Of a stretch of DNA of 64,000 bases, positions 1-64,000 are shown piece after piece. The stretch is taken from the NCBI GenBank assembly GCA_905233765.1, contig CAJOCU010000005.1, forward strand, positions 31,811 through 95,810, given 5' to 3'. The notes below the pieces were generated by a model. The model was not told where the DNA came from. It ran no database searches and worked only from the letters and a program-made list of their open reading frames with translations. Source of the DNA: an uncultured Bacteroidaceae bacterium (GTDB taxonomy: Bacteria > Bacteroidota > Bacteroidia > Bacteroidales > Bacteroidaceae). The translations under genes were made by a program, and so were the position numbers. Each line of letters starts with the position of its first letter. Positions within the stretch are counted from its first letter, which is position 1.

Positions 1-792
1 GGCTTCGTTCATGTCGTGGGTTATGAGCGTCACGGCATTCTCGTTGGAGGAGACGTAGCAAGCCTGTTCATCTTTCAGTGTATGGAAGACGTATCTGTAG
101 TCCTTGGCGTTGGTAAAGACGAGCGGGAAGAGGTCTATGGTCCAGATGGGTTGTGACTGAAGGGATTTTGGATAGGAAATCCGATATCGGCTTTCTTGGA
201 TGTCGTAGTCGCAGAGGGTCAGGGGGTGCAGTGATTGGAGGAGTTTGATAAGGCGTGGCTCCAGTTGTGTGACGACATCGCGATAGATGTTCTCGGAGAG
301 TGTTGTGCTATGGCCTCGATATTCGTTTCTGATCTGAACGATGCTGGGTGTTCGTTTGTCGCCTAGGAGGATGTTTTTGTGTTTCTCCAGTAGGTTCTCT
401 TGAAACGCTTGTGCTAGGGTGTTGTCCGGCAGGTGTTTGATGGCTGCAAGTAGGAGTGGATTCAGGAGATCGGCCAGCCAGTCGCCGAGGGAGAGTGGGC
501 GCTTCAGGTCGATTTTATTGACATAGGTTTCCAGGACGGCTTGCACTTGTGGGGTCTCCGTTGCTTTCTCCTGCAACAGTCGCAAGAAGATAAATGAAAC
601 GAAGGGTGTGGCGATCTCAAAGAAATCGAGAACGTGGTTCATGGCCTTGCCATATTGTCCCTGTTGGATGGCAGTCATAGCCTTTTGGACAGGGTATGCC
701 AGGGTGTAGGGCAGTTTGGCCATGGACTGTTCGAGGAGCGTTTGGTAGGCCAGTGTCTCGTTTTCGGAGTATTGATTGAGAAATAGTGGCAT
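1..792 (-). CDS. hypothetical protein, N-terminal 264 codons only (gene runs off the left edge)
   Basis: Absent from the ORF track because it has no stop in the window. Reading the reverse complement from the ATG at 792-790 gives an open frame to position 1 (MPLFLNQYSENETLAYQTLLEQSMAKLPYTLAYPVQKAM...ITHDMNEA). A TATTTTTG box lies about 30 nt upstream. No family recognised by eye. Confidence 0.6.
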   Translation of the reverse strand, partial: MPLFLNQYSENETLAYQTLLEQSMAKLPYTLAYPVQKAMTAIQQGQYGKAMNHVLDFFEIATPFVSFIFLRLLQEKATETPQVQAVLETYVNKIDLKRPLSLGDWLADLLNPLLLAAIKHLPDNTLAQAFQENLLEKHKNILLGDKRTPSIVQIRNEYRGHSTTLSENIYRDVVTQLEPRLIKLLQSLHPLTLCDYDIQESRYRISYPKSLQSQPIWTIDLFPLVFTNAKDYRYVFHTLKDEQACYVSSNENAVTLITHDMNEA

Positions 793-820
793 AGAGGGAG
801 TTATTTCTTCTTTTTGGTGG

Positions 821-828
821 CAAAAATA
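821..828 (-). promoter_or_regulatory. Bacteroidetes -7 promoter box (TATTTTTG) for the leftward partial gene
   Basis: The reverse complement of caaaaata matches TAnnTTTG, about 30 nt upstream of the ATG at 792. Confidence 0.45.
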
Positions 829-871
829 CGCTTTTTTCTTGATTTTCGGTGCACGAATGCATTTTAATTAT

Positions 872-879
872 TATTTTTG
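872..879 (+). promoter_or_regulatory. Bacteroidetes -7 promoter box (TATTTTTG) for the 902..2224 gene
   Basis: tatttttg matches TAnnTTTG, 23 nt upstream of the ATG at 902. Confidence 0.45.
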
Positions 880-901
880 CAGCAATAAAAGCTGTTTAGT
901 C

Positions 902-2224
902 ATGGAACCGTTGCACCAACATATTGCTTTCCTGTGTGGACATTTTAAGGTCTCTGGGGCCCCTTCTTCGAAGGCGTTGCAGGGTCTGGGATGGGAGAGG
1001 TTCAATCTCCCGGAGAACGTGAGAAGGATAGAGAAAAGGTTTTTCTATCCAGAATACGTGGATTTCTGCTATGCTGATGCCTCGGGCAAGAGTTGCACCA
1101 GGTATGTGAAGCATGTTGACGAGGAGTTGGAGATCAGCGTAAAGGAGAAGGTCATCCGTTTTGGTGTGAAGGAGATCACGCTCTATCTGATGCCATTTAG
1201 GATGGCGATGTTCTCGATTCATATTGAGCAGACGACGAACGACTTGGACGACTGTACGGCGTTGCTTTTCAGCCTTCGCTCCATTGACTATTACACGGAA
1301 GCGCACGGTGCGTTTGTGGAGAAGGCGATACGACCATTCATGGACGTGTTCGAAGTCCTGACGGGTGCGAAGGCGATGAGCTACTCGGAGCTGATAGACA
1401 ATGGTAACAAGTTGCGTATCTTTCAGATTGTCAATACGATGGATGCGGACATGGCGGCATGGACAGAGGCAGATAAGGACAAGGTGCTGTATGAGTTGGC
1501 GACAGTGTCGAAGATCACGAGGCCTGGGGAGGTGGATGACTACAGCGCTTCGGCGGCATATCTGGAGAAGATCATAGAGCGCAGTAAGATCTCGGTGTTC
1601 CGTAACTGGAGTGGTCTGGCGTTAATGGACACGTTTACGATTCATGCTTTTGGTGTGTCTGTGAGGTTTGTCAATAACTGGGTTGACAGTTACTTCAGGA
1701 TGATTTATATCCATAGTATTTTCCAGAAGAGTTATCTGTTCAACCTGAATATACGTTTCCGGAACTCTTTGGCTCGCTCGTCGGCTTCGTGGAAGTCGAA
1801 GCTTCGAAACCTGCATATACAAGGAACGAACGTTGGTCAGTTGGTGGAGGAGTATGAATCGTTTGAGCAGAAGTGCTGTTTTCACAAGATTTCCTATAAT
1901 TTCCTGCCGCTGGAAATTGCCGCCAGCATTGACAAGGGGCTGGAGATTCAGGAGGAGATGGCGCAGCTATACAAGATGATGGAGAAAGAGAAGACCCGCC
2001 GCGACGAGGCTAACGACAAGATGGTGAACACGCTGCTGTTCAGTCTCTCGTTGCTGACGCTCTTCTCGGCCATTTGGGATATCAGTTGTCTGTTGGACCA
2101 GATGTATCCTTTTGCCGAGTATTTGGGCGGTCAGCCGTTGGGCTATCGGACCGTTGCATTGTTGTTGTTGTTGGGCGTCAGTGTCCTGCTGCTGGTTATC
2201 TATCGGAGGAAGCGGGTGGAGTGA
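902..2224 (+). CDS. hypothetical membrane protein with a soluble N-domain, a helical stalk and two C-terminal TM helices (CorA-like topology, no GMN motif)
   Basis: Taken from ORF 776..2224, with the start moved to MEPLHQH at 902 because the promoter box lies inside the longer ORF. The C-terminus reads NTLLFSLSLLTLFSAIWDISCLL, loop, TVALLLLLGVSVLLLVIYRRKR. It converges on the NRPS 3-prime end and overlaps it by 29 nt. Confidence 0.6.
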   Translation: MEPLHQHIAFLCGHFKVSGAPSSKALQGLGWERFNLPENVRRIEKRFFYPEYVDFCYADASGKSCTRYVKHVDEELEISVKEKVIRFGVKEITLYLMPFRMAMFSIHIEQTTNDLDDCTALLFSLRSIDYYTEAHGAFVEKAIRPFMDVFEVLTGAKAMSYSELIDNGNKLRIFQIVNTMDADMAAWTEADKDKVLYELATVSKITRPGEVDDYSASAAYLEKIIERSKISVFRNWSGLALMDTFTIHAFGVSVRFVNNWVDSYFRMIYIHSIFQKSYLFNLNIRFRNSLARSSASWKSKLRNLHIQGTNVGQLVEEYESFEQKCCFHKISYNFLPLEIAASIDKGLEIQEEMAQLYKMMEKEKTRRDEANDKMVNTLLFSLSLLTLFSAIWDISCLLDQMYPFAEYLGGQPLGYRTVALLLLLGVSVLLLVIYRRKRVE

Positions 2225-5200
2225 AGAAGTCGAAGCCGACGATGGTATCTACGAAGCGGTGGACGTAGTCGGCAGCGGTGGTGGGCCACTGGAAGCCGAG
2301 GCGATAGAGCACCTGCGTAGTGTATTCGTTGTCGGCCTCTATCCAACGCGTCTTATGACCAATGCCCATGTCGTAGGCCATCAGCGGACGTAACAGGGTG
2401 ACGAGGTCGGGATTCTCCATCATCTTCTCTAATGCCTGTTGATATTCCTCGTTCTCTACACGCTTTAGCGTAATGCCTGCCTCGGAAAAGCCTGTGAGGA
2501 TATCGCTGAGGAACTGGCGATGGGTGTTCGAGGGATGGAACACCATGCACTCTTTCGGTGTCTGTGCCAACAGCATAATGGCGTGGGCCACCTCGTCGAT
2601 GGGGGAGAACTCGAAACGCTGGTCGAGGGCTTCGTAGGGCACCATACCTATCACGACATAGGCACGCAACTTGGCCAGGAAGTTGTTGGTGTTGAAGTTG
2701 ATTTGGAACTCACCATCCTTCTGACGTGCCGACAGGTTGCCCACACGCATGATTTTGGCATTCAACCCATGGTTAGCAATGGCGTCAAGCACCAACTCCT
2801 CGGCCTTGTACTTCGAATAGACGTACTTGTTGGCATCGATATTCTGCCCGATATCAAGCAGTTGTTCTGTCAACTTCACCTCAGGCCCTGGCACGTTGTC
2901 GACGCTGATGCCTGCAATGCTGTTCGTGGAGATATGAATCAGGCGTGAACCTGTGCGCAGGCAGAAGGTGATGAGGTGGCGCACCGACTCAATGTTCACC
3001 ATTTCTATGTCGTTGCCCGCAGAGAAATGCTTCACGTTGGCTACGCAGTTGATGACCGTTAAGGCCCCACCCCCGCCCCCTCCCCTGTTAGGGAGGGGAG
3101 CATTGTCTAGGGCATTGGGCTGTGTGACCTCTGCTGCGAAGGCGGTGATGCGCTCGCCAAAATGCTGGAAGGCCTCTGTCTTACCGAAGTAATAGAAGTA
3201 CATCGTCTTCAGACGGCTCGTGGCCTCCTCGTCGCCTTTCGCGCGGATAGGACAGAGGATGTGCCCCTCGTAGTTCGTCAACAGCTCGTTCAAGATATGG
3301 ATCCCGAGATAACCCGTAGCCCCTGTCAGCAGCACATCGCCAATAGGCTGACGTTTTCCATTGTGGAATGAAGAGAGGGTGTTCTTTGTGAGGATGGAAG
3401 GAGCCCCCCCCACGGCCCCCGAGGGGGCTTCTATTGTTGCGTTGTCAGAGGACATTTGTATAGTGTCCCCCTCGGGGGACGACAGGGGGGCTCTCACAAA
3501 TGCAGCCAACGCCTTGGGTGTCTTCAGATTGAACAGGTCGTTGAAGACAATCTGCACGCCGTGTTTGCTGGCTTCCACGATGACCTTGATGGCATTGATG
3601 CTGGTGCCGCCAATCTCGAAGAAGTTGTCCGTGGCGCCTACCTCCTGAATCTTCAGTACGTCGGAGAAGATGGTGCAGAAAAGTTCTTCCATCTCGCCCT
3701 TTGGTGCCTCATACTCGGTGGCACGCTTCATCTCTGGTACAGGCAGTGCCTTGCGGTTGATTTTACCGTTGGGCGTCATCGGCATCACCTCCATCTTCAT
3801 GTAGACATCGGGCACCATATAGTCGGCCAGAGACGAGGCTTTGAGGGCGGTGCAGATGTCTTCGTCTCCGATGGCAGAACCATCGGACACAGTATAGTAA
3901 AGCACCAGGTGCTCGTTGCCCTGCACCTTGCGCACCTCGGCAGCGGCCTGACGGATGCCTTCGATGTTGAGGGCCTTGTTCTCGATTTCGCCCAGCTCGA
4001 TGCGGAAGCCGCGCAGTTTCACCTGGGTGTCGATACGACCGAGGTATTCAAGCTGTCCCTCGTCGTTCCAGCGGCAGAGGTCTCCGGTGTGGTACATCCG
4101 CACGGGACGTCCCCAGCGGTCTTCCTTCACGAACGGACAATCGACGAACGATGTTGCAGTGCGCTCCGGCAGACGCCAATAGCCGCGCCCCACCTGAATA
4201 CCGGCAAAGCATAGTTCACCGGCTACGCCCTGTGGCACGAGATTGCCAGCTGTATCCACGATGAAGTTCCAGTTGTTGGCTACGCTTTGGCCGATAGGAA
4301 TATTCTCCACACGACGGCCAGGAGCGATGGCGTAGTAAGAGGTGTCGTCGGTACACTCCGTAGGACCATAGACATTGATGATCTCGATGTGGTCGCTATA
4401 GACACCGTCCATCTTCTCGCCGCCACCCGTGGTGAAGCGGATAGGCAGGTCGTCGAAGGCATTGAGCAGCAGACTGGTCATCGCGGTGGAATAGCCGCCC
4501 CCCGTACACTGATGGTCGATGAGGAACTGGCGTATCTGTGCAAGGTCCTTGCGAATCTCCGTCGGCATGACATGGAACGAGCCACCCAGCGTCAGCACAG
4601 GATACATATCCTCGATGTGGGCATCGAACGAGAACGAGCGGTGTCCGCTGATGCGGTCGGCAGCCGTCAGTTTCTCCATATCGATGACCACAGCAATGAA
4701 GTTACGCAAGCCGGCTTGATGGAGCATGGCGCCCTTGGGTTTGCCTGTGGAGCCGGAGGTGTAGATCATATAGGCAAGGCCATCGGGAGAAGATAAATCA
4801 AGGGGTGTGTCGGCGGGTAAACCGCCGACCGCACTGGCCATGAAGTCATCAATGAAGAAAGTACGGGCGGCAGCGGTGCTGAAGTCGCCCTCGGCCTGCT
4901 TTGCTTCAAGGACGGCATGAGTGGTAATCAGCACTTTCGACTCCGAATTCTCCAGCATATAACTCAAGCGTTCGTTGGGGTATTCGAAGTCCAGCGGCGT
5001 ATAAGCGGCACCGGCCTTGTGGATTGACAGCACGGCCAACGGGAACTCCTTGAAACGGTCGAGCATGACGCAGACGAAATCATTGGGCTGTACGCCGAAA
5101 TCTATCAGCTGGTGCGCCAATGCATTCGAGTAATTATCCATTTCAGCGTAGGTCAACTGACTGTCCCTATCCACCACAGCGGGGGCATCGGGCGTTCGCT

Positions 5201-8200
5201 TGGCCTGTTCGGTGAAGAGGTTGGCAAAGGTCTTACTAATGTCGATGTCGATTTCCTTTCCCGTACCTATTTTAATAATGCGCTGGGCCTCCTCGTCGCT
5301 GACAATGCTAATACTGGTCAAGGCTGCATCGGGCTTTGCTATCATCCGTTCTACCGTCACCTTCACGGCATCTGCGAGACTCTGCATCAAACGGGCAGAG
5401 TATTTTCCGTTGTCATATTCTACACAGACACATGCCTGACCATTGATGTCGCGGATGAAGAAAGTGATGGGGAACTTGGGTACTTGAAGTTCCAGACCTT
5501 CTATCTCCAAGGGTGTACCCTGACAGACGTATTGGCTGATCATGCCCAATTGATAAACAAGCTGAATCTCAGCCGTCAAACCGTAGTCGGCAGCAATCTG
5601 TGCAAACGGATAGTTCTCGTGGCGAAGGGTCTCGTCGAAGTTTTCGCTGACCTCCTGCAGGAACTCCTTCACACTTTGTTTTCCGATAGTAGCACTCAGA
5701 GCCAGCGTATTGACAAACATGCCCACGGTGTTGCGGATGTGTAGGTTGGAGCGACCGCTTGAGACGGTGGTAATGCAGACCTGCTCGTTGTTGGCAAATC
5801 GCGACAAAGAATAGTAAATGGCCGACAGAATCAAATGGGCCGGCGTGATATGGTTGCCACGACAGAAGGCATCGATAGCCTCGAAATCAAGAGAAGAGAT
5901 GGCTTTGCCGATTGTTCCCTTCGAGGGGTTCGGCAGGTCTGGACGCACCTCCGTAGCGGTTTCTACTACGGACAGCCGTTCTTTAAAGAAATCCTTGGCA
6001 GCCTGATAGTCTGCCCCACCTTCTGCAACTTTTTCGGCTGTCACATAGGCCGCATAATTCTGGTCTTCATCCTCAATGGAATAACCATTGAGCACACTGC
6101 ATAGCTGCTGGAGGAAGATATCAACAGAACCACCATCGAATATCAGGTGGTGCACATCCATCATCAGATAGGTCTGCCGTTCTGTAGTTACTATCTCAAA
6201 ACGATAGAGCGGACCCTTGTTGAGGTCGAAAGGACGTACAAAGTCGTGCTTATATGATGACAACTCCTCCTCGCTCATCTGCTTCACAGGAATCTCCACA
6301 GCCTGCTCCAAATCAACGGTCTGTACGATGCCCTCGTCTCCGTTACCGAAGTGAGCGGTCATCTCAGGATGCACCTTCACAAGCGTCCTGAGGGCCTCTG
6401 CCAATTGGGCAGTATCCGTTTGCTGCGGGAAAGCAATCTTGTTAGGAATGTTATAGAGCGTAGTCTCCGGATTCTTCAAACAGTCGAAATAGACACCTGT
6501 CTGGGCGTAGGACAGGGGGACAGCCTCACCCCCATCCCCTCTCCAGTAGAGGGGCGTAGATAGATTCTGTTCTTGAGAGTGACCACTCCCCTCGCCCTTT
6601 GTGAGGTTTCTCCATATCTCATTTTCAATGCTCTGCAGGGTGCCGCTTTTGACAAGAGACTTTGAATCTAATGTCACGCCATAGCGCTTATTCACCTGAA
6701 TGGCCAATTTAATGGCTGAGATAGAGGTGAGTCCGGCATAGCCCAAAACAGTTGTGATGCCGAAATCCGTGTTTCCAACGATGGCCGCAATCATCTCATG
6801 CAGTTCCTGCTCGAGGACGTTTAAGGGAGCCTGCTCGGTTTGTTGCGATGACATCGCAACAGACTTGACGGGTTTCGGCAGGGCGCGTTTGTTCACCTTC
6901 TGGTTTTGGTTCAATGGAATCTTGTCAATCTGCATCGTCACTGCAGGCACCATGTAGGGCGGTTTCTGATCAAGGATAAAGCTATTTAAAGCTTCGGTGT
7001 CCACCTGTTGGTCGCTGACGATATAGGCCGCAATGAACTTGCCGCCATTCTCGTCATCGAAGGCCTGCACCGTGGCATCCTTGATGCCGGGAAACTCGCG
7101 AATGACAGCTTCCACCTCCTTCAGCTCAATGCGGAAACCGCGAATCTTCACCTGGCCATCCCTGCGGCCGATGAACTGCAGGTTGCCGTCGGGCAGCCAG
7201 CGCACGATGTCGCCAGTCTTATATACCCGAGCATATTTTTCATTGTCTGTAAAGGGATTCTGAATAAACACTTCTGCGTTCTTGTCCGGTCGGTTCAGGT
7301 ATCCGAGTGCCACTTGCGGTCCGGCTACCCACATTTCACCCATAGCCCCCACAGGCAGACGACGTCCCTGTTGATCGACTACATAAAGCCGCACATTGTC
7401 CAAAGGTTTGCCAATGGGGACATCCGTATCTTTCTTTGTGATAGGATAGACAGTGATGATGATGGTGGCCTCCGTAGGACCATAGCCGTTGTGCAACTGA
7501 TAGCCTTGAGGCGGAGCGATACTGGCCAGTTTCTCGCCAGCCACCGAGAGATGCATCAAGGAGTGATTCTCAATGTTCGTTGCAAACTGATAGCCCACCT
7601 GTGTAGTCATGAAGGTATGGGTGATGTGTTCGCGCTCCAGGTATTCGTTGAGCGACACAAGATCCAGGCGCAGTTCCTCAGGGATGATGTGCACGGTGGC
7701 ACCGCGCGTCAGTGGCGGATAGATACCCTCCTGATGGACATCGAAACCATAGCTGGCATATTCAGCCACATTATGCTCTGGCTTTAGGTCGTAATATTTC
7801 CAGTACCAGTTGCAGTAGCATACCAGATTGGCATGTGTCAGTTGGCAACCTTTGGGAATGCCTGTCGAGCCGGAGGTATAAAGGAGGATAAAAAGAGAGT
7901 CGGGTTTCGGTTCCGTAGGCTGCGACAGAGTCGCAGCTAACGAAAGCAGGTCCTTGGTCAGCAGCACTTCGCCCTGATATTCGTCAACGAGGTCACGCAA
8001 CTCCTCGTCGGCAATGAGCAACTTCGCGCCGGCATCTTTCATCATGAAGTTCAGGCGTTCCTTCGGATAGCTGGGATCCAGCGGCTGATAGGCACAGCCA
8101 GCCTTCAGCACGCCGAGTGAGGCAATAGCCATCCACTCGCAGCGAGGAATGATGACAGAAACGGCATCGCCCACGCCCAGTCCTTTGGATACGATATAGC

Positions 8201-9614
8201 CTGCAATGCGGTCGCTGATGTCATCTACCTCGGCATAGGTGTAACGATGGTCCTTGAAAACGACGGCTTCGGCATCTGGTGTGGCCTTGGCCTGCCGGCG
8301 GAACAGCGACACCACCGTCTGGGTGTCATCATAGGGACGGTCTGTATCGTTGAACGAGTCGAGAAGCTCCACCTGCGAAGCTGTGGTAATATTGATGTCG
8401 CTCAGTTTTTCTTCACTGAGGAACCCCGCTACCACCGCCTCATAGCTTTCCATCAACTGGGTGATAAGCAACTCGCTATACATATTGGCGCTGTATTCTG
8501 CCTCCACACAATAATGGCCGTCCTTCGTGTATGCCTTCAGATAGAGCGGCATCTCGCGGGTGTTGTTGTTCAGACGTCGGGCTGTCATCGGCTTGCCGCA
8601 TAGTTCCAGACTATCGAACAGGGGTCCGTGCCAGACAAAGAGTGTGGCAGCCTGCAGTCCCAAGTCTGCGGCTACGTCAGCGTATGCGTAGGCCTCGTGC
8701 TGGCGCTGCCCCATCATTTGCCGCTCCCCAGCCCTCAGGAAGTCGAGCACGGTGGTGTCGTTGTCAAACTTCGTATAGACGGGCAATGTTCTTACCAACA
8801 TGGCTACCGAGTGGGCCAGACGCTTATCGGCTCGCCCATTGTGTATCGTGTTGAACAGCACCTGCTGCTCGTTGTTGTATTTCGCCAGCAGAAAGCTGTA
8901 GGCTGCCGTGAAGAAAGTGCTCTTAAAGATGTCGTGCTCCTTGCAATAGGCTTCGACAGCATCGATGGCTACATTCATCGTCCGCGTCAGCAGACCCTCT
9001 TGAGGCTCTTCTCCGTCCAAATCGGGCAGCAACGGTGAATAGCAGTCGCCGCAATCGAAGTTTTCTGCATACCATTTTTTGTCCTCCTCAAAGGCCGGAC
9101 TCTCGCGCTGCGCAGCCTCAGCCTGGGCTACCTCGGCCAAAGTCAATGCCTCGGCCTCTAACGTTTCGCCACGATAGGCTTTCTCGATGTCGGCCAGCAG
9201 CACCTTTCTCGATGTGCCGTCGCTGATGATATGGTGGATGTCCTGCAGCAGATAATAGTGCGCAGCATCCTTTAGCAGACGGATTCGGAACAAACGGTCA
9301 TGATACAGGTCGAAGGGCTTGACGAAACTGTCGATGGTCATCTGTGGGTTGTCAACGGTCTCGACCTCGAGACTGAATGTCTCGCTATCGCAGATGGTTT
9401 GCACGGCATCGCCCTGCTCGTTCAACTCGATGCGCGTAAACAGCGTCGGGTGGGCCTTCACGGCAGCCTCGATGGCCGCCGTCAGTTTTTCCTCGTCCAA
9501 ACTGGCGTCTAAGATGTAAACATAGGGTATGTTATAACAAGCCTCTCCCTGGTGGTTGACACATTCCACGTAGAGACCATACTGCGTTTTAGTTAATGGC
9601 GCGGAAATCTTCAT
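2196..9614 (-). CDS. bimodular non-ribosomal peptide synthetase, domain order C-A-T-C-A-T-R (terminal thioester reductase)
   Basis: 2472 aa ORF. C1 motif HHIISDG is at about 9216-9236. A1 core LLYTSGSTGIPKG is at about 7858-7896, and A1 also has NGYGPTE and KVNKRALP. T1 reads LGYAGLTSISAIKL at about 6720. C2 motif HHLIFDGGS is at about 6131-6157. A2 core MIYTSGSTGKPKG is at about 4741-4775, and A2 also has NVYGPTE and NGKINRKALP. T2 reads FFEIGGTSINAIKV at about 3600. The R domain has LLTGATGYLGIHIL at about 3301-3340 and YSKYKAEE. No TE domain is present. Confidence 0.95.
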   Translation of the reverse strand: MKISAPLTKTQYGLYVECVNHQGEACYNIPYVYILDASLDEEKLTAAIEAAVKAHPTLFTRIELNEQGDAVQTICDSETFSLEVETVDNPQMTIDSFVKPFDLYHDRLFRIRLLKDAAHYYLLQDIHHIISDGTSRKVLLADIEKAYRGETLEAEALTLAEVAQAEAAQRESPAFEEDKKWYAENFDCGDCYSPLLPDLDGEEPQEGLLTRTMNVAIDAVEAYCKEHDIFKSTFFTAAYSFLLAKYNNEQQVLFNTIHNGRADKRLAHSVAMLVRTLPVYTKFDNDTTVLDFLRAGERQMMGQRQHEAYAYADVAADLGLQAATLFVWHGPLFDSLELCGKPMTARRLNNNTREMPLYLKAYTKDGHYCVEAEYSANMYSELLITQLMESYEAVVAGFLSEEKLSDINITTASQVELLDSFNDTDRPYDDTQTVVSLFRRQAKATPDAEAVVFKDHRYTYAEVDDISDRIAGYIVSKGLGVGDAVSVIIPRCEWMAIASLGVLKAGCAYQPLDPSYPKERLNFMMKDAGAKLLIADEELRDLVDEYQGEVLLTKDLLSLAATLSQPTEPKPDSLFILLYTSGSTGIPKGCQLTHANLVCYCNWYWKYYDLKPEHNVAEYASYGFDVHQEGIYPPLTRGATVHIIPEELRLDLVSLNEYLEREHITHTFMTTQVGYQFATNIENHSLMHLSVAGEKLASIAPPQGYQLHNGYGPTEATIIITVYPITKKDTDVPIGKPLDNVRLYVVDQQGRRLPVGAMGEMWVAGPQVALGYLNRPDKNAEVFIQNPFTDNEKYARVYKTGDIVRWLPDGNLQFIGRRDGQVKIRGFRIELKEVEAVIREFPGIKDATVQAFDDENGGKFIAAYIVSDQQVDTEALNSFILDQKPPYMVPAVTMQIDKIPLNQNQKVNKRALPKPVKSVAMSSQQTEQAPLNVLEQELHEMIAAIVGNTDFGITTVLGYAGLTSISAIKLAIQVNKRYGVTLDSKSLVKSGTLQSIENEIWRNLTKGEGSGHSQEQNLSTPLYWRGDGGEAVPLSYAQTGVYFDCLKNPETTLYNIPNKIAFPQQTDTAQLAEALRTLVKVHPEMTAHFGNGDEGIVQTVDLEQAVEIPVKQMSEEELSSYKHDFVRPFDLNKGPLYRFEIVTTERQTYLMMDVHHLIFDGGSVDIFLQQLCSVLNGYSIEDEDQNYAAYVTAEKVAEGGADYQAAKDFFKERLSVVETATEVRPDLPNPSKGTIGKAISSLDFEAIDAFCRGNHITPAHLILSAIYYSLSRFANNEQVCITTVSSGRSNLHIRNTVGMFVNTLALSATIGKQSVKEFLQEVSENFDETLRHENYPFAQIAADYGLTAEIQLVYQLGMISQYVCQGTPLEIEGLELQVPKFPITFFIRDINGQACVCVEYDNGKYSARLMQSLADAVKVTVERMIAKPDAALTSISIVSDEEAQRIIKIGTGKEIDIDISKTFANLFTEQAKRTPDAPAVVDRDSQLTYAEMDNYSNALAHQLIDFGVQPNDFVCVMLDRFKEFPLAVLSIHKAGAAYTPLDFEYPNERLSYMLENSESKVLITTHAVLEAKQAEGDFSTAAARTFFIDDFMASAVGGLPADTPLDLSSPDGLAYMIYTSGSTGKPKGAMLHQAGLRNFIAVVIDMEKLTAADRISGHRSFSFDAHIEDMYPVLTLGGSFHVMPTEIRKDLAQIRQFLIDHQCTGGGYSTAMTSLLLNAFDDLPIRFTTGGGEKMDGVYSDHIEIINVYGPTECTDDTSYYAIAPGRRVENIPIGQSVANNWNFIVDTAGNLVPQGVAGELCFAGIQVGRGYWRLPERTATSFVDCPFVKEDRWGRPVRMYHTGDLCRWNDEGQLEYLGRIDTQVKLRGFRIELGEIENKALNIEGIRQAAAEVRKVQGNEHLVLYYTVSDGSAIGDEDICTALKASSLADYMVPDVYMKMEVMPMTPNGKINRKALPVPEMKRATEYEAPKGEMEELFCTIFSDVLKIQEVGATDNFFEIGGTSINAIKVIVEASKHGVQIVFNDLFNLKTPKALAAFVRAPLSSPEGDTIQMSSDNATIEAPSGAVGGAPSILTKNTLSSFHNGKRQPIGDVLLTGATGYLGIHILNELLTNYEGHILCPIRAKGDEEATSRLKTMYFYYFGKTEAFQHFGERITAFAAEVTQPNALDNAPLPNRGGGGGGALTVINCVANVKHFSAGNDIEMVNIESVRHLITFCLRTGSRLIHISTNSIAGISVDNVPGPEVKLTEQLLDIGQNIDANKYVYSKYKAEELVLDAIANHGLNAKIMRVGNLSARQKDGEFQINFNTNNFLAKLRAYVVIGMVPYEALDQRFEFSPIDEVAHAIMLLAQTPKECMVFHPSNTHRQFLSDILTGFSEAGITLKRVENEEYQQALEKMMENPDLVTLLRPLMAYDMGIGHKTRWIEADNEYTTQVLYRLGFQWPTTAADYVHRFVDTIVGFDFFTPPASSDR
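3063..3101. repeat. GC-rich palindromic unit, in-frame inside the NRPS reductase domain (encodes PLPNRGGGGGGA)
   Basis: ggccccacccccgccccctcccctgttagggaggggagc. A C-rich arm, a GTTA loop and a G-rich arm. It aligns with the units at 50622, 43471(rc), 6519 and 43400. Confidence 0.7.
3401..3493. repeat. 93 bp MITE-like composite with ~28 bp terminal inverted repeats, in-frame in the NRPS T2-R linker
   Basis: The left end is gagccccccccacggcccccgagggggc. The reverse complement of the right end is gagcccccctgtcgtcccccgagggggac, about 24 of 28 identical. The core is a 36 bp AT-richer stretch. 93 nt equals 31 codons (APLSSPEGDTIQMSSDNATIEAPSGAVGGAPS). Confidence 0.7.
6511..6606. repeat. GC-rich repeat unit(s), in-frame in the NRPS T1-C2 linker
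   Basis: 6519 gacagcctcacccccatcccctctccagtagaggggcg aligns with the family. A second partial C-rich unit, ccactcccctcgccctttgtgagg, is at 6583-6606. Together they encode LTKGEGSGHSQEQNLSTPLYWRGDGGEA. Confidence 0.55.
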
Positions 9615-9617
9615 ATG

Positions 9618-10964
9618 TCAATTTTTACACTCTCTTAATTCAAACTTAACCTTGTATTTCTTGTGGAGGACGAAGATGGCTACCATCTCGATGAGGTAGG
9701 CCAGCAGATAGCTGAACCACAAATAGTGGGGCGCCATGTACGACATGATCCACAGCACGGGAATGACCGTCAGCGACAGTGCAAAGGAAATGAACAGCGC
9801 TATCTGGTGGTAGTTGTAGAGCTTATAGACGATCATGATGGTGTAGATGTAGCAGAACGGAATGAGACTGACGGCAAAGATGCGCAGCGCGTAGCAACCC
9901 TCGGCAATCATGTCTGCCTCGTAGGCTCCGAATAGATGCACGATCATCTCCGGCCATATCCACACACAGACGCAGGTGATGAGCATTGCCACGGTGATGA
10001 AGCCAAAAGATTTACGCTGTACCAGCATGAAAGCCTCATCGTCGCCCTTGCCCACCTGAATGGAGCCAAACGACTGGATGGTGCGGCAGACTCCCCCAAG
10101 GAAGAGGTTGTATATCTGCAACAGGTACATACAGATGGCGAAAGCGAAAACACCCGCCCGCCCCAGTGCCGAAACGACGATGTGGTTAGAGCAGAACAGC
10201 AGCACTGTCAGACAGACGGAAGCAATGGCCAGCGGTGCGCCTTGCGACACGATATCTTTCAGAGTAGAAATAAAACTTACCGGCCGCGCTGGCTTGTTCA
10301 GGGTGAGCCGCAGCGTGTTCTTGGCTGAGAAAAAATGGAACGCCATCATGGCGATGCCCACCACGTGGCCGATGACGGTAGCCGTAGAACTACTGGCAAT
10401 ACCCCATCCGAAATACTTGATGAACACAACGTCGAGCACCAGATGGACGGCATTATCGACGAAAATCGAGACCGACACCAGCTTCGGACTGCCATCGACA
10501 CTGACCATCGTATCAATACCCCACATCAGCAGATAGAATGGTGCACCAAGCATCATCACCCGCAGATAGGCCTTAGTGGGCTCAAAGAGTTCCTCGCTGC
10601 TGCACAGCAACCTGGTGGAGGCATCGGGGAAGAACAGACCGAAGGCCGAGATAATGAGACCCGCCACCAGACAGGCCATCATCGATACGGTGAAGATGTA
10701 CGAGGCGCGCTGCGTGTCCTTCTTCCCCAGCTGAATACCCACCAGCATGCCGGCACCCGTCGCCAGCAACATGTTGAGGGTAAACAGAAACTGTATCATG
10801 GTACGCGATATGTTGACGGCACTCACTGAGTCCTCGTCAATCAGGTTACCCACGATGATGGCGTCAATGACATTGCCCAGACAGGCCGAGAGGGCAATGA
10901 GAATGGACGACCATAAGAAACGCCAGAACTGGAGATTAAACTCCTTTTGCTCTTTTGTATTCAT
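9618..10964 (-). CDS. MATE family efflux transporter
   Basis: A 12-TM-like hydrophobic protein (ORF 9618..11003). The start is set at MNTKEQKEF (ATG at 10964). Its stop lies 3 nt before the NRPS start, so the two are likely co-transcribed. Confidence 0.8.
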   Translation of the reverse strand: MNTKEQKEFNLQFWRFLWSSILIALSACLGNVIDAIIVGNLIDEDSVSAVNISRTMIQFLFTLNMLLATGAGMLVGIQLGKKDTQRASYIFTVSMMACLVAGLIISAFGLFFPDASTRLLCSSEELFEPTKAYLRVMMLGAPFYLLMWGIDTMVSVDGSPKLVSVSIFVDNAVHLVLDVVFIKYFGWGIASSSTATVIGHVVGIAMMAFHFFSAKNTLRLTLNKPARPVSFISTLKDIVSQGAPLAIASVCLTVLLFCSNHIVVSALGRAGVFAFAICMYLLQIYNLFLGGVCRTIQSFGSIQVGKGDDEAFMLVQRKSFGFITVAMLITCVCVWIWPEMIVHLFGAYEADMIAEGCYALRIFAVSLIPFCYIYTIMIVYKLYNYHQIALFISFALSLTVIPVLWIMSYMAPHYLWFSYLLAYLIEMVAIFVLHKKYKVKFELRECKN

Positions 10965-10981
10965 CTTGTATTCGTGTTTAC

Positions 10982-11176
10982 TCAAAGAAACCGAATGCAG
11001 CAATCTGTCTCAACATCTGGATGATGTATTCGCTGAGGGTATCGCTCCAGTGGAAACCGAGACGGCGCAGGACTCAACTTGATGATACACGGAATATTAT
11101 ACTGCATCATCTGCGGATATTTCAGGCAGTCGTAAAGAACGCCCAACTGTGACTGGAGCAAAGGATAGGTTTTCAT
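10982..11176 (-). pseudogene. truncated remnant of an NRPS condensation-domain N-terminus (64 codons)
   Basis: [34 protein letters not shown] aligns with the start of C2 in the neighbouring NRPS (VPLSYAQTGVYFDCLKNPETTLYNIPNKIAF) and with C1 (APLTKTQYGLYVECVNHQGEACYNIPYVYIL). It then degenerates and stops. Its ATG overlaps the folE stop (ATGA). Confidence 0.5.
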
Positions 11177-11754
11177 GTGTTCTCTTTGAAAAGCTGCTGG
11201 AGGAATTCCTGGCGCACCTGATTTTGCTCGAAAGCACCGATGTGGTGCATCGTGGTTGTGTAGGCCTCTTGTTTGGCGACCCCACGCATCTGCATGCAGA
11301 GGTGTCGTGCTTCGACGACGACCATGACACCGAGAGGGTTGAGTGCTTCCTGGATGCAATGAGCAATCTGCTGGGTCATGCGCTCCTGCACCTGCAGGCG
11401 ATGGCTGAAGGTGTTGACGATGCGTGGAAGCTTTGACAGCCCTGTGATTTCGCCATTGGGTATGTAGGCGATGTGCACCTTCCCGAAGAAGGGTAGGAGA
11501 TGGTGCTCACAAAGAGAGTAGAATTCGATGTCGCGCACGACGACCATGTTGTGGTAATTCTCCTTGAAGAGAGCTGAACGCAGGATGGCTATGGGGTCCT
11601 CGTCGTAGCCTCGCGTGAGTTCCAGCCATGCACGTGCTACGCGAATGGGCGTCTTGAGGAGGCCTTCGCGTGAGGGATTCTCGCCGAGAAGTTGAAGGAT
11701 GTCCGCGTAGTGTTCGGCGAGCGCATCCTGGCGTTGCTGCTTAGTAATAGACAT
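11173..11754 (-). CDS. folE: GTP cyclohydrolase I
   Basis: 193 aa. Contains [20 protein letters not shown] and [15 protein letters not shown], which are typical FolE motifs. Confidence 0.9.
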
Positions 11755-12373
11755 AAATCTTGCTTTTTACTATGCTGGCTTCTCCGAATTTTTGCGTGTC
11801 GCGCATCTTGCGGAGCTGTTCCAAGGCCTCCTCTCGCGTTTTGAAATCGCCAACGCGGCACACCCAACGCGGGGAGATGAAACTGGTATAGACGGACACG
11901 TCGCTGAAGCTGGAGCGTACGAGGCCAGCCATCCGATGGGCTTCGGACTTCGATTGTCGGCTATTGCCGCCGGCATAAACTTGGATGCGGTAGCCCACCG
12001 CTTGTGTGCGATGTCCGTGGTGCTGTTCGCGAAAGGAGTCAGCTGAGAGGGCTGTGGTATCGGGCTCCGTCTTATGGCTGTGAACGGGCTTGACGGCACC
12101 ACTGTGGTTGCCAGGATGGGAGACCGGAGAATTGACTAGGGCCTCAATTTCGGCATCCTGACGGAGGGTTACCCGCCCCTCACCCGCCGTTTGACGGGTG
12201 AGGTGCTGGGTGAATGTCTCCTGGGCGTAAACGCCAGTGGGAAATAATAAAAGATAAATAAGAAATAAGAAATATGAAAAAATAAATAATAAATGAGGGG
12301 TATGGTCTCCCTCGCGGAAGCGCTTCGATCCCAACGTTTTGGCATTAGCCTTTAAGAAATCCTTATTTATCAT
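11741..12373 (-). CDS. SPOR domain-containing membrane-anchored protein
   Basis: The C-terminal segment [23 protein letters not shown]...[22 protein letters not shown] is SPOR-like. The N-terminal hydrophobic anchor is [17 protein letters not shown]. The gene carries two GC-rich repeat units and an AT-rich heptamer array. Confidence 0.75.
12164..12203. repeat. GC-rich palindromic unit, in-frame in the SPOR gene linker (encodes [11 protein letters not shown])
   Basis: gagggttacccgcccctcacccgccgtttgacgggtgagg. The 9 bp stem is cctcacccg / cgggtgagg. Confidence 0.55.
12245..12293. repeat. tandem heptanucleotide array (7 units, TARDAAA) encoding the hydrophobic anchor of the SPOR protein
   Basis: taataaa agataaa taagaaa taagaaa tatgaaa aaataaa taataaa. 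It is followed directly by the small hairpin gaggggtatggtctccctc (12295-12313). Confidence 0.6.
12295..12313. repeat. short GC hairpin (gagggg-tatggtct-ccctc), in-frame (encodes REGDHTP)
   Basis: The inverted repeat GAGGG / CCCTC is read directly. The REGD peptide resembles those encoded by the other units. Confidence 0.4.
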
Positions 12374-12478
12374 TAATCTTTTATTTTAGTTTCGCTTTCT
12401 TCATAAAAAACATTCATGTCCTCGAGCTTTTTTGTATGTGCTCGGATACAAAATGTTTTTTAGCGCAAAGCGCGAGGT

Positions 12479-13237
12479 TTAGTTCCAAGCGTCGATGATA
12501 CCCTTGAAGTCTGCACACTTCAGAGCAGCCCCACCGATGAGGCCGCCATCCACGTCGGGTTTGGAGAATATCTCCTTGGCGTTGCTGGGCTTGCAGCTTC
12601 CACCGTAGAGGATGCTGATGTTCTCGGCTGCAGCCTCGCCGAAACGGCCTGCGATGACGCCACGGATGAAAGCGTGCATGTCCTCGGCCTGCTCAGCAGT
12701 AGCGGTCTTGCCGGTGCCGATGGCCCACACGGGTTCGTAGGCTAGGATGATGTTGGCGAGCTGCTCCTCGGTGAGGTCGAAGAGGCTGTCGGCGAGCTGT
12801 GCGCCTACGACTTCGTTCTGCTTGCCGGCCTCGCGCTCCTCAAGCACTTCGCCGATGCAGAAGATGACCTTCAGCCCGTTGGCCAGGGCGAGGTTCACTT
12901 TCTCCTTCAGAATCTCGGCGGTCTCGCCGTAGTAAGCACGACGCTCGCTATGGCCAAGGATGACGTACTCGGCACCGGCGCTCTTGACCTGAGCAGCGCT
13001 AACCTCACCTGTGTAGGCGCCTTTCTCCTTGTCGGCGCAGTTCTCTGCGCCCAGACCGATGACGGTTCCAGCGACCACATCGGCCACCTTTGCCAGGTGA
13101 ATGAAGGGTGTGCAGATGACGACATCACAGTTGGGTTTTTCGGCTGCGAGAGCGGCCTTCAGTTCGTTGGCGAGTGCCAGACCTTCTTGCAGGTTCAGGT
13201 TCATTTTCCAGTTGCCTGCTACAATTTTCTTTCTCAT
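12479..13237 (-). CDS. tpiA: triose-phosphate isomerase
   Basis: 252 aa. Contains [16 protein letters not shown] and [14 protein letters not shown]. Confidence 0.95.
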
Positions 13238-13315
13238 ATTTTTCTATATTAGTGGTTTGAATGGGTTTGGGACTATTGGCCTTGTGGGGATTGCTTAAGC
13301 AACCCTTTTCGGGTG

Positions 13316-13323
13316 CAAAGATA
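13316..13323 (-). promoter_or_regulatory. Bacteroidetes -7 promoter box (TATCTTTG) upstream of tpiA
   Basis: The reverse complement of caaagata matches TAnnTTTG. Confidence 0.4.
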
Positions 13324-13375
13324 GTGCTTTTTGGCGTTGGATGTTGCGCTGAACGTAAGTTTTTCGCGCTTTGCC

Positions 13376-14557
13376 CTATTTTTTCGAGTTCTCTGCTACG
13401 TGACTTCGCCTTTTACGCCACCACTGGAAACTCATGTAAGCGCGATCCATAAGGATTAACAGCGCGAGTGGACCGATGTACCATAGCAGCAGTGTGAGCA
13501 GTATGCGACGGTAGGTTTCTACGCGCGGATGGGCGATCTCAAGTTTCTCCAGAGAGCGCGTTAATTGATTCTCCTTCGGCAGGGTGCGATGGCTCCATTT
13601 GCCTAGGATGGTGCCATCGTGCAGGAGTATCAAGCCAGGATTACTGCGCGCCATGGTCTTCAGAGTGAGCTCGTCGGTGAATGCGAAGGGGTACTCGGCT
13701 CCTGTCATGTCCTGCCAGCGATGGATGACGCTGTCGCTGGAGGCGGTTAGGCACAGGAAACGGTAGCCGTAACGTTGTGCATAGTCGCATAGCGCGTTGA
13801 TGCTTTCGAGGTTGCTGTCATCGGCCTGTTCTAAGTGCGGTGCAATCAGCAGGAACGTGTAGGATGGGTCGGCGAGGATGGCCTCGGTAGTATTGTCGGC
13901 ATTGCCATCGAGAGGCTGCACCTCGAAGTCCAGAATCTCGGGTAATGCCTCTGGATCCTCGGGCCATTGCATCGCAGTCGGGATATGCTGCATGACATGG
14001 AATGGACGGAAGTCGATGATAGGCTCGCCGTAGAGGCATAAGCTCGTCAGGAACAGCGCATAAAGCACCGTGAACAACGACACTAACCACTGCAGCGACT
14101 GTGAGACAAGACGGGAGAGGCATTTGCGCTTCCACCACAGCAATGCCAACAACCCCAGCAGCACGATATTCTTGGCGAAGGTCTGCCAGTTGCTCAGATG
14201 CAGAGCGTCGCCGAAGCAGCCGCAGTCGGTGACGGCATTGGTGACAGCGAGCCACAGCGTCAGGGGCGTGTAGATAGCTGTCAGCAGTGACATGAGCACG
14301 ATGGTGGAACGCCTGCGGATGGCGCAGAAGAGCAGGATACCAAGCGTGAACTCCGTCACTCCCAAGGCGATGGCTGTGAACAATGGAATGTAATCGCCCG
14401 AGAAGAAGCCAGAGAGTTTCAGCGCCTCAAGATAATCGTGAATCTTGTACGCCGTACCGCTGGGGTCAATGAGCTTGACCAGCCCGGAAAAAACAAAAGT
14501 GGCGGACACCACCAACCGGCATGTGTTCACCACTGTCCATTGTAGCTTGCTATTCAT
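13376..14557 (-). CDS. DoxX/MauE-like membrane protein with a C-terminal thioredoxin-like soluble domain
   Basis: 393 aa. The N-terminal four-TM region includes a CGCFGD motif. The start overlaps the upstream gene stop (ATGA). Confidence 0.6.
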   Translation of the reverse strand: MNSKLQWTVVNTCRLVVSATFVFSGLVKLIDPSGTAYKIHDYLEALKLSGFFSGDYIPLFTAIALGVTEFTLGILLFCAIRRRSTIVLMSLLTAIYTPLTLWLAVTNAVTDCGCFGDALHLSNWQTFAKNIVLLGLLALLWWKRKCLSRLVSQSLQWLVSLFTVLYALFLTSLCLYGEPIIDFRPFHVMQHIPTAMQWPEDPEALPEILDFEVQPLDGNADNTTEAILADPSYTFLLIAPHLEQADDSNLESINALCDYAQRYGYRFLCLTASSDSVIHRWQDMTGAEYPFAFTDELTLKTMARSNPGLILLHDGTILGKWSHRTLPKENQLTRSLEKLEIAHPRVETYRRILLTLLLWYIGPLALLILMDRAYMSFQWWRKRRSHVAENSKK

Positions 14558-15096
14558 TCTCCGAAGGTCAGTTTGATGAGTCCGAAAACGGCGTAGTTCA
14601 TCATGTCCATGTAGTTGGCATCAATGCCTTCGCTGATGAGTGTAGCGCCACCGAGTTCTTCGATTTGCTTGGTTCGGAATATCTTCTGGAGAATGATGTC
14701 TGTGTAACTGCTCACGCGCATCCCACGCCACGCCTCGTCGTAGTCGTGATTCTTGCGGAGCATGAGTTGGAGGGAGTCTTCTGCCAGACGGTCGTATTCG
14801 GCGATGGCCTCGTCGGTGGTCATGTCATCGGGCGTCTCAGCAATGCCATGTTCCAGCTGGATGAGTCCAATGATGGAGTAGTTGACGATGGCGATGAACT
14901 CAGGACGAATGCCCTCGCCCACTTTCGACTCGCCCTTCATCTCCAACGAGCGGATGCGGTTGGCCTTGATGTATAGTTGGTCTGTCAGGGAGGGGATGCG
15001 GAGAATGCGCCACGCGGCACCGTAGTCGTGCAATTTCTTGACGAAGACGTCGCGGCATTCCTTCATGACCGCACGGAACTGCGCCTCGGTGTTCAT
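14554..15096 (-). CDS. DUF1599-like protein
   Basis: 180 aa with an internal duplication (KKLHDYGAAW ... RKNHDYDEAW). Its position between the M23 peptidase and DoxX genes is conserved in Bacteroidales, as far as I recall. Confidence 0.65.
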   Translation of the reverse strand: MNTEAQFRAVMKECRDVFVKKLHDYGAAWRILRIPSLTDQLYIKANRIRSLEMKGESKVGEGIRPEFIAIVNYSIIGLIQLEHGIAETPDDMTTDEAIAEYDRLAEDSLQLMLRKNHDYDEAWRGMRVSSYTDIILQKIFRTKQIEELGGATLISEGIDANYMDMMNYAVFGLIKLTFGE

Positions 15097-15119
15097 CGTT
15101 CGGAGAAGTCAGGAATGGT

Positions 15120-16097
15120 TTAGGAATACTTTAGGATTTGCCCCACGCGCAGTGTGGTCTTTGTGGAGATGCCGTTGGCGCGACAGAGCTTGGCCACAGT
15201 CGTTCCACGCTTGCGGGCGATGCTTCCGAGCGTCTCACCAGCACGCACCTTGTGAATGCGGGTGTTCTGTGCGGCCCTGCGGTTACGGGTGTTCTTGGCC
15301 ACAGAGGAGGAGTTGTAGGTCACCTCTACGCCTTCGCCCTCAGCCATAGCGACATCTTCCTCAGCGGTGCCGGCGTCGTTGACGTCGTGCTTGCCCAGCA
15401 GCAGTCCGCGACCGCGCCCCTTGAAGATGTAGAAGTCACCCGTGACGTCCTGATGCTCGAAGTCGAAGAGCTTGGCAGGATCGATGTACTCGCCCAGCAG
15501 GCGCGTCTCGAAATGCAAGTGTGTACCTGTGCTGCGTCCTGTGCTGCCAGCCAGACCGATGGCCTCGCCGGCCTTCACCGTCTGGTCCTTCTTGGTCAAA
15601 TGCTTGGACAGGTGGCCGTAGATGGTTTCCAAGCCGTTGGGGTGACGGATGACGACAACATTGCCGTAGCCGCCACGCTGGAAAGTGACAACGCGCACTT
15701 TTCCATCGAAGGCTGCACGAATAGTGTCGCCCTTGTAGGCGTTGATATCAATGCCCTTATGCTGGCGACGGAAACGAGGGCGATAACCATAATTGGAGGT
15801 CACGATTCGATTGTTGGTAGGCATACAGAAACCGCGCAGATCAATCTTGTATTCACTTGGAAGCTGCACGCTTCCGTACATGTTGATGTAGTCGTCCTCC
15901 CAGCTTGGATATAGGTCCGCAGCGGGGTTTTCGAGATTCTCTTGGTGGAAAAGGCGCTGGATTTCTACGCTATCGACAGCGCGCATTTTCTTATCGACAG
16001 GGGCCTGACGAGCAATCATGTCTTGACCCATAACAGATGTTATGCAGGCGATGAATGCAAGTGTGGCTGCTGTGCGTTGGATAAATAAATTCAGCAT
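15120..16097 (-). CDS. M23 family metallopeptidase with a C-terminal LysM domain
   Basis: HKGIDINAYKGDTIRAAFDGKV and GSTGRSTGTHLHFE are M23 motifs. The C-terminal HKVRAGETLGSIARKRGTTVAKLCRANGI is LysM-like. The start is set at the ATG of the signal peptide MLNLFIQRTAATLAF. Confidence 0.85.
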   Translation of the reverse strand: MLNLFIQRTAATLAFIACITSVMGQDMIARQAPVDKKMRAVDSVEIQRLFHQENLENPAADLYPSWEDDYINMYGSVQLPSEYKIDLRGFCMPTNNRIVTSNYGYRPRFRRQHKGIDINAYKGDTIRAAFDGKVRVVTFQRGGYGNVVVIRHPNGLETIYGHLSKHLTKKDQTVKAGEAIGLAGSTGRSTGTHLHFETRLLGEYIDPAKLFDFEHQDVTGDFYIFKGRGRGLLLGKHDVNDAGTAEEDVAMAEGEGVEVTYNSSSVAKNTRNRRAAQNTRIHKVRAGETLGSIARKRGTTVAKLCRANGISTKTTLRVGQILKYS

Positions 16098-16120
16098 TGT
16101 TAAGGTAAGATTTTCAGGAT

Positions 16121-16582
16121 TTAACACTCGTCAACAGCATAGATGAAGTCCTGCATGCCCGCTCGATAATCAAAAATTTCCTCGGGACGGAAGAAACGGG
16201 CCAACTCGACGGCTGCATTCTCAACAGAGTCTGAGGCATGAACGATGTTCTGCTGGTTGCTCATTGCATAATCGCCGCGAATGGTGCCGGGATCGGCAGC
16301 ACGACCGTTGGTGAACCCCGTCATGGCGCGTACAACTTGAACGGCTTCGACACCACTAATCGCCATCGCCACGATAGGAGATGCCATCATTGATTTTGCG
16401 AGAAGTGGGAAGAACGGGCGATCAACCAAATGTGCGTAGTGGTCGCGAAGGATGGCTTCGTTCAGCTGCATCATTTTCATGCCTGCGATGCGCAGACCTC
16501 GGCGCTCAAAACGGTGGACAATCTCGCCAATCAGTTGGCGTTGTACGCAACTGGGTTTGAGCAGGACGAGTGTTGTTTCCAT
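16121..16582 (-). CDS. ndk: nucleoside-diphosphate kinase
   Basis: 153 aa. Contains ETTLVLLKPSCVQR and NIVHASDS. Confidence 0.9.
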   Translation of the reverse strand: METTLVLLKPSCVQRQLIGEIVHRFERRGLRIAGMKMMQLNEAILRDHYAHLVDRPFFPLLAKSMMASPIVAMAISGVEAVQVVRAMTGFTNGRAADPGTIRGDYAMSNQQNIVHASDSVENAAVELARFFRPEEIFDYRAGMQDFIYAVDEC

Positions 16583-16643
16583 AAATATCGTTAATGTGAC
16601 TTTTTACTCTCTTTACGTACGTGCGTACTACACGTTTCGGCGG

Positions 16644-16651
16644 CAAAGGTA
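16644..16651 (-). promoter_or_regulatory. Bacteroidetes -7 promoter box (TACCTTTG) upstream of ndk
   Basis: The reverse complement of caaaggta matches TAnnTTTG. Confidence 0.4.
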
Positions 16652-16762
16652 GTGAAAATCTTTGTAACGCACGATAATTATTAACGTTTTTTTAAGTTTT
16701 GAGTGTAAAAAACGCACCAAATGATATGTCTGCGCCTCAAATCTAAGCCTTTTGTCTCATTT

Positions 16763-17980
16763 TTATGGGATTAGCAGCGAGCTGTCGCCGTAGCTTAAAA
16801 AACGGAAATCGTGATCTAATGCATAGCGGTAAATGTCTTTCCAGTGATCATCGCCTACGAAGGCTGATACGAGCAGCAGTAGTGTGGATTGGGGCTGGTG
16901 GAAATTTGTAACTATTCTGCGAACGATATGGTAATCATATCCTGGGGCAATGATGATTTTTGTGGCCGTGTGCAGTGCGTCCAAATGGTTGCGGTTCAAC
17001 CAGTCAAGAATTGCGGCCAGGCATTTCTCGCTTTCCACTCCATCATTTTTTGCATCTTCATAAGGCTCCCACTGATTCACCTTCAAATCTTCTTCGGCGG
17101 CGTTAGGATTCTGAAGAAGCTTTTTGCCGATATAATACAGCGACTCAAGCGTACGAACGCTGGTTGTTCCTACGGCCGTACATTCGCATCCGTGACGCAG
17201 AAGTGCTTCTATAACCTTTCGATGAACATAGATCCATTCGGAATGCATCTCATGACCTTCAATGCGTTCGCTTTTTACAGGCTTGAAGGTGCCCGCTCCT
17301 ACGTGGAGTGTCAACTCTACCCGCTCAATGCCACGTTGGTCAATGGCTTCTAGCACGCGAGGTGTAAAATGAAGTCCTGCGGTGGGCGCGGCCACGCTGC
17401 CTTTTACTTTGGAATAGACTGTTTGATAGGTGGTTAGGTCACTGGTTTCGGTCTGACGATTCAAGTATGGCGGAATTGGAAGCTCGCCACAGTTTTCCAA
17501 TACCTGTGCCCAAGTCAGTTCCGCGTCGTTCCACGTAAAGCGGATTAAATCTGAAGACCCTACTCTTTCGGCTGTAAGACAATGGTCTTTCCCCTCGAAG
17601 ACCACGGTGTTCCTGAGCACTCCTTTCTTCCATTTTTTTGCATTGCCCACGAGGCAGTGCCATGTGCAGCACTGCGTCTGCTGAAACATCAGCGCATAGT
17701 CGTTAGGCTCTGCAGGCTCTAGACAGAATACCTCGATGAGCGCCCCTGTCTCTTTGTGGAAGCGAAGGCGTGCCTGGATAACGCGGGTGTTGTTCATCAC
17801 CAGCAACGATCCCTTAGGCAGCAGCTCTGGCAGATTTTGGAAATGATAATGACTGATATCGCCGTGGTTGTATACCAGCAGCTTCGATGCGTCGCGCTCA
17901 GCCAAAGGATATTTGGCAATGCGTTCGTCTGGCAGCTCGTATGCAAAGTCGGCGATTTGTATGTTTTTGGGGTCGTTCAA
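16763..17980 (-). CDS. queA: tRNA preQ1(34) S-adenosylmethionine ribosyltransferase-isomerase
   Basis: Contains IADFAYELPDERIAKYPLAERDASKLLV, TAGLHFT and FRFLSYGDSSLL. The start is uncertain because the ORF track start is a TTG. Confidence 0.85.
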   Translation of the reverse strand: MNDPKNIQIADFAYELPDERIAKYPLAERDASKLLVYNHGDISHYHFQNLPELLPKGSLLVMNNTRVIQARLRFHKETGALIEVFCLEPAEPNDYALMFQQTQCCTWHCLVGNAKKWKKGVLRNTVVFEGKDHCLTAERVGSSDLIRFTWNDAELTWAQVLENCGELPIPPYLNRQTETSDLTTYQTVYSKVKGSVAAPTAGLHFTPRVLEAIDQRGIERVELTLHVGAGTFKPVKSERIEGHEMHSEWIYVHRKVIEALLRHGCECTAVGTTSVRTLESLYYIGKKLLQNPNAAEEDLKVNQWEPYEDAKNDGVESEKCLAAILDWLNRNHLDALHTATKIIIAPGYDYHIVRRIVTNFHQPQSTLLLLVSAFVGDDHWKDIYRYALDHDFRFLSYGDSSLLIP

Positions 17981-18017
17981 CTTTTTAATTTTTAATTTTC
18001 AGCTGAAAACGTCTTTT

Positions 18018-19232
18018 TCACCCAATCGTTACCATTGTTGCCCCATGCTCGTACTTTGGGTGGGGCGCATTCTCAATAGTGCATGTGCGATAACGGTAGC
18101 GCAGTTCCTTGAGTATCGCTTCCCGAAGAACGTCGTTGTCCTTTCCATGAATGAAAACGATGTGCTGTCCGCGCTTGTGGATATTGCGGTCCATCATAAT
18201 GCGAAACTCGGTGAGTTGAGTGTTCAATAGCACAGCCGGTGAGAGTCCTTCTGTGTGATCAAGCAGGGCGTTGATGTGAAGGTCCACTTCAATGACATTG
18301 CGCTTTTCTGTATGTTGCTTTCGGCTCATCTCTTTTTCGCTCTGTACACGCAGCTCTTCCTTTAGCGCGCGCTTGGCAGCCTTCAGTGCTTCACGCTCCT
18401 CGGCACGTGTTCGCAGCGGAGCTTCTGCAACGGGTGTTGCCTCTTGGGATTCTGTTGGCTCTTCAGGCTGTTCTGGTTCGGGCGCTGCTATGGATTCGAT
18501 GCCACGCATCGCATCCAATACCTCTTCAGCTTCTGTGAACACCTGTTTGATAGGGCGATCGTCGCGAACGATGTCATACACCAATGCGGGCTCGCGGAAG
18601 AATGGTGAGGGTTGGAAAACGTGCAGCTTGTAGAACTTCACAGTATCAAGACGCAGTTCTACGCCCGCGGCGGGCTTTGTCAAGTAGGGCTTATCCTGCT
18701 TCCAGGCAATCAGTTGCACACTCAACCGTTCCAGATCGTTGAGCAGTGAGCGGTCGAAGGTCTCCAGTAATTGTTTTGTATTAGGTTCAATAATGCCTTG
18801 CCAACGCAGGTGCCACGCAGATCCTTCATTGTTAGCGTACACTACGCTGATAAAGTAGTTGGAGTCGTTAATAAGATAGCTCTCGAAACGAGTGCTTGAC
18901 AACTCACGAGGATTCTCTGGTACAAAAGCCAGACACACGTTCAGTAAATCGCCTCCCTTGCGCTCCACCGCCTTGGGCTGGTAACTTACAGGACGTGCTG
19001 ATGGGTCGTCCTCGATGCCGTCTTCCAAGAAGCGCACCTTGGGCGCGGGTGCCTGTTTCTTCTTGACTTCAAAATTGTTGGCGTTCGTTTCGATGACTAC
19101 CACTTTAGAACGAAGCATGGGTACTTCAAATCCGTCTTGATCTTCGACCAGCACGATGCTCTTGCCCTCAAAGCCGGCAATGACACCGCCCCCTACTTCG
19201 TTAAGAAATCGAACTTTATCTCCTATTTTCAT
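18018..19232 (-). CDS. Smr-domain protein (DUF2027-like N-terminal region)
   Basis: The C-terminal segment EVDLHINALL...IVFIHGKDNDVLREAILKELRYRY is Smr-like. Confidence 0.65.
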   Translation of the reverse strand: MKIGDKVRFLNEVGGGVIAGFEGKSIVLVEDQDGFEVPMLRSKVVVIETNANNFEVKKKQAPAPKVRFLEDGIEDDPSARPVSYQPKAVERKGGDLLNVCLAFVPENPRELSSTRFESYLINDSNYFISVVYANNEGSAWHLRWQGIIEPNTKQLLETFDRSLLNDLERLSVQLIAWKQDKPYLTKPAAGVELRLDTVKFYKLHVFQPSPFFREPALVYDIVRDDRPIKQVFTEAEEVLDAMRGIESIAAPEPEQPEEPTESQEATPVAEAPLRTRAEEREALKAAKRALKEELRVQSEKEMSRKQHTEKRNVIEVDLHINALLDHTEGLSPAVLLNTQLTEFRIMMDRNIHKRGQHIVFIHGKDNDVLREAILKELRYRYRTCTIENAPHPKYEHGATMVTIG

Positions 19233-19255
19233 CGTTATTTTTACTTTTTTGGGCG

Positions 19256-19263
19256 CAAAGGTA
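19256..19263 (-). promoter_or_regulatory. Bacteroidetes -7 promoter box (TACCTTTG) for the Smr-domain gene
   Basis: The reverse complement of caaaggta, 24 nt upstream of the ATG at 19232. Confidence 0.45.
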
Positions 19264-19306
19264 GGAATTTTTTAGCGAATTATACCTTTTCTATCAAAAA
19301 ATCCCT

Positions 19307-19314
19307 TATCTTTG
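19307..19314 (+). promoter_or_regulatory. Bacteroidetes -7 promoter box (TATCTTTG) for tex
   Basis: Matches TAnnTTTG. It lies inside the longer ORF-track start, which argues for the MEQNIF start at 19342. Confidence 0.45.
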
Positions 19315-19341
19315 TCGGCAAATCGACTACTTCTGTCAAAA

Positions 19342-21501
19342 ATGGAACAGAATATATTTGCAAAGCTCATAGCTGAACGCTTAGGTATACGCGAGAAGCA
19401 GGTGGAAGGTACGTTGTCGTTGTTGGACAACGGCTCCACTATACCTTTCATAGCCCGTTACCGCAAGGAGCGTACTGGTTCTCTTGACGAGGTGCAGATT
19501 GCAGCTATTGCCGAGCAGAACGAACGCCTTAAGGAACTAGCAAAGCGAAAAGATACTATCATCAGGACTATTACCGAGTTGGGGAAAATGACGATCGAAT
19601 TGCAGGAGCGCATCAATGATTGTTGGGATACCACTGCGCTTGAGGATATCTATCTCCCTTATAAACCGAAACGTCACACACGTGCGCAGGTGGCTCGTGA
19701 GCAGGGATTGGAACCCTTGGCGATTCTTCTCCTTCGTGGCGAATCTCGCCCAGAGGTCGTAGCGCAACGCTTTGTCAATGAAAAAACTCCTTCTGTTGAG
19801 ATAGCTCTTCAAGGCGCTCGGGATATAATTGCCGAGATGGTCAGTGAAGACGAACGCTCTCGTCAAACCGTTCGTGGCGCTTTTCGCCGCACTGCATATA
19901 TCAATGCGAAGGTTGTCAGAGCTAAGGCAGAGACCGAAGAAGCCCAGAAGTACTCCGATTATTTCGAATGGAGCGAGCCGCTCAAACGCTGTTCCAGTCA
20001 CCGTCTGCTCGCCATGCGTCGCGGCGAAGCAGAAGGAGTCCTTCGTGTAAACATAACAATAGATGACGAGGAGGCTGTGCAAAAGTTGCAACGTCAGTGG
20101 AAAACAAACCTCCAGACCTCCCCCGTCAAGGAAGAGAGGGATTGCGTGCAGTTGATAAATGAGGCCGTTGCCGATGGCTATAAGCGTTTGCTGTGTCCAT
20201 CCATAGAGAATGAGTTTGCAGCATCTAGTAAAGAGCGTGCTGACGAAGAAGCCATTCGCGTCTTTGCTGAGAACTTACGGCAGCTTCTTCTAAGTGCCCC
20301 ACTAGGTCAGAAGCGTGTGATGGGCATTGATCCAGGCTTTCGCACGGGCTGTAAAGTTGTATGCCTCGATGCTCATGGTAACCTTCTTCATCACGATGCC
20401 ATCTTCCCCCACCCGCCTGTGCGCAAGCCCGCAGAGGCCGCACAATCCTTGACAGAGATGGTTGGGAAATACAAAGTGGAAGCTATAGCCATTGGCAATG
20501 GAACAGCCAGTCGCGAAACTAAAGGATTTGTGGAAATGGTCCTGGGCACTTCAACGGCTATTTATGTTGTTTCAGAGGATGGCGCTTCTGTGTATTCAGC
20601 TTCAAAGGTAGCTCGCGAGGAGTTCCCCGATGAGGATGTAACTGTTCGTGGAGCTGTCAGCATAGGACGACGTTTGATGGATCCTTTGGCAGAGTTGGTG
20701 AAGATCGACCCCAAAAGTATAGGTGTAGGGCAGTACCAGCACGATGTCGATCAGGGCATGCTTAAGCACTGCCTTGACCAGACCGTTGAGAGTTGTGTCA
20801 ATAGTGTGGGGGTTAACCTTAATACTGCATCCGTACACTTGCTCACATATGTCAGTGGTCTTGGCCCAGCCTTGGCAAAGAACATTGTGGATTATCGTTG
20901 TAAGAATGGTGCCTTCACTAGTCGTGCACAACTGAAGAAGGTGTCGCGCCTAGGACCTTCAGCCTTTGAGCAGTGCGCAGGTTTCCTTCGCATTAACGAC
21001 GCAGAGAATCCTCTCGACAATAGTGCTGTACACCCTGAACGCTATGCCCTTGTAGAGCAGATTGCCAAGGACCTGGGTTGCAAGGTTATTGACCTTATTC
21101 AAAAAAAAGAATTACGTGTGCGCGTAGATTTAAATAGGTATGTTAGCCCAGAAGTCGGACTTCCCACATTGACCGACATAATGCGTGAACTGGAAAAGCC
21201 AGGCCGAGATCCTCGCGAAGCAATCGAAGAGTTTGAATTCGATAGCCGTGTTACTTCTATCGACGACCTCATCCCCGGCATGGAACTTCTTGGTATTGTT
21301 ACGAATATTACAAACTTCGGTGCTTTCGTGGATATTGGCGTACATCAGGATGGCCTTGTTCATATCTCTCAACTAGCGGACAAATATGTCAGCAATCCCA
21401 CCGATGTGGTACATCTTCATCAGCATGTAACTGTGCGGGTCCTAGAAGTGGATCGACGTCGTAATCGAATATCCCTTTCTATGAAACACCACGGAATATG
21501 A
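19342..21501 (+). CDS. tex: Tex-like transcription accessory protein (YqgF/HHH/S1 domains)
   Basis: Contains TIPFIARYRKERTGSLDE and GIDPGFRTGCK (YqgF-like). The C-terminal S1 domain includes GIVTNITNFGAFVDIGVHQDGLVHISQL. Confidence 0.9.
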   Translation: MEQNIFAKLIAERLGIREKQVEGTLSLLDNGSTIPFIARYRKERTGSLDEVQIAAIAEQNERLKELAKRKDTIIRTITELGKMTIELQERINDCWDTTALEDIYLPYKPKRHTRAQVAREQGLEPLAILLLRGESRPEVVAQRFVNEKTPSVEIALQGARDIIAEMVSEDERSRQTVRGAFRRTAYINAKVVRAKAETEEAQKYSDYFEWSEPLKRCSSHRLLAMRRGEAEGVLRVNITIDDEEAVQKLQRQWKTNLQTSPVKEERDCVQLINEAVADGYKRLLCPSIENEFAASSKERADEEAIRVFAENLRQLLLSAPLGQKRVMGIDPGFRTGCKVVCLDAHGNLLHHDAIFPHPPVRKPAEAAQSLTEMVGKYKVEAIAIGNGTASRETKGFVEMVLGTSTAIYVVSEDGASVYSASKVAREEFPDEDVTVRGAVSIGRRLMDPLAELVKIDPKSIGVGQYQHDVDQGMLKHCLDQTVESCVNSVGVNLNTASVHLLTYVSGLGPALAKNIVDYRCKNGAFTSRAQLKKVSRLGPSAFEQCAGFLRINDAENPLDNSAVHPERYALVEQIAKDLGCKVIDLIQKKELRVRVDLNRYVSPEVGLPTLTDIMRELEKPGRDPREAIEEFEFDSRVTSIDDLIPGMELLGIVTNITNFGAFVDIGVHQDGLVHISQLADKYVSNPTDVVHLHQHVTVRVLEVDRRRNRISLSMKHHGI

Positions 21502-22097
21502 TAGACGCTCAACCAAGAAACTCTTCAGCTCCCGATTACGCTTTCATAGACGTAATCCTATTGGCTTACCGTCTAGGTCGTGCCAGGTATAATGAACAGA
21601 AAGTAGCCCTATTGGCGGCAGCACAGGTGGCAACAGATGCTCTGACGTTCCTTACGGCATTGGAGAACTTTGGCGTTGGACCGCGGACGCAATTGCATCG
21701 TTTCGTCGGCGAGATATTGTCGTCATTGCCCTATTATCGGGCGCAGTATCCTGCGGTCCTTGGTCTGCATCGTGAAGATGAGACGGTAGAGTCATTTCTC
21801 AATAATCCACGCGCCCTTTCGCTAGTAGAGGGGGTGCTGACGGTGCCTCAGCAGAACCTCCTCCGCGAATCGTATTGGTGGTTTGTACGCAATCATCAGC
21901 CTATGTACGTTGACCCCAAACGCGGAAACTGCATGGGCCTTTATTCGACAGAGCCTCAAGATAATGCTTCAGCGCTTGAGCGTTTTGAGGATTACCTGAC
22001 AAGGATGCAGCAACATAAGAATCAGCGAATTCGGTCTAGTTATGAAGGCCTCCCTGTGGGCATCGTTCTTGCAATCCTGAAACGAGCGTTCCTTTGA
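21498..22097 (+). CDS. hypothetical protein
   Basis: 199 aa ORF whose start overlaps the tex stop (ATGA). No family recognised. Confidence 0.5.
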   Translation: MIDAQPRNSSAPDYAFIDVILLAYRLGRARYNEQKVALLAAAQVATDALTFLTALENFGVGPRTQLHRFVGEILSSLPYYRAQYPAVLGLHREDETVESFLNNPRALSLVEGVLTVPQQNLLRESYWWFVRNHQPMYVDPKRGNCMGLYSTEPQDNASALERFEDYLTRMQQHKNQRIRSSYEGLPVGIVLAILKRAFL

Positions 22098-22143
22098 GCA
22101 AAGGATGAAGTAATAAAGAAACTAAATATAACAACGAGCGACA

Positions 22144-22899
22144 ATGAAATTCATATCATGGAATGTGAACGGCTTGAGAGCCTGTGATGGGAAAGGATTT
22201 AGGGATTATTTCAAGTCATTGAATGCCGACTTTTTCTGCTTGCAGGAAACCAAAATGCAGGCAGGCCAACTGGATATTGCCTTCGATGGCTATGAGAGCT
22301 ATTGGAACTACGCCGAGAAGAAAGGCTACAGTGGTACGGCAATATTTACCAAACACCACCCGCTGAGTTTTGCTTATGGGCTTGGCATTGCCGAACACGA
22401 TCATGAAGGGCGTGTCATCACACTGGAGTACCCGGATTTCTATGTTGTCACCGTCTATACACCCAATTCGCAGGATGGTCTCAAACGGTTAGATTATCGT
22501 ATGACGTGGGATGATGCGTTCAGGAACTATCTCGTAAGCTTGGATGCACGTAAACCTGTTTTGGTCTGTGGCGACATGAATGTCGCTCACGAGGAAATCG
22601 ATCTGAAAAATCCTAAGTCCAATCGTATGAATGCAGGTTTTACCGACGAAGAACGTTCCAAGTTTTCGGCTTTGTTGGCTGCAGGCTTCACCGACACATG
22701 GCGCGCTTGCAATCCAGAAGTCCGCGATGTCTATTCTTGGTGGAGCTACCGCTTCCAAGCCCGTCAGAAGAACGCGGGTTGGCGCATCGACTACTGGCTT
22801 GTCAGCAATCGTTTGTACCAACAAGTTGTGGACGTCCAAATCCACACGGATATCCTAGGTAGCGACCACTGTCCTGTGGAAGTGGATCTGGTGTTTTAG
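22144..22899 (+). CDS. xth: exodeoxyribonuclease III
   Basis: Contains [18 protein letters not shown] and SDHCPV. Confidence 0.9.
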
Positions 22900-25148
22900 A
22901 GGTTCGGAATCGTCGTGAAGAACGTAGAACCGGGCAAGCCTGCGGCATTGTGCAGATCGGCGTTCGTGAAACCTTGCCATCCATAGCGCGCAGCTTTTGG
23001 CCACTTGACAAAAGGCGATGAGAGGATTATCTTGTCGCCTTCTATCTGGATGGTGGCTGGGTAGAATAGACCATCAGCGCCAGCCATTTCGAAACCATGT
23101 GTGCAGGCGAGGCCGTCAGCATTGTCAAAGCTGAGCACAGCGGTGTTGTGCTGTCCATTGACCGCACTGCGCAAGGTGGGCCCTTCGCTGACGATATCGT
23201 GTCCATACGTGTGCTTCAGAGCCTGCAGTGCCAGGCGCTCGCCCACGGGTCGTTTCGTGCGGTAGTGCACATCGGCGATATCCCCCACATCGCTGCTAAC
23301 AGCCATCCATGTGTCGGGCAACTCCTGTGCCAAGCGACGCTGGCTGTCGCGGAATGCGGGCCACGACGGGCGCGGCAGGCTGGAGAGCTGCACGAAGTAG
23401 AAGGGCAGCTTGGGTTGCTCTTGGAACTCGCTGCGCCAGGTGCGGGCAAACTCTTTGCGCCAGGACTGCTGAAGCAGGCGGAACAGGCGGTCGTGAACCT
23501 CTAGGTTATGGGCATTGCTACAGCCTTGATACCAGATGACACCCTTCAGGGCATAGTGTTCCAGTGGCTGTATGGCAGCTTCGAAGAGGTAGCAGGGGTC
23601 GTAGGGGTGACGCTGCAGCGTGTTATAGGCCGCACTTTCCTTGTTCAGCGCGTGGGCAATGTTTTGGCTCATGCGCCCTCGTGCCCACGGCTGGCCGTAG
23701 TCGCTGTTGCGCCAGTCACGCAGGATATTCGGGAACTCCCATTCCAACGTCGTACGATCCACCCATGACTCCGTTGTCGAACCGCCGACGGCATTGCAGA
23801 TGATTCCGATGGGCACATCCTGAAGGCTGTCACACAGCACGCGGGCGAAGTTGAAGGCCACGTCTGAGAACCAGGCCACCACCTCGGGTGAGGCCGCTTT
23901 CCAACCTTGGAAATCCATGTGGCGCAGCTGGTTGGTGTAGAGGAGCACGCTGTCGTCCCATTCCACGGCATCAGTCCTCGCGCGTGCAGGCATATTATAT
24001 AGGTGTAGCCGGTTGCCGAGGCGTGCAGCGTCGGCCAGGTCAGCCTCCTGCGTGTTGCACTCGTTGACACGCAACTCCATGTTCGACTGTCCGCTGGCCA
24101 GCCACACATCGCCGAAATAGACATCGTCGAGTGTGATAGACTGTTTTTCCTTCGTTGTGAGATTGCTGAGTGTCAGTGGGTAGCGTGTGGGGTAGTAAAA
24201 TGTGTAGTGATTGGTAGGCAGTGCCGAAGAGGTGAAGGTGAACGTATAGGGGCCTCCTGCCTCCTTGCGGCTCAGCTCCATGGACCATGAGCCGTCCGTC
24301 TGTGTGAAGGTAGAGTGTTCTTCAACCACCTTGCCGTCTTTCATGACCTTGAGCTCCACTTGTTGGCGTGCGTTGGCTGTACCGTGCAGCACCACGGGTT
24401 CGTCGCGCTGTAGCACCATCCCGTTGCCATAGAGCACTGGCAGGCGCAGGCCTCCGTGGTCGCCCGTGAGGGCACCATAGACCGTGCGGGCCAGGATCTG
24501 AGCACCTTCAGCGTTGGGATGCAGGGCATCGGGGAATAGGTCTGGGCGGCTGTGCAAGGGCGTGTAGAGGTCGATGAGTTGCACTCCGGCGCCCTGAGCC
24601 ACCTGCTTGATGGCCTCTTGAATCTGTGCGTGCCAGTCGCGCGTGCCGCTCTGGAAGCGTGGATGGCGGTCGAAGATGGGTGTCATCTGGCAGATGAGGA
24701 TGCGCGCCTGCGGGTTCACCGTCAGGAACGAGTCGATCAGCGCTCGGTAGTTGGGGATGAACTCCTCCTTCCAGTCTGGCCAGTTGCGCGGGTCTGTGTC
24801 GTTCAGTCCCAGGTGTATGACCACCCAGTCCGCCTTGAAATTCAATGCCTGATGAAACTCTGGCACTTTGATGTATGGACGGTGCCCTTTATATAATAAG
24901 GTGGAGCCCGAATGGCCGAAGTTGCCCACTTCATAGCGCCCTGCGCCATAGGTGTTGTCTAGCATCTCCTGTAGGCGCACAGGATAGGCTGTGTGTTTAC
25001 GGTCGGCGAGTCCGTAACCGTAGGTAACGCTGTTGCCTACGCAGGCTACGCGTAGCGGTTGTGCCAACTTTTTCGGACGGGCCGCAATGGGGGCCAAAAG
25101 AACGGCCACGAAGAATAGCAGGGAAAAAAATAAGGATCTCAAGGTCAT
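22896..25148 (-). CDS. secreted SGNH/GDSL hydrolase fused to a sialate O-acetylesterase-like (SASA) domain
   Basis: Has a signal peptide. GNSVTYGYG is GDSL block I, and LASGQSNME and WYQG are SASA-like. Confidence 0.7.
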
Positions 25149-25177
25149 AGGGAAGTCCTTTTAAGGGTTTCTGGTGG

Positions 25178-25185
25178 CAAATATA
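25178..25185 (-). promoter_or_regulatory. Bacteroidetes -7 promoter box (TATATTTG) for the esterase gene
   Basis: The reverse complement of caaatata, 30 nt upstream of the ATG at 25148. Confidence 0.45.
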
Positions 25186-25280
25186 CGCTTTATTTGTGAA
25201 AGAAAAACAAAAAACAAAAACTTTTCTCTGAAATGATAATTTTTTATGAAGAAGATATTGCTACAAACAAAAAAACGTTG

Positions 25281-25288
25281 TACCTTTG
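25281..25288 (+). promoter_or_regulatory. Bacteroidetes -7 promoter box (TACCTTTG) for nrdD
   Basis: Matches TAnnTTTG and leaves a leader of about 115 nt before the ATG at 25409. Confidence 0.45.
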
Positions 25289-25298
25289 CACGCGAATT

Positions 25299-25364
25299 GG
25301 TTTTCCAAAATGGACAACTTTTTCGACAAAGCAAAGCAAAAAGTTTTCCAAAACGGACAACTTT
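25299..25364 (+). promoter_or_regulatory. two 23 nt direct repeats in the nrdD leader (candidate operator pair)
   Basis: ggttttccaaaatggacaacttt (25299) and agttttccaaaacggacaacttt (25342) share 21 of 23 positions and are 43 nt apart. Each contains the near-palindrome TTCCAAAAYGGA. Confidence 0.4.
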
Positions 25365-25408
25365 CTGATTACCAACATCGATTCTCTAATAAGAAAATAT
25401 ACGACCAA

Positions 25409-27502
25409 ATGGAAATCAAAAACTTTACCATTACCAAACGCGATGGCTCTAAGGACAGCTTCTCGCTGGACAAGATTATGAATGCCATCGTGAAGGCTTT
25501 CGAGAGCGTTGGAGAACCCTCAGACTTGGCTTCTATCTCAAAGATTATCAGCCGTCTGGATATAAAGGATGATATCACCGTCGAGGATATCCAGAACCAA
25601 GTAGAAGAAGCGCTGATGAGTGAGGGCTTCTACAAGGTTGCTAAGTCGTTCATGCTCTATCGCCAGGCCCATACAGAGGATCGCGAGACGCTGGCGAAGC
25701 TGCAGTTCCTTTCCGATTATATGGAATCGGCTAATGCGGCAACTGCATCAAAGTTTGACGCCAACGCCAACGTGGAGCATAAAAATATTGCAACTTTAAT
25801 AGGCGAGTTGCCCAAGTCGAACTTCATCCGTCTGAACCGTCGTCTGCTCACCGAGCGCATCAAGAGGATGTATGGAAAAGAACTGGCCGATGAGTATATC
25901 GACAAGCTGACACACCACTTTATATATAAGAACGACGAAACCTCGCTGGCCAACTATTGCGCTTCCATCACCATGTACCCCTGGCTCATCGGCGGCACGC
26001 TGGACATCGGCGGCAACTCTACAGCCCCCACGAACCTGAAGTCGTTTGCCGGTGGCTTCATCAATATGGTCTTCATGGTCAGCTCCATGCTTGCCGGCGC
26101 GTGTGCAACGCCGGAGTTCCTGATGTACATGAACTACTTCATTGGTAAGGAGTATGGCAAGGACTACTGGAAGCGTGCCGACGAGCAGGCCGACCTGAGC
26201 CTGAAGAAGCGCACCATCGATAAGATCATCACCGACTATTTCGAGCAGATTGTATATTCCCTGAACCAGCCCACAGGTGCCCGCAACTACCAGGCTGTGT
26301 TCTGGAACGTGGCCTACTACGACCGTTACTACTTCGAGAGCATCTTCGGCGAGTTCTACTTTCCCGACGGCTCGCAGCCCGACTGGGACGGCCTCTCATG
26401 GCTGCAGAAGCGCTTCATGAAGTGGTTCAATAAGGAGCGCACGAAGACCCTGCTGACATTCCCCGTAGAGACGATGGCGCTGCTCGTGGATGAGAACGGC
26501 GAGTGCAAGGACAAGGAATGGGGCGAGTTCACGGCTGAGATGTACAGCGAGGGTCACTCCTTCTTCACCTATATGAGCGACAACGCCGACTCTCTCAGCA
26601 GCTGCTGCCGCCTGCGCAACGAGATCACCGACAACGGCTTCAGCTATACGCTGGGCGCTGGTGGTGTCTCAACGGGTTCCAAAAGCGTGCTCACCATCAA
26701 CCTGAACCGCTGCATCCAGTATGCTGTGAACCATAAGAAGGACTATCTGGAATACCTTGGCGAAGTCATCGACCTCTGCCACAAGGTGCAGCTGGCCTAC
26801 AACGAGAACCTCAAGGACCTGCAGGCTCACGGCATGCTGCCGCTCTTCGATGCCGGCTACATTAACATCGGACGTCAGTACCTGACCATCGGCATCAACG
26901 GACTCGTGGAGGCCGCAGAGTTCATGGGGCTGAAGATCACGCCCAACGACGACTACATGCACTTCGTTCAGGGCATCCTCGGTCTCATTGAGAAGTACAA
27001 CAAGCAGTATAGAACCAAGGAGGTCATGTTCAACTGCGAGATGATACCGGCTGAGAATGTGGGTGTCAAGCATGCTAAATGGGACCGCGAGGACGGCTAC
27101 TTCGTGCCGCGTGATTGCTACAATAGCTATTTCTATGTCGTCGAGGATGACTCGCTGAGCGTCATCGACAAGTTCAAGCTCCACGGCGCCCCCTACATCG
27201 AACACCTCACGGGTGGCTCCGCGCTGCACATGAACCTCGAGGAACACCTCTCGAAGGAGCAGTACATGCAACTCTTGAAGGTGGCTGCCAAGGAAGGATG
27301 CAATTACTTCACCTTCAACATTCCCAACACCGTGTGCAACGACTGCGGCACCATCGACAAGCGCTACCTGAAGGAGTGCCCCCACTGCCACTCGAAGAAC
27401 GTCGATTACATGACCCGCATCATCGGCTATCTCAAGCGAGTGAGCAACTTCTCACAGGCACGTCAGGAAGAAGCAGCGCGTCGCTACTACGCTAATGCGT
27501 AA
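25409..27502 (+). CDS. nrdD: anaerobic ribonucleoside-triphosphate reductase
   Basis: The N-terminal ATP-cone reads ITKRDGSKDSFSLDKIMNAIVKAF. A C-terminal Zn-ribbon has CNDCG...CPHCHS. The glycyl-radical tail is RIIGYLKRVSNF. Confidence 0.9.
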   Translation: MEIKNFTITKRDGSKDSFSLDKIMNAIVKAFESVGEPSDLASISKIISRLDIKDDITVEDIQNQVEEALMSEGFYKVAKSFMLYRQAHTEDRETLAKLQFLSDYMESANAATASKFDANANVEHKNIATLIGELPKSNFIRLNRRLLTERIKRMYGKELADEYIDKLTHHFIYKNDETSLANYCASITMYPWLIGGTLDIGGNSTAPTNLKSFAGGFINMVFMVSSMLAGACATPEFLMYMNYFIGKEYGKDYWKRADEQADLSLKKRTIDKIITDYFEQIVYSLNQPTGARNYQAVFWNVAYYDRYYFESIFGEFYFPDGSQPDWDGLSWLQKRFMKWFNKERTKTLLTFPVETMALLVDENGECKDKEWGEFTAEMYSEGHSFFTYMSDNADSLSSCCRLRNEITDNGFSYTLGAGGVSTGSKSVLTINLNRCIQYAVNHKKDYLEYLGEVIDLCHKVQLAYNENLKDLQAHGMLPLFDAGYINIGRQYLTIGINGLVEAAEFMGLKITPNDDYMHFVQGILGLIEKYNKQYRTKEVMFNCEMIPAENVGVKHAKWDREDGYFVPRDCYNSYFYVVEDDSLSVIDKFKLHGAPYIEHLTGGSALHMNLEEHLSKEQYMQLLKVAAKEGCNYFTFNIPNTVCNDCGTIDKRYLKECPHCHSKNVDYMTRIIGYLKRVSNFSQARQEEAARRYYANA

Positions 27503-27522
27503 TTCGTAAAAACGAGACACGA

Positions 27523-27999
27523 ATGCTCAAGTACGTCAACACGGGAATCGTCTTTCAGGAAATCCCCGACGAAGTAACGCTGGCCATCAACATCTCGGGC
27601 TGCCCTTGCCGCTGCCCGGGATGCCACAGCCATTACCTATGGGATGATATAGGGTTGCCGTTGGACACCGATGCCATTGATGACTTTGTACGTAAATATG
27701 GCCACGACATCACTTGTATCGCTATGATGGGGGGGGACAATGATCCTATGAGCGTGCAGCTACTAGCCCAGTATATCCATGAAAATCATCCGCTGTACCA
27801 TGTGGCTTGGTACAGCGGGCGCCTGAGGATACCTCCAGGAGTCTGCAAGGAGGATTTCGATTATATCAAGATAGGTCCCTACATCCGCCATCTGGGGCCT
27901 CTGAACAGTCCTACGACGAATCAGCGCCTCTATCGTCAGACTGCTGAAGGTGCTTTTGAGGATATTACGCAACGTTTCTGGCGCACTGCCACGGCATAA
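27523..27999 (+). CDS. nrdG: anaerobic ribonucleotide reductase activating protein (radical SAM)
   Basis: 158 aa with the cysteine cluster GCPCRCPGCHS, immediately downstream of nrdD. Confidence 0.85.
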   Translation: MLKYVNTGIVFQEIPDEVTLAINISGCPCRCPGCHSHYLWDDIGLPLDTDAIDDFVRKYGHDITCIAMMGGDNDPMSVQLLAQYIHENHPLYHVAWYSGRLRIPPGVCKEDFDYIKIGPYIRHLGPLNSPTTNQRLYRQTAEGAFEDITQRFWRTATA

Positions 28000-28046
28000 G
28001 TCCCGCAATCCTTGCAAATCATGCCATATATTCCTGTGCGGTCAAA

Positions 28047-28964
28047 ATGAGGCTCAGTCATTACATATCAGAATACATGGGCGTTATGGTGCTGCTGGTC
28101 GCTGCTATCGCGCTATGCTGGCCCACGTCGTTCTCGTGGATTGACACGTGGACGATTAACCCGCTGTTGGGTGTGATTATGTTTGGTATGGGCCTGACGC
28201 TTTCGCCGCAGGACTTTTGCGTCGTCCTAAGCCGTCCCAAGGATATCATGATCGGTTGCCTAACACAGTTTACGATTATGCCCTTGCTCGCATTTGCATT
28301 GACGTGGGTTTTCTCGCTCTCAAAGGAACTTGCGTTGGGCGTGATCCTTGTAGGCTGTTGTCCAGGCGGAACGGCCTCCAACGTAATCACCTATCTTGCA
28401 AAGGGTGACCTGGCATTGTCGGTGGGCATGACCGCCACGTCCACACTGCTTGCTCCCGTTCTCACCCCGCTACTCGTCTGGATTCTTGCTGACACCATGG
28501 TCGAGGTGGACACTATAGGAATGCTGCTGAGCATTGTTTATGTGGTCATAGCGCCGATTGTCATGGGTCTGCTGTTTCAGCGTTTCCTACCGAAAACGAC
28601 GTGTCGCATGGTGCCTTATTTGCCGGCTTTTTCTTCGTTGGCCATTGCTTTTGTGGTGGGGGTTATAGTGTCACACAATGCTGGTCATCTGCTGGTAGGT
28701 GGACTGCTTGTTGTTTTGGTAGTCATGCTTCATAACCTCTGTGGCTTGGGACTTGGCTACCTGGCAGCATGTCTGCTTCACCTCCCAGAACCCAAGAAAC
28801 GTGCCGTCTCAATTGAAGTGGGGATGCAGAACTCTGGGTTGGCCAGTAGTCTTGCCACGTTGCATTTTGCTGCCTACCCCCTTGCTGCTATCCCTGGCGC
28901 CCTCTTCAGTGTATGGCATAATATCAGCGGTGCTTTGATTGCCTTTTTCATGAGGAAATCTTGA
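28047..28964 (+). CDS. bile acid:sodium symporter (BASS) family transporter
   Basis: 305 aa polytopic protein. CCPGGTASNV is the typical BASS motif. Confidence 0.8.
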   Translation: MRLSHYISEYMGVMVLLVAAIALCWPTSFSWIDTWTINPLLGVIMFGMGLTLSPQDFCVVLSRPKDIMIGCLTQFTIMPLLAFALTWVFSLSKELALGVILVGCCPGGTASNVITYLAKGDLALSVGMTATSTLLAPVLTPLLVWILADTMVEVDTIGMLLSIVYVVIAPIVMGLLFQRFLPKTTCRMVPYLPAFSSLAIAFVVGVIVSHNAGHLLVGGLLVVLVVMLHNLCGLGLGYLAACLLHLPEPKKRAVSIEVGMQNSGLASSLATLHFAAYPLAAIPGALFSVWHNISGALIAFFMRKS

Positions 28965-28974
28965 AAAAATCAGT

Positions 28975-29007
28975 GAAGCCCCGAAAGCATGAAAGGCTTT
29001 CGGGGCT
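28975..29007. terminator. bidirectional stem-loop between the convergent BASS and hsp20 genes
   Basis: aagccccgaaagc-atgaaag-gctttcggggctt, a 13 bp perfect stem. Confidence 0.6.
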
Positions 29008-29041
29008 TATAATTGAGACCGCTATAGTGTGTTCTTGTTCT

Positions 29042-29467
29042 TTATGCTATGTCGATGTGGCGCGAGACCTTGACTTCCTCTTTCTTCACCTTCGGGAGTA
29101 CGATGGTGAGAACGCCGTCCTCGACCTTGGCGGTGATGCCGTCCTTCTGCACATCCTCAGGCAGCGAGTAGGCCTGCTGGTAGTTGGTGTAGGAGAACTC
29201 GCGGCGCAGGTAGTGCTCTTTCTTGTCCTCTTCCTTGTGCTCGAACTTGTTCTCGATGGCGATGTTCAGGTTGCCTTCATCGTTGATGCTGATGCGGCAG
29301 AACTCTTTCTTCAGACCAGGAGCTGCGACTTCCATGGTGTAGGCATTTTCATCGACTTTGACGTTGACAGCGGGTGCTGTGCGGTGTGTGGTTGGAACGA
29401 TATCGGTGTTGAAGAAATCATCGAATACGGTGGGGAACCAACTGTTCTTAAACATTACGGGTAACAT
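29042..29467 (-). CDS. Hsp20/alpha-crystallin family small heat-shock protein
   Basis: 141 aa. Contains PAVNVKVDENAYTMEVAAPGLKKEF and GVLTIVLPK. Confidence 0.9.
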   Translation of the reverse strand: MLPVMFKNSWFPTVFDDFFNTDIVPTTHRTAPAVNVKVDENAYTMEVAAPGLKKEFCRISINDEGNLNIAIENKFEHKEEDKKEHYLRREFSYTNYQQAYSLPEDVQKDGITAKVEDGVLTIVLPKVKKEEVKVSRHIDIA

Positions 29468-29552
29468 AATTAAAACCTCCTATTGTTTAATGGTTAAACT
29501 TAAATTTCTTTGTTGGGCCTCGGCTTTCGCTTCGGCGTTACACCCATGAAAT

Positions 29553-29568
29553 GGCAATGAGTGTGCCA
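29553..29568 (-). promoter_or_regulatory. candidate sigma-54 (-24/-12) promoter upstream of hsp20
   Basis: The minus strand reads TGGCACACTCATTGCC, an exact fit to TGGCAC-N5-TTGC. It lies 86-101 nt upstream of the hsp20 ATG. Confidence 0.5.
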
Positions 29569-29612
29569 AAGAGGAAACTGTGCCAAAGAATAAGCTAACC
29601 ACCTCATTATCA

Positions 29613-29670
29613 CGACAAATTGTCGCAAATGTGGACATTTTGTCGCTTCCTGTGTGGTCGTTTTGTCGCA
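29613..29670. promoter_or_regulatory. three TTGTCGC direct repeats (the first is part of the palindrome CGACAAATTGTCG), a candidate enhancer-binding sites
   Basis: tgtcgc starts at 29621, 29641 and 29664, a spacing of 20 and 23 nt. The repeats lie 55-115 nt upstream of the sigma-54-like promoter. Confidence 0.4.
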
Positions 29671-29690
29671 AAGGGGAGGGTAGGAGGGGC

Positions 29691-30725
29691 TCAGGCGTAG
29701 AAGTCGGGGAAGGCCACGGGCGCAAAACCGCGCTCGATGCTCTCCCGCGACAGGGGGATGGCGGCACACCACGTGGCCATGTCGTAGAGGCTGATGGCGA
29801 GCGGCGTGCCGTGGCGCAGGCTGTGGATGAGGTGTTGGTTCATGGCCACCGTCATGGCTTCATGCGAGGCGCGCCCTTGGTCGTGCAGCTCGATGCGGCC
29901 GCGCGTGCCGATGAATGTGAACTGCCGCTCATAAGGCTGCTGGGTGAGCACGTTGTGTTTTAAAAGAATCGTGCGCCCGCGCGAGGTGCGGATGAGCGTC
30001 GTGGTGTGGTCGGCGTTCTGGAAGTCGGCGGCTGTCTGGCCCATGAGTTCCTGGTAGAGCTGCGGACCGGTGAGGGCGGGGGAGTCCATGCTGACGAGGG
30101 TCTGCAGGCGGTCGTCTGTGCCGATGCCCAGCGCCTGACAGATGGGGCCCAGCTCATGCGTGGGGTAGAGGTCGCCCCGCAACCGGCGGTTGATGTCCAG
30201 ACGCCAGGGCGACCAGCGGTCCCCGAGGTGATGGTAGTAGCAGCCCTCGGCATGTACCACCTCGCCGATGTCACCTCGACGGATGGCGGCGACAGCCTCC
30301 ATGACCTGCTGCTCGAAGCAGGCGTTTTCAAGCATGAAGCACTGGCGCCCCGTCTGCTCGGCCGTGGCGAGGAGCAGGCGGATGTCCTCCAGCGTCAATG
30401 CTGCCGGCACCTCGATGGCCACATGCTTGCCGCAGCGCATGGCTTCCACGGTGATGGGCGTGTGCGAGGCCCAGTCGCTGCAGATATACACGAGATCCAC
30501 GCGATCCATGCGGCATGCTTCCTTGTATGATTCGTTGCCATCAAAACAAAGGGGATGGCAGGATGGAGGCAGGAGCGCCAGTGCCTCTTGAACATGTGAA
30601 GGGGAGAGGTCACAGAGAACCGACGCCTCGACGTCCTCCGTGGCTAGAATGAGACGAAGGGCCTTTCGACCGCGTTCGCCGAGTCCGATGAAAGCGATGC
30701 GGATACTGTGAGGAAGCTTAGTCAT
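29691..30725 (-). CDS. Gfo/Idh/MocA family oxidoreductase
   Basis: The N-terminal Rossmann segment reads IRIAFIGLGERGRKAL. 344 aa. Confidence 0.8.
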   Translation of the reverse strand: MTKLPHSIRIAFIGLGERGRKALRLILATEDVEASVLCDLSPSHVQEALALLPPSCHPLCFDGNESYKEACRMDRVDLVYICSDWASHTPITVEAMRCGKHVAIEVPAALTLEDIRLLLATAEQTGRQCFMLENACFEQQVMEAVAAIRRGDIGEVVHAEGCYYHHLGDRWSPWRLDINRRLRGDLYPTHELGPICQALGIGTDDRLQTLVSMDSPALTGPQLYQELMGQTAADFQNADHTTTLIRTSRGRTILLKHNVLTQQPYERQFTFIGTRGRIELHDQGRASHEAMTVAMNQHLIHSLRHGTPLAISLYDMATWCAAIPLSRESIERGFAPVAFPDFYA

Positions 30726-30747
30726 GCTGCAAAAACTTTTTTCAGCA

Positions 30748-30755
30748 CAAAGGTA
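30748..30755 (-). promoter_or_regulatory. Bacteroidetes -7 promoter box (TACCTTTG) for the oxidoreductase gene
   Basis: The reverse complement of caaaggta, 23 nt upstream of the ATG at 30725. Confidence 0.45.
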
Positions 30756-30850
30756 ATCATATTTCGCCGCAGCAACAAAATTGGGACTTTTTTTTTGAGA
30801 TTATTTTACAAAAGAGTCTCCCATGACAGTGCGTTGTGGGATATTTTTTG

Positions 30851-30858
30851 TATATTTG
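30851..30858 (+). promoter_or_regulatory. Bacteroidetes -7 promoter box (TATATTTG) for the alanine:cation symporter gene
   Basis: Matches TAnnTTTG, 42 nt upstream of the ATG at 30900. Confidence 0.45.
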
Positions 30859-30899
30859 CCGGCGATACTGCTAGATTATGATTTAAGAACGATTGTGAT

Positions 30900-32273
30900 A
30901 TGAATGCCATCAATCATCTCTTCTCACTGCTGAGTTCTGTGCTATGGGGCTGGCCCATGGTGATTCTGTTGTTGGGCACGCATGTGTTCCTGACCTTCCG
31001 GTTGCGTGTGCCTCAGCGTAAACTGCTAACCGGAATTCGCCTGTCTGTCCAAAAGGATAAGGGCGCAAAAGGCGACGTAACGCAGTTCGGAGCCTTGGCA
31101 ACAGCACTGGCGGCGACCATAGGGACTGGTAACATCGTGGGCGTTGCCACCGCTGTGGCGCTGGGCGGCCCGGGCGCCGTGCTCTGGTGTTGGCTGACGG
31201 GTATCTTTGGAATGGCCACAAAATATGCTGAGGGGCTGCTTGCGGTGAAGTATCGTGTGAAAGGCAATGACGGTCGCACTTATGGTGGCCCGATGTACGC
31301 GCTGGAGATAGGACTTGGTATGAAACGAATGGCGTTGCTTTTCGCTGTGTTTACAGCACTTGCCAGTTTCGGCATTGGTTGTACGGTGCAGGCCAATTCT
31401 ATTGCGCTGCTGGCCAACGAGACATTCGGCATCCCCACGTGGGCTGTCGGACTGCTCATCTGCGGACTGACGGCGCTGGTCATCATGGGCGGCGTGCGTT
31501 CCATTGCTCGCGTATGCACCATCCTCGTTCCTTTCATGGCCTTGCTGTATGTGGTGGGTTGTGTGGTTATACTGTGCATGAATGGCAGCTACGTGTGGCC
31601 CGCAGTACAACTGATTATACAGTCGGCCTTCAACCCATCGGCTGCCGGCGGAGGATTCGTGGGTGCTACGGTGATGATGGCGGCTCGTTATGGTATAGCT
31701 CGAGGACTATTCTCTAACGAGAGCGGCATGGGAAGCGCTCCCATCGTGGCCGCTGCAGCGCAGACTCGCAACCCCGTGCGGCAGGCACTGGTGAGCTCAA
31801 CAGGAACGTTCTGGGACACCGTCATCATCTGTGCCCTCACGGGACTGGTACTTGTGAGCAGTATTTTGGCTTACCCCGATATCACCTATTCCGACGGCGC
31901 AGCGTTGACGAAGGTGGCCTTCTCAAAGATTCCCTACGTGGGGGCACCACTACTCACCTTTGGTATCCTAACCTTCGCCTTCAGCACCATTTTGGGGTGG
32001 AGCTACTACGGCGAAAGTGCCGTAAATTATATCGAGAGACAACGCATGAACCGTTTCTATCGTATCCTGTATATCGTGGCCTTGTTCTTCGGAAGTATCA
32101 TCAGCTTGGATGTTATCTGGAACATCGCTGACACCATGAATGCACTGATGGCCATTCCTAACCTCGTGGCACTTCTTCTGCTCAGTGGAGTCGCAGCTGC
32201 CGAAACGAAGAAGTACTTGTGGGGTGGTCGCCTAGATGAGGAGATGGAATCGATGTTAGGAAAAGGGGAATAA
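30900..32273 (+). CDS. alanine/glycine:cation symporter (AGCS) family transporter
   Basis: 457 aa. Contains ALATALAATIGTGNIVGVATA and SNESGMGSAPI. Confidence 0.85.
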   Translation: MNAINHLFSLLSSVLWGWPMVILLLGTHVFLTFRLRVPQRKLLTGIRLSVQKDKGAKGDVTQFGALATALAATIGTGNIVGVATAVALGGPGAVLWCWLTGIFGMATKYAEGLLAVKYRVKGNDGRTYGGPMYALEIGLGMKRMALLFAVFTALASFGIGCTVQANSIALLANETFGIPTWAVGLLICGLTALVIMGGVRSIARVCTILVPFMALLYVVGCVVILCMNGSYVWPAVQLIIQSAFNPSAAGGGFVGATVMMAARYGIARGLFSNESGMGSAPIVAAAAQTRNPVRQALVSSTGTFWDTVIICALTGLVLVSSILAYPDITYSDGAALTKVAFSKIPYVGAPLLTFGILTFAFSTILGWSYYGESAVNYIERQRMNRFYRILYIVALFFGSIISLDVIWNIADTMNALMAIPNLVALLLLSGVAAAETKKYLWGGRLDEEMESMLGKGE

Positions 32274-32360
32274 AAGCCACCTTTTCGGTAATAAAAGTGA
32301 AAAAAGAACAACGAAGAGTAATTTCTAACGGTTATATGGAGATGGTTCAAGAAAGAATCG

Positions 32361-32368
32361 TATCTTTG
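32361..32368 (+). promoter_or_regulatory. Bacteroidetes -7 promoter box (TATCTTTG) for pflB
   Basis: Matches TAnnTTTG, 44 nt upstream of the ATG at 32412. This supports 32412 as the real pflB start. Confidence 0.45.
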
Positions 32369-32411
32369 CACCCGCATTATCAAATAATAACGTTATAAAA
32401 CTTACCTCAAC

Positions 32412-34663
32412 ATGGCAATTCGCAACGAATGGCGCGGCTTCAAGGGAGTCAAATGGCTCGACGAAGTCAATGTGCGCGACTTTATCCAGAACAACTACAC
32501 TCAGTATGACGGCGAGAGAGCTTCCTGACGGGGCCCACCGAAGCCACGAATATCCTGTGGGGCAAGCTGCAAGAGCTGCAGAAGGCCGAGCGCGCCAAGG
32601 GCGGCGTGCTGGACATGGAGACGGAAGTGGTCTCCAGCATGACGGCTTACGGTCCCGGTTACATCGACCCCGCTACCAAGGATTTGGAGAAGATTGTGGG
32701 TCTGCAGACCGACAAGCCCCTGAAGCGTGCCTTCATGCCCTATGGCGGCATCAAGATGGCCGAGCAGGCTTGCACGACATACGGCTACCAGCCCTCTGAC
32801 AAGCTCCACGAGATCTTCACGAAGTACTGCAAGACGCACAACGAAGGTGTCTTCGACGCTTACACCGACGAGATGAAACGTGTGCGTCACAACCACATCC
32901 TGACAGGTCTGCCCGACACCTACGGCCGCGGCCGCATCGTGGGTGACTACCGTCGTGTGGCGCTCTACGGTATCGACTTCCTCATCGAACAGAAGGAGAT
33001 TGACAAATACAACTGCGGTAAGCGTCAGATGAGCGAGGATATCATCCGCCTGCGCGAGGAGATCTCCATGCAGATCAAGGCGCTGAAGGAGATGAAGAAG
33101 ATGGCCGAAATCTACGGCTACGACATCAGCCAGCCCGCTAAGAATGCCCGCGAGGCTGTGCAGTGGCTCTACTTCGGCTACCTGGCTGCCATCAAGACAC
33201 AGAACGGTGCTGCGATGTCCGTAGGTCGTGTATCCACGTTCCTCGATATCTACATCACCCGCGACTTGCAGGAAGGCACGCTCACCGAGCAGGAGGCACA
33301 GGAGCTCATCGACCACCTGGTGATGAAGTTCCGCATGGTGAAGTTCGCCCGTATCCCCTCCTACAACGAAGTGTTCTCCGGCGACCCCGTATGGGCTACG
33401 CTCGAGGTGGCTGGTATCGGTCAGGATGGTCGTCACCAGGTGACCAAGAACTGCTACCGCTTCCTCAACACGCTCATCAACATGGGGCCCTCGCCAGAGC
33501 CAAACCTCACCGTGCTCTACTCACCGCGCCTGCCGGAGAACTTCAAGCGTTATGCTGCCTGGATCTCCGTCAAGACCAGCTCCATCCAGTACGAGAACGA
33601 CGAGGTGATGCGTCCCATCTGGGGCGACGACTATAGCATCTGCTGCTGTGTCAGCGCTACCCAGACAGGTAAGGAGATGCAGTTCTTTGGTGCTCGCGCC
33701 AACCTGGCCAAGACGCTGCTCTATGCCATCAACGGCGGTGTGGATGCTAAGACACGCGAACAGTGCGGACCTAAGTTCCGTCCCATCACCAGCGAGTACC
33801 TGACATGGGAAGAACTGGAGCCCCGCTTCCGTGATATGATGGAGTGGTTGTGCGATGTCTATGTCAACACGCTCAACCTCATCCACTACATGCACGATAA
33901 GTATTTCTACGAGGCTGCCGAGCTCGCACTCATCGACACCGATGTGCGTCGCACCTTTGCTACGGGTATCGCCGGTTTCAGCCACGTCATTGACAGCATC
34001 TGCGCCGTGAAGTACGCTAAGGTGAAGATCATCCGCGACGAGACGGGCTTCAACGTGGATTACAAGGTGGAAGGTGACTTCCCACGCTACGGCAACGACG
34101 ACCCGCGCGCCGATGAGGTTGCTATCTGGGTGTTGAAGACCTTCTTGGCCAAGATCAAGCGTCACCACACCTACCGCAATGCCGAGCCCACGACCTCAAT
34201 CCTTACCATCACCTCCAACGTGGTATATGGTAAATACACAGGCAACCTGCCCGACGGCCGTCGAGCAGGTGCACCTCTGTCACCTGGTGCCAACCCCAGC
34301 TACGGTGCAGAAAAGAACGGTCTGCTGGCTTCGCTCAACTCCGTGGCCAAGATTCCTTACGAGTACGCCCTCGACGGTATCTCCAACACACAGACCATCG
34401 CTCCTTCAGCCCTCGGTCACAATGACGAGGAACGCGCTCAGACACTGGTGCGCGTCATGGACGGTTACTTCACAAAGGGTGCCCATCATCTCAACGTGAA
34501 CGTCTTCGGCGTCGATAAGCTGCGCGATGCAATGGAACACCCCGAGAAGCCCGAATACGCCAACTTCACCATCCGCGTATCAGGATACGCTGTCAAGTTC
34601 ATCGATCTCACACGTGAGCAGCAGGAGGATGTGATTGCGCGACAGGCCCACGAAAGACTATAA
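32412..34663 (+). CDS. pflB: formate C-acetyltransferase (pyruvate formate-lyase), apparently frameshifted near codon 36
   Basis: Frame 0 (32412-32528) encodes [38 protein letters not shown] and then stops. The next frame continues from 32516 with [22 protein letters not shown]... to the glycyl-radical end (RVSGYAVKF). The two frames join at a GAGAGAG tract (32514-32520). Confidence 0.85.
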
Positions 34664-35400
34664 TGAGCAAGGCTTTTATTCACTCAACCGAATCCTTTGG
34701 CTCCGTAGATGGGCCAGGGATTCGGTTCCTTATTTTCATGCAGGGCTGCCATATGCGTTGCCGCTACTGCCACAATCCGGACACATGGAGAACTGGGCAA
34801 ACTGGAGACTCCGAACAATCTGCATCCGTAAATAATCTCCTCGACCGAGCCGAGCGTTATAGAGAATATTGGGGCAGGGATGGTGGCATCACTGTTTCCG
34901 GCGGCGAAGCACTTCTGCAGATAGACTTCCTCACGGAACTCTTCGAGGAAGCACATCGTCGCAATATCAACACCTGCCTGGACACCGCAGCCCACCCTTT
35001 CACGCGCAGCGAGCCCTTCTTTAGCAAGTTTGAGCGGCTCTTGAAGAGCACGGATATTGTACTCCTCGATCTCAAACACATGGATTCCGACCGTCACCGA
35101 TGGCTCACGGGACAAGGCAACGAGAACATACTCGATTGTGCCCGCTACCTCTCTGACAACAACATATCCGTCTGGATCCGCCACGTGCTCTTACCTGGCA
35201 TCACCGATGACGAGGGTCACTTGTTAAAAATGCGCCATTTTATCGACACCCTCCACAATGTCAAGAAGGTCGAAGTCCTTCCCTACCACACCCTTGGCAT
35301 TCACAAATGGGAGGCCCTTGGTATTCCCTACACACTTCGAGATGTGCCGGTACCTACGTTAGAACAAGAAAACCGTGCAAGAGAAATCCTGTGTGGGTAA
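34663..35400 (+). CDS. pflA: pyruvate formate-lyase activating enzyme (radical SAM)
   Basis: Contains GPGIRFLIFMQGCHMRCRYCHNPDTW. The start overlaps the pflB stop (TAATG). Confidence 0.9.
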   Translation: MSKAFIHSTESFGSVDGPGIRFLIFMQGCHMRCRYCHNPDTWRTGQTGDSEQSASVNNLLDRAERYREYWGRDGGITVSGGEALLQIDFLTELFEEAHRRNINTCLDTAAHPFTRSEPFFSKFERLLKSTDIVLLDLKHMDSDRHRWLTGQGNENILDCARYLSDNNISVWIRHVLLPGITDDEGHLLKMRHFIDTLHNVKKVEVLPYHTLGIHKWEALGIPYTLRDVPVPTLEQENRAREILCG

Positions 35401-35412
35401 CCTCTTTTATGT

Positions 35413-37257
35413 CTATGATTGTCTCGTGGGTGCTATGACAAGCATGAATCCGCCTCTTGGCTGGCAGCTGATCTGAGTGGGCAGTTGCGTGATGTCCGTA
35501 ATCTGCCATTGGCCAGTACTGTCATCCGCAAAGAGGGTTCTCGTGAGATCGTTCCCTTTGATGAAATCAAGTTGTACAGATAGGGCCTTTGGTTCATCGG
35601 AGCCATTGATGCCTGCCACAAACCAGGTGGTGCCACTGCGGCGCGCCAGCACAGCACTCTCTCCAGGATAGCCACTGATGAAACGGGTCTCTTCCCATGC
35701 AGCGGGTAGCTGTGCAAAGAATGCCTTCACCTGCTGTGGCTGAGCCAGCAGGCTCTCCGGACGGTCGGCAATATGTTGCAGTCCGCTCTCGAAAAGCACG
35801 GTGAGTGCTAACTCGTGGGCCTTTGAGGTGATGTGCGGGTGCTGTGAGTCGCTGAAGGCACACGGCGTATAGTCCATGGATCCGATGACGTTGCGGGTGA
35901 AGGGTAGTGTGGCATTGTGGCTGGCCGCCATTGCTGTGAAATGAGGTACGTTGTTGTACCACTCAGCGCCATAGACACCTTCGGTGGAGAGCAGGTTGGG
36001 GTAGGTCCGCTGCCATCCACGGGGGATAGTGGCACCATGGAAGTTCACTAGCAGATGGTGGCGTGCGGCGCTCTCCAGAAGATCCAGACAGTAGTCCATA
36101 TTCATCTGGTTGTCACCATTGAAAAAATCAATCTTCACGCCAGCCACACCTATCTTCTCGCACCAGTCAAACTCCTTCTCGCGGTCTTCACTTTTGTTTA
36201 ATCGGAATTTGGGACCAGGGGCTCCGTTGATCCATCCAACGGATGAATTGTACCATATCAGCGGTTTCACACCTTGTGCGAGGGCGTAGGCTACGGCGTC
36301 CTCAATGGTCATTCCTTGGTTCGAGATAATCTTGTCCATCTCATCCCATTCGGCGTCAATAAGCACGTAAGGCAGCTTCAACATGACAGCAAGATCGACA
36401 TACTTCTTAATGATATTAAAGTCGTTGGAACCATGGTTGTAGGCCCAGTAAATCCAGGACACCACTCCCGGCTTGATCCAACTAGAGCCCTTCAGTTTCG
36501 ATGGTTCGCTGACATCCGTTACGAGCGTCGATTCAACAATGTCGGCCAAGTGTCCGATGATAACTACGCGCCAAGGCGTGTGCCATCTGCCTGTGAGCCG
36601 CAGATCGTTCTGGTCTTGTTTTACACAGAAGTACGATCCTTTATTGAACAGGCTCGAAGCACTCTGTTGCCGCTCGATGTTTGCCTCTGTGATGAGTGCA
36701 AACACGCCTTCAGAGGGTTCCATCAGCAGGGGGTATCCCCAATGTGTGTTGATGGTCTCCAAGGCATGAGAACTTCCTAATCCTCCCAAGGTCTTTACAT
36801 TGCAGGTGGTCGTCATGGGGAAGAATCCTTCGTAGCCGTCGCTCCACTGCAGCATCCATCGTTTGGTTCCCTCGGGGATGACGTAGGTTGTTTGTTCCTC
36901 GGGCACGGGGCTGTCTTGCAAGCCTGTATATTCATAGCGAAAGGCGATGCCGTCGTTGTAAAGACGCATCACGATTTTGGCATTGGGACTGATGGATGCT
37001 TGATACTCGTTGGCTTCATTGGCACAATGGAGACGCTTGCCAGCGGTCATCTGGTACTCGTCGTTCACTTTTTTGACGAAAGTCAGTTTGCCGAACGGCA
37101 CGTCGGCTAACTCCAGCGCCTTGACATTGTTGTAATAGACAACGAAATCCTTGTTATACGTCTTTGCCGATATGCTACCATTAGGTGAGGTAACCCTCTG
37201 GGCGTTCAAAGCTTGCGCTACACCACAAATAATGATTGTAAAAATAAGAGCCTTCAT
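35413..37257 (-). CDS. glycoside hydrolase family 97-like protein (secreted)
   Basis: Has a signal peptide. VKIDFFNGDNQMNMDYCLDLLESAARHHLLVNFHGATIPRGWQRTYPNLLSTEGVYGAEW resembles the GH97 catalytic region. Confidence 0.7.
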   Translation of the reverse strand: MKALIFTIIICGVAQALNAQRVTSPNGSISAKTYNKDFVVYYNNVKALELADVPFGKLTFVKKVNDEYQMTAGKRLHCANEANEYQASISPNAKIVMRLYNDGIAFRYEYTGLQDSPVPEEQTTYVIPEGTKRWMLQWSDGYEGFFPMTTTCNVKTLGGLGSSHALETINTHWGYPLLMEPSEGVFALITEANIERQQSASSLFNKGSYFCVKQDQNDLRLTGRWHTPWRVVIIGHLADIVESTLVTDVSEPSKLKGSSWIKPGVVSWIYWAYNHGSNDFNIIKKYVDLAVMLKLPYVLIDAEWDEMDKIISNQGMTIEDAVAYALAQGVKPLIWYNSSVGWINGAPGPKFRLNKSEDREKEFDWCEKIGVAGVKIDFFNGDNQMNMDYCLDLLESAARHHLLVNFHGATIPRGWQRTYPNLLSTEGVYGAEWYNNVPHFTAMAASHNATLPFTRNVIGSMDYTPCAFSDSQHPHITSKAHELALTVLFESGLQHIADRPESLLAQPQQVKAFFAQLPAAWEETRFISGYPGESAVLARRSGTTWFVAGINGSDEPKALSVQLDFIKGNDLTRTLFADDSTGQWQITDITQLPTQISCQPRGGFMLVIAPTRQS

Positions 37258-37268
37258 AGATTAATTGA

Positions 37269-38834
37269 TTAATTCCCCCAAGTCTCGCGGTCGAGGTTGC
37301 GGTAGCCCACGGCTTCTGCCAGGTGGTGGGTCTGAATCGTGGCAACGCCCTCGAGGTCGGCAATCGTGCGAGCCACCTTCAAAATGCGGTCGTATGCGCG
37401 GGCGCTGAGTTGTAGCCGATTGATTACGTCGCGCAGCATGGTCATATCCTCTGGTGCAGGGGTGGCATACTGGCGCATCAGCGCCGGTGTCATCTGGGCG
37501 TTACAGTGGATGCGGTCTTTCCCAGTGAGACTACTGAAACGCTCTTCTTGGATCTTCCTCGCTGCAATCACTCGCTCGCGGATGGTGGCCGACGGCTCAC
37601 CAGGTTGTGTACGACTGAGCTCGTTGAAGCTGAGCGGCGTAATTTCAATCTGTATGTCGATGCGGTCGAGTAGGGGACCGCTGATCTTGTTCATGTACTT
37701 GTGAATCTGCCCAGGCGTACACTGGCATGGCTTCGAGGGATGATTGTAGTAGCCGCAGGGACACGGGTTCATGGATGCCACGAACATGAAGTTACAGGGG
37801 TACTCAATGCTGTATTTGGCACGTGTGACGGTAATCTTGCGGTCTTCAAGGGGCTGGCGCAGCACTTCTAGGGTGGCGCGTTGGAACTCTGGCAGCTCGT
37901 CAAGGAATAGGACACCGTTATGGGCCAGGGAAATCTCGCCAGGCATGGGGTTTGCGCCGCCTCCAACGAGGGCTACTTGCGAGACTGTGTGATGGGGTGA
38001 GCGGAAGGGACGCTCGGTGATCAGTCCCGTGCCACCCTTGAGTTGTCCGGCTACGCTGTGGATTTGTGTTGTCTCCAAACTCTCGGCCAGTGAGAGAGGG
38101 GGCAGGATGCTGGGCAATCGGCGTGCCATCATGCTTTTGCCTGCACCCGGAGGCCCTACCATGATGAGGTTGTGCCCACCAGCCGCTGCAATCTCAAAGG
38201 CCCGCTTGACATTATCCTGACCTTTGACATCGGCAAAATCCAGACTGAACTCGCCCTGGTGAGCATAGAATTCGGCGCGTGTGTCTATCAGTGTGGGTGC
38301 CAAGGCTTCGGCCTGTCCCGAGAAGAAAAGGGCCACTTGCTGGATATTGTCCGCGCCGAAGACCTTCAAGCGGTTCACGACGGCAGCCTCGTGTACGTTC
38401 TGCTGTGGCACGATGAGGCCCTCATATCCCAACTCACGTGCCTTGATGGCTATGGGCAGTGCGCCACGGATGGGTTGCAAGCTTCCGTCGAGGCTCAGTT
38501 CTCCCAATAACATGAACCGCTCTGCGTAGGTCGTGGGCACGAGACCATTGGCCATGAGGATGCCCAGGGCGATGGGGAGGTCGAAGCCTGGGCCTTCTTT
38601 GCGGATATCGCCAGGTGCCAGGTTGACGGTAATCTGCTCGGGCGGCACGAGGAAACCGCTGTTGGTGAGTGCCGCCTCAATGCGGCTGAAACTCTCTTTC
38701 ACGCTACTGTCGGGAAGACCCACGACAATCTTACGCACACTACTCTCGCTCTGCACGGGGACTGTATTTACTTCAATCGTAACGGGGATGGCAGCGATGC
38801 CATCGACAGTGGCGCTATATGTTTTTGCTAGCAT
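37269..38834 (-). CDS. comM: YifB/ComM family Mg-chelatase-like ATPase
   Basis: 521 aa. It has an N-terminal Lon-like region, the Walker A motif GPPGAGKS, FLDELPEF, and a C-terminal ChlI-like tail. Confidence 0.9.
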   Translation of the reverse strand: MLAKTYSATVDGIAAIPVTIEVNTVPVQSESSVRKIVVGLPDSSVKESFSRIEAALTNSGFLVPPEQITVNLAPGDIRKEGPGFDLPIALGILMANGLVPTTYAERFMLLGELSLDGSLQPIRGALPIAIKARELGYEGLIVPQQNVHEAAVVNRLKVFGADNIQQVALFFSGQAEALAPTLIDTRAEFYAHQGEFSLDFADVKGQDNVKRAFEIAAAGGHNLIMVGPPGAGKSMMARRLPSILPPLSLAESLETTQIHSVAGQLKGGTGLITERPFRSPHHTVSQVALVGGGANPMPGEISLAHNGVLFLDELPEFQRATLEVLRQPLEDRKITVTRAKYSIEYPCNFMFVASMNPCPCGYYNHPSKPCQCTPGQIHKYMNKISGPLLDRIDIQIEITPLSFNELSRTQPGEPSATIRERVIAARKIQEERFSSLTGKDRIHCNAQMTPALMRQYATPAPEDMTMLRDVINRLQLSARAYDRILKVARTIADLEGVATIQTHHLAEAVGYRNLDRETWGN

Positions 38835-38854
38835 TTTTTTCGTTTTGATGGGGA

Positions 38855-38862
38855 CAAAGATA
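38855..38862 (-). promoter_or_regulatory. Bacteroidetes -7 promoter box (TATCTTTG) for comM
   Basis: The reverse complement of caaagata, 21 nt upstream of the ATG at 38834. Confidence 0.45.
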
Positions 38863-38959
38863 TATAAAAAATGAAAGGGGGGAGGTATGCAGGCAGACGA
38901 AAATGACTGTTTGATGAAAGTTTTTTTGTGAAAAGTGATGCAAGTAACGGATTTCTTTG

Positions 38960-38967
38960 TATTTTTG
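38960..38967 (+). promoter_or_regulatory. Bacteroidetes -7 promoter box (TATTTTTG) for the nucleotidyltransferase gene
   Basis: Matches TAnnTTTG, 44 nt upstream of the ATG at 39011. Confidence 0.45.
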
Positions 38968-39010
38968 CACGCAGAACCCTAAGTACCTAACTCAAAAAAC
39001 TTTTTATCAC

Positions 39011-39922
39011 ATGAAACCAACCCTCTTTCTTCTCGCTGCCGGCATGGGCAGCCGTTATGGTGGCTTAAAGCAGCTAGATGCGCTCGGCCCCAATGGTGAG
39101 ACCATCATGGATTACTCCATCTACGATGCCATTCAGGCAGGTTTCGGCAAAATCGTGTGGGTCATCCGTCGTGACTTCGAAGATCAATTCCGCAACCAGA
39201 TCCTGAAGAAATACGAAGGCCACGTGCCCTGTGAACTCTGCTTCCAGGCTCTCGACGACCTGCCCGCAGGCTTCAAGGTTCCCGAAGGCCGCGTCAAGCC
39301 CTGGGGCACCAACCACGCCGTGCTGATGGGTAAGGACGTCATCAAGGAGCCCTTCTGCGTCATCAACTGCGACGACTTCTATAACCGCGACGCTTTCATG
39401 GCAATCGGCAAGTTCCTGGCCGACCTCCCCGAAGGCAGCAAGGGCAAGTATGCGATGGTCGGTTTCCGTGTGGGCAACACCCTCTCCGAGAACGGTAGCG
39501 TCGCACGTGGTGTGTGCAGCACCGATGCCAATGGCAACCTCAAGGACATCGTCGAGCGCACAGAGATTGAAACCATCGATGGCGAAATCTGCTACAAGGA
39601 TGGTGACAAGTGGGTGCCCGTGGGTGGCGAGAATGTCCCTGTGAGCATGAACATGTGGGGTTTCACGCCCGACTACTTCGCTTATAGTGAGGAGTACTTC
39701 AAAGAGTTCCTCTCCGATCCGAAGAACATGACCAATCTGAAGGCTGAGTTCTTCATCCCCCTCATGGTCGATAAGCTCATCAACGATGGCACCGCCACCT
39801 GCAAGGTTCTCGACACCACTTCCAAGTGGTTCGGCGTCACCTATGCCGCCGACCGTCCCGGCACCGTGGAACGCATCAAAGCCCTTGTGGATGCTGGTGT
39901 CTATCCCTCACCCCTGTTCTAA
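39011..39922 (+). CDS. sugar-phosphate nucleotidyltransferase family protein
   Basis: LLAAGMGSRYGGLKQLD is the nucleotidyltransferase G-rich loop. The start is set at MKPTLF, downstream of the promoter box. Confidence 0.7.
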   Translation: MKPTLFLLAAGMGSRYGGLKQLDALGPNGETIMDYSIYDAIQAGFGKIVWVIRRDFEDQFRNQILKKYEGHVPCELCFQALDDLPAGFKVPEGRVKPWGTNHAVLMGKDVIKEPFCVINCDDFYNRDAFMAIGKFLADLPEGSKGKYAMVGFRVGNTLSENGSVARGVCSTDANGNLKDIVERTEIETIDGEICYKDGDKWVPVGGENVPVSMNMWGFTPDYFAYSEEYFKEFLSDPKNMTNLKAEFFIPLMVDKLINDGTATCKVLDTTSKWFGVTYAADRPGTVERIKALVDAGVYPSPLF

Positions 39923-39997
39923 AAGAATCGCCTAAGCACATTCTTTTTTCCTGAAAAATTTTGGCGGTAAGGAAAAAACATCTTACCTTTGCCGCCA

Positions 39998-40065
39998 GAA
40001 ACGATAACGCAACAATCTAGCCGGCCACGCCATGTGGCACTCGACGGGATTGTTGCGTCTTTTTG
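39998..40065 (+). ncRNA. candidate small RNA or 5-prime leader attenuator (promoter box plus stem-loop plus U-tract)
   Basis: The TACCTTTG box is at 39984-39991. The 11 bp stem acgcaacaatc (40007-40017) / gattgttgcgt (40049-40059) encloses the inner hairpin gccac-gccat-gtggc and is followed by cttttt. Confidence 0.3.
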
Positions 40066-40159
40066 TCATGACGATAACGTCGGGGTTAACTGCTCACAAT
40101 GAGCCACCTATGTGGTGACAAGTTGTAGCAACGTCGTTCTTTTAAATACTGTTATCGTT

Positions 40160-40642
40160 ATGCTGAAAAGAAAAAACTTCAGTCGTCCCAAAGTGAATTG
40201 TTTCTGTCGTTGTACCCCACAAAGTGGCATTCTAGCCCTCTATCCACCCATGATCGAATGCTCGATGGAAGCGGCGATGGAGCAAATTGTATCCACCCGC
40301 AGTACGGGAGTCATCGCGGCCACGGCCCTACGCGTAGGACAGATGCTCGAGAACACAGGTCACGTTATGAAGGCGCTTACCGTCTATCACACTGCTATCA
40401 GTCGCATCGAGCGTATCGATAGCTTTCGGGCCGAGGACTACTATGAGAACGGGCCGTCGCCTGCCAATCCCTACTATCGCTACTGGTACGAGCGCACGAA
40501 TGATGCCGACGTCTTGGAAGTGGCCGAACGCCTCGACAGACTCTACCATCAGCTCGGCCTCCACGGCTACGCCCATCAACAACGTCGTGTTCGTTGGGGC
40601 TACGAGCTCTCCTTCCGCGGCGTCTATTCCGCCTGCATGTAA
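40160..40642 (+). CDS. hypothetical protein
   Basis: From ORF 40112..40642 (GTG start in the track). The first ATG gives MLKRKNFSRPK. No family recognised and the start is uncertain. Confidence 0.4.
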   Translation: MLKRKNFSRPKVNCFCRCTPQSGILALYPPMIECSMEAAMEQIVSTRSTGVIAATALRVGQMLENTGHVMKALTVYHTAISRIERIDSFRAEDYYENGPSPANPYYRYWYERTNDADVLEVAERLDRLYHQLGLHGYAHQQRRVRWGYELSFRGVYSACM

Positions 40643-40691
40643 TCAGCTGAAAGGCTGATGACACTGATACTAGATTGAGCGTCAGTCCATA

Positions 40692-41471
40692 CTATTCCAC
40701 AAGCTCGAAATGCTGATAGTCCTTGCGAGTGGTCCAGTCGCCGCCCCACTCGAAGCCGGCCTCGGTGAAGAGCTTGACGCAGAGGTCGTCGTGGGTGATT
40801 TTGTAGGGGAATTCCCGTGAACGGTCGCAGTAGGGCTCGCCGGTGGCTGGCTTTATGAGGAGCGTACCGTTGGCTAGGGTCTTGATGTAGGGGTTATAGA
40901 GCGTGTTGATATCGACGGCCAGTCCACGGGCATGCTTCGACAGTATGTTGGTGGCAGCGATTTTGCGGTAGCAGAAGCACGACGAGTTGTTGTCGCGCAT
41001 CTGCGTCTCGTCGTCGGCATCATAGACATCTGGCAGCAGCATACGCTGGATGGGGTATTTCGCATCGAACAGCTGGCGTAGAATGGTGACCAGGCGGTCG
41101 GCAATCACTTTATTGCACACCATCTCGCCTACGTGCATCTGGTTGTCGTAATCCCAGTGCAATGCCCGCACATGGCGCAGGTCATCGCGCCCGATGTAGG
41201 GATTCTTCTTGTATGTCTTTCCCTGCATCCGCGCCCACACACCATCGGGTATCGGCTCGGCGGCGAAACACTTGTCAATGCCGCCGAAGGCCTCGACATC
41301 TGCTTGACCCACCGTGCGCCCAGCCTGCCACTCGGTCAGTTGGCGTGTGTCGATGGGGAAGGAGAAGTCGGTCTTTATTACGCCGTCGCCCTTGCTGTAC
41401 GATGTCAGCACCGTTGTGCCGCTTATTACGAGGATGGCGGCGAGCATCCATAATTTTACAGGTTTTATCAT
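40692..41471 (-). CDS. M15 family metallopeptidase (D-Ala-D-Ala dipeptidase/carboxypeptidase-like)
   Basis: Contains SKHARGLAVDI and FEWGGDWTTRKDYQHFE. The start is set at the signal-anchor MIKPVKLWMLAAILV. Confidence 0.7.
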   Translation of the reverse strand: MIKPVKLWMLAAILVISGTTVLTSYSKGDGVIKTDFSFPIDTRQLTEWQAGRTVGQADVEAFGGIDKCFAAEPIPDGVWARMQGKTYKKNPYIGRDDLRHVRALHWDYDNQMHVGEMVCNKVIADRLVTILRQLFDAKYPIQRMLLPDVYDADDETQMRDNNSSCFCYRKIAATNILSKHARGLAVDINTLYNPYIKTLANGTLLIKPATGEPYCDRSREFPYKITHDDLCVKLFTEAGFEWGGDWTTRKDYQHFELVE

Positions 41472-41652
41472 CTCAGAGATTTCTTTTGTTTCTGCCAGCA
41501 GTCTGCGATAGTGCACTCACCGATATCAGCGCTGGCGCCATCGGAAGCAGGATTAGGCCACAAATATACGACTTCTCTCGGTAATTCACCCAAAGAAGTC
41601 GTACTTATTTCACTTCCAGACTCAAAATGAGCCGCAAATAAGTGTCCGTGCA

Positions 41653-41694
41653 AAAAGAACTTTTGCGTAAAACCCTACGAACCCTCCGGTGGAA
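41653..41694. repeat. ~42 nt conserved intergenic motif, copy 1
   Basis: aaaagaacttttgcgtaaaaccctacgaaccctccggtggaa. About 85 percent identical to 47425-47467. Confidence 0.55.
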
Positions 41695-41701
41695 TAGGCG
41701 T

Positions 41702-42103
41702 TTATAACGACTCCAAACGAACTCGCATCTGTAGGATGTCCTGGACATTGCTGATGATGCTGATTAGACCAAAAGACATCAGTAATGAGAGGGCTGTGGC
41801 TGTTAGGAGACGGGAATTCTCTGCCAGACAGAGCAGGAAGCCTGTTTGAACTTGGAAGGTGAAAAGGGGCACATCGGCAGGTGTTGAAAGCACGTATACA
41901 ATAGACACTGCGCCACTGACGATGCCCACTACGAAGGCTGCCACCATCAGCATCTTGTAGCGACGGATGGTTGCTTCCTGATGCTGCTTGATGAACTCTA
42001 CAGCATCAAGACGCTTGGTAAGCGCTGCCATAAAGTCGGCATTGTCCGAGAACTGCGGTTTCTGAGCGAGGAAGAGTTCCTCAAGGGCTTTATCTTTTTC
42101 CAT
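41702..42103 (-). CDS. small membrane protein downstream of an ECF sigma factor (anti-sigma-like)
   Basis: MEKDKALEELFLAQKPQFSDNADFMAAL followed by two TM segments. It lies 3 nt downstream of the sigma gene. Confidence 0.5.
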   Translation of the reverse strand: MEKDKALEELFLAQKPQFSDNADFMAALTKRLDAVEFIKQHQEATIRRYKMLMVAAFVVGIVSGAVSIVYVLSTPADVPLFTFQVQTGFLLCLAENSRLLTATALSLLMSFGLISIISNVQDILQMRVRLESL

Positions 42104-42124
42104 ATCCAATTCAAGTCTCAAGTT

Positions 42125-42619
42125 TTAAGATTCAATTTTCAATTGCTCTCTGAGTCTGTCGCGTCCTCGTGAGAGTTGCTTCTTGACGGCATCTTCCGAG
42201 GCATCAGTGATCTTGGCTATCTCCTTGATGTTATAGCCATTGAGGTAGAAAAGCGTGATAGCTGATCGTTCCTTGGGCGGCAGGGCGCGCAGGGCCAGAT
42301 AGAGGTCTTGGTGCTCGAAAGTGGAAGACCCCTCTTCGTCTCTCCCGAGGGGGAGGGATTGAATCCGTGGGTCATCGATGCTCTCCATCGTCCGTTGGCC
42401 TGCCCGATGATTTAGGAAAGTGTTGTGAGCAATCTTGAAGAGCCACGAACGGAAGCGTCCTTTGTCCTGATAGCCAGCCGACGAGAGATAAGCCTTCACC
42501 AGCGCGTCTTGCGCCAGGTCGTCGGCATCGCTTTGGTTGCCGCAGCAGAGGGCGAGCAAGAAGCCTCTCAGTGCCTCCTGCTCACGCTCCACATGTGCTA
42601 TGAATTCTTCGCGAGTCAC
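42125..42619 (-). CDS. ECF (sigma-70 family group 4) RNA polymerase sigma factor
   Basis: Region 2 reads DADDLAQDALVKAY...FRSWLFKIAHN. Region 4 reads ALPPKERSAITLFYLNGYNIKEIAKITDASEDAVKKQLSRGR. GTG start. A GC-rich repeat unit sits in the region 2-4 linker. Confidence 0.85.
   Translation of the reverse strand: MTREEFIAHVEREQEALRGFLLALCCGNQSDADDLAQDALVKAYLSSAGYQDKGRFRSWLFKIAHNTFLNHRAGQRTMESIDDPRIQSLPLGRDEEGSSTFEHQDLYLALRALPPKERSAITLFYLNGYNIKEIAKITDASEDAVKKQLSRGRDRLREQLKIES
42324..42360. repeat. GC-rich palindromic unit, in-frame in the ECF sigma region 2-4 linker (encodes SLPLGRDEEGSS)
   Basis: gaagacccctcttcgtctctcccgagggggagggatt. It shares the gaagaccc terminus and the arm-loop-arm layout with 43400 and 43578. 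Confidence 0.65.
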
Positions 42620-42622
42620 GGG

Positions 42623-43084
42623 TTATGCCTGCTCCGACTGTTTCGCTTGTTCAGCCTCTATCTCCTTGGCCAACAACATCTTTCCTACAAAGTAATTGAC
42701 AAGGAAGGCGATGCCGATAGCCAATAGCGGGAAGCCTATTAAACTGCACATTATAAGCATTTCAGTAGGTGCTCCGCCTACTATACCTGCACAAGCACAG
42801 AATGCTAAAATACTAAGCCCTAAGAAACCCATGAGACATCCCCACAGCAGTTTCGTGAGCAGTTTTTCCTTCAGCAGTTTCTTCTGGGGAGCCATTTTCT
42901 TGAGTAAATCCTCAATGTCTGTCTCTGCATTTTTCTCAATGGCAGCCAGCACAATCTGTGTGCGTTGGCTTGTCTCGTTGATTTTCTTGCGATTATCTAG
43001 CCATACGATTAAGATGGGAAGCCCAATACCACAAATGATAGCAATGATCTTAACGATCGACTCCATTAAAACAACGTAATTCAT
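42623..43084 (-). CDS. small multi-TM membrane protein
   Basis: 153 aa. It has an N-terminal TM, a charged helix, then two or three further TM segments, and sits between the two ECF modules. Confidence 0.55.
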   Translation of the reverse strand: MNYVVLMESIVKIIAIICGIGLPILIVWLDNRKKINETSQRTQIVLAAIEKNAETDIEDLLKKMAPQKKLLKEKLLTKLLWGCLMGFLGLSILAFCACAGIVGGAPTEMLIMCSLIGFPLLAIGIAFLVNYFVGKMLLAKEIEAEQAKQSEQA

Positions 43085-43248
43085 AGTTTTGTTTATTTAT
43101 TGGTTTATACTTTTGTTTTCTTGACCTGGTCACTAATATAACAAGTCAGAAAGACAAAAGGTGACATTCCAATCGTATTTTCTTTCTCAAAAGCATCTGC
43201 AAAGATAGAACTTTATTGTAAAGTAGCTGAGCAATATTAACTGGCGCG

Positions 43249-43719
43249 TCAGTTGCCGGCCAGCAAATCATAGCGTATCTCATCGCAGAGCATGGAGCAG
43301 CCAGGGGAGGGGGCCGGTTCGGCCTGTGCGGTTTGTAGTTGCGATGTGGGGACTGGAACTCGGACGATGCGGGTCTCGTAAATGGTGTCGTGGATGACTG
43401 AAGACCCACCCTCCTGTCCCTCCCGTGAAGGGAGGGATGTCTCGCTACGCTCAATAGCTGCGCGCAGCATCTCCCCTCCATCACGGGAGGGGTCGGAGGT
43501 GGGGCTTCCTATTCCCTTTCCCACAAAGAATCCTACCACCAGTGCAGCTGCGACAGCGCCCCACCATAGCGGAGTGGGAAAAGACCCTCTCCCCGCTCCC
43601 CCGTGAGGGGGGAGAACCTTGCTTCGCTCGAAGGGGCTGGGCGCCACGTTGAGTTGTTCGTTTTGCTCGTCGCGAAGGTCGCGGGCGGCGGAGATGATAT
43701 CAGAATCTTGAAGCTTCAT
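43249..43719 (-). CDS. single-pass membrane protein downstream of an ECF sigma factor (anti-sigma-like), about one quarter of it made of repeat units
   Basis: 156 aa with the TM segment LWWGAVAAALVVGFFVG. It carries three GC-rich units. Confidence 0.5.
   Translation of the reverse strand: MKLQDSDIISAARDLRDEQNEQLNVAPSPFERSKVLPPHGGAGRGSFPTPLWWGAVAAALVVGFFVGKGIGSPTSDPSRDGGEMLRAAIERSETSLPSREGQEGGSSVIHDTIYETRIVRVPVPTSQLQTAQAEPAPSPGCSMLCDEIRYDLLAGN
43400..43508. repeat. ~109 bp MITE-like composite: two GC-rich units in inverted orientation (~40 bp TIRs) flanking a 31 bp core, in-frame
   Basis: The left end is gaagacccaccctcctgtccctcccgtgaagggagggatg. The reverse complement of the right end is gaagccccacctccgacccctcccgtgatggaggggagatg. 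The two are clearly alignable along their whole length. Confidence 0.7.
43578..43617. repeat. GC-rich palindromic unit, in-frame (encodes VLPPHGGAGRGSF)
   Basis: gaaaagaccctctccccgctcccccgtgaggggggagaac. Nearly identical to the reverse complement of 50687-50720 (cctctccccgctcccccataagggggaggg). Confidence 0.7.
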
Positions 43720-43743
43720 AATCTGTAATTCAAAAATAAAACG

Positions 43744-44325
43744 TTAAACGTTAAACGAGATTTCTTTATACTCTTTCAACTGCCTCCGTATGAGTTGCAT
43801 CGTCTTGTGCAATCGGCTCTTGACAGTCCCCATGGGTATTTCGAGGATGACGGCTATCTGCGGCACAGTGAGCTCTTCCTCGTAGCGGAGGGAGAAAAGG
43901 AGGCGCAAAGGTGCTGGGAGATTGTCGAGTACGGCAGCAAGGGTGCGCTTCAGCGTCTCACGATCCATCTCCACTTCGATGTTTTCTGTGGTCATTGGCT
44001 CTGCATCTATGGTGGCGAGGAAATAGGCTTCGTAGGCATTGCGGCGATAACGGTTACGGCAGAGGTTGTAGGCGATGGTGAACAGCCAGGTGGCGAAGTC
44101 GCGCCCTTTGACATAGCGGTCACGAGCTTCGAAGAGGCGAAGGAAGGTGTCGTGCGTGGCATCTGCCGCTGCATCTTCATCGCCGCCCAGCTGGCGGAAG
44201 AAGAAACCTTGCAGCCGACGGGCATAGCGGCGATAAAGTTCATCGAAGGCCGCATCACTGCCAGCGCCGACGCGCAGCATCAGCTGCTCGTCGGACTGAC
44301 TTGAAAGAAGGAATCGTCTCAGCAT
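43744..44325 (-). CDS. ECF (sigma-70 family group 4) RNA polymerase sigma factor
   Basis: Contains AFDELYRRYARRLQGFF, FATWLFTIAYNLCRN and NLPAPLRLLFSLRYEEELTVPQIAVILEIPMGTVKSRLHK. Confidence 0.85.
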   Translation of the reverse strand: MLRRFLLSSQSDEQLMLRVGAGSDAAFDELYRRYARRLQGFFFRQLGGDEDAAADATHDTFLRLFEARDRYVKGRDFATWLFTIAYNLCRNRYRRNAYEAYFLATIDAEPMTTENIEVEMDRETLKRTLAAVLDNLPAPLRLLFSLRYEEELTVPQIAVILEIPMGTVKSRLHKTMQLIRRQLKEYKEISFNV

Positions 44326-44328
44326 GAC

Positions 44329-45492
44329 TTATTCGTCTCGTGTCAACAACTGCAAAATCTCCTGTTTTCGTTCTTCACTGAGTGACGTATTTGTCACACC
44401 ACTTATCAATCGATTTATCAACCAATCATAGCGCTTTTCGTCATGTCTGGCATAATAAGGCAGTAGATCCGCTAACACCACAGCGTAATTGGCAGACAGC
44501 CGCTGTCCGGCAGTCCAATCGGGGCGGAACGACACGAGCAGGTACTCCAGCATATAGCGTTCCTCTACGTTGCGACGCTTCACTGCCATATTATCGTAGG
44601 ACTTCTTGCTATATTTCAGCGTCAACCCTTCATTGTAGAGGTGCTCTTCCCAGGGCTTCATCGTCTCTGAAGGCGTAGTGGAGGAGAAATACACCTTGCT
44701 GCCATATTTGTCAATGATGACTTGTAAAAGCGCCTGCTCATATTCGTTATATGAACCATAGTCACCCTCTTCCCATGATGGCAATGCAACACCCAGCTTC
44801 TTGGACAGCCATTCCCGATACTCTTTCACAGCCAGGAACGACACACATACCACTGTCTTGTCGCAATGCTTTTTCATACCTTCCTGGATAAGCCATTTGG
44901 GGATGATGGCAGCGTCGCCACTGGCGAAGATGATGCCGCCGGAGTCCATTCCTGCCAGTTCATTGTAGTTGTAGCGCAGCACGGCTTCAGAATAGATGCC
45001 GCTGTCGAAGTATCGTTTGGCCAGCTGTGCCATTCGAGCCACGTCGCCTTTCATAGCTAAGTAGCACACCCATCGGTCGTAGTCGAAGAACTCCATCTCA
45101 TCAGGCAACTTCGCCAGCGCCGCCTCGGCATAGCGATCGCCGTCGGTTCCTCCAGTGCCATGGCCACCAACAATGGCGCTGTAGGCACAATAGTTATAAG
45201 TGTAGCTATCTGGAATGGCTTGGCTCATCTCACGGATGACCTGCCGGACTGATGTATCTTCGGGTTGGAACCAGAGCATGTAACGTGCTGCGTGGTAATA
45301 GTTCAACCAGGCCCATTCATCATCGGGACTCTTACGGGTTGCCTCCTGCCAGGCATTCTTCTGTTCCACGTACCATACGAAGTCCTTCTCCGTTACAATC
45401 GGACTTTCCACCTTTACAGCCTTCGTCTGTGCCCATACCCCAAGGGTAAGAGCCAATCCAGCGAGGCTCGAGATGATTCTATTTGCTTTCAT
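44329..45492 (-). CDS. hypothetical secreted protein
   Basis: From ORF 44329..45669, with the start set at the signal peptide MKANRIISSLAGLALTLGVWAQ. Its stop lies 3 nt upstream of the ECF sigma start. No family recognised. Confidence 0.6.
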   Translation of the reverse strand: MKANRIISSLAGLALTLGVWAQTKAVKVESPIVTEKDFVWYVEQKNAWQEATRKSPDDEWAWLNYYHAARYMLWFQPEDTSVRQVIREMSQAIPDSYTYNYCAYSAIVGGHGTGGTDGDRYAEAALAKLPDEMEFFDYDRWVCYLAMKGDVARMAQLAKRYFDSGIYSEAVLRYNYNELAGMDSGGIIFASGDAAIIPKWLIQEGMKKHCDKTVVCVSFLAVKEYREWLSKKLGVALPSWEEGDYGSYNEYEQALLQVIIDKYGSKVYFSSTTPSETMKPWEEHLYNEGLTLKYSKKSYDNMAVKRRNVEERYMLEYLLVSFRPDWTAGQRLSANYAVVLADLLPYYARHDEKRYDWLINRLISGVTNTSLSEERKQEILQLLTRDE

Positions 45493-45773
45493 TGTCTTAA
45501 TGATTCCGTTTTTTAGTATTACTGTTTTGGAAAGCAGCATGACGTCGTTTGCCTTTCTACTACAGCATACACACGAAAACGGAAACCGTTCACGGAAATC
45601 ACCACAAAAGTACACTCTTTTCCAGAGAAAACGCCAACCTTTACGTAACTTCTTTCCCCAATACTGCATTTTTCCCCTCTTTCCCTCCTCATCCTTCTTT
45701 TTTCTACATTTTATGATTATGATTTAGAGAATTGTTGCACACTTGCAGACAGAAACCAAGAGGATTAAGAATC

Positions 45774-46111
45774 ATGACCTACTTAAACCAGTTCCACAAG
45801 GAAGCGACGGAGCGCAAGATGAGGAAAATCGAAGAATCCATGCAGTCGCCGATGAACTCCGAAGACTTTGCCAACTACATGAGACACAACATGGAGCTGG
45901 CAGCAAGCATATAGCCAATGCTCGTCTTGCTACGCAAGTGATGATAGATACTTATATGGCGGCTCTCGGTTTCACGAAGACTGACCGTGAAGGGCGTTTC
46001 ACCAACGGTGTTTATGAGGCTTGGGATTTGTTACCTCGCAACGTATTGGTTGACCAGGAAGGCGACCTCTATGACCTCTATGTGGTGGATGCAGAGATAA
46101 AGAGGCTCTGA
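45774..46111 (+). pseudogene. possible frameshifted gene remnant with a kinase-like tail
   Basis: Two overlapping frames: MTYLNQFHKEATERKMRKIEESMQSPMNSEDFANYMRHNMELAASI (stops at 45914) and ...KHIANARLATQVMIDTYMAALGFTKTDREGRFTNGVYEAWDLLPRNVLVDQEGDLYDLYVVDAEIKRL. The segment DLLPRNVLVD...VVDAE resembles a kinase catalytic loop plus a metal-binding motif. Confidence 0.3.
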
Positions 46112-46172
46112 AAGTTGCCCCGCCGCGTCATCACGGCGTGTACATAGGGCAACATCGAGTTTACGCCCTCCT

Positions 46173-46616
46173 TTAATCATGCATATTTGGTAAAAGAATC
46201 ATCGTGCTATCATTAGTTGAGCCTTTGCAGCTAAATTCAATGGGAAGATAGTATTTCATTCGTACTATTTTCCCTCCTAACTGTCCAGGTTTCCATTTGG
46301 GCATCTTCTTTGTAATACGAAGAGCTTCTTTATTCAACCTTGAGTCCGACGATTTTGCTATGCTGATATTTGTGAGACTTCCATCTTTTTCTACATAAAA
46401 GCTAACGACAACGCGTCCCTCTACTTCCTCTTCCTTGGCACATTTTGGATAGCACATGTTGCGTTTAATATAGTCCAATACGGCTTTATCACCGCCAGGG
46501 AAACGTGGGCATACCTCATAAGTTGACATGGGCTGTTCGCCATTGGTCTGCTGCGCGTTCGCTATGAGGACGGCGGATACTGCGAACATTGCGGTGATGA
46601 TGAATTTCTTGTTCAT
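46173..46616 (-). CDS. TonB C-terminal domain protein (energy transducer TonB family)
   Basis: Has a signal peptide. PRFPGGDKAVLDYIKRNMCYPKCAKEEEVEGRVVVSFYVEKDGSLTNISI is TonB_C-like. Confidence 0.75.
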   Translation of the reverse strand: MNKKFIITAMFAVSAVLIANAQQTNGEQPMSTYEVCPRFPGGDKAVLDYIKRNMCYPKCAKEEEVEGRVVVSFYVEKDGSLTNISIAKSSDSRLNKEALRITKKMPKWKPGQLGGKIVRMKYYLPIEFSCKGSTNDSTMILLPNMHD

Positions 46617-46702
46617 AATGACAAGCATGTGCTGCGGCAGTTATTATTCTTCATTAGGAAGCGTGTGCCTACTGCACGTAGTCGATGGCGTGTGTCAAAC
46701 TA

Positions 46703-47245
46703 TCAAAAGTTCTCCGCCTTAATCTGGAAGTAGCTTTGGGGATGGTCGCAGGTGGGACACACCTCGGGCGCTTGCTTGCCGATGACGATGTGTCCGCAGT
46801 TGGAGCATTGCCAGATGACATCGCCCTCACGCGAGAAGACCACCGCATCCTCGATGTTCTTCAGCAAGCGACGATAGCGCTCTTCGTGGTGTTTCTCGAT
46901 GGCGCCTACAAGCTCAAACTTCTGAGCAATCTCGTCGAAGCCCTCTTCACGAGCCTCCTGAGCCATACGGGCATACATATCAGTCCACTCGAAGTTCTCG
47001 CCGTTGGCGGCATCTGCCAGATTCGTAGCGGTATCGCTCACGCTGCCGCCGTTCAGGTACTTATACCACATCTTGGCGTGCTCCTTCTCGTTGGCTGCCG
47101 TCTCCTCGAAGATGGCAGCAATCTGCACGAAGCCGTCCTTCTTAGCCCTCGATGCAAAATATGTGTACTTGTTGCGAGCCATGCTCTCGCCTGCAAATGC
47201 CTCCTTGAGGTTCTGCTCGGTCTTGGTTCCTTTCAACGCTTTCAT
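46703..47245 (-). CDS. rbr: rubrerythrin
   Basis: It has ferritin-like EGE/EKEH diiron motifs and the C-terminal rubredoxin motifs CSNCGH...CPTCDHP. Confidence 0.9.
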
Positions 47246-47424
47246 AGGTTTCTTGTTAATGGTAGCAATACCAGTTCAAACTGTTTCTTGATCTTACGTG
47301 GACAATAATAGCGAAAAATCTCCAATCTCTTATCATAAAGAAGACAGAAACTTCATTTTGGCTGTAACATTTCCGACTTTTCCCTACAACATGCTCCGCC
47401 GTCATCCTATCGGGAATCTGTCGA

Positions 47425-47467
47425 AAGAAAAACTTTTGCGTAAAACCCTATGAACGCTCTGGCGGAA
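47425..47467. repeat. ~42 nt conserved intergenic motif, copy 2
   Basis: aaagaaaaacttttgcgtaaaaccctatgaacgctctggcggaa. See copy 1 at 41653. Confidence 0.55.
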
Positions 47468-47773
47468 CATTGCTAATGATATAGAATGGGATGAAAGACA
47501 TGAGTGGACAGGATGACGAGGAAAATTCGATACGTTGTAGGGGATGATTCGATGCATTGTTGTTGACGAAGCAACGCATTTTAGGAGTCGTTTTGTCTAA
47601 ATGTTTTGATTATTCCATGATGATGGAATGATTATTCAATCATGATGGAATGATGAGGAGATAAGGATGTGTTGAACGAAAGAACCCATCGCATCATGCG
47701 ATGCGACGGGTCTTCTGGATTCAGTCGAGCAAGCCTATGCGCACGGAAAAGGCGAAGAGAACCATTCTCCAGG

Positions 47774-47822
47774 AGGCTACTCGGCATTGCTACGCTCAAG
47801 TAGGCTACTCGGCACGGCTACG
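47774..47822. repeat. two 21 nt direct repeats just downstream of the preA-like gene
   Basis: aggctactcggcattgctacg (47774) and aggctactcggcacggctacg (47802), 19 of 21 identical and 28 nt apart. Confidence 0.55.
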
Positions 47823-47848
47823 ACACCAGCAAGCTGATTTATAAATTT

Positions 47849-49339
47849 CTACGGTTGTTTCTTGGGGATGCGCTTTGTCACGCCGATGGCACCCGCCGGG
47901 CATACCAGGCGGCAGAGGTGACACCCGACGCATTTGGTGCCCACGATGCGGGGCTGGCGGGTCTCATGATTGAAGACGATGGCCTGATGACCGCCGTCGT
48001 TGCATGAGATTTCACAGCGCCCGCAGCCTACGCACAGTTCGCGGTTGATCTTGGGATAGATGATGGAGCCGCGATCCAGATTATCCGGCTTGAGGAATGA
48101 TGGCAGCTGCTCGCCCACGAGCTCTTCTAAGCGGGTGATGCCGTGCTTGGCCATATAGCGTTGCAGGCCCAGTTGCAGGTCGTCGATGATGCGGTAGCCA
48201 TATTGCATGACGGCAGTGCAGACTTGCACGTTGCTGCAGCCCAGCTGGATGAATTCCAGGGCATCGCACCAGGTCTCGATGCCGCCGATGCCGCTGAGCG
48301 CTAATCTTGGATTTTCAACATTGCCCTTTATACCGCAGTCCACCTCTGACAGTTCCAGGATATGGCGCAGGGCGATGGGACGGACGGCACGGCCGGAGTA
48401 GCCGGAAACGGCGCGATGGCCAGCAACCTCGGCATCTTCGTCCATCGTTACGGACTTGATGGTGTTGATGGCTGAAATGGCATCAGCACCCGCCTCCACA
48501 CATGCCTGGGCAGGCTCTGCGATGTGGGTGATGTTGGGGGTCATCTTGGAAATGACAGGGATATGGACACTACGCTTGACACAGGCGGTGAAGGCCCTCA
48601 CCAGTTCGGGACTTTGGCCTACGTCGCTGCCCATCCCCTTGTGTGTCATCTGCGGACATGAGAAGTTCAGTTCCACGGCGTCGCAACCTGCCGCCTCGGC
48701 CTTCTTGGCGAGCGCTATCCACTCCTCTTCGGTCTGTCCCATGATGGAGGCCACCACGACCTTGGTGGGGTAGTCTTGTTTCAGGCGGCGCAGGATGTCG
48801 AAGTCCATATCCAAGGGGTTCTCGCTCAGCTGTTCCATGTTGCGGAAACCGTAGAAGTCGCCGTGGGTAGCGTTGCTGTGTATGGCATCGAAGCGGGGCG
48901 ACACCTCCTTGATTTCCTGCAGGCAGATGGTCTTGTAAAAGACTCCTGCCCAACCGGCTTCGAAGGCTTTGGCCACCATCTCATAGTTGGTGCACACGGC
49001 AGATGAGGCGAGGAAAAACGGATTCTCGCAGGGGATGCCGCAGAACGTGATGTCGAGGGTGGGATAGTGGCTGTCGTCCACGTCGTCCTCATGGATGCTG
49101 CGCAGCACCTCCTTGATTCGGATGGGCCAGTTGTAGTGGATGCAGGCCTGCTCAGCCCGTTCCAGATCGGCGTCGGTACAGTTCTTCACCCAGCGCAAAG
49201 CTGGCTTGTGGTTGACAAAGCGGATGGCGCGGATGGCCCGTGCCGGGTCGCCAGTCTGGCAGGCTTGTGTGCAGGGAGCGTCCTGACACAACAGGCAGCG
49301 GCTGGCTTCTTCATAGATGTTTACTTTTCGGTTGGTCAT
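47849..49339 (-). CDS. dihydropyrimidine/dihydroorotate dehydrogenase-family flavoprotein with N- and C-terminal Fe-S cluster motifs (PreA-like)
   Basis: The start is set at MTNRKVNIYEE (ATG at 49339). It contains CLLCQDAPCTQAC, ENPFFLASS, and the C-terminal ferredoxin motifs CVGCGRCEISC and CVGCHLCRLVCP. Confidence 0.8.
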   Translation of the reverse strand: MTNRKVNIYEEASRCLLCQDAPCTQACQTGDPARAIRAIRFVNHKPALRWVKNCTDADLERAEQACIHYNWPIRIKEVLRSIHEDDVDDSHYPTLDITFCGIPCENPFFLASSAVCTNYEMVAKAFEAGWAGVFYKTICLQEIKEVSPRFDAIHSNATHGDFYGFRNMEQLSENPLDMDFDILRRLKQDYPTKVVVASIMGQTEEEWIALAKKAEAAGCDAVELNFSCPQMTHKGMGSDVGQSPELVRAFTACVKRSVHIPVISKMTPNITHIAEPAQACVEAGADAISAINTIKSVTMDEDAEVAGHRAVSGYSGRAVRPIALRHILELSEVDCGIKGNVENPRLALSGIGGIETWCDALEFIQLGCSNVQVCTAVMQYGYRIIDDLQLGLQRYMAKHGITRLEELVGEQLPSFLKPDNLDRGSIIYPKINRELCVGCGRCEISCNDGGHQAIVFNHETRQPRIVGTKCVGCHLCRLVCPAGAIGVTKRIPKKQP

Positions 49340-49374
49340 AGGTCTTAAAGGTGTTAGTGTTTTTAAATATGTTC

Positions 49375-50376
49375 CTAGTCGTTGATAGCTCCGCAGTAGG
49401 GGCAGACACCCTTCTGCTGCAGGCGTTGGTGGCAGCGTCCGCAGAGGTAGCGCGGACGTGCATATACGATATATCGGTAGAGGGCAAAGACGATGTAGGC
49501 GATGGTGAGGATGGCGGTCAGGAAGAGCGGCGTGAGGGAGATGACGAGGTAAGCAATCATGCACACGGCCAAGAGGGCCAGCAGGTAGAGGATGGCAGCA
49601 CCGGTAGGCAGCATCTTCATGACATCATCGATGACGACGAGGGTGAGCAGGAACAAAGCCCAAACGGCACAGAGGAACAGGCACAGCAGGAGAGGCTGCG
49701 AAAAAGGTGTGAGCGTGGGATGGTAGTAGAACTGCACCCACATTTGAGGATAGCTGTGCTGGATGAGGGCATAGAGCCATGCGGTGGCAGTGAGGGTGAC
49801 GACCAAAAGGGTGGGGTAGATGCTGGGGATGTCGTCGAGATGAATCATTCGGAAGCGTTTCCGGCGAAGGATATGCACCAGGGCGAAGGCTGCTGCGACA
49901 GCCATCACGATGAGGAACCACAAGACGTGGCCGTCGGAGAAGAAATGAATGAATTGGCTGATGGGGTCGTCGGGTGTGGTTGCTTGCAGAAGGTCGTTCT
50001 CATGGAGCCAGCCCATCGTCTCTTGATCACGTGCCACCTTAATCCAGACGCTATCGACAGAATCCTCGGGAATGGTGGTGATGGCTGCGATGACGAGCTG
50101 GTTGTGCTTCATAATCCAGATACTGTCGCTACTTTCGGCAACGCCTCCGCTCCAGTGCATGGGCCGATCCTCAACAAGCAGGAGACTATCGGCGTGCACT
50201 AACAAGTTGTAGCCCACGCCGTAGGGACGGCTGAGGCGCTGGGCGGTGCTGTCGGTATCAGGGGAGTCGATGATGATGTGCTGGGGTGGAGCGTAGCAGG
50301 AGGAGAACATTATCACTGCTGCGATAATGAATGAAAAATGAAAAGTGAAGAGTGAAAAATGAAATATTCTTTTCAT
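49375..50376 (-). CDS. lipoprotein-like multi-pass membrane protein with a C-terminal zinc-ribbon (CGRC...CPYCG)
   Basis: The start is set at MKRIFHFSLFTFHFSFIIAAVIMFSSC. There are five or six TM segments. The signal peptide is encoded by a heptamer array. Confidence 0.6.
   Translation of the reverse strand: MKRIFHFSLFTFHFSFIIAAVIMFSSCYAPPQHIIIDSPDTDSTAQRLSRPYGVGYNLLVHADSLLLVEDRPMHWSGGVAESSDSIWIMKHNQLVIAAITTIPEDSVDSVWIKVARDQETMGWLHENDLLQATTPDDPISQFIHFFSDGHVLWFLIVMAVAAAFALVHILRRKRFRMIHLDDIPSIYPTLLVVTLTATAWLYALIQHSYPQMWVQFYYHPTLTPFSQPLLLCLFLCAVWALFLLTLVVIDDVMKMLPTGAAILYLLALLAVCMIAYLVISLTPLFLTAILTIAYIVFALYRYIVYARPRYLCGRCHQRLQQKGVCPYCGAIND
50331..50365. repeat. tandem heptanucleotide array (5 units, RTGAARA) encoding a signal peptide
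   Basis: atgaaaa atgaaaa gtgaaga gtgaaaa atgaaat. The coding strand gives FHFSLFTFHFSF. Confidence 0.65.
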
Positions 50377-50398
50377 AGCGGATAATGCTCTTGAACTC

Positions 50399-52177
50399 TT
50401 AAACCCTTGCGCTTGAGCTTGCTCGCTTCGCTTGCGAAGAACACTTTGAATCTTCTCCGGCCAATACGTGCATCTCACAGCGGCGGCAGTCGAAGCGTAG
50501 GGGGAAGGTGCGGCCGTCGGCCAGGCGCAGGCGCAGGGGCTCGCGGAAGGGGAGGCCCCGCCCGTCGCGCGTGCAGTAACCGAGGGCATGGCGGAGGCAG
50601 TAGCGGCAGGTCATGAGAGGAGACTCACCCCCGGCCCCTTCCGTTAGGGAGGGGGAGAGGCTGGCGCACAGCTCATGAGCGGTAGCGAAACCCTCCCCCT
50701 TATGGGGGAGCGGGGAGAGGATATTCTCTGACACCACCTCTCTCCTCCATTCTCCCAGCACAGAGGCAGGAATGAACCAGTTGTCGGAAAGTTGGATTTC
50801 AATGTCTGCTTCGGTGCAGGTATAGGGTGTGTCGCCGAGGCGCATGAGTTGGCGACGGATATTGTCGGCCTGTGGGGTGCGAGCTAGTTCGTGAGGGTAG
50901 GAGAATGAAGAATGAAGAGTGAAGAATGACGAATGCAGGGTGAGGCGGAAGCCGTCGTCAGTGTCTTCAAGGAGCCAGCGGACGGGGATGCGACGGTCGG
51001 CAGTGGGTCGAGCAAGCTGTCGCTCGAAATCAGCATCGAGATTGCGATAGAGAGGTCCCCCTTTAGGCAATTGCGCAAGGATGGAAGGGTCGGTGGGGAA
51101 GATGCGTCCCTGCTCATCCACGCGGTTCACGCGGAAGCCCTGCAGACGGCCTTCGGCATCGAAGAAGCAGAGGCCGTCGCCATTATGAATAGCGGCCCCA
51201 CCCTCGGTGAGCTTTTCTCCAATGGACTTCGGCGTGGCGAAGTTGGCCATATCGCGTGCGCGACCGTGCAAGAAGTAATCGGTGAAACCGCGGTTAAAGC
51301 TCTTCTGAAGGTCGGGAGTAAAGGTAATGGCTGAGGTGCCGTAGGAGGCGCGGGAATAGTCGTCGGGACGTCGCGCGATGATTTCATCAATACGCTGACG
51401 GTAGTAGGCCGTGGTGTTCTTGACGTAGGCGACATCCTTCAGGCGTCCCTCGATTTTGAAACTGCTGACGCCGGCATCCATCATGGCTTCGAGGTCGGCG
51501 GCGCGGTTCATGTCGCGGAGCGAGAGGAGATGGCGCTGCTTTTCCAAAACCTTCCCATCGGCATCGATGAGGTCGAAGGGGAGGCGGCAGAACTGGGCGC
51601 ATTCTCCGCGGTTGGCGCTGCGTCCGAAGCAGTACTCGCTGGCATAGCAGCGTCCGCTGTAGCTGACGCAGAGGGCACCATGTATGAAGGCTTCAAGGGG
51701 CATCTCGGGCACCGCCTCGTGGATGGCGCGGATATCATCCAGGGAGAGCTCGCGGGCCAGAACGGTCTGTTCGTAGCCAGCCTCGGCACGCGCACGAACA
51801 TCGTCAATCGTGCGGTTGTCCATCTGTGTGGAGCTGTGCAGGGGTAGAGGAGTTGAGAGCTGAGAGTTGAGAGTTGGGAGTTGAGGGTCTTGGACAATCA
51901 ATGCATCCACGCTTATGGCAGCAAGGTCGTTGATGAGGGCTTGGGCCGCTGGGAGCTCCTCATTGTAAAGTAGGGTGTTGACCGTCACATAGATTTTCAC
52001 TCCGTAAGGATGGGCATAATGCACGAGCTCGGCAATGTCCTCTACGCTGTTGCCTGCTGCGGCGCGGGCACCAAAGCGTGGAGCACCAATATAGACAGCA
52101 TCGGCGCCGTGACGAATGGCCTCGATGCCACACTCCAGGTTGCGGGCTGGAGCAAGAAGCTCAATGGATCTCTTCAA
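50399..52177 (-). CDS. peptidase U32 family protein (extended, 592 aa)
   Basis: Contains ELLAPARNLECGIEAIRHGADAVYIGAP, LHSSTQM and CYASEYCFGRSANRGECAQFCR. TTG start in the track. It carries two GC-rich units and two heptamer arrays. Confidence 0.85.
   Translation of the reverse strand: MKRSIELLAPARNLECGIEAIRHGADAVYIGAPRFGARAAAGNSVEDIAELVHYAHPYGVKIYVTVNTLLYNEELPAAQALINDLAAISVDALIVQDPQLPTLNSQLSTPLPLHSSTQMDNRTIDDVRARAEAGYEQTVLARELSLDDIRAIHEAVPEMPLEAFIHGALCVSYSGRCYASEYCFGRSANRGECAQFCRLPFDLIDADGKVLEKQRHLLSLRDMNRAADLEAMMDAGVSSFKIEGRLKDVAYVKNTTAYYRQRIDEIIARRPDDYSRASYGTSAITFTPDLQKSFNRGFTDYFLHGRARDMANFATPKSIGEKLTEGGAAIHNGDGLCFFDAEGRLQGFRVNRVDEQGRIFPTDPSILAQLPKGGPLYRNLDADFERQLARPTADRRIPVRWLLEDTDDGFRLTLHSSFFTLHSSFSYPHELARTPQADNIRRQLMRLGDTPYTCTEADIEIQLSDNWFIPASVLGEWRREVVSENILSPLPHKGEGFATAHELCASLSPSLTEGAGGESPLMTCRYCLRHALGYCTRDGRGLPFREPLRLRLADGRTFPLRFDCRRCEMHVLAGEDSKCSSQAKRASSSARV
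50622..50720. repeat. 99 bp composite of two GC-rich units in opposite orientation flanking a 26 bp core, in-frame in the U32 peptidase
   Basis: 50622 is gactcacccccggccccttccgttagggagggggagagg and 50687 is gaaaccctcccccttatgggggagcggggagagg. Together they encode ENILSPLPHKGEGFATAHELCASLSPSLTEGAGGES. Confidence 0.7.
50891..50946. repeat. tandem heptanucleotide array (8 units, RTGARGA) inside the U32 peptidase gene
   Basis: gtgaggg taggaga atgaaga atgaaga gtgaaga atgacga atgcagg gtgaggc. The coding strand gives TLHSSFFTLHSSFSYP, a 7-aa peptide repeat. Confidence 0.65.
51853..51887. repeat. tandem heptanucleotide array (5 units, YTGAGAG) inside the U32 peptidase gene
   Basis: ttgagag ctgagag ttgagag ttgggag ttgaggg. 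The coding strand gives PQLPTLNSQLST. Confidence 0.6.
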
Positions 52178-53078
52178 TATTGTAGGGCGTCTCTTGATAG
52201 ACGTAGTAGTTCAACCAGTTGGTGAAGAGGAGATTGGCATGGGCGCGCCAGCTGACGAGGGGCCCTTGGTCTGGGTCGTCGTTGCGATAGTAGTGGCGCG
52301 GCATGGCGATGGGCAGGCCTTTGCCGAGGTCGCGACGATACTCGGTGTCCAGCGTCAGGGGTGAGTATTCGGCGTGGCCCGTGATGAAGAATTCGCGACC
52401 ATCGCGCGCCATCACGATGCTGACGCCCGACTCCTCAGATTCGGCGATGATGGTGAGGCCTTCCACCTTCTCAATGTCCTCGCGGCGTAGCTCGGTGTGG
52501 CGGCTGTGTGGCATCTGGAAGACGTCGTCGAAGCCGCGGAAGATAGGTAGGTCTGGCTGCAGGGGTGTCTGTGGGAAGATGCCGAACATCTTAGCAGACA
52601 GCGGGTATTTGGGAACACCGTAGTGATAGTAGAGTCCCGCTTGCGCGGCCCAGCAGATGTAGAGCGTCGAAGTCACGTTGGTGCGAGCCCAGGTGAAGAT
52701 GTCGGAAAGCTCGTCCCAATAGGTTACATCCTCGTAGTCGAGGTGCTCCACGGGAGCTCCCGTGATGATCATCCCGTCGAACTTCTGGTGGCGCAGCAGC
52801 TCGAAGTCTTTGTAGAAGGCTCGCATGTGCTCCACGGGTGTGTTCTTGGAGGTGTGGCTCTTGATTTTCATCAGCGTGAGGTCGAGCTGTAAGGGCGTGT
52901 TGGAGAGCACCCGCACGAGGTCGGTCTCGGTGGTAATCTTGATGGGCATCAGATTGAGCACCACGATGCGCAGGGGGCGGATGTCCTGCGAGGTGGCACG
53001 CGAGGTGTCCATCACGAAGATATTCTCCTCTTTGAGGAGGTTGATGGCAGGTAGCCTATCGGGGAGGGTTAATGGCAT
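52161..53078 (-). CDS. metA: homoserine O-acyltransferase (MetA family)
   Basis: Contains MPLTLPDRLPAINLLKEENIFVM, LRIVVLNLMP, DGMIITGAP and WAAQAGLYYHYG. Confidence 0.9.
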   Translation of the reverse strand: MPLTLPDRLPAINLLKEENIFVMDTSRATSQDIRPLRIVVLNLMPIKITTETDLVRVLSNTPLQLDLTLMKIKSHTSKNTPVEHMRAFYKDFELLRHQKFDGMIITGAPVEHLDYEDVTYWDELSDIFTWARTNVTSTLYICWAAQAGLYYHYGVPKYPLSAKMFGIFPQTPLQPDLPIFRGFDDVFQMPHSRHTELRREDIEKVEGLTIIAESEESGVSIVMARDGREFFITGHAEYSPLTLDTEYRRDLGKGLPIAMPRHYYRNDDPDQGPLVSWRAHANLLFTNWLNYYVYQETPYNIEEIH

Positions 53079-53122
53079 ATTGAGGTTTAATGTTTAAACC
53101 TTAAACTTTAAACTATAATGAC

Positions 53123-55150
53123 TTACCAGATAGTCACGCGGTTGGCTTTGGGGACAAACATGGGGTCAGATTCGGTGATGCCGAAGGCTTCGTACCATGC
53201 ATCGATGTGGGGGAGGGCTCCGTTGACGCGCCAACGTCCGAGAGCATGTGGGTCGCTCTTGGTGCGGTTGCGGATTTCCTCGTCGCGGATATTACCGGCC
53301 CATACGCCGGCGTAGGCGATGAAGAAGCGTTGCTCAGGTGTAAAACCGTCCTCCTCCTTCAAGGGTGCGTCCTTGGTGGCGTTCTTGAAGGCTTGGAAAG
53401 AAACCTGCAGACCACCGTGGTCGGCCATGTTCTCGCCCAGTGTGAGCTGACCGTTGGCATAGAGCCCGGGCAGCACCTCGATCTTATTGAAGAAGTCGCG
53501 CATCACGTGGGTGCGCTCCTCGAATCGGCGTGTATCCTCTTCGGTCCACCATTGGCGCAGGTTGCCATCCTTGTCAAACTTGGCGCCTTGATCGTCGAAG
53601 CCGTGGGTCATCTCATGACCGATGACCACGCCGATGGCACCGTAGTTGAAGGCATCGTCGGCATTCATGTCGAAGAAGGGCGGCTGCAGGATGCCAGCGG
53701 GGAAGCAGATCTCATTGGTGGTGGGGTTGTAGTAGGCATTGACTGTCTGGGGAGTCATGTACCATACCGTGTTATCTACAGGCTTGTTCAGCTTGCGCTC
53801 CACCTCGTCGAAGTTGTTCCAGACGGCGGTGTTCTTGATGTTCTCCCAGTAGTTGCGTCCGATCTTCAGCTTGCTGTAGTCCTTCCATTTGTCGGGATAT
53901 CCGACCTTGATGATGAAGGCGTTGAGTTTGTCGTGGGCAACGGCTTTGGTACTGTCCGACATCCATTCCTGTGCATCGATGCGCTCGCCGAGTGCCACCT
54001 GCAGGTTCTTCACCAACTGCACCATCCGCTCCTTGGCTGCGGCGGGGAAGTACTTCTCCACATAGAGCTGGCCTACGGCTTCTCCGAGTGCGCGTTCTGT
54101 GGCGCTCACGGCACGTTTCCAGCGGGGGCGGTCCTCTTCACGCCCGCTCATGACCTTGCCGTAGAAACCGAAACTCTCCGCGCGCATAGCATCGTCGAGG
54201 TAACTGGCGGCGCCGTCGATGAGCTGCCAGCGGACATAGTCCTTGAGAGCGTCGAGGGATGTTTCGTTCCACACGGCCTCCACCTCCTTGATGAATTCGG
54301 GCTGTCCCACGCTCACCTCCTTGGCTTTTTTGGCACCGTGGATGCTGAGGTAGTGCTTGAGCTGAAGAGACGGGTACTGCTCGTAGAACTGGTTGATGAA
54401 CATCTTGTGGTAGTTGGCTTCGTCATCGCGCAGTTCCGTGCGGCTCTTTGAGGCTTTGGCCAAACGTGTCTCAATGGCGAGGACATCGTTCACACGCGCT
54501 GCGAGGTCGCTTTCGGATGCTACCTTGCAGCGCTTGAAGAGATTACCCATATAGACCTTGTAAGCCTCGCGAATAGCTGTCGTGGCCGAGTCAGTGTCGA
54601 GGTAGTAGTCCTTCTGTCCCATGTGCAGCCCGCTCTGCATGACTTGCAGGAGGTTGTTCTTACTGTCCTTAATGTCGGCATCGATGTAAAAACCGAACAT
54701 GCCGTCGATACCCTTGAGTTGCAGGGAAGAGTAGAGACGGAAAAGCTCGTCCTTGTCATAGCATTGGTCAATGCGCTGCAGATCTTCGCGAATGGGCTCG
54801 AGGCCTTGCTTGTTCAGGCTGATGCTGTCCATGGCGCTATTGTACATCGTGGCAATCTTGTCGGCCACAGAGCCTTCTTCATTCTGTTGGGCGGCTACGC
54901 CTTCGATGAGTTCGCGCAGTTGCTCGTTGTTGTTCTCTGCCAGTTGGTCGAAGCTGCCGAAGCGCGAGTATTCTGCCGTGAGCGGATGCGCGTCGGCCCA
55001 ACCGCCCGTGGCAAAGCGGTAGAAGTCGGTACCGGGGGCGGCGGTGGTGTCGAGGTTGGCAAGGTCAATGCCTGTCTGAAGAGTTTGCTGGCCTGTGCAA
55101 GCAGTCATGAGTGAGAGGGCGATAAGAGGAAATAGATTCTTGACTTTCAT
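53123..55150 (-). CDS. M13 family metallopeptidase (PepO / endothelin-converting-enzyme-like)
   Basis: It has a lipoprotein-like signal and the motifs NAYYNPTTNEICFPAGILQPPFF, VIGHEMTHGFDDQG and GENMADHGG. Confidence 0.9.
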   Translation of the reverse strand: MKVKNLFPLIALSLMTACTGQQTLQTGIDLANLDTTAAPGTDFYRFATGGWADAHPLTAEYSRFGSFDQLAENNNEQLRELIEGVAAQQNEEGSVADKIATMYNSAMDSISLNKQGLEPIREDLQRIDQCYDKDELFRLYSSLQLKGIDGMFGFYIDADIKDSKNNLLQVMQSGLHMGQKDYYLDTDSATTAIREAYKVYMGNLFKRCKVASESDLAARVNDVLAIETRLAKASKSRTELRDDEANYHKMFINQFYEQYPSLQLKHYLSIHGAKKAKEVSVGQPEFIKEVEAVWNETSLDALKDYVRWQLIDGAASYLDDAMRAESFGFYGKVMSGREEDRPRWKRAVSATERALGEAVGQLYVEKYFPAAAKERMVQLVKNLQVALGERIDAQEWMSDSTKAVAHDKLNAFIIKVGYPDKWKDYSKLKIGRNYWENIKNTAVWNNFDEVERKLNKPVDNTVWYMTPQTVNAYYNPTTNEICFPAGILQPPFFDMNADDAFNYGAIGVVIGHEMTHGFDDQGAKFDKDGNLRQWWTEEDTRRFEERTHVMRDFFNKIEVLPGLYANGQLTLGENMADHGGLQVSFQAFKNATKDAPLKEEDGFTPEQRFFIAYAGVWAGNIRDEEIRNRTKSDPHALGRWRVNGALPHIDAWYEAFGITESDPMFVPKANRVTIW

Positions 55151-55174
55151 ATTGTTTGTGATTGTAATTGGAAC

Positions 55175-57085
55175 TTATGTAGTAAAGGCTGCGAGCGCTT
55201 CGGAGGCGGTCATCCATTCTTCTTCAGCGGCTTCGAGCTGTTGCTTAAATCGGGTGTATCTTTCGTAGAGTTGCGTGTCAGTGGCGCCTTCGGGAGTGGC
55301 CAGCTGGTCTTCGAGTAGATGGATGGCGGCTTCCAGTTGTGCCACCTTCTCCTCTGCCTCCTGCACCGCTTTCTCCTGTTTCTTGCGCTGGCGGGCAGCT
55401 GCTTTTTGGGCTTCCCAAGAAGAGGCGGCGGCAGCTTCGGTCTTTCCTGTTTTTGAGCCCTCAAAAACAGGAAAGACCGAAGCCGCTGTCTTATTTAACC
55501 AATCGTATATTCCTCCGAGATGTTCTCTGACCCGTCCGTCGCCGAAAGCATAGACCTTGTCAACGAGGCCGTCGAGGAATTGGCGGTCGTGGCTGACGAC
55601 GATGACCGTGCCGTCGAAGGCCGCGATGGCCTCCTTGAGCACGTCCTTGGATTTCATGTCGAGATGGTTGGTGGGCTCGTCAAGGATGAGGAAATTGACG
55701 GGTTCCAGCAGCAGCTTGATCATAGCCAGACGCGAGCGCTCGCCGCCCGAGAGCACCTTCACCTTCTTGTCCGATGCTTCGCCGCCGAACATGAAGGCGC
55801 CGAGGATGTCGCGGATCTTCGTCCTGATGTCACCTCGTGCCACTCGGTCAATGGTGTCGAAGACGGTGAGCTCTGGGTCGAGCAGCTGTGCCTGGTTCTG
55901 GGCAAAGTAGCCGATCTGTGCGTTGTGTCCCACTTTCAGTGAACCCTCGAAGGGTATCTCGCCGAGGATACATTTCACGAGGGTGGATTTACCCTCGCCA
56001 TTGCGCCCGACAAATGCCACCTTCTCGCCACGTCGGATGGTGAGGTTGACATGGGCGATGACTTCCTTCTCGCCATAGGCCTTGCGCAGGTCTTCCACGA
56101 TGAGGGGGAAGTCGCCGCTGCGCTGGCAGGGCGGGAATTTCAGGTGGAGGGCGCTGTTGTCGATATCATCTACCTCGATGGGCACAATGCGATTCAGCTG
56201 TTTGATGCGTTCTTGTACCTGCACCGCCTTGGTGGGCTTGTAGCGGAAACGCTCGATGAATTCCTTGAGATCGGCAATCTCCTTCTGCTGGTTCTCGTAG
56301 GCCCGCAGCTGCTGTTCGCGGCGTTCGGCGCGCAGCAGGACATACTCGTCGTACTTCACCTTATAATCCCATACGCGCCCGCATGAGATTTCGAGTGTGC
56401 GGTTGGTGACGTTGTTGATGAAGGCCTGGTCGTGCGAGACCAGCACTACGGCACCAGCCCGTTGTTGCAGGTACTGCTCCAGCCACTGAATGCTCTCGAT
56501 GTCGAGGTGGTTCGTGGGCTCGTCGAGCAACAGCACGTCGGGTTGTCGCAGCAGCAACTTGGCCAGCTCAATACGCATTCGCCAGCCGCCGCTGAGCTCT
56601 CGTGTGGGACGGTTGAACTCTGAGCGCTCGAAGCCGAGCCCCATGAGTGTGCGCTCCACTTCGGCGTGGAAGTTGAGGCCGCCCATCATCTGGAAGTGTT
56701 CTTCGGCCCGCGTGTAGCGTTCTACGAGTTCCATGTAGGCTTCGCTTTCGTAGTCAGTGCGCTCGGCCATCTCAGCGCTCAGGCGTTCAATGGTAGCCTG
56801 AAGATCGTGGATATGGTCGAAGGCCAGCAACGCTTCCTCCATCACCGTGCGCTCGTTGGCGAGTTCCATCACCTGTGGCAGGTAGCCGATGGCGGTGTCG
56901 CGCGGCACGGCCACCACGCCCTCAGTGGGCACCTGTTGTCCAGCGATGATCTTCAGCAATGTGCTCTTGCCCGCACCGTTCTTGCCAGTGAGGGCGATGC
57001 GGTCGCGGTCGTTGACCACGAAACTCACGTCTGTGAACAGTGGACGGGCGCTGAATTCTACGGTAAGGTGCTCAACGGAGACCAT
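55175..57085 (-). CDS. ABC-F family ATPase (two ABC domains plus a C-terminal coiled-coil extension)
   Basis: Walker A motifs GKNGAGKST and GRNGEGKST, and signature motifs LSGGWRMR and LSGGERSR. Confidence 0.9.
   Translation of the reverse strand: MVSVEHLTVEFSARPLFTDVSFVVNDRDRIALTGKNGAGKSTLLKIIAGQQVPTEGVVAVPRDTAIGYLPQVMELANERTVMEEALLAFDHIHDLQATIERLSAEMAERTDYESEAYMELVERYTRAEEHFQMMGGLNFHAEVERTLMGLGFERSEFNRPTRELSGGWRMRIELAKLLLRQPDVLLLDEPTNHLDIESIQWLEQYLQQRAGAVVLVSHDQAFINNVTNRTLEISCGRVWDYKVKYDEYVLLRAERREQQLRAYENQQKEIADLKEFIERFRYKPTKAVQVQERIKQLNRIVPIEVDDIDNSALHLKFPPCQRSGDFPLIVEDLRKAYGEKEVIAHVNLTIRRGEKVAFVGRNGEGKSTLVKCILGEIPFEGSLKVGHNAQIGYFAQNQAQLLDPELTVFDTIDRVARGDIRTKIRDILGAFMFGGEASDKKVKVLSGGERSRLAMIKLLLEPVNFLILDEPTNHLDMKSKDVLKEAIAAFDGTVIVVSHDRQFLDGLVDKVYAFGDGRVREHLGGIYDWLNKTAASVFPVFEGSKTGKTEAAAASSWEAQKAAARQRKKQEKAVQEAEEKVAQLEAAIHLLEDQLATPEGATDTQLYERYTRFKQQLEAAEEEWMTASEALAAFTT
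55434..55483. repeat. perfect 24+24 bp palindrome (2 nt centre) inside the ABC-F coding sequence
   Basis: gcttcggtctttcctgtttttgag-cc-ctcaaaaacaggaaagaccgaagc. It encodes AASVFPVFEGSKTGKTEAA. Confidence 0.85.
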
Positions 57086-57158
57086 GTGGAAAATCCTTTA
57101 ATAGCTTATTGCGTCGAAAAAGTCCATTCTTGAAACCGTGTTGGTTCTTTTTAGAGGG

Positions 57159-57914
57159 TCAGATGAATGTCTGACGTGCTTTCTTGAGAAGGTCGGAGGC
57201 AAAGATGAAGTCGATGAGGGCTTGGTTGTTGGAATTGGCCACCTGGGTCTTGTCGCCTGTCCATTCCTGGTGACCTTCCTTAATAAAGATGATACTGTCG
57301 CCGATACCCATGACGGAGTTCATGTCGTGGGTGTTCATGATGGTGGTCATATTGAACTCCACAGTGATGTCGTGTATGAGGGCGTCAATGACGAGCGATG
57401 TCTTGGGGTCGAGGCCGCTGTTGGGCTCATCGCAGAACAAGTACTTGGGATTGAGGGCGATGGCACGTGCAATGGCTACGCGCTTCTGCATGCCGCCCGA
57501 GATCTCATCAGGAAACTTCTGCTGGGCATCGATGAGGTTGACGCGGTCAAGGCATTGTTGGGCGCGCTTGGTGCGGTCACGCAGGGTCATGGAGGAGAAC
57601 ATGTCGAGGGGGAACATGACGTTTTCCAGCACGCTCATCGAGTCGAACAGGGCTGCGGACTGGAAAATCATGCCAATCTCGCGGCGTAGGAGTGCCTTTT
57701 CGCGCTTATTCATGGTGACGAAGTCACGTCCGTCGTAGAGAATCTCGCCCTCATTGGGTTCCAGCAGGCCTACGATACACTTCATCAGCACGGTCTTGCC
57801 GGAACCGGACTGTCCGATGATGAGGTTGGTCTGCCCGGCGGGGAAGGTGTGGGTGATACCTTTGAGGACTTCCCTGTCCTCGAAGGACTTTCGGATGGAG
57901 CGTACTTCAATCAT
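57159..57914 (-). CDS. ABC transporter ATP-binding protein (MlaF-like)
   Basis: Contains GQSGSGKT, ISGGMQKRVAIARA and LFCDEPNSGLDP. The start overlaps the permease stop (ATGA). Confidence 0.85.
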   Translation of the reverse strand: MIEVRSIRKSFEDREVLKGITHTFPAGQTNLIIGQSGSGKTVLMKCIVGLLEPNEGEILYDGRDFVTMNKREKALLRREIGMIFQSAALFDSMSVLENVMFPLDMFSSMTLRDRTKRAQQCLDRVNLIDAQQKFPDEISGGMQKRVAIARAIALNPKYLFCDEPNSGLDPKTSLVIDALIHDITVEFNMTTIMNTHDMNSVMGIGDSIIFIKEGHQEWTGDKTQVANSNNQALIDFIFASDLLKKARQTFI

Positions 57915-58657
57915 GAGAGAATATTTGTCAAGAAGATATCAGCAAAAAGAATCAGCATGGAGCAGTGCACGACGCTATCGGTGCTGGCCTTACCCACTTC
58001 TACGCTGCCGCCTTCGACGGTGTAGCCGTAGAAGGCTGAGACAGAGGCGATAATGAAGGCGAAGAAGAAGGACTTGATGTAGCCCATCCATACAAACCAT
58101 TGATTAAAGGAGTGTTGCAGGCCATAGGTGAGGTCTTCCGTCGTCAAGATACCAGAAAGACAGATGGCATAGGCACCGCCGAAGCCGGCGACCATTGAGA
58201 AGGTGACCAACAGCGGAATCATTGTCACCAAGCCCAAGATCTTGGGCAGGATAAGGAACGATGCGGAATTGACGCCCATGATTTCCAATGCGTCGATTTG
58301 TTGCGTCACGCGCATTGTGCCAATCTCCGATGCGATGTTGGAACCTACTTTACCCGCGAGGATGAGGCACATGATAGAACTGGAGAACTCAAGAAGCAGA
58401 ATCTCGCGGGTGGTATAACCCGTGGAAAAACGTGGCATCCAAGGACTCTGGATGTTCATCTTCATCTGGATACAAATCACGGCACCAATGAAGAAGGATA
58501 TCATCAGTACGATGCCGATACTGTCGATGCCGAGCTGTTGCATCTCTTTGATGTATTGTTTCCAGTACATGCGGAAGCGCTCGGGACGACTAAAGACCTT
58601 TCCCATGAGGAGCAGGTAGTGGCCAAAAGTGGCAATAGGAGTTGTGATAAAATGCAT
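57911..58657 (-). CDS. MlaE-family ABC transporter permease
   Basis: A polytopic protein containing [21 protein letters not shown]. The start is set at the first ATG (MHFITTP), whereas the track start is a TTG at 58690. Confidence 0.8.
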
Positions 58658-58760
58658 AGATTCTTGTATTTCGGGGGCAAAAGTAGTCAAAAAAGGCTAA
58701 AAGAGCGCCATCGGAGGACAGTTTTTTTGCATGAAATAGTAGATTGTGGTAATAATTATG

Positions 58761-58768
58761 TACTTTTG
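58761..58768 (+). promoter_or_regulatory. Bacteroidetes -7 promoter box (TACTTTTG) for lptB
   Basis: Matches TAnnTTTG, 19 nt upstream of the ATG at 58787. Confidence 0.45.
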
Positions 58769-58786
58769 CGCACTCATTTTGTGCCT

Positions 58787-59659
58787 ATGTCTGACGAGAA
58801 GACAATTTCTGACCCGCTAAGTACTGCCTATGTGGCACCGCATCAACGGGAACCCTTGCGCTTATGTGCCGAGCATCTGAAGAAGATCTACGGAAAGCGC
58901 ACCGTGGTTGATGACGTGAATTTCCACGTTGATCAGGGTGAGATTGTGGGCTTGCTGGGTCCCAACGGGGCGGGTAAGACGACCTCGTTCTATATGACTA
59001 CGGGGCTTGTAATTCCCAATGAAGGTCAGGTTTTCATCGGGCATGAGGAGATAACAGATTTGCCTGTATATAAGCGTGCACATAAGGGCATCGGCTATCT
59101 GGCGCAGGAGGCCAGTGTTTTCCGAAAGATGTCGGTCGAAGACAATATCGCCAGTGTGCTGGAACTGCGTACCGATTGCACGGAGGAGTATAAGCGACAG
59201 AAGTTAGAGGATCTCATCCGTGAGTTCCGTCTGCAGAAAGTGCGTAAGAATCTCGGTGACCGCCTCAGCGGCGGGGAACGTCGCCGTACAGAGATCGCTC
59301 GCTGTCTGGCTATAGACCCCAAGTTCGTGATGCTTGATGAACCCTTTGCCGGTGTCGATCCTATAGCGGTAGAGGATATCCAGCTCATCGTGTGGAAACT
59401 GAAGCAGATGAACATAGGCGTGCTTATCACTGACCACAACGTGGAAGAAACGCTTTGTATCACAGATCGTGCCTATATGCTCTTCGAAGGCCGTATTCAC
59501 TTCAAGGGTACGCCGGAAGAATTGGCCGCTAATGAAGTGGTACGCGCCAAGTACTTGACAAACAGTTTTGTGCTGCGTCCGAAAGACTTCGAAGGCATGA
59601 ACAGAGAACGCTTGAAGACAGATGCAGCAGTTTCTGGCACGGGTTTTGCAGAAGAGTAA
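58787..59659 (+). CDS. lptB: LPS export ABC transporter ATP-binding protein
   Basis: The start is set at [10 protein letters not shown]. Contains [28 protein letters not shown] and [11 protein letters not shown]. The upstream part of ORF 58298..59659 is antisense to the permease gene. Confidence 0.85.
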
Positions 59660-59692
59660 AAACGAAAAAACATAGAATCGTACAATAACATT

Positions 59693-61048
59693 ATGAACAT
59701 TCAATTTGAGAAAACATCAGGGGTGGCCGCTGAGTTGACCATCACCTTTGAGAAAGCTGACTATCAGGAACGCGTGGAAAAAGCGCTTAAGGATTATCGC
59801 AAGAAGGCTGCAATGCCGGGTTTCCGCCCTGGTCAGGTGCCTATGAGCTTGATGAAGAAACGCTTTGGTGGTGAGATCACCGCTGAGGAAGTGCAGAAGC
59901 TATTGAGTGAGAAACTCTATGGTTACCTGCGTGAAAATAAGATTGATATGCTGGGTGACCCCCTCGCTAGCGAGAAGCAGCAGGCGGTTGACTTCGAAGC
60001 TGAGCAGCTCAACTTTATCTTTGACATTGCTCTCGCTCCTCAGTTTGATGCCAAACTGACCGATGCAGACAAGATTCCTTACTACACCATTAAGGTAACG
60101 GATGATATGGTAGATGGTCAGGTGACAGCATACCGCCAGCGTGGTGGCCATTATGACAAGGTGGATGGCTATCAGGAAGGTGACATGATAAAAGGTCATC
60201 TCGCAGAACTCGATGCTGATGGCAGCGTGAAGGAAGGTGGCGTACAGAAAGAGGACGCTGTAATCCTGCCTGGCTACTTCAAGAATGCCGACGAGAAGAA
60301 GAAGTTCGACGGCGTGCAGGTGAACACCGTCATCACATGGAACCCCGCCGTGGCATACGAGAACAGTGCCATCGAGCTGAGCAGCCTGCTGGGCATCACC
60401 AAGGAAGAGGCTGAAGGTATCCAGGGCAACTTTAGCTATCAGATTACTGAAATCACTCGTTATGTCCCCGCTGAGCTCTCTCAGGATCTCTATGATCAAG
60501 TATTCGGTGAGGGCAAAGTGAAGAGCGAAGAGGAGTTCCGCGCTGCCATCAAGGCACAGATTGAGGAACAGTTTGCCTTCAATGCGCAGGTGCGTTTCAT
60601 GGCAGACGTCCGTGAGTACCTTGAGGAGCGCATCGGCCAACTGGAGTGGCCGGAGGAACTGTTGAAGCGCATCATGCGTGCCAACAATCCTGACAAGGAC
60701 GAGAAGTACGTGGAGGACAACTTCGCCGGTAGCATCAAGGAGCTGGAGTGGCACCTCATCAAGGAGCAATTGGCCGACCAGACTGGCATCAAGGTTGAGC
60801 AGGACGACGTCCTCGAAGTGGCTAAGCGTCAGACACGGATGCAGTTCGCTCAGTACGGTATGGGCAATATCCCCGACGATGTAGTTACCAACTACGCCAA
60901 CGAGATGCTCAAGAAGAAGGAGCAGGTGGAGGGCCTGGTAGCCCGTTGCGTGGAAGAGAAACTCGGTGTAGCCATTAAGGACATCGTGAAACTCACCAAG
61001 AAGAGCGTCACCATGGAACAGTTCAACAAGCTCTACGAGAAGAAATAA
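59693..61048 (+). CDS. tig: trigger factor
   Basis: 451 aa. Contains KAAMPGFRPGQVPMSLMKKRFG and lies upstream of clpP-clpX. Confidence 0.9.
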   Translation: MNIQFEKTSGVAAELTITFEKADYQERVEKALKDYRKKAAMPGFRPGQVPMSLMKKRFGGEITAEEVQKLLSEKLYGYLRENKIDMLGDPLASEKQQAVDFEAEQLNFIFDIALAPQFDAKLTDADKIPYYTIKVTDDMVDGQVTAYRQRGGHYDKVDGYQEGDMIKGHLAELDADGSVKEGGVQKEDAVILPGYFKNADEKKKFDGVQVNTVITWNPAVAYENSAIELSSLLGITKEEAEGIQGNFSYQITEITRYVPAELSQDLYDQVFGEGKVKSEEEFRAAIKAQIEEQFAFNAQVRFMADVREYLEERIGQLEWPEELLKRIMRANNPDKDEKYVEDNFAGSIKELEWHLIKEQLADQTGIKVEQDDVLEVAKRQTRMQFAQYGMGNIPDDVVTNYANEMLKKKEQVEGLVARCVEEKLGVAIKDIVKLTKKSVTMEQFNKLYEKK

Positions 61049-61054
61049 GGCGCT

Positions 61055-61726
61055 ATGCAGCACTCTGATTTTCGCAAATTCGCTACAGGCCATCTTGGCC
61101 TGAACGGACAAGTCCTGGACGACTACGTTAGCGTGCAGAACCAGTATCTGAACCCCTACATTCTGGAGGAGCGTCAGCTGAATGTGACGCAGATGGATGT
61201 GTTCTCTCGCTTGATGATGGATCGCATCATTTTCCTGGGAACCGCCATCGATGACTATACGGCTAACACGCTGCAGGCGCAGCTCCTATACTTGGACAGC
61301 GTGGATCCTGGCAAGGATATTAACGTCTATCTGAACTCTCCCGGTGGTAGCGTGAGCGCTGGCCTGGGCATCTATGATACGATGCAGTTCATAACCTCTG
61401 ATGTGGCTACTATATGCACTGGTATGGCAGCCTCAATGGCTGCCGTACTCCTGGTGGCCGGCAAGGAAGGAAAGCGCAGTGCGCTACCTCACAGCCGCGT
61501 AATGATTCACCAACCTTTGGGTGGCGTTCAGGGTCAGGCTAGCGACATCGAGATCGAGGCCCGTGAGATTCAGAAACTCAAAAAAGAGCTGTACCAGATT
61601 ATAGCAGACCATAGCCATACGCCTTATGACAAGGTTTGGGCTGACAGCGACCGCAACTATTGGATGACGGCCGAAGAAGCCTGCGAGTATGGTATGATAG
61701 ACCAGGTACTCAGCCGTAAGCAATAG
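61055..61726 (+). CDS. clpP: ATP-dependent Clp protease proteolytic subunit
   Basis: Contains IYLNSPGGSV-like YLNSPGGSVSAGLGIYDTM, GMAASMAAVLL and MIHQPLGG. Confidence 0.95.
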   Translation: MQHSDFRKFATGHLGLNGQVLDDYVSVQNQYLNPYILEERQLNVTQMDVFSRLMMDRIIFLGTAIDDYTANTLQAQLLYLDSVDPGKDINVYLNSPGGSVSAGLGIYDTMQFITSDVATICTGMAASMAAVLLVAGKEGKRSALPHSRVMIHQPLGGVQGQASDIEIEAREIQKLKKELYQIIADHSHTPYDKVWADSDRNYWMTAEEACEYGMIDQVLSRKQ

Positions 61727-61770
61727 TTCTTTCTCGCGCGCGAACATTATTATATAATAAAGTTCTTTAA

Positions 61771-63012
61771 ATGACAAAGAAAAAGAATCGCTGCTCGTTT
61801 TGCGGACGCGCCGACGATGAAGTTGCATTGTTGGTGAGTGGTATCAACGGCTTTATCTGCAATGACTGTATTCAGCAAGCCTATACGATTGTCCAGGAGG
61901 CACAATCGTCTCCAGACGCAAGCATGAAGGGCAAGTGGGCCTCGATGAATTGGAAATCGTTGCCCCGACCCGCTGACATCAAGGCTTATTTGGATCAATA
62001 CGTCATAGGACAGGATGATGCCAAGCGCTATCTCTCCGTAGCTGTCTATAATCATTATAAGCGACTTTGTCAGACAGTGGAAGATGACGGTGTGGAAATC
62101 GAGAAAAGCAATGTCATCATGGTTGGTCCCACCGGAACGGGAAAGACCCTGATGGCACGTACCATCGCCAAGCTGCTGAAGGTTCCTTTTACCATTGTCG
62201 ATGCTACCATTTTCACGGAAGCAGGCTATGTGGGCGAGGATGTTGAGAGCATCCTGTCGCGACTACTTCAGGTGGCAGATTTTGATGTTGAAGCCACGCA
62301 ACGTGGCATCGTGTTCATCGATGAAATCGACAAGATTGCTCGCAAGACAGATAATCCCAGCATCACGCGTGATGTCAGTGGCGAGGGTGTGCAACAGGGC
62401 TTGCTCAAGTTGCTCGAGGGTTCCATTGTGAATGTTCCGCCCAAAGGCGGACGCAAGCATCCAGATCAGGATTACGTTCATGTGGATACACGTAATATAC
62501 TGTTTATCTGCGGTGGCGCTTTCGATGGTATTGAGCGTAAGATAGCACAGCGTCTCAACACTCATGTGGTGGGCTACAACTCTGTTCAGAATGTGGCACG
62601 CATCGACAGGAGCGACTTGATGAAATATATCGTTCCTCAGGACTTGAAGAGTTTTGGCCTAATCCCAGAGATTATTGGCCGCTTGCCGGTGCTTACATAT
62701 TTGAACCAACTTGACCGTAAAGCACTCCGTGCGATTCTCACGGAGCCAAAGAATTCGCTTATCCGTCAACAAGAGAAACTGTTCCAAATGGATGGTATCA
62801 AGTTGACCTTTGACGAGGATGCGTTGGAATATATGGTCGATAAGGCCGTCGAATACAAATTGGGAGCTCGCGGTTTACGTAGTATAGTAGAGGCCATCAT
62901 GATGACTCCTCAATTTGAACTCCCCTCTTCGGGAGACAAAGAATTCCGCGTGACTCTAGATTACGCACGGTGTCAATTAGAGAAATCCACGTTGAATGCG
63001 ATGCAAGGATAA
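61771..63012 (+). CDS. clpX: ATP-dependent Clp protease ATP-binding subunit ClpX
   Basis: The zinc finger reads CSFCGR...CNDC. Also contains [15 protein letters not shown] and [10 protein letters not shown]. Confidence 0.95.
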
Positions 63013-63023
63013 ACATCTTTCAA

Positions 63024-63065
63024 GGCTCCAAAAGTAGTGATAAACAGCTTTTGGAGCTTTTTTTA
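63024..63065 (+). terminator. rho-independent terminator after clpX
   Basis: ggctccaaaag-tagtgataaacag-cttttggagc followed by tttttttat. Confidence 0.75.
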
Positions 63066-63130
63066 TAAAAAAATGCATTACAACATGGAGAAAAGCGGAA
63101 AAAAACTTGGATAATAGAGAGATTTGTGTA

Positions 63131-63138
63131 TATCTTTG
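63131..63138 (+). promoter_or_regulatory. Bacteroidetes -7 promoter box (TATCTTTG) for recQ
   Basis: Matches TAnnTTTG, 19 nt upstream of the ATG at 63157. Confidence 0.45.
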
Positions 63139-63156
63139 TAACGCAAAGGTATAATC

Positions 63157-64000
63157 ATGAAGAAAAACCTTAACCTGACAGAGCAACTGAAGCACTATTT
63201 TGGCTTTGATACCTTTAAGGGTGATCAGGAAGCCATTATCCACAATGTCCTCAATGGGAATGACACCTTTGTTCTCATGCCGACAGGTGGTGGTAAATCC
63301 TTGTGCTACCAACTTCCTGCTCTCATGATGGAGGGTACCGCTATTGTGATTTCACCTTTGATTGCCTTGATGAAGAATCAAGTTGATGCCATCCGGCAAG
63401 TGAGTGCGGATGACGGCATTGCACATTTCATGAATTCTTCCCTGAACCGTTCAGCTTTAGATCAGGTTAAGACGGATGTCCTGTCAGGCCGTACAAAGTT
63501 GCTATATGTAGCTCCCGAGTCGTTGACAAAGGATGAGAATATTGACTTCCTGCGGCAGGTGAAGATATCATTCTATGCGGTTGACGAAGCACATTGTATC
63601 TCGGAATGGGGACATGATTTTCGCCCGGAGTATCGTCGCATACGGCCGATTATCAACGAGATAGGCGTTTCTCCCGTGATTGCTCTTACAGCGACTGCCA
63701 CAGATAAAGTCCGAGGTGATATCAAGAAAAATCTGGGCATGTTGGATGCTACGGAGTTTGTTAGCTCCTTCAATCGCCCCAACCTTTATTATGAGGTGCG
63801 TCCGAAGACAAAGGAAATTGATAAGGATATCATCAAGTTCATTCGCCAAAATCCTGGAAAAAGTGGTATCATATACTGTCTGTCCCGTAAGAAGGTGGAA
63901 GAATTAGCAGAAGTGCTAAGGGCAAACGACATCAATGCGCGAGCTTACCACGCGGGCATGGACACACCGACACGTACGCAGACACAGGATGACTTCATTA
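63157..64000 (+). CDS. recQ: ATP-dependent DNA helicase RecQ, N-terminal part (runs off the right edge)
   Basis: Absent from the ORF track because it has no stop in the window. Contains LKHYFGFDTFKGDQEAIIHNVLNGNDTFVLMPTGGGKSLCYQLPAL and FYAVDEAHCISEWGHDFRPEY. Confidence 0.9.
   Translation, partial: MKKNLNLTEQLKHYFGFDTFKGDQEAIIHNVLNGNDTFVLMPTGGGKSLCYQLPALMMEGTAIVISPLIALMKNQVDAIRQVSADDGIAHFMNSSLNRSALDQVKTDVLSGRTKLLYVAPESLTKDENIDFLRQVKISFYAVDEAHCISEWGHDFRPEYRRIRPIINEIGVSPVIALTATATDKVRGDIKKNLGMLDATEFVSSFNRPNLYYEVRPKTKEIDKDIIKFIRQNPGKSGIIYCLSRKKVEELAEVLRANDINARAYHAGMDTPTRTQTQDDFI

Follow-up and report, generated by a model that had tools for sequence, protein, structure and literature searches.

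Reductase-terminated synthetases and the present locus

Guo et al. 2017 (Cell 168:517) reportedly described a family of dipeptide-aldehyde nonribosomal peptide synthetases (NRPSs) in gut commensals, and Schneider & Balskus 2018 are said to have added the rup/ruminopeptin pathway of Ruminococcus bromii. In the published summaries, on which our comparison is based, these are small NRPSs of gut anaerobes that terminate in a reductase (R) domain; the aldehydes are stabilized by N-acyl tails and inhibit proteases, with the target set by the P1 residue (PMC12327764, PMC8210680). The same papers cover the chemistry of AusA/PznA, the dimodular aureusimine synthetase of Staphylococcus aureus (A-T-C-A-T-R; NF047350; R structures 4F6C and 4F6L), from which a dipeptide aldehyde is released by an SDR thioester reductase. 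[quoted passage not shown] Leupeptin/livipeptin-type aldehydes are short and N-capped with a basic P1 residue (PMC10548850), and follow a Streptomyces logic of a C-minus A-T-R synthetase plus a tRNA-dependent transferase.

The DNA analyzed here (the window) is a 64,000-nt stretch of contig CAJOCU010000005.1. It contains an intact, functional two-gene biosynthetic cassette, consisting of a MATE exporter and an NRPS, from an uncultured ruminant-gut Prevotellaceae species. The features of the locus, in window coordinates, are as follows.

2196..9614 (-), NRPS gene, 2472 aa, C-A-T-C-A-T-R, from the open reading frame (ORF), Pfam domains and motifs
2199..3335 (-), R, terminal NAD(P)H thioester reductase, aa 2094-2472, with TGATGYLG, HIST and YVYSK
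3486..3707 (-), T2 carrier domain, aa 1970-2043, Ser2005 in GGTS
3744..5234 (-), A2 adenylation domain, aa 1461-1957, acidic, family-invariant code DAE(G/A)TGVDDK
5253..6521 (-), C2 elongation condensation domain, aa 1032-1454, HHLIFDG (aa 1155)
6612..6830 (-), T1 carrier domain, aa 929-1001, Ser963 in GLTS
6879..8303 (-), A1 adenylation domain, aa 438-912, specificity code DVE(F/Q)SAGIIK
8325..9614 (-), C1, N-terminal condensation domain, aa 1-430, HHIISDG at aa 127-133
9618..10964 (-), MATE efflux transporter, 448 aa, Pfam MatE and NCBIfam MATE
10978..11073 (-), relic 3' end of a deleted upstream NRPS, VLRRLGFHWSDTLSEYIIQMLRQIAAFGFFE followed by a stop, about 32 codons, not in frame with the 5' relic
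11075..11176 (-), relic 5' end of the same deleted NRPS, about 34 codons, its ATG overlapping the folE stop (ATGA)
11173..11754 (-), folE (GTP cyclohydrolase I), last gene of the conserved NDK-M23-DUF1599-MauE-tpiA-SPOR-folE block

The ORF call and a motif scan recovered all catalytic motifs in the 2472-aa synthetase. Pfam places two Condensation, two AMP-binding and two PP-binding domains on the protein, followed by a C-terminal NAD_binding_4/Epimerase match (aa 2094-2354), and the A3/A5/A7/A8/A10 motif sets were located in both A domains. These domains and motifs confirm the C-A-T-C-A-T-R order proposed in a first-pass annotation, with both modules complete and an SDR-type thioester reductase at the end. 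The unusual FD(V/A)H.E segment that it noted at the entrance of both specificity pockets is present as FDVHQE (aa 624-629) and FDAHIE (aa 1663-1668). It had also placed the end of the MATE gene 3 nt before the NRPS start, which the MATE stop (9618-9620) and the NRPS ATG (9614-9612) bear out, with the MATE gene upstream. The MATE ORF extends from a TTG (9618-11003), and gene callers and homology favor the ATG at 10964. The reported absence of a PPTase, MbtH or acyl-ligase gene from the window likewise stands: none of these, nor an ACP, occurs among the ORFs of at least 150 aa, and smaller ORFs, covered by regular expressions alone, gave zero matches to MbtH and Sfp-type PPTase motifs in the six-frame translation.

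Several public assemblies contain an identical copy of the NRPS protein, and a near-identical copy (P0121) differs by 15 substitutions and zero frameshifts, such that identical or near-identical proteins span several independent metagenomes. Relative to the closest homolog (86% amino acid identity), dN/dS is 0.125 for the whole gene and 0.07-0.15 for the individual domains (C1, A1, T1, C2, A2, T2 and R). Every NRPS domain is thus under purifying selection, as expected only of a functional gene. The catalytic motifs are retained in 117-120 of 120 homologs.

AusA (NF047350) is the best NCBIfam model for the protein, scoring 1071 bits over C2-A2-T2-R. As the equivalog cut-off lies far higher, at 2500, the NRPS is not an AusA ortholog. 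The two enzymes share the dimodular design and a homologous R domain. In contrast to the present NRPS, AusA has no N-terminal C domain, is paired with the PPTase AusB rather than with a MATE transporter, belongs to a different phylum and has different A-domain codes. The gut dipeptide-aldehyde family combines a (C)-A-T-C-A-T-R layout with gut-associated anaerobic hosts, and the same combination is found here, the 71 loci with NRPS relatives being from ruminant gastrointestinal metagenome-assembled genomes (MAGs). The family to which the present NRPS belongs differs from that one in being from Bacteroidota, apparently ruminant-associated and MATE-linked, with a terminal A domain that is invariant throughout.

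Reductive release and the terminal residue

The R domain matches Pfam NAD_binding_4 (E 9.7e-30), with TGATGYLG at aa 2097 and Y..SK within YVYSKYKAE at aa 2264, and 120 of 120 homologs retain its motifs. The protein thus combines complete C, A and T domains with a post-T SDR domain carrying TGxxGxxG and the catalytic Tyr/Lys, as expected of an R-terminated NRPS. The closest solved structure to T2-R is that of Mru_0351 (PDB 6vtj, E 1.6e-73 over the whole didomain); the two proteins have the rumen habitat in common, but are comparable in the terminal didomain only. The AusA R domain follows at E 1e-36, with weaker matches to MxaA (2.6e-15) and M. tuberculosis Nrp (4.9e-9). Together, the Pfam match, the motifs and the alignments to 6VTJ and AusA R uphold the earlier assignment of a terminal thioester reductase.

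No sequence rule separates the aldehyde from the alcohol outcome, that is, two- from four-electron reduction, and R domains of the same fold yield alcohols in MxaA and M. tuberculosis Nrp (PMC8024701). Were R to perform a four-electron reduction, the exported product would be an N-capped dipeptide alcohol without an electrophilic warhead. The weak matches to those two alcohol-forming domains are in keeping with this, but the closest characterized R domain is the aldehyde-forming one of AusA, and we consider an alcohol unlikely. The product is probably an N-capped dipeptide aldehyde.

Stachelhaus codes were extracted against PheA, using a PheA fragment confirmed to be 100% identical to 1AMU. 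Position 278 of the code is alignment-dependent (F/Q in A1, G/A in A2). Both A domains have Asp235 and Lys517, and the same extraction from unrelated NRPSs returned canonical Ser, Leu, Val, Thr, Cys and Gln codes. Neither the A1 nor the A2 code fits an assignable one, and searches with the codes or their sub-strings in the searchable full-text literature returned nothing relevant. The A2 code precedes R in one-, two-, three- and four-module relatives, whilst the upstream modules vary. The terminal residue is accordingly predicted to be identical across the whole NRPS family. Because the A2 pocket holds three acidic residues (Glu239, Asp330 and Asp331), our guess is that it accepts a cationic residue (Arg, Lys or Orn-like). 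We word this as a guess since Glu239 also occurs in the hydrophobic-substrate pocket of the Val domain of ACV synthetase (code DFESTAAVYK). If A2 does activate a cationic residue, the leupeptin/livipeptin-type aldehydes would be functional analogues, and the product could be a leupeptin-like protease inhibitor, with upstream residues that differ between relatives. No paper linking Prevotella to pyrazinones or peptide aldehydes was found in the searchable literature.

The N-terminal condensation domain and the proposed product

C1 was previously described as a starter-type condensation domain. By position this holds, as C1 precedes the first A domain and has no T domain upstream to partner with; by sequence it does not, as C1 is nearer to elongation C domains. 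A profile of 14 N-terminal C domains best matched the elongation domains TycC6 (E 3.9e-32) and BacC (5e-24), and matched only weakly the two solved lipoinitiation domains that served as the only proxies for starter domains, RzmA-Cs (8.5e-4) and CDA-C1 (6e-3). The single C1 sequence gave no match to either at E<=1e-3. No acyl-activating enzyme or ACP is linked to C1 among the window ORFs of at least 150 aa, and the conserved cassette comprises only MATE and NRPS. Identity of C1 is about 64% with the N-terminal C domains of relatives, compared to 24-28% with any internal C domain, and the N-terminal C domains form a distinct, position-specific class.

Two sources for an upstream substrate of C1 were considered and rejected. 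Some relatives have an NRPS-MATE-NRPS arrangement, but the upstream paralogous NRPSs terminate in their own R domain and therefore cannot feed a peptide to C1. The 1050-aa A-domain proteins beside some relatives represent A-T-(C)-TE termination modules from a separate line of TE type, rather than acyl-loading partners.

Alternatively, C1 might be non-acylating, with a free dipeptide aldehyde cyclizing spontaneously to a dihydropyrazinone/pyrazinone as for AusA. The position of AusA as best curated family match with a homologous R domain, the dissimilarity of C1 to known lipoinitiation domains and the missing linked acyl-activating gene all argue for this. However, AusA lacks the very domain in question, and HHxxxDG of C1 is kept in 117 of 120 homologs. 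This conservation, a dN/dS of 0.15 for C1 and its position-specific class argue that C1 is used in catalysis, and we find an uncapped, cyclizing product improbable.

The reading that we favor, and hold to be moderately probable, is that the intact cassette makes a MATE-exported, N-acyl-capped dipeptide released reductively by R. Two alpha-amino acids would be loaded by A1 and A2 onto T1 and T2, and C1 would draw on primary metabolism (acyl-CoA or acyl-ACP) for the acyl group with which it caps the first residue. C2 would then form the dipeptide, R would release it in an NAD(P)H-dependent step with an aldehyde at its C-terminus (or an alcohol, after a second reduction), and the MATE transporter would export the product.

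Distribution of the cassette and the folE junction

Among species-representative genomes, nearly all of the 71 loci are from rumen Prevotellaceae MAGs, and a MATE homolog (55-81% identical) adjoins the NRPS in 34 of them. None of the 71 carries folE. Conversely, tpiA-SPOR-folE is kept in 80 related folE loci, in agreement with the conserved SPOR-folE-tpiA neighborhood noted in the first-pass annotation, and the cassette lies downstream of folE in 0 of these 80 (63 of which have at least 1.5 kb downstream, and which include relatives with 98-99% identical TpiA); it is thus not universal at this site. The closest cassette (86% at the amino acid level) occupies another genomic context, and DNA homology to it covers only MATE and NRPS (window 10982-2224), ending sharply at the cassette edges. 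MATE and NRPS therefore constitute an accessory cassette that recurs as a unit in unrelated contexts across many Prevotellaceae genomes, within a large and uncharacterized family of rumen Prevotellaceae.

The spacer between folE and the MATE gene contains two NRPS fragments. The 5' relic, whose ATG at 11176 forms the upper limit of the locus, has a best score of 39.7 bits, compared to a maximum of 26.2 in 200 shuffles, and was found in 5 independent assemblies. The 3' relic, with its stop 13 nt before the MATE ATG, is most similar to the very C-terminal ends of the upstream synthetases of NRPS-MATE-NRPS loci (L001up 55%, L005up 48%). The spacer is the 199-nt scar of a deleted upstream paralogous NRPS, and the present locus a reduced form of an NRPS-MATE-NRPS cluster, which the first-pass annotation had missed. 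At the junction, the ancestral folE TAA is replaced, such that the protein ends in ...LFKENT instead of ...LFKE before its stop; this alteration is seen at this locus only.

The cassette was first proposed to be an acquired island. The accessory part of this claim stands, as relatives lack the cassette next to folE and other genomes have it at other places, but no marks of insertion were found: no integrase/transposase, tRNA target, att/direct repeat or GC anomaly was detected at the locus, nor was the folE 3' end duplicated. In the closest folE relatives, similarity breaks off completely directly after folE, leaving no recognizable empty site, and the sequence downstream of folE in these relatives is absent from the window and from 10 kb beyond. 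This lack of marks, together with the operon-like overlap of the relic NRPS start with the folE stop, would also suit an ancestral core position of NRPS and MATE at folE. That view is contradicted by the absence of the cassette from all 80 related folE loci, even those with nearly identical TpiA, by the absence of folE from the 71 NRPS loci, by the sharp edges of homology to a cassette located elsewhere and by the folE stop altered here only, and we regard it as exceedingly improbable. No Rfam families or tRNAs were found, and a scan for sigma-70-type promoters and terminators, a model ill-suited to Bacteroidota, gave nothing above chance.

The loss of the neighboring NRPS implies that the locus is subject to erosion. 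With its upstream paralog reduced to a scar and no PPTase in the window, it could in principle be a decaying remnant whose product is no longer made. Against this, the ORF runs unbroken for 7.4 kb and retains every motif, all domains show a dN/dS of about 0.1, and the copies in independent metagenomes are free of frameshifts. Decay is thus very unlikely, and an intact cassette remains our preferred reading.

Prevotellaceae are among the most abundant rumen bacteria, Prevotella belongs to the major proteolytic bacteria of the rumen, and the nitrogen efficiency of livestock is limited by rumen proteolysis and ammonia loss. A broader proposal, which we offer tentatively and consider rather unlikely, is that rumen Prevotellaceae collectively encode combinatorial MATE-exported, N-capped peptide aldehydes of 1-4 residues with one shared, probably cationic C-terminal aldehyde residue. 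These would act as leupeptin-like inhibitors tuning trypsin-like or cysteine-protease activity, and hence rumen protein breakdown, and would be diversified by module swapping and by gain and loss of paralogous synthetases. If true, with wide export and a fixed P1 residue, the family would offer a chemically tractable lever on rumen proteolysis and carry the theme of dipeptide aldehydes beyond the Clostridia of the human gut to Bacteroidota. It also represents a natural experiment in NRPS evolution, in which the terminal module stays constant, upstream modules are swapped, divergence is mosaic and a deletion scar can be dated. In rumen genome-mining surveys, the locus is one uncharacterized NRPS cluster among thousands (PMC8241843). 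A search of the representatives with A2-T2-R was dominated by giant multi-module NRPSs, and the one out-of-family relative with a source name is a Lachnospiraceae NRPS-R, 44% identical over A-T-R.

Organization of the NRPS-MATE cassette

The NRPS is encoded by a single ORF of 2472 codons, in which Pfam identifies two Condensation, two AMP-binding and two PP-binding domains, together with a C-terminal NAD_binding_4/Epimerase domain at residues 2094-2354. Each C domain carries one active-site motif (HHIISDG and HHLIFDG), the A3/A5/A7/A8/A10 motif sets are complete in A1 and A2, the carrier serines sit in GLTS and GGTS, and the reductase contains TGATGYLG, HIST and YVYSK. These data confirm the 2472-aa C-A-T-C-A-T-R architecture proposed by the first-pass annotation, which had also placed FD(V/A)H.E segments in both A domains; they are present at those sites as FDVHQE and FDAHIE. 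The ORF upstream encodes a MATE transporter; gene callers and homology support position 10964 as its start codon (ATG), which makes the protein 448 aa long. Its stop codon (9618-9620) lies the predicted 3 nt before the NRPS ATG (9614-9612).

1-792, minus strand: first part of the gene for a 1368-aa protein, past the NRPS 3' end
902-2224, plus strand: 440-aa gene, convergent with the NRPS and overlapping its 3' end by 29 nt
2196-9614, minus strand: NRPS
3066-3083: PNRGGGGGGAL loop in the R domain, absent from close homologs, whose loops vary here
3401-3493: G8 run (coding strand) in the T2-R linker, within a 34-nt imperfect inverted repeat
9618-10964, minus strand: MATE transporter
11173-11754, minus strand: folE, last gene of the tpiA-SPOR-folE block

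The 440-aa and 1368-aa genes match neither Pfam nor NCBIfam models and do not adjoin any related cassette. Pfam scans of all window ORFs of at least 150 aa revealed no PPTase, MbtH, acyl ligase, ACP, integrase or transposase, the remaining ORFs being ordinary housekeeping genes. Regular expressions for MbtH and Sfp-type PPTase motifs gave zero matches in the window, in agreement with the first-pass report that PPTase, MbtH and acyl-ligase genes are absent. Relative to the homolog at L158, the locus of the closest cassette, the NRPS shows a dN/dS of 0.125 overall and of 0.07-0.15 in each of its seven domains. A second allele from the same species differs by 15 substitutions and zero frameshifts.

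A relocating unit with the remains of an upstream NRPS

A protein search returned more than 100 clusters (90% identity level) of equal length to the NRPS and 78-86% identical to it, as well as tri- and tetra-modular relatives at 56-73% identity. Scanning one genome per species, we found 71 loci with NRPS relatives, nearly all in ruminant-gut MAGs labelled Prevotella, Prevotellaceae or Bacteroidales. The identical NRPS protein occurs on contigs of ruminant metagenome assemblies, as judged from sample and record names. This family size and ruminant-associated distribution extend the initial description. Thousands of NRPS clusters, some of them from Prevotella, have already been catalogued in rumen surveys (PMC8241843); our literature search found no paper linking Prevotella to peptide aldehydes or pyrazinones. 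The observed layouts are MATE-NRPS, NRPS-MATE-NRPS (L001, L005, L011, L013 and L014), NRPS-NRPS-MATE and single-module C-A-T-R.

In 34 of the 71 loci the NRPS has a MATE homolog as a neighbour; folE, SPOR, tpiA and the window's downstream gene are near none of the 71. For the converse test, we collected 80 metagenome contigs carrying FolE relatives (60-90% identity). A SPOR gene lies upstream of folE in 75 of these, most also having tpiA, MauE and DUF1599, and 63 extend at least 1.5 kb downstream of folE; a MATE or NRPS gene was present on none of the 80. In the closest folE relatives (TpiA 98-99% identical), which lack the NRPS and MATE genes, similarity to the window stops exactly at folE. 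Their FolE ends in LFKE-TAA, compared to LFKENT-TGA in the window, showing that the ancestral folE stop was replaced at the junction. The closest cassette (NRPS 86% identical at the amino acid level, MATE in the same 90% cluster) resides in an unrelated neighbourhood, and its nucleotide similarity to the window is confined to a segment that starts at position 10982, 18 nt upstream of the MATE start codon, and ends at 2224, close to the NRPS stop codon. Thus, the NRPS and MATE genes behave together as a two-gene unit that changes location, and the alternative that they belong to the core genome is refuted. The proposal of an acquired island holds insofar as the cassette is accessory and relocates, but the search for traces of an insertion mechanism yielded no empty site with a matching far flank, att-like repeat, integrase, tRNA or GC anomaly.

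At L078, the locus with the nearest relative of folE (TpiA 99% identical), a tandem repeat of 3.1 copies (1484-1568; 27-nt unit, 91% matches) takes in the final 15 nt of folE, the stop codon and the 12 next bases. This suggests that the folE 3' end is prone to recombination; in the window, the cassette junction falls at this very position. Separately, at L159, the locus of an 83%-identical homolog, the region 3-8 kb downstream of the NRPS holds an IS110-family transposase and a KilA-N gene (24990-26057 and 20057-20857), and MATE is separated from the NRPS by an inserted sensor phosphatase and broken SNF transporter.

The 208-nt interval between folE and MATE is not a spacer. It opens with an ATG at 11176 that overlaps the folE stop (ATGA). 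About 34 codons from this ATG read as the N-terminal end of a family NRPS; identity is 45% with the homolog P0009 (residues 3-35) and reaches 58% with the equivalent motif of the C domain. One base after this 5' relic, a 3' relic begins in another frame, reads VLRRLGFHWSDTLSEYIIQMLRQIAAFGFFE-stop and aligns with the final 31 residues of family NRPSs. Its strongest matches include the upstream NRPS of NRPS-MATE-NRPS loci (top identity 55%, L001), and it ends at the stop codon of those upstream NRPSs. Between the relic stop and the MATE ATG there are 13 nt, comparable to a gap of 9 nt at L005. The actual sequence reaches 39.7 bits, whereas none of 200 shuffles exceeds 26.2, and the stretch is 99.6-100% identical across five independent assemblies. 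Taken together, the two relics, the shuffle test and the recurrence in assemblies indicate that the locus descends from a folE-NRPS-MATE-NRPS arrangement, the first synthetase having been removed by one deletion of ~7 kb. A larger relic of the same kind, with 103 C-terminal residues, is found at L023. The first-pass description was right and its interpretation largely reasonable, one correction being that the locus is a reduced two-synthetase cluster.

Condensation and adenylation domains

C1 and C2 share only 24% identity. Among the 120 closest homologs, C1 is ~64% identical to the N-terminal C domains of relatives with two or three modules, regardless of the module that comes next, and just 24-28% identical to any internal C domain; the internal C domains are all nearer to C2 than to C1. 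HHxxxDG is kept in 117 of the 120 N-terminal C domains, and C1 has a dN/dS of 0.15 relative to the closest homolog of the NRPS. This indicates that C1 represents a dedicated, position-specific class under selection. The "starter" assignment of the first-pass annotation fits the N-terminal position of C1 but not its sequence, which is nearer to elongation domains. A profile of 14 N-terminal C domains best matches TycC6 (3.9e-32) and bacitracin synthase 3 (5e-24), whereas matches to two solved starter domains are marginal (RzmA-Cs, 8.5e-4; CDA-C1, 6e-3). C1 is therefore not recognisably a member of the lipoinitiation C domains at the sequence level. Chain hand-over to C1 from an upstream NRPS is ruled out, since the second, upstream NRPS of relatives is a C-A-T-C-A-T-R enzyme ending in its own reductase. 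Most economically, C1 would N-cap the first residue with an acyl donor from primary metabolism.

The ten Stachelhaus positions were taken from MAFFT alignments to a PheA reference fragment (100% identical to 1AMU residues 234-526). The resulting codes are DVE(F/Q)SAGIIK for A1 and DAE(G/A)TGVDDK for A2, position 278 being alignment-dependent in both. When applied to unrelated NRPSs, the same pipeline recovered the canonical codes for Ser, Leu, Val, Thr, Cys and Gln, indicating that code extraction is reliable. Neither the A1 nor the A2 code, in full or as any sub-string, occurred in the literature searched. The A2 code is that of the module before R in essentially every relative, whether of 1, 2, 3 or 4 modules, and the upstream modules show at least 8 different codes; this invariant acidic terminal A domain adds to the first-pass description. 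Compared with L158:4183-13077, window 2196-10964 displays a dS mosaic (MATE 0.08, C1 0.14, A1 through R 0.5-1.7), which points to recombination within the cassette, in agreement with the module shuffling seen in the codes. The A2 pocket contains three acidic residues (Glu239, Asp330 and Asp331), and MATE exporters are a family known for organic cations. Together these loosely suggest a cationic side chain on the residue activated by A2; Glu239 is present in a Val code as well.

The loci L041-L044, L049-L063, L066 and L067 encode stand-alone single-module C-A-T-R enzymes of ~1450 aa, mostly without a MATE neighbour. They share the A2 code and have a C domain of the internal (C2) type, which is only ~24% identical to C1. 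Two larger metagenome NRPSs of unrelated length (P0130 and P0137) have this code in internal modules too, so the building block is not confined to R-terminal modules. Some tri- and tetra-modular relatives (L016, L030, L034 and P0227) begin with an A domain without Asp235, with codes such as IPQISGVGMK and VPQFMGGGLK, and probably self-load a non-amino-acid starter.

The terminal reductase and the proposed product

The best solved-structure match of the T2-R didomain, with an alignment over its full length, is 6VTJ (E 1.6e-73), the PCP-R didomain of Mru_0351, an NRPS of the rumen methanogen Methanobrevibacter ruminantium (PMC8024701). The second match is the aldehyde-forming AusA reductase (4F6L, E 1e-36), and the R domains of MxaA and M. 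tuberculosis Nrp match far more weakly than either. AusA is also the top NCBIfam model for the whole NRPS, but its 1071 bits fall far below the equivalog cut-off of 2500, which rules out an AusA ortholog. Together with the Pfam domain and motifs, the structural matches bear out the terminal reductase of the first-pass annotation and indicate a genuine NRPS thioester reductase. Sequence does not distinguish reduction that stops at the aldehyde from reduction that continues (PMC8024701). By analogy with AusA and gut dipeptide-aldehyde pathways (PMC8210680, PMC12327764), we infer that the product would be an N-capped dipeptide aldehyde whose P1 residue may be basic.

On the same contig, some 8 kb past the start of the window, L072:18996-21042 encodes a 1573-aa protein with Inhibitor_I69, Peptidase_C10, LRR and lectin domains. 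Peptidase_C10 is a streptopain-like cysteine protease; the closeness of the 1573-aa protein to the NRPS may be coincidental, and would be notable if the product were a protease inhibitor.

Follow-up and report, generated by a model that had tools for sequence, protein, structure and literature searches.

Ten copies of a GC-rich palindromic unit were found at seven sites of the 64-kb window (the whole stretch of DNA that was analysed, from a contig of an uncultured Bacteroidaceae bacterium), distributed over four genes coding for an NRPS, an ECF sigma factor, an anti-sigma-like protein and a U32 peptidase. The basic unit is about 36-40 nt long and consists, from 5' to 3', of a C-rich arm, a loop of 3-8 nt, a complementary G-rich arm, a linker of 1-4 nt and a G-rich tail which mirrors the G arm; inspection of the sub-families indicated that a T or A in the tail sits opposite an A in the arm. 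Aligned copies share this register on the coding strand and end after the tail with GGG(T/G)CT(TC), and in none of them is the hairpin preceded on its 5' side by a GTAG, GTGG or CGTC tetranucleotide. A copy is either a singlet (about 36-40 nt) or part of an inverted doublet of about 93-110 nt, in which two inverted units flank a spacer of 30-50 nt and fold into a long hairpin. Three doublets are present in the window, and 27 candidate doublet pairings, some of them loose or overlapping, were obtained in mid-GC loci.

A strict detector (pyrimidine arm of at least 6 pairs, loop of 3-8 nt, G-rich tail of 14 nt) returned six units in the window as compared to a mean of 0.05 in 40 dinucleotide shuffles. 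The excess over shuffled sequence predicted by an earlier sequence-only reading thus holds for the window. Matches to the hairpin alone numbered 23 versus 2.3 in shuffles, each palindromic hairpin being scored on both strands. The same reading had quoted six plus-strand strings starting at 3063, 50622, 6519, 43400, 42324 and 43578, which are exact, two copies in opposite orientation at 43471-43508 and 50687-50720, which are present, and eight peptides, all of which were found in the host ORFs. Its statement that the units keep the frame of long ORFs was likewise borne out, each host ORF being intact around its units, with conserved flanks in all four genes. It had counted at least five host genes and had included 12164 and 12295 in a SPOR ORF as looser relatives; these are different hairpins with an architecture unlike that of the family, were missed by both detectors and were left uncounted.

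Sites in the four host genes

Three sites lie in the NRPS gene, all on the minus strand. The singlet at 3063-3101 (C arm CCCCTCCC, G arm GGGAGGGG, tail GGGGGTGGGG) matches the strict detector and encodes APLPNRGGGGGGA (NRPS aa 2172-2184). It falls within the NAD_binding_4 domain (Pfam, aa 2096-2346), in a variable loop of the terminal reductase domain and not in an interdomain linker, the position previously assigned to it. An AF2 model of the reductase, poor overall (mean pLDDT 53.8), places the unit between two strands with pLDDT <50. The loop has 4-6 residues in most orthologues, and at the DNA level L088 and L089 represent empty sites, while in L087 the site is taken by another variant; the net length change is only about +27 nt. 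The second singlet, at 6519-6556 (arm GGAGAGGGG, tail GGGGGTGAGG; strict-detector match), encodes TPLYWRGDGGEAV (aa 1020-1032) in the linker preceding the second condensation domain, and its sub-family (PLALWRGAGGEA) fills the reductase loop in P0135, P0170 and L087.

The segment 3401-3493, formerly listed as a looser relative, belongs to a sub-family and clearly forms an inverted doublet of 93 nt, with arms GAGCCCCCC...GCCCCCGAGGGGGC and a 36-nt spacer, and encodes RAPLSSPEGDTIQMSSDNATIEAPSGAVGGAP (aa 2041-2072) in the PCP-reductase linker. The corresponding linkers of orthologous NRPSs have unrelated sequences, and the unit is roughly length-neutral there. Over 91-94 nt, spacer included, this doublet is 80-82% identical to composites in the ABC-F genes of the related genomes L083, L016 and L046, with scores of 90-99 as compared to a maximum of 20 in random windows.

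The ECF sigma gene contains a minus-strand singlet at 42324-42360, encoding QSLPLGRDEEGSS (aa 87-99) in the linker between regions 2 and 4. In most of 120 orthologues SIDEARTLVS-NAAS-DSGF takes the place of the unit, and unit-filled orthologues show a net gain of 4 aa (+12 nt); a third variant reads PLWGDERG. DNA comparison with the 42324 unit identified the L333 sigma gene as an empty site. The anti-sigma-like ORF (43249-43719) harbors two sites. The inverted doublet at 43400-43508 (minus strand; strict-detector match) is composed of 43400-43439 on the minus strand and 43471-43508 on the plus strand with tails pointing outward, and encodes SPTSDPSRDGGE...SLPSREGQEGGS. In the L333 orthologue a doublet occupies the corresponding position and is read in other frames. 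The singlet at 43578-43617 (minus strand; strict-detector match) encodes the juxtamembrane segment VLPPHGGAGRGSF (aa 35-48) and is missing from the L333 orthologue, the length difference being 36 nt or 12 codons. Empty sites, which the earlier reading had proposed to look for in orthologue alignments, were found in the reductase loop, the sigma linker and the juxtamembrane segment of the anti-sigma-like ORF. The fourth gene, U32/DUF3656, carries the inverted doublet 50622-50720 (minus strand; 50622-50660 on the minus and 50687-50720 on the plus strand; strict-detector match), which encodes SPLPHKGEGF...SLSPSLTEGAGGES (aa 486-519). In close relatives this linker, which is hypervariable, is occupied by related units; in distant orthologues its place is taken by a folded segment.

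DNA repeat, peptide linker or selected structure

Judged from the sequences, the family is a dispersed palindromic DNA repeat and not a conserved peptide motif, in line with the earlier proposal, as the units are read in all three frames and in both orientations. Five of the six frames of the unit are open, and the peptides it encodes are rich in Pro, Gly, Ser and Glu. Every copy in the window lies in a linker or loop and encodes a Pro/Gly/Ser-rich peptide, as would be the case if low-complexity Pro/Gly linkers (e.g. PxLPxxGxGGE) had been selected convergently and the likeness of the DNA were a by-product of codon choice. This explanation is already contradicted by the unrelated peptides which the same DNA yields in its different frames and orientations. 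It also offers no protein-level rationale for the palindromy or the mirror tail, copies in unrelated genes share conserved spacer DNA, intergenic copies occur and in other phyla this unit type lies outside genes. We therefore regard it as very improbable.

All copies in the window and nearly all in its closest relatives are inside long ORFs. An unbiased pattern scan of metagenome or viral sequence placed about two thirds of the rumen-type copies inside long ORFs and about one third outside; these counts, like all others of coding against intergenic copies, derive from ORF heuristics over a few hundred kb, not a whole genome. Some of the intergenic copies directly follow stop codons (L097, L127, L172). 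The suggestion that units survive only where they stay translatable does not agree with this third. Nor is the unit type peculiar to Bacteroidota: the same architecture constitutes an extragenic REP/BIME-like repeat in Rhizobiales plasmids, in many soil contigs and in phage contigs. The extragenic copies in Alphaproteobacteria are clustered and alternate in orientation, and in high-GC contigs the unit type is mostly found outside any single reading frame.

Among loci around the U32 gene, matches were obtained in the window and in 14 of its 17 closest relatives, whereas only 5 of 61 more distant loci have any. Unit densities in these 14 loci are 0.05-0.26 per kb (the remaining three have none), as compared to 0.05 units expected per 64 kb. 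Within this set of loci the family is, on the evidence of sequence matches, restricted to the nearest relatives of the window. Unit similarity is 0.41 within genomes and 0.24 between genomes (permutation p < 0.0005), and the two arms of the ABC-F doublet vary together, within L055 as well as within L007. The unit sites are indel-prone and hypervariable in orthologue alignments and differ in variant or state even between genomes that are 96.9% identical. The window, like every one of its relatives, comes from a MAG or metagenome contig, which raises the question of an assembly or binning artefact. The same units were found in the same genes in independent assemblies from ENA, Logan, JGI and NCBI, and reading frames and flanks are preserved, so that we attach next to no probability to such an origin.

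Among the doublets, 3401-3493 folds as a single long hairpin (-31 kcal/mol, z = -5.9 relative to shuffles), 43400-43508 as another (-36.3 kcal/mol, z = -6.5), and 50622-50720 gave z = -2.1. The singlets barely exceed composition-matched shuffles (z +0.1 to -1.9), indicating little extra stability. The units might be selected nucleic-acid structures (hairpin, G-quadruplex or intramolecular triplex) which act by pausing transcription or translation, by stabilising segments of mRNA or by binding a protein, similar to intergenic REPs and BIMEs. Consistent with this, hairpin pairing is maintained despite differing arm sequences, and the lengths of the G-runs in G arm and tail (the run preceding the A of the arm and the run following the T of the tail) co-vary, being (3,3) in 115 copies and (4,4-5) in 61 copies. 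Unit 3063 is predicted by G4-aware folding to strongly favour a four-tetrad quadruplex, and Pannonibacter has BIME-like clusters located between the genes of a binding protein and of permeases. However, unit 3063 and the soil consensus were the only ones with a predicted quadruplex, and four G-tracts are present in only a subset of units. Close relatives differ in presence or absence of units, positions are not conserved, both orientations relative to transcription occur (7 versus 3 in the window) and Rfam holds no family matching the units. Selection for structure is in our view improbable.

Relation to known palindromic repeats

Rickettsia palindromic elements (RPE-1 to RPE-10; Ogata et al. 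2000, as summarised in PMC10969869) had been named as the known analogue, which is apt, though in-frame intragenic REPs are also known outside Rickettsia (PMC3733652). Both RPEs and the units described here are dispersed palindromic repeats which lie in-frame in unrelated housekeeping genes (here in four host genes, with the ORFs preserved) and have copies outside genes too; RPEs are read through as extra peptide at tolerant positions, and the units here probably are as well. RPEs are AT-rich, about 100-150 bp long (described as ~150 bp in PMC10969869) and found in a reduced obligate intracellular alphaproteobacterium, whereas the units here are GC-rich, 36-40 nt long (doublets 93-110 nt), built of two arms and a mirror tail and reside in a free-living rumen bacterium of the Bacteroidota. 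Composition and length as described suggest that the two are unrelated in sequence and that RPEs are a functional analogue only.

GTAG- and CGTC-tagged REPs are mostly extragenic and occur in-frame within known genes in Opitutus terrae, Thauera and R. conorii; of the inserts within genes, more than half are dimers that code for 20-30 aa (Di Nocera, De Gregorio and Rocco 2013, PMC3733652), which is just what is seen here. The units here resemble them as short REP-type palindromes present in-frame as singlets and dimers, but have a G-rich mirror tail in place of the GTAG/CGTC tag, and in the DNA sampled from the lineage most copies are intragenic, as compared to a small minority of tagged REPs. 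With REPINs (Bertels and Rainey 2011, PMC3116915; Nunvar 2010, PMC2817692) they share the arrangement of a short palindrome in inverted doublets with a spacer in between, which form long hairpins, as well as genome-specific sequence populations and inheritance within lineages. REPINs differ from the units in sequence, are extragenic and are associated with a RAYT gene that is present in one copy and bordered by REPs. The family thus has the short dispersed palindrome and the inverted doublets of REPs and REPINs and lacks their extragenic location and end tetranucleotide. A cluster of about 900 bp with alternating orientation on the Pannonibacter plasmid p.p-1, between an ABC-transporter binding-protein gene and permease genes, consists of the same unit type at a classical BIME location; this arrangement was seen in Alphaproteobacteria and not in the window, where intragenic singlets and doublets are found. 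The GC clusters of yeast mitochondrial DNA are likewise short, GC-rich, palindromic and mobile, some of them in-frame in a protein gene (var1), but belong to another domain of life and an AT-rich genome and have unrelated sequences.

Spread and retention of the units

We consider it likely that the units form a REP/REPIN-like family of short, non-autonomous palindromic DNA repeats. Two inverted units around a spacer could be extruded as one long hairpin, and a process acting at the DNA level would spread or homogenise the units within a genome. A trans-acting enzyme which recognises hairpins, e.g. a RAYT or IS200/IS605-type transposase, is one candidate, and short-patch gene conversion between copies is another. 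A crude motif regex, a weak test for a single-copy gene given that 64 kb of this genome were available, retrieved no IS200/RAYT transposase over the examined loci. No target-site duplications were visible at the best-defined pairs of filled and empty sites. The parent-IS terminal inverted repeats and target-site duplications characteristic of MITEs are thus not seen with these units, for which no parent IS is known.

The view of the units as clean insertions does not suit several sites, where native residues were replaced with a small net length change; patch conversion, or an insertion with a later deletion, accounts for this better than simple transposition does. Frequent replacement at hardly changed net length would also be expected of immobile units made in place at GC-rich tracts by template switching, quasi-palindrome correction or slippage, with short-patch gene conversion homogenising them and any G/C-rich linker drifting towards the unit. 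The different variants at one site in close relatives, the co-varying doublet arms within a genome and the lack of a visible target-site duplication or transposase point in the same direction. Formation in place does not readily account for a 93-nt composite with a non-repetitive spacer that is as a whole about 81% identical between unrelated genes, for the 36-nt difference in the anti-sigma-like ORF, which resembles gain or loss of a whole unit, or for loops and flanks such as GGGTCT(TC) that are conserved over many contigs, and we judge it unlikely. Gene conversion as a means of spread overlaps with the REP/REPIN-like explanation.

On that explanation, many copies would have landed in coding DNA in the rumen Prevotellaceae/Bacteroidaceae lineage. 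Those with a net length change divisible by three, located in linkers or surface loops, would leave the protein working and be retained, presumably translated as part of the host proteins, and the linkers would become hypervariable and filled with repeats. Selection on the reading frame rather than targeting may account for the intragenic survivors. REPs lying in-frame within genes have been described from other phyla (RPEs; PMC3733652), and the phenomenon itself is therefore known. The units would represent a further example, in an uncultured rumen Prevotella-like bacterium, of a rare phenomenon first seen as Rickettsia palindromic elements: a family of a type that lies between genes elsewhere and here would be read through in-frame as Pro/Gly-rich loops.

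Palindromic units inside reading frames

The 64-kb window contains ten units at seven sites in four genes: singlets at 3063, 6519, 42324 and 43578, and inverted doublets (two units around a spacer) at 3401-3493, 43400-43508 and 50622-50720. All host ORFs lie on the minus strand. Pfam identified three of them as an NRPS of 2472 aa (2196-9614; domain order C-A-PCP-C-A-PCP-reductase), an ECF sigma factor (42125-42619) and a U32/DUF3656 peptidase-family protein (50399-52177); the fourth ORF (43249-43719) had no match in the Pfam search and is called anti-sigma-like after an orthologue with the same termini that adjoins an ECF sigma gene. On the coding strand the units share a common register consisting of a C-rich arm, a loop of 3-8 nt, a complementary G-rich arm, a linker of 1-4 nt and a G-rich tail, which often terminates in GGG(T/G)CT(TC). 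Examples of the encoded peptides are PSLTEGAGGES and APLPNRGGGGGGA.

A sequence-only reading had described these units as mobile or recombinogenic palindromes kept in frame within at least five unrelated genes. Its six plus-strand strings proved exact in sequence and position, its two copies in the opposite orientation were present where it had placed them, its eight peptides were all recovered, and every unit lay within an intact ORF. The host genes are indeed unrelated but number four. Among the looser relatives it had named, 3401-3493 was counted as an inverted doublet, whereas 12164 and 12295, in the minus-strand ORF of a SPOR protein (11741-12373; Pfam), turned out to be different hairpins and were not accepted. 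Its placement of the NRPS units in interdomain linkers holds for 6519 and for the doublet 3401-3493 but not for 3063, which lies inside the reductase domain.

The nucleotide profile search it had proposed was performed with nhmmer using eight clear copies; four iterations failed to enlarge it beyond 17-18 significant matches in 1.4 Mb, the units being too short and too degenerate for this approach. The profile was replaced by a structural detector relying on architecture only, which found 6 units in the window, whereas 40 shuffles that preserved dinucleotides averaged 0.05. Rfam at the gathering threshold gave no match, neither for the window nor for 16 unit-rich loci, and ARAGORN found no tRNA or tmRNA.

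If the units were a conserved peptide motif, the same peptide would be encoded by unrelated DNA. The opposite was observed: the units at 3063 and 50622 are nearly identical in DNA, yet their reading frames are offset by one base (CCT AAC versus CTA ACG), giving PLPNRGG and PSLTEGA, respectively. All three forward frames and at least two reverse frames are in use when the window is taken together with its closest relatives and with rumen-type metagenome contigs. The anti-sigma orthologue of the compared locus L333 carries a doublet at the position of window 43400-43508 in other frames (PTPTLPVREG...APSLIGRAGGES versus SPTSDPSRDGGE...SLPSREGQEGGS in the window). Furthermore, the doublet 3401-3493 in the NRPS linker, 93 nt or 31 codons long, aligns from end to end, non-repetitive spacer included, with a composite in the ABC-F genes of three relatives (L083, L016 and L046), with 80-82% identity over 91-94 nt and local scores of 90-99 compared to a maximum of 20 for random windows. 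The multi-frame reading and the composite common to NRPS and ABC-F genes support the core of the earlier interpretation, namely that the units are a DNA-level palindromic repeat residing in frame within genes, analogous to the Rickettsia palindromic elements (RPEs).

Occupied, empty and replaced sites among relatives

The exact U32 protein of the window is also present on ENA and Logan metagenome contigs, and the nearest GTDB genomes are MAGs of uncultured rumen Bacteroidaceae/Prevotellaceae with at most 70% protein identity. We compared 80 loci around U32 orthologues. Of the 17 closest relatives (L003-L017, L046, L055), 14 contain units, at 0.05-0.26 per kb, and nearly all of the approximately 40 matches in close relatives were inside ORFs of 164-2473 aa, in both orientations. 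They were essentially absent from the 61 more distant loci, with five exceptions (Tannerella forsythia L040 with three hits, L063 with two, and L060, L071 and L087 with one apiece).

Alignment of orthologues, as the sequence-only reading had suggested, revealed empty sites. The reductase loop between AEVTQPDALD and LTVVNC has 4-6 residues in most of 120 orthologues and reads NAPLPNRGGGGGGA in the window; P0123 carries a diverged copy, P0135, P0170 and L087 carry another sub-family (PLALWRGAGGEA), and some other orthologues have a heptamer-repeat insert. At the DNA level this loop is empty in L088 and L089, while the window and L087 hold different variants at the same point. Most ECF sigma orthologues read SIDEARTLVS-NAAS-DSGF; in a minority this is replaced by SIDDPRIQSLPLGGDGEGSSSF, which adds a net 4 aa, or by the variant PLWGDERG. 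The anti-sigma singlet 43578-43617 is missing in L333, with a length difference of 36 nt. The U32 protein has two hot-spot regions. One is the linker at aa 486-519, which in relatives is hypervariable and filled with units, a folded segment being kept in distant orthologues; the other, the site between ATPKSxGE and IHNGDG, exists in four states (native beta-hairpin, doublet, singlet or short remnant), which differ between L083 and L085 even though these are 96.9% identical over 17.5 kb.

Clean in-frame insertion, as originally envisaged, fits the 36-nt difference in the anti-sigma ORF but not several sites at which native residues were replaced by a unit rather than just added to; replacement is as common as insertion. 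With a divergence of 10-20% in the nearest empty orthologues, insertion boundaries at most sites can be placed only approximately. Unit similarity was 0.41 within genomes versus 0.24 between genomes (permutation p < 0.0005; 26 within-genome pairs). In L055 the orthologous ABC-F doublet has two identical arms; they differ from those of L007, whose two arms in turn resemble each other. This likeness of arms within a genome points to recent intragenomic spread or homogenisation.

Several further features were observed at these loci. In the U32 linker (equivalent to window 50600-50740), P0004, P0007, P0013, P0015 and P0016 share a third type of segment repeated in frame (SGMTECQSAQSDQGISLMQ or GLTECQSALSDRSRTPLL); in P0004 it appears nested within a GC-rich unit. 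The folded segment (TYLGNVMNGEARRFYLEHGV...), kept by the distant P0099-P0120 between DUF3656 and the C-terminal Cys-rich motif, is absent from the window protein (aa ~485-520), its place in the window lineage being taken by the repeat-filled linker. A second, AT-richer family forms tandem heptamer arrays (AGAATGA, GAGTTGA, AATGAAA, GAAATAA; ~4-8 copies) at window 50902-50935, 51850-51885, 50330-50364, 12241-12294 and 53093-53118 and at L087 9880-9920. Two of them lie in frame within the U32 gene and encode TLHSSFFTLHSSF and LNSQLST, and a (CAATTCT)n array, read as NSQFSILNSQ or in reverse as EELRVKSEE, occupies the same orthologue loops as the GC-rich units. In L087 the NRPS is split into two ORFs where the heptamer array lies; since slippage by 7 nt shifts the frame, phase variation is possible. 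Tandem duplications of 22 nt and 28 nt, two copies each, are located at 47607-47654 and 47767-47822 within the apparently non-coding 47308-47849. The two-module NRPS with its terminal thioester reductase adjoins a 461-aa ORF (together 2196-11003), the equivalent neighbour being a MatE transporter in L087 and L089. Rumen metagenomes frequently contain close homologues of the reductase part (P0121-P0193), so the NRPS looks like a widespread aldehyde- or alcohol-releasing type of rumen Bacteroidales.

Distribution and three-part architecture of the unit

The exact pattern CCCTCCC N3-7 GGGAGGG N1-5 GGGGGTG was scanned in the JGI metagenome collection and in IMG/VR, with at least 120 matches in each; the listed contigs range from 33% to 74% GC, and hairpin and tail continue well past the 21 specified bases. 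Carriers of the three-part unit (L090-L329) are metagenome contigs from soil, peat and other sources and many viral contigs of IMG/VR; a stretch of 14 kb holds up to 4 copies. Above 62% GC, where ORF length is useless as an indicator of coding status, a GC3-phase test placed 14% of copies in one continuous frame versus 46% of random positions. In PLSDB, a soil consensus matched Rhizobium, Sinorhizobium, Methylobacterium, Pannonibacter, Aminobacter and a cyanobacterium, and none of the matches fell on an annotated feature. The Pannonibacter phragmitetus plasmid p.p-1 (L330 5300-6230) harbours an intergenic cluster of ~900 bp with alternating unit orientation between the binding-protein gene and the permease genes of an alphaproteobacterial ABC-transporter operon, which is the classical position of a BIME.

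The sequence-only reading had further held that units survive only where translatable. This agrees with the window, where all copies lie in ORFs, but not with related contigs. On contigs of 48-56% GC, of which many show the GGGTCT end of the rumen type, most copies (~65%) are in ORFs of at least 150 aa, a lower share than the 84-88% of random positions, and L097, L127 and L172 have clear intergenic copies directly past stop codons. The family is therefore not limited to translatable positions; a majority of intragenic copies is the mark of the window lineage.

Folding as single-stranded DNA bore out the expected hairpins most clearly for doublets, two of which form long hairpins of -31 and -36 kcal/mol (z = -5.9 and -6.5; third doublet z = -2.1). 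Singlets fold as expected with a modest gain over C/G-rich shuffles of the same composition (z +0.1 to -1.9). The tail mirrors the G arm and is neither a direct nor an inverted copy of it. The pattern scan provided 234 distinct copies, with G3-4 A G4 NN G5 T G3-5 as the most frequent form; in these copies the G-run before the A co-varies with the G-run after the T ((3,3) in 115 copies, (4,4-5) in 61). By inspection, other sub-families pair likewise (arm GGAGAGGGG with tail GGGGTGAGG; arm GGGGGGAG with tail GAGAGGGG), and in each one inspected a tail T or A stands opposite the arm A. Judged by its sequence, the mirror tail would satisfy the requirement of a single-strand pyrimidine:purine-purine fold-back triplex, and in sub-family A it would also yield a four-tract G-quadruplex motif. 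A G-quadruplex as the general explanation was rejected, as four G-tracts occur only in sub-family A; G4-aware folding preferred the quadruplex only for unit 3063 and the soil consensus. A hairpin model with the tail pairing to the C arm was not adopted owing to a mismatch at the conserved T. The AF2 prediction of the reductase domain, a low-confidence model, would lend weak support to a loop position of unit 3063, which it places between two strands. A short motif, CTCGCT(A/T)CGCTCG or GCTGGCGC(A/G)CAGC, recurs beside units and in doublet spacers (window 43400-43470 and 50660-50690; L009 14110-14150; L105 10075-10130; L191), also in contigs of 33-37% GC, which may mean that some of the units are parts of a larger conserved element.

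Relation to known repeats and implications

Intragenic in-frame palindromic repeats are known from the RPEs in Rickettsia. GTAG- or CGTC-tagged REPs occur inside genes of Opitutus, Thauera and others, and more than half of these intragenic inserts are dimers encoding 20-30 aa (PMC3733652). ERIC elements are also known within genes (PMC10969869), and ~90% of bacterial MITEs are intergenic (PMC11602168). Two defining features of REPs, extragenic location and a terminal tag, are lacking in the window lineage, and we therefore term the units REP/REPIN-like, and RPE-like in behaviour, rather than members of these families. A full-text literature search with six unit sequences returned no paper, and the literature on REPIN or RAYT in Prevotella and on intragenic MITEs in Bacteroidales gave no account of the family; within this limited coverage we found no description of the family or its three-part architecture, none for Bacteroidota, and no name for the cross-phylum unit type.

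The units might spread by transposase-mediated mobilisation or by gene conversion; the doublets are the larger element. A regular-expression screen for IS200/RAYT, a crude motif, across 14,792 ORFs of the compared loci returned only false matches, all prephenate dehydratase. It is conceivable, if rather improbable, that the unit, with its pyrimidine arm, purine arm and mirror purine tail, defines an unnamed cross-phylum REP-like class of bacteria and their phages, with a dedicated enzyme recognising a triplex- or G4-like fold, and is actively written into coding DNA of the rumen Prevotellaceae lineage of the window by patch replacement at about one unit per 6-7 kb. If this were true, the system would rank among the main sources of linker and loop diversity in the proteome. 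Bacteroidota, whose ribosomes make no use of Shine-Dalgarno pairing, might then tolerate such writing, as the strongly SD-like GGGAGGGG tracts within genes would be harmless.

Unit density in the lineage is comparable to enterobacterial REP loads. For annotation and modelling, unit segments should be treated as DNA repeats and not as domains, and the units are usable as strain-level markers. The unit type connects the intragenic copies of one phylum with extragenic REP/BIME-like clusters of Alphaproteobacteria and with phage contigs, which makes recognition of the unit and the role of its mirror tail experimentally approachable. The units provide a concrete mechanism for the highly variable linker lengths among orthologues in rumen MAGs, and they extend the RPE-type phenomenon, selfish or structural palindromic DNA in protein genes, to an abundant free-living lineage of gut and rumen Bacteroidota.

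Follow-up and report, generated by a model that had tools for sequence, protein, structure and literature searches.

In yeast mitochondria, GC clusters or 'byp' hairpins are GC-rich elements in protein-coding genes that are bypassed by the ribosome, and in Rickettsia only part of the copies of the palindromic elements (RPEs) lie in ORFs. Rickettsia and a few REP-rich Proteobacteria and Verrucomicrobia account for most known cases of genes colonised in frame by palindromes. RPE-1 and related Rickettsia palindromic elements are summarised in PMC3733652. The REP, BIME and REPIN sequences with RAYT transposases, which include intragenic GTAG- and CGTC-tagged REP dimers, are described by Di Nocera et al. 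2013 (PMC3733652). REPs in general are mostly intergenic, and the REP doublets found inside ORFs encode 20-30 aa in Opitutus terrae and R. conorii (PMC3733652). Bacterial MITEs, among them Correia/NEMIS, RUP, ERIC, Nezha and those of Porphyromonas gingivalis (PMC2575886, PMC5771137), form a third group for comparison. The 93-nt feature described here is very probably a copy of a multi-copy family of small palindromes in rumen Prevotella/Prevotellaceae, and in-frame palindromes would thereby extend to a genus that is dominant in the rumen and whose genomes are large and not reduced. The family is apparently undescribed; the literature on Bacteroidales/Prevotella in-frame palindromic, MITE or REPIN elements yielded only the P. 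gingivalis MITEs and a general REP survey.

The element lies in a 64-kb stretch of DNA, the whole of which was analysed (the window), inside a gene for a nonribosomal peptide synthetase (NRPS). It is located between the end of the PP-binding domain (aa 2040), directly downstream of the second carrier domain in the protein, and the start of NAD_binding_4 (aa 2096). The features of the locus are as follows.

2196..9614, minus strand: host gene, a 2472-aa NRPS of architecture C-A-T-C-A-T-R.
3495..3680, minus strand: second carrier (PP-binding) domain, aa 1979-2040, Pfam PF00550; its helices are folded in the AlphaFold model.
2577..3329, minus strand: terminal thioester-reductase domain (NAD_binding_4), aa 2096-2346, Pfam PF07993 and PF01370; AlphaFold pLDDT mostly 80-96.
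3401..3493, minus strand: whole palindromic element within the limits of the earlier note, GAGCCCCCC...GGGGGGCTC.
3403-3491: element body by the family definition, 89 nt.
3463..3491, minus strand: 'A' arm, mRNA sense GCCCCCCTGTCGTCCCCCGAGGGGGACAC, encoding APLSSPEGDT.
3403..3431, plus strand: 'B' arm, plus strand GCCCCCCCCACGGCCCCCGAGGGGGCTTC, mRNA sense GAAGCCCCCTCGGGGGCCGTGGGGGGGGC, encoding EAPSGAVGGA.
3432..3462, minus strand: AT-richer variable core, mRNA sense TATACAAATGTCCTCTGACAACGCAACAATA, encoding IQMSSDNATI.
3415..3428, no strand assigned: B-arm intra-arm stem-loop, GCCCCCGAGGGGGC = G CCCCC GA GGGGG C.
3465..3480, no strand assigned: A-arm intra-arm stem-loop, GTCCCCCTCGGGGGAC = GT CCCCC TC GGGGG AC, as read on the plus strand.

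The earlier note, made from the window alone, had described a 93-bp inverted repeat at 3401-3493 with a hairpin of its own in each end and an AT-richer core. Sequence and position were confirmed, with a repeat search returning 34-nt arms (3401-3434 and 3460-3493) that are 79% complementary at a spacing of 25 nt, and the core has a G+C content of 13/36 (36%) versus 52.9% in the window. The core retains remnants of the subterminal CTATAG...CTATAG motif of the family, and the body is bordered by GA/TC, compared with AA/TT in most other copies. Read through as protein, the element stands in the context ...VR APLSSPEGDTIQMSSDNATIEAPSGAVGGAPS ILT.... Its folding energy was -33.4 kcal/mol as DNA (z -5.65) and -60.8 kcal/mol as mRNA-sense RNA (z -5.3), levels matched by 0/200 shuffles. 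No second copy of the arms or core was found elsewhere in the 64-kb window, and no direct repeat was found at the borders of this copy. An Rfam search of the window gave nothing at gathering score; the sole E-value match, mir-1294, was rejected as a generic hairpin (23.9 bits versus a gathering score of 90).

Relatives were abundant in other genomes. Rumen Prevotellaceae MAGs, at least 50 of them, with RGIG3793, RUG13587 and UBA3837 among the carriers, gave more than 118 loci in a scan with the arm consensus. A genome has several of these loci, and only 2 of the listed matches were off target. In the loci listed, full elements number 80 and solo arms 57. An HMM built solely from copies in other genomes matched window positions 3402-3492 on the minus strand with E = 3.5e-19. 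In a tolerant arm search the A arm was recovered at 3463-3491 on the minus strand and the B arm at 3403-3431 on the plus strand, each with 1 mismatch; the same A arm is present in loci L001, L007, L112 and L119. The family can be divided into subfamilies by core. The earlier note had suggested searching the genome for other copies of the core, and relatives of it were found in three other 89-nt copies (L114, L098 and L065) with 20/31 ungapped matches, compared with a shuffle 99th percentile of 17. On this comparison the window core is homologous to the 89-nt subfamily. Ten pairs of elements are at least 93% identical while residing in unrelated genes or genomes.

The unit of the family is a 29-nt arm, in which a C-run tail precedes a C5/G5 stem-loop of 6 bp. 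An arm may stand alone or be joined with another in an inverted doublet, and tandem partial arrays are also present. The doublet is laid out as A arm, CTATAG, variable core, CTATAG and B arm, and most are 77-95 nt. The closing pair of the intra-arm stem covaries (G-C 83, T-A 34, C-G 10, A-T 2, non-pairs 5), whereas the long arm-to-arm pairing is mismatched at the same positions in A-B elements; the covariation thus supports the intra-arm hairpin, including the hairpins that had been noticed in the window copy. The flanks are palindromic or inverted, with the form AA|...|TT.

Residence in reading frames is the most regular property of the family. All 80 full elements have a length of 2 mod 3; 76 of them lie in long ORFs, and 75 of these 76 are in phase 0. 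This holds although three to four of the six frames are open, and the null P is about 1e-14. Solo arms behave similarly, with 51/57 in ORFs and 47 of the 51 in phase 0. The shared phase-0 peptide, AP[LP]S[SA]PEGDT...EAPSGAVGGA, is rich in Pro, Ser, Gly, Ala and Glu and provides linkers of 10-30 residues; peptides from different hosts align as AP..PEG..T...PSGAVGGA. These reading-frame statistics suggest that the element peptide is translated. The survey as a whole supports the earlier view of an inverted-repeat element read through as protein, and shows that the element is dispersed in many copies. The yeast 'byp' hairpins are similar as GC-rich hairpins colonising protein-coding sequence; the Prevotella element would differ from them in being translated rather than bypassed, to judge from its fixed phase, absence of stops and in-frame lengths (80/80). 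Enrichment in coding DNA was considered and not upheld. A first control put 92% of copies in long ORFs versus 69% of random segments, and a fairer gene-tiling control placed 129/136 copies (94.9%) inside tiled genes, which does not differ significantly from the tiled coding density of 91.3% (p = 0.085). We claim only that copies are not depleted in coding DNA.

The hosts are diverse, identified proteins, among them MetH, MutS2, PriA, topoisomerase, AlaRS, ArgRS, GcvP, ABC-F and GH97/35/115/31 proteins, many of them essential. The element either separates two Pfam domains or interrupts one within a loop. In AlaRS the loop segment measures 67 aa with the element compared with 41 aa in 97/119 Bacteroidales orthologs. 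Judged by these lengths, the AlaRS copy is a net insertion in a variable loop of a conserved host. New linker and loop sequence may quite generally arise from elements of this type, also in essential enzymes such as aminoacyl-tRNA synthetases, PriA and MetH. Unusual insertions rich in Pro and Gly in annotations of Prevotella MAGs, and possibly some genes called in fragments, may be due to them as well.

In orthologous insertions arm identity is 95.7%, compared with 79.8% in the flanks and 65.7% at third codon positions of the flanks, and the conservation in these orthologous pairs includes synonymous positions, far above the neutral flank rate. This would be consistent with preservation of the inserted arms as DNA or RNA, for which continued recognition, gene conversion among copies or a function of the hairpin might be responsible. 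It also speaks for a rival proposal, that the palindrome is kept mainly as a nucleic-acid structure, either an mRNA hairpin that delays the ribosome between domains and so assists co-translational folding or a DNA or RNA site for protein binding, with mobility secondary or extinct. The very stable mRNA hairpin and the location of copies at domain boundaries and loops fit this proposal, as does the avoidance of C6/G6 runs elsewhere in the window (10 observed versus ~24 expected). However, hosts and positions are heterogeneous, and some copies sit well inside catalytic domains (GH35, AlaRS, topoisomerase), which makes a shared folding pause difficult to defend; the element is absent from most orthologs of each host; and the near-identity of dispersed copies extends to their cores, which points to copying rather than convergence. 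We consider a purely structural explanation improbable, although such a role is compatible with the family reading as an addition to it.

The earlier note took the TIR-core-TIR architecture as transposon-like and the element as MITE-like. A classical MITE would be an internally deleted DDE-type IS moved by cut-and-paste through a transposase that recognises the terminal inverted repeats. The terminal inverted repeats are indeed present, the arms are conserved across a multi-copy family with subfamilies defined by core, and near-identical copies are found in unrelated genes. Like bacterial MITEs, the elements are small, encode no transposase and form stable hairpins. The target-site duplication that the earlier note had proposed to look for was, however, seen in 0/72 copies (direct repeats of k = 2-8), the window copy being no exception. 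Single arms are as frequent as paired ones, tandem partial arrays exist as well, the conserved unit is the intra-arm stem-loop favoured by the covariation, and no IS with the element's ends was found in ~0.97 Mb of fetched sequence (8-kb windows around matches). Functional single arms and in-frame positions inside genes, not beside them, are further differences from bacterial MITEs, and a classical MITE is very improbable. A chance low-complexity palindrome or assembly artefact, to which the hypervariable linker of all homologs and error-prone homopolymer runs might have lent some credit, is already refuted by the shuffles, the family HMM, exact arm matches at the more than 118 loci, which stem from independent studies and different assemblers, and the intact frame in 75/76 copies.

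The absence of target duplication, a stem-loop in each arm and the occurrence of single arms therefore argue for a REP doublet rather than a classical MITE, and the organisation of the family is, on this anatomy, that of REP singlets and doublets (REPIN/RPE-like). As in REP/REPIN systems, the unit is a short imperfect palindrome that forms singlets, head-to-head doublets able to fold into a longer hairpin, and clusters; target duplication is absent, and doublets in ORFs encode peptide. REPs have a conserved GTAG or CGTC tag at one end (PMC3733652); in the Prevotella family CGTC stands immediately 5' of the stem in the A arm and CGGC or CTGC in the B arm. The Prevotella stem comprises 6 bp of C5/G5 and the covarying closing pair, compared with stems of 8-9 bp with A-T at positions 1-2 in CGTC families 1-4 (PMC3733652), to which it conforms in neither length nor composition. 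The location also differs: ~95% of detected Prevotella copies are intragenic, whereas REPs are mostly intergenic (PMC3733652), and no RAYT gene of the Y1 HUH type flanked by repeats was seen in the fetched loci. The likeness to RPEs is that of dispersed palindromic repeats of ~100 nt that reside in frame in functional, often essential genes, with the same frame and a similar peptide across hosts, apparently translated at tolerant linker or surface positions (the last partly from AlphaFold). The coexistence of several RPE families in one Rickettsia genome is counted as a likeness as well. Unlike RPEs, the elements belong to Bacteroidota that are free-living rumen commensals, have unrelated sequence and carry arms of C-run/G-run stems; given the phylum and this composition, homology to a named Rickettsia RPE family is not expected.

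A family of REP doublets of this kind might spread as non-autonomous DNA, with the mobilising enzyme supplied in trans and recognising the stem-loop of the arm in single-stranded DNA. By analogy with RAYTs and REPINs, we tentatively propose an enzyme of the HUH/Y1 type, which would fit the absence of target duplication, the covariation of the stem-loops and the occurrence of singlets. The few intergenic copies have housekeeping genes as neighbours, with no mobilising gene beside them, and very close relatives yielded no clean filled/empty pair from which exact boundaries could be read. Surviving copies would be the phase-0 insertions only, in linkers and loops that tolerate changes of sequence and length; in-frame indels and the loss of older linker residues would then bring the linker back to its preferred length. 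A somewhat doubtful extension of this scheme is a REPIN-like family specialised for coding sequence, in which the arms would be actively maintained by a hairpin-binding enzyme or gene conversion and insertion biased to coding DNA or to loops. As an in-frame 'flexible linker cassette', the element would time and again reshape essential proteins of rumen Prevotella at their inter-domain linkers and surface loops. If true, this would be a host-element relationship unlike that of extragenic REPIN-RAYT systems or of the decaying RPEs of reduced Rickettsia genomes. The many natural filled and empty sites lend themselves to study of single-phase persistence, synonymous-site integrity of the arms and the effects of intragenic hairpins on translation.

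Finally, we consider the T-R linker of the host NRPS. The earlier note expected the element to lengthen this linker by 31 residues. This simple insertion is ruled out, as orthologous linkers are equally long: measured from the Ser of the carrier domain to TGATGYLG, the element-bearing window NRPS has 95 aa versus 90-104 aa in element-less orthologs (70-83% identity), and homologs of 46% identity have 84-90 aa. Hypervariability of the linker extends to all homologs compared, and one ortholog reads 'SDGQASATNTVV...PEAEHFAPLN' there. From these alignments, the element fills the hypervariable middle of a length-constrained T-R linker with the overall length unchanged, and it has taken the place of most of the semi-conserved 'PEAEHFAPLNALL' stretch. 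In the AlphaFold model the T and R domains are folded, fragment residues 85-108 between them form coil (pLDDT 30-52), and the element-encoded segment is predicted to be disordered. For NRPS engineering, this is a natural T-R linker with its sequence wholly replaced and its length kept.

The same element is found at the same T-R site in the NRPS orthologs at loci L104 and L001; compared with L104, the arms of the window copy match at 54/58 positions and the core at 16/31. The T-R copy is common to another species' ortholog and so appears to be inherited rather than recent. The three orthologs with an element at this site are ungrouped, not monophyletic, on the R-domain tree; the gene is mosaic, with identity to L104 of 31% in C2, 89% in A2 and 83% in R, and because of this the tree is a weakened test of a single ancestral T-R insertion. 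At a site in A2, the L104 element replaces a 9-11-aa stretch of the window NRPS and does not split that stretch. The window sequence 'ASAVGG' was rejected as a decayed remnant of this A2-site element, its DNA being without palindrome or arm similarity; it resembles the element peptide weakly and at the peptide level only. Searches with the 40-aa peptide were of no use for a census: a protein word index returned only 3 candidates, and an index-free comparison with cluster representatives returned 15 matches, several of them to unrelated low-complexity proteins.

The palindrome at 3401-3493 is embedded in the gene for a non-ribosomal peptide synthetase (NRPS), in the linker between its last carrier (T) domain and its reductase (R) domain.

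Host gene and internal palindromes of the element
2196..9614, minus strand: host NRPS gene, 2472 aa, C-A-T-C-A-T-R by Pfam
3416-3427: intra-arm palindrome CCCCCGAGGGGG in one arm, from a palindrome search
3467-3478: complement of the CCCCCGAGGGGG palindrome in the other arm, from the same kind of search

Read directly, the sequence runs GAGCCCCCCCCACGGCCCCCGAGGGGGC, a 36-nt core and GTCCCCCTCGGGGGACGACAGGGGGGCTC; a repeat search returned arms of 34 nt each (3401-3434 and 3460-3493) that are 79% complementary across a 25 nt gap. The PP-binding domain extends to residue 2040 and NAD_binding_4 begins at residue 2096, and the element is translated in the NRPS frame as APLSSPEGDTIQMSSDNATIEAPSGAVGGAPS. 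It folds as a single long hairpin, both as DNA (-33.4 kcal/mol, z = -5.65) and as mRNA-sense RNA (-60.8 kcal/mol, z = -5.3), and none of 200 shuffles folded as well. C6/G6 runs are rarer than expected in the window (10 versus ~24), and 4 of the 10 lie inside this element. Its core is indeed AT-richer than its surroundings, as the earlier note described, at 36% G+C compared with 52.9% across the window.

A scan of one genome per GTDB species with an arm consensus suited to both arms, GCCCCCCNNNCGNCCCCCGAGGGGG, matched more than 118 stretches, all but 2 of those among the matches listed coming from ruminant Prevotella, Prevotellaceae or Bacteroidales MAGs. The family spans at least 50 species-level genomes, with up to 10 loci per genome among the matches listed. 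A tolerant arm search in the matched loci gave, among the matches listed, 80 full elements and 57 solo arms. Full elements read A arm GCCCCCCTKTCGTCCCCCGAGGGGGACAC, (C)TATAG, a variable core, CTATAG and the reverse complement of B arm GCCCCCCCTACGGCCCCCGAGGGGGCTTC; B-B and A-A pairings also occur, and most full elements are 77-95 nt long. The copy in the window belongs to the 89-nt size class, with the typical A-core-B' layout. A profile HMM trained solely on copies from other genomes matched it with E = 3.5e-19, and the same search found no further family copy in the 64-kb window. The core, too, has relatives elsewhere, with 20/31 ungapped identities to three other 89-nt copies (shuffle 99th percentile 17), and 10 pairs of whole elements in unrelated genes or genomes share at least 93% identity. 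The number of loci, the HMM score, the core match and these near-identical dispersed pairs rule out an artefact or a chance palindrome of GC-rich sequence, a reading that the shuffled folds also contradict.

Among the matches listed, all 80 full elements have a length of 2 modulo 3, and 76 of the 80 reside in long ORFs, 75 of these in the phase GCC-CCC-... (phase 0). Since three to four of the six frames are open per element, the null probability of a single phase is ~1e-14. The aligned peptides follow AP[LP][ST][SAP]PEG[DGA][TS] ... [EV]APSGAVGGA, and a similar peptide is read from either strand because of the palindromic symmetry. Solo arms add just 'APLSSPEGDT' or 'EAPSGAVGGA'; 51 of the 57 among the matches listed are in ORFs, 47 of them in phase 0. 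Hosts include MetH, MutS2, PriA, type IA topoisomerase, AlaRS, ArgRS, GcvP, an ABC-F ATPase, a GltD-like oxidoreductase, a PFOR-type enzyme, GH97, GH35, GH115, GH31, an arabinofuranosidase, an OPT transporter and an AraC regulator, with the element between Pfam domains or splitting a domain at a loop. By greedy gene tiling, 129/136 copies among the matches listed (94.9%) are in genes compared with a coding density of 91.3% (p = 0.085); coding DNA thus shows no depletion of the family, in contrast to ordinary REPs and MITEs, and we make no stronger claim. The A-arm peptide often contains D-T-I or D-T-A (for example at window 3463-3491). The general O-glycosylation sequon of Bacteroidetes is D-(S/T)-(A/I/L/V/M/T), which these tripeptides resemble; the likeness would be relevant solely for exported hosts such as glycoside hydrolases.

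AlaRS offers a clean length comparison because this host is well conserved. Between anchors, the segment measures 67 aa when the element is present, compared with 41 aa in 97/119 Bacteroidales orthologs, and the loop that hosts it in two loci from other genomes (L119, L005) has a canonical Bacteroidales length of 7 aa, indicating a net insertion of ~26 aa into a 7-residue loop. In the same loop, the closest Prevotella AlaRS relatives have unrelated low-complexity expansions of 9-22 aa, and another clade has a conserved 13-aa insertion (orthologs P0137-P0140, P0159, P0170, P0171).

We then compared the NRPS linker itself across 120 homologs of the T-R region, all from Bacteroidales and mostly metagenomic.

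Distance from the carrier-domain serine to the TGATGYLG motif
Query NRPS: 95 aa
Relatives at 70-83% identity, nearly all without the element: 90-104 aa
Relatives at 46% identity: 84-90 aa

The earlier note had proposed that the element lengthens this linker, which these distances do not bear out. In most relatives the linker sequence is hypervariable and unrelated, and a semi-conserved 'PEAEHFAPLNALL' follows it; in the query this stretch is largely displaced. The similar lengths in element-less relatives, together with this displacement, argue that the linker is hypervariable in sequence and constrained in length, and that the element occupies rather than extends it. An AlphaFold model of the T-linker-R fragment (46 aligned homologs, mean pLDDT 78.9) folds T and R with confidence and leaves fragment residues 85-108, within the element-encoded 83-114, as coil with pLDDT 30-52. 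This low-confidence coil between two folded domains predicts that the peptide is a disordered tether from carrier to reductase.

Three orthologs carry elements at the same T-R site. In L001 (protein P0005) the element is homologous: the left arm is identical, the core is only 9 nt and the arm carries a 21-nt tandem duplication. L104, from a Prevotellaceae MAG, has the query's element with unchanged boundaries and a core two codons shorter. In L002 (P0045) a 110-nt element matches in architecture and differs in sequence, GCCTCCC..CCCCTCCGAAGGAGGGG, with arms 94% complementary. The L104 NRPS is 31% identical to the query in C2 beside 89% in A2, 85% in T and 83% in R, so the gene is mosaic, which suggests domain-level recombination. 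In an R-domain tree the three element carriers are interspersed among element-less orthologs which, the gene being mosaic, may reflect recurrent colonisation, loss or recombination. A further family member sits within A2 of L104, following FFIDDFM; the query reads 'ASAVGGLPADT' there. Unrelated to the palindromic element, a TAG stop at 2946-2948 of L002 (JGI contig) lies inside the carrier domain (KHGV*IVFNDLF) and splits the NRPS into C-A-T-C-A-T' and R; such splits may be the source of some 'stand-alone reductase' ORFs among the database matches.

The element had been likened to a MITE, and its inverted arms around a core fit that description. Target-site duplications, however, were absent: none of 72 copies has a direct repeat of 2-8 nt at its borders, and the flanks are instead palindromic, with AA before the element in 50-58 copies and TT after it in 43-49. 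Tandem partial arm duplications occur in eight loci (L001, L021, L052, L024, L047, L072, L094, L108). Singlets, inverted doublets, tandem partial arms and the lack of target duplications together argue for a REP/BIME/REPIN type of organisation rather than a DDE-type MITE. The hairpin noted within each end is borne out. Within one arm, the bases immediately 5' of C5 and 3' of G5 covary (G-C 83, T-A 34, C-G 10, A-T 2, non-pairs 5), and the same positions mismatch in the long arm-to-arm hairpin of A-B' elements, which points to the small intra-arm stem-loop as the conserved structure. Mobilisation would occur in trans, by an enzyme recognising this stem-loop on single-stranded DNA (HUH/Y1, RAYT-like); no such gene was found beside the few intergenic copies. 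Across four orthologous pairs, arm identity is 95.7%, compared with 79.8% for the 150-nt flanks and 65.7% for flank third codon positions; between query and L104 the values are 54/58 for arms, 16/31 for the core and 78% for flanks. The gap between arms and third codon positions indicates that arms are kept at synonymous positions far above the local neutral rate, despite the host's avoidance of C/G runs, and points to a DNA- or RNA-level constraint or to concerted evolution with other copies.

Among known systems, the family is closest to the Rickettsia palindromic elements, likewise in frame, in a constant frame and at tolerant positions, and it agrees with the RPE-like criteria tested; the other closest phenomenon is the intragenic REP dimers of Di Nocera et al. 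(PMC3733652), which are common in Opitutus terrae and R. conorii and code for 20-30 aa. It departs from MITEs in target duplication, from REPs in extragenic location, and from the defined CGTC families in stem and loop rules, yet its A arm has CGTC adjoining the stem. Rfam holds no matching family, and our literature searches turned up no account of elements like these in Prevotella or Bacteroidales, an absence that is not proof of novelty. Collectively, both the family and the lineage that carries it are new, within an already known kind of element, palindromic repeats that colonise coding sequence in frame. The observation is genuine and extends well beyond a single NRPS locus; of the original proposal, the repeat architecture read through as protein stands, and the lengthened linker and classical MITE do not.

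The window contains 6 C/G-run hairpins (stems of 6 or more, with one base making up 75% or more). Counted with the two CCCCCGAGGGGG palindromes, they compare with 0.45 expected from Markov simulations, and every one is inside an ORF.

Other repeats in the window
43405-43504, in minus-strand ORF 43249..43719: second composite palindrome, 100 nt, same architecture, different sequence
50621-50716, in U32 peptidase gene 50399..52177, minus strand: third element, in frame as 'SPLPHKGEGFATAHELCASLSPSLTEGAGGES' after the DUF3656 domain
6524-6554, NRPS T-C linker: 'half element' CCCCTCT-ACTG-GAGAGGGG-AT-GGGGGTGAGG, translated PLYWRGDGGEA
3060-3100, R domain loop of the NRPS: C/G-run hairpin (3077-3098) and G-rich tail, read as 'PLPNRGGGGGGAL'
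50903-50944, U32 peptidase gene, DUF3656 region: direct-repeat-like stretch TTCTTCACTCTTCATTCTTCATTC, read as 'LTLHSSFFTLHSSF'

The 43405-43504 palindrome has 33 nt arms, 76% complementary, with inner hairpins CCCTCCC-GTGAA-GGGAGGG, and is in frame as 'GSPTSDPSRDGGEMLRAAIERSETSLPSREGQEGGSS', directly following the TM helix predicted for a 156-aa protein. This protein is probably an anti-sigma factor; its gene lies downstream of that for an ECF-type sigma factor (43744..44325). The element shares the core TCGCTAC(C)GCTCA..AGCTG.GCGC(C)AGC with that at 50621-50716, whose first hairpin recurs at 43585-43615; this shared sequence defines a second dispersed family, housed in genes of this genome. 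Different repeats occupy the same R-domain loop in the query and in L104 ('SANSQLSTLNSQL'), marking the loop at 3060-3100 as a hot spot for different repeat families; AlphaFold confidence there is low at fragment residues 219-222. The 'half element' type also occurs at L034, L075, L078, L094 and L114, and close relatives CCCCTCTCC..GAGAGGGG..GGGGGTGAGG ('PLLWERAGGEA') are dispersed in Prevotella loci, about half in ORFs. In the L079 ortholog a main-family arm ('NEAPSGAVGGARPLSYAQTG') replaces it in the same T-C linker. The 50903-50944 stretch looks like a further type of short repeat, again in frame. Finally, a marginal arm-like HMM match (E = 0.31) at 42325-42354, in the ECF sigma factor ORF 42125..42619, contains CTCCCGAGGGGG, read as 'SLPLGRDEEG', and may be a decayed family arm or chance.
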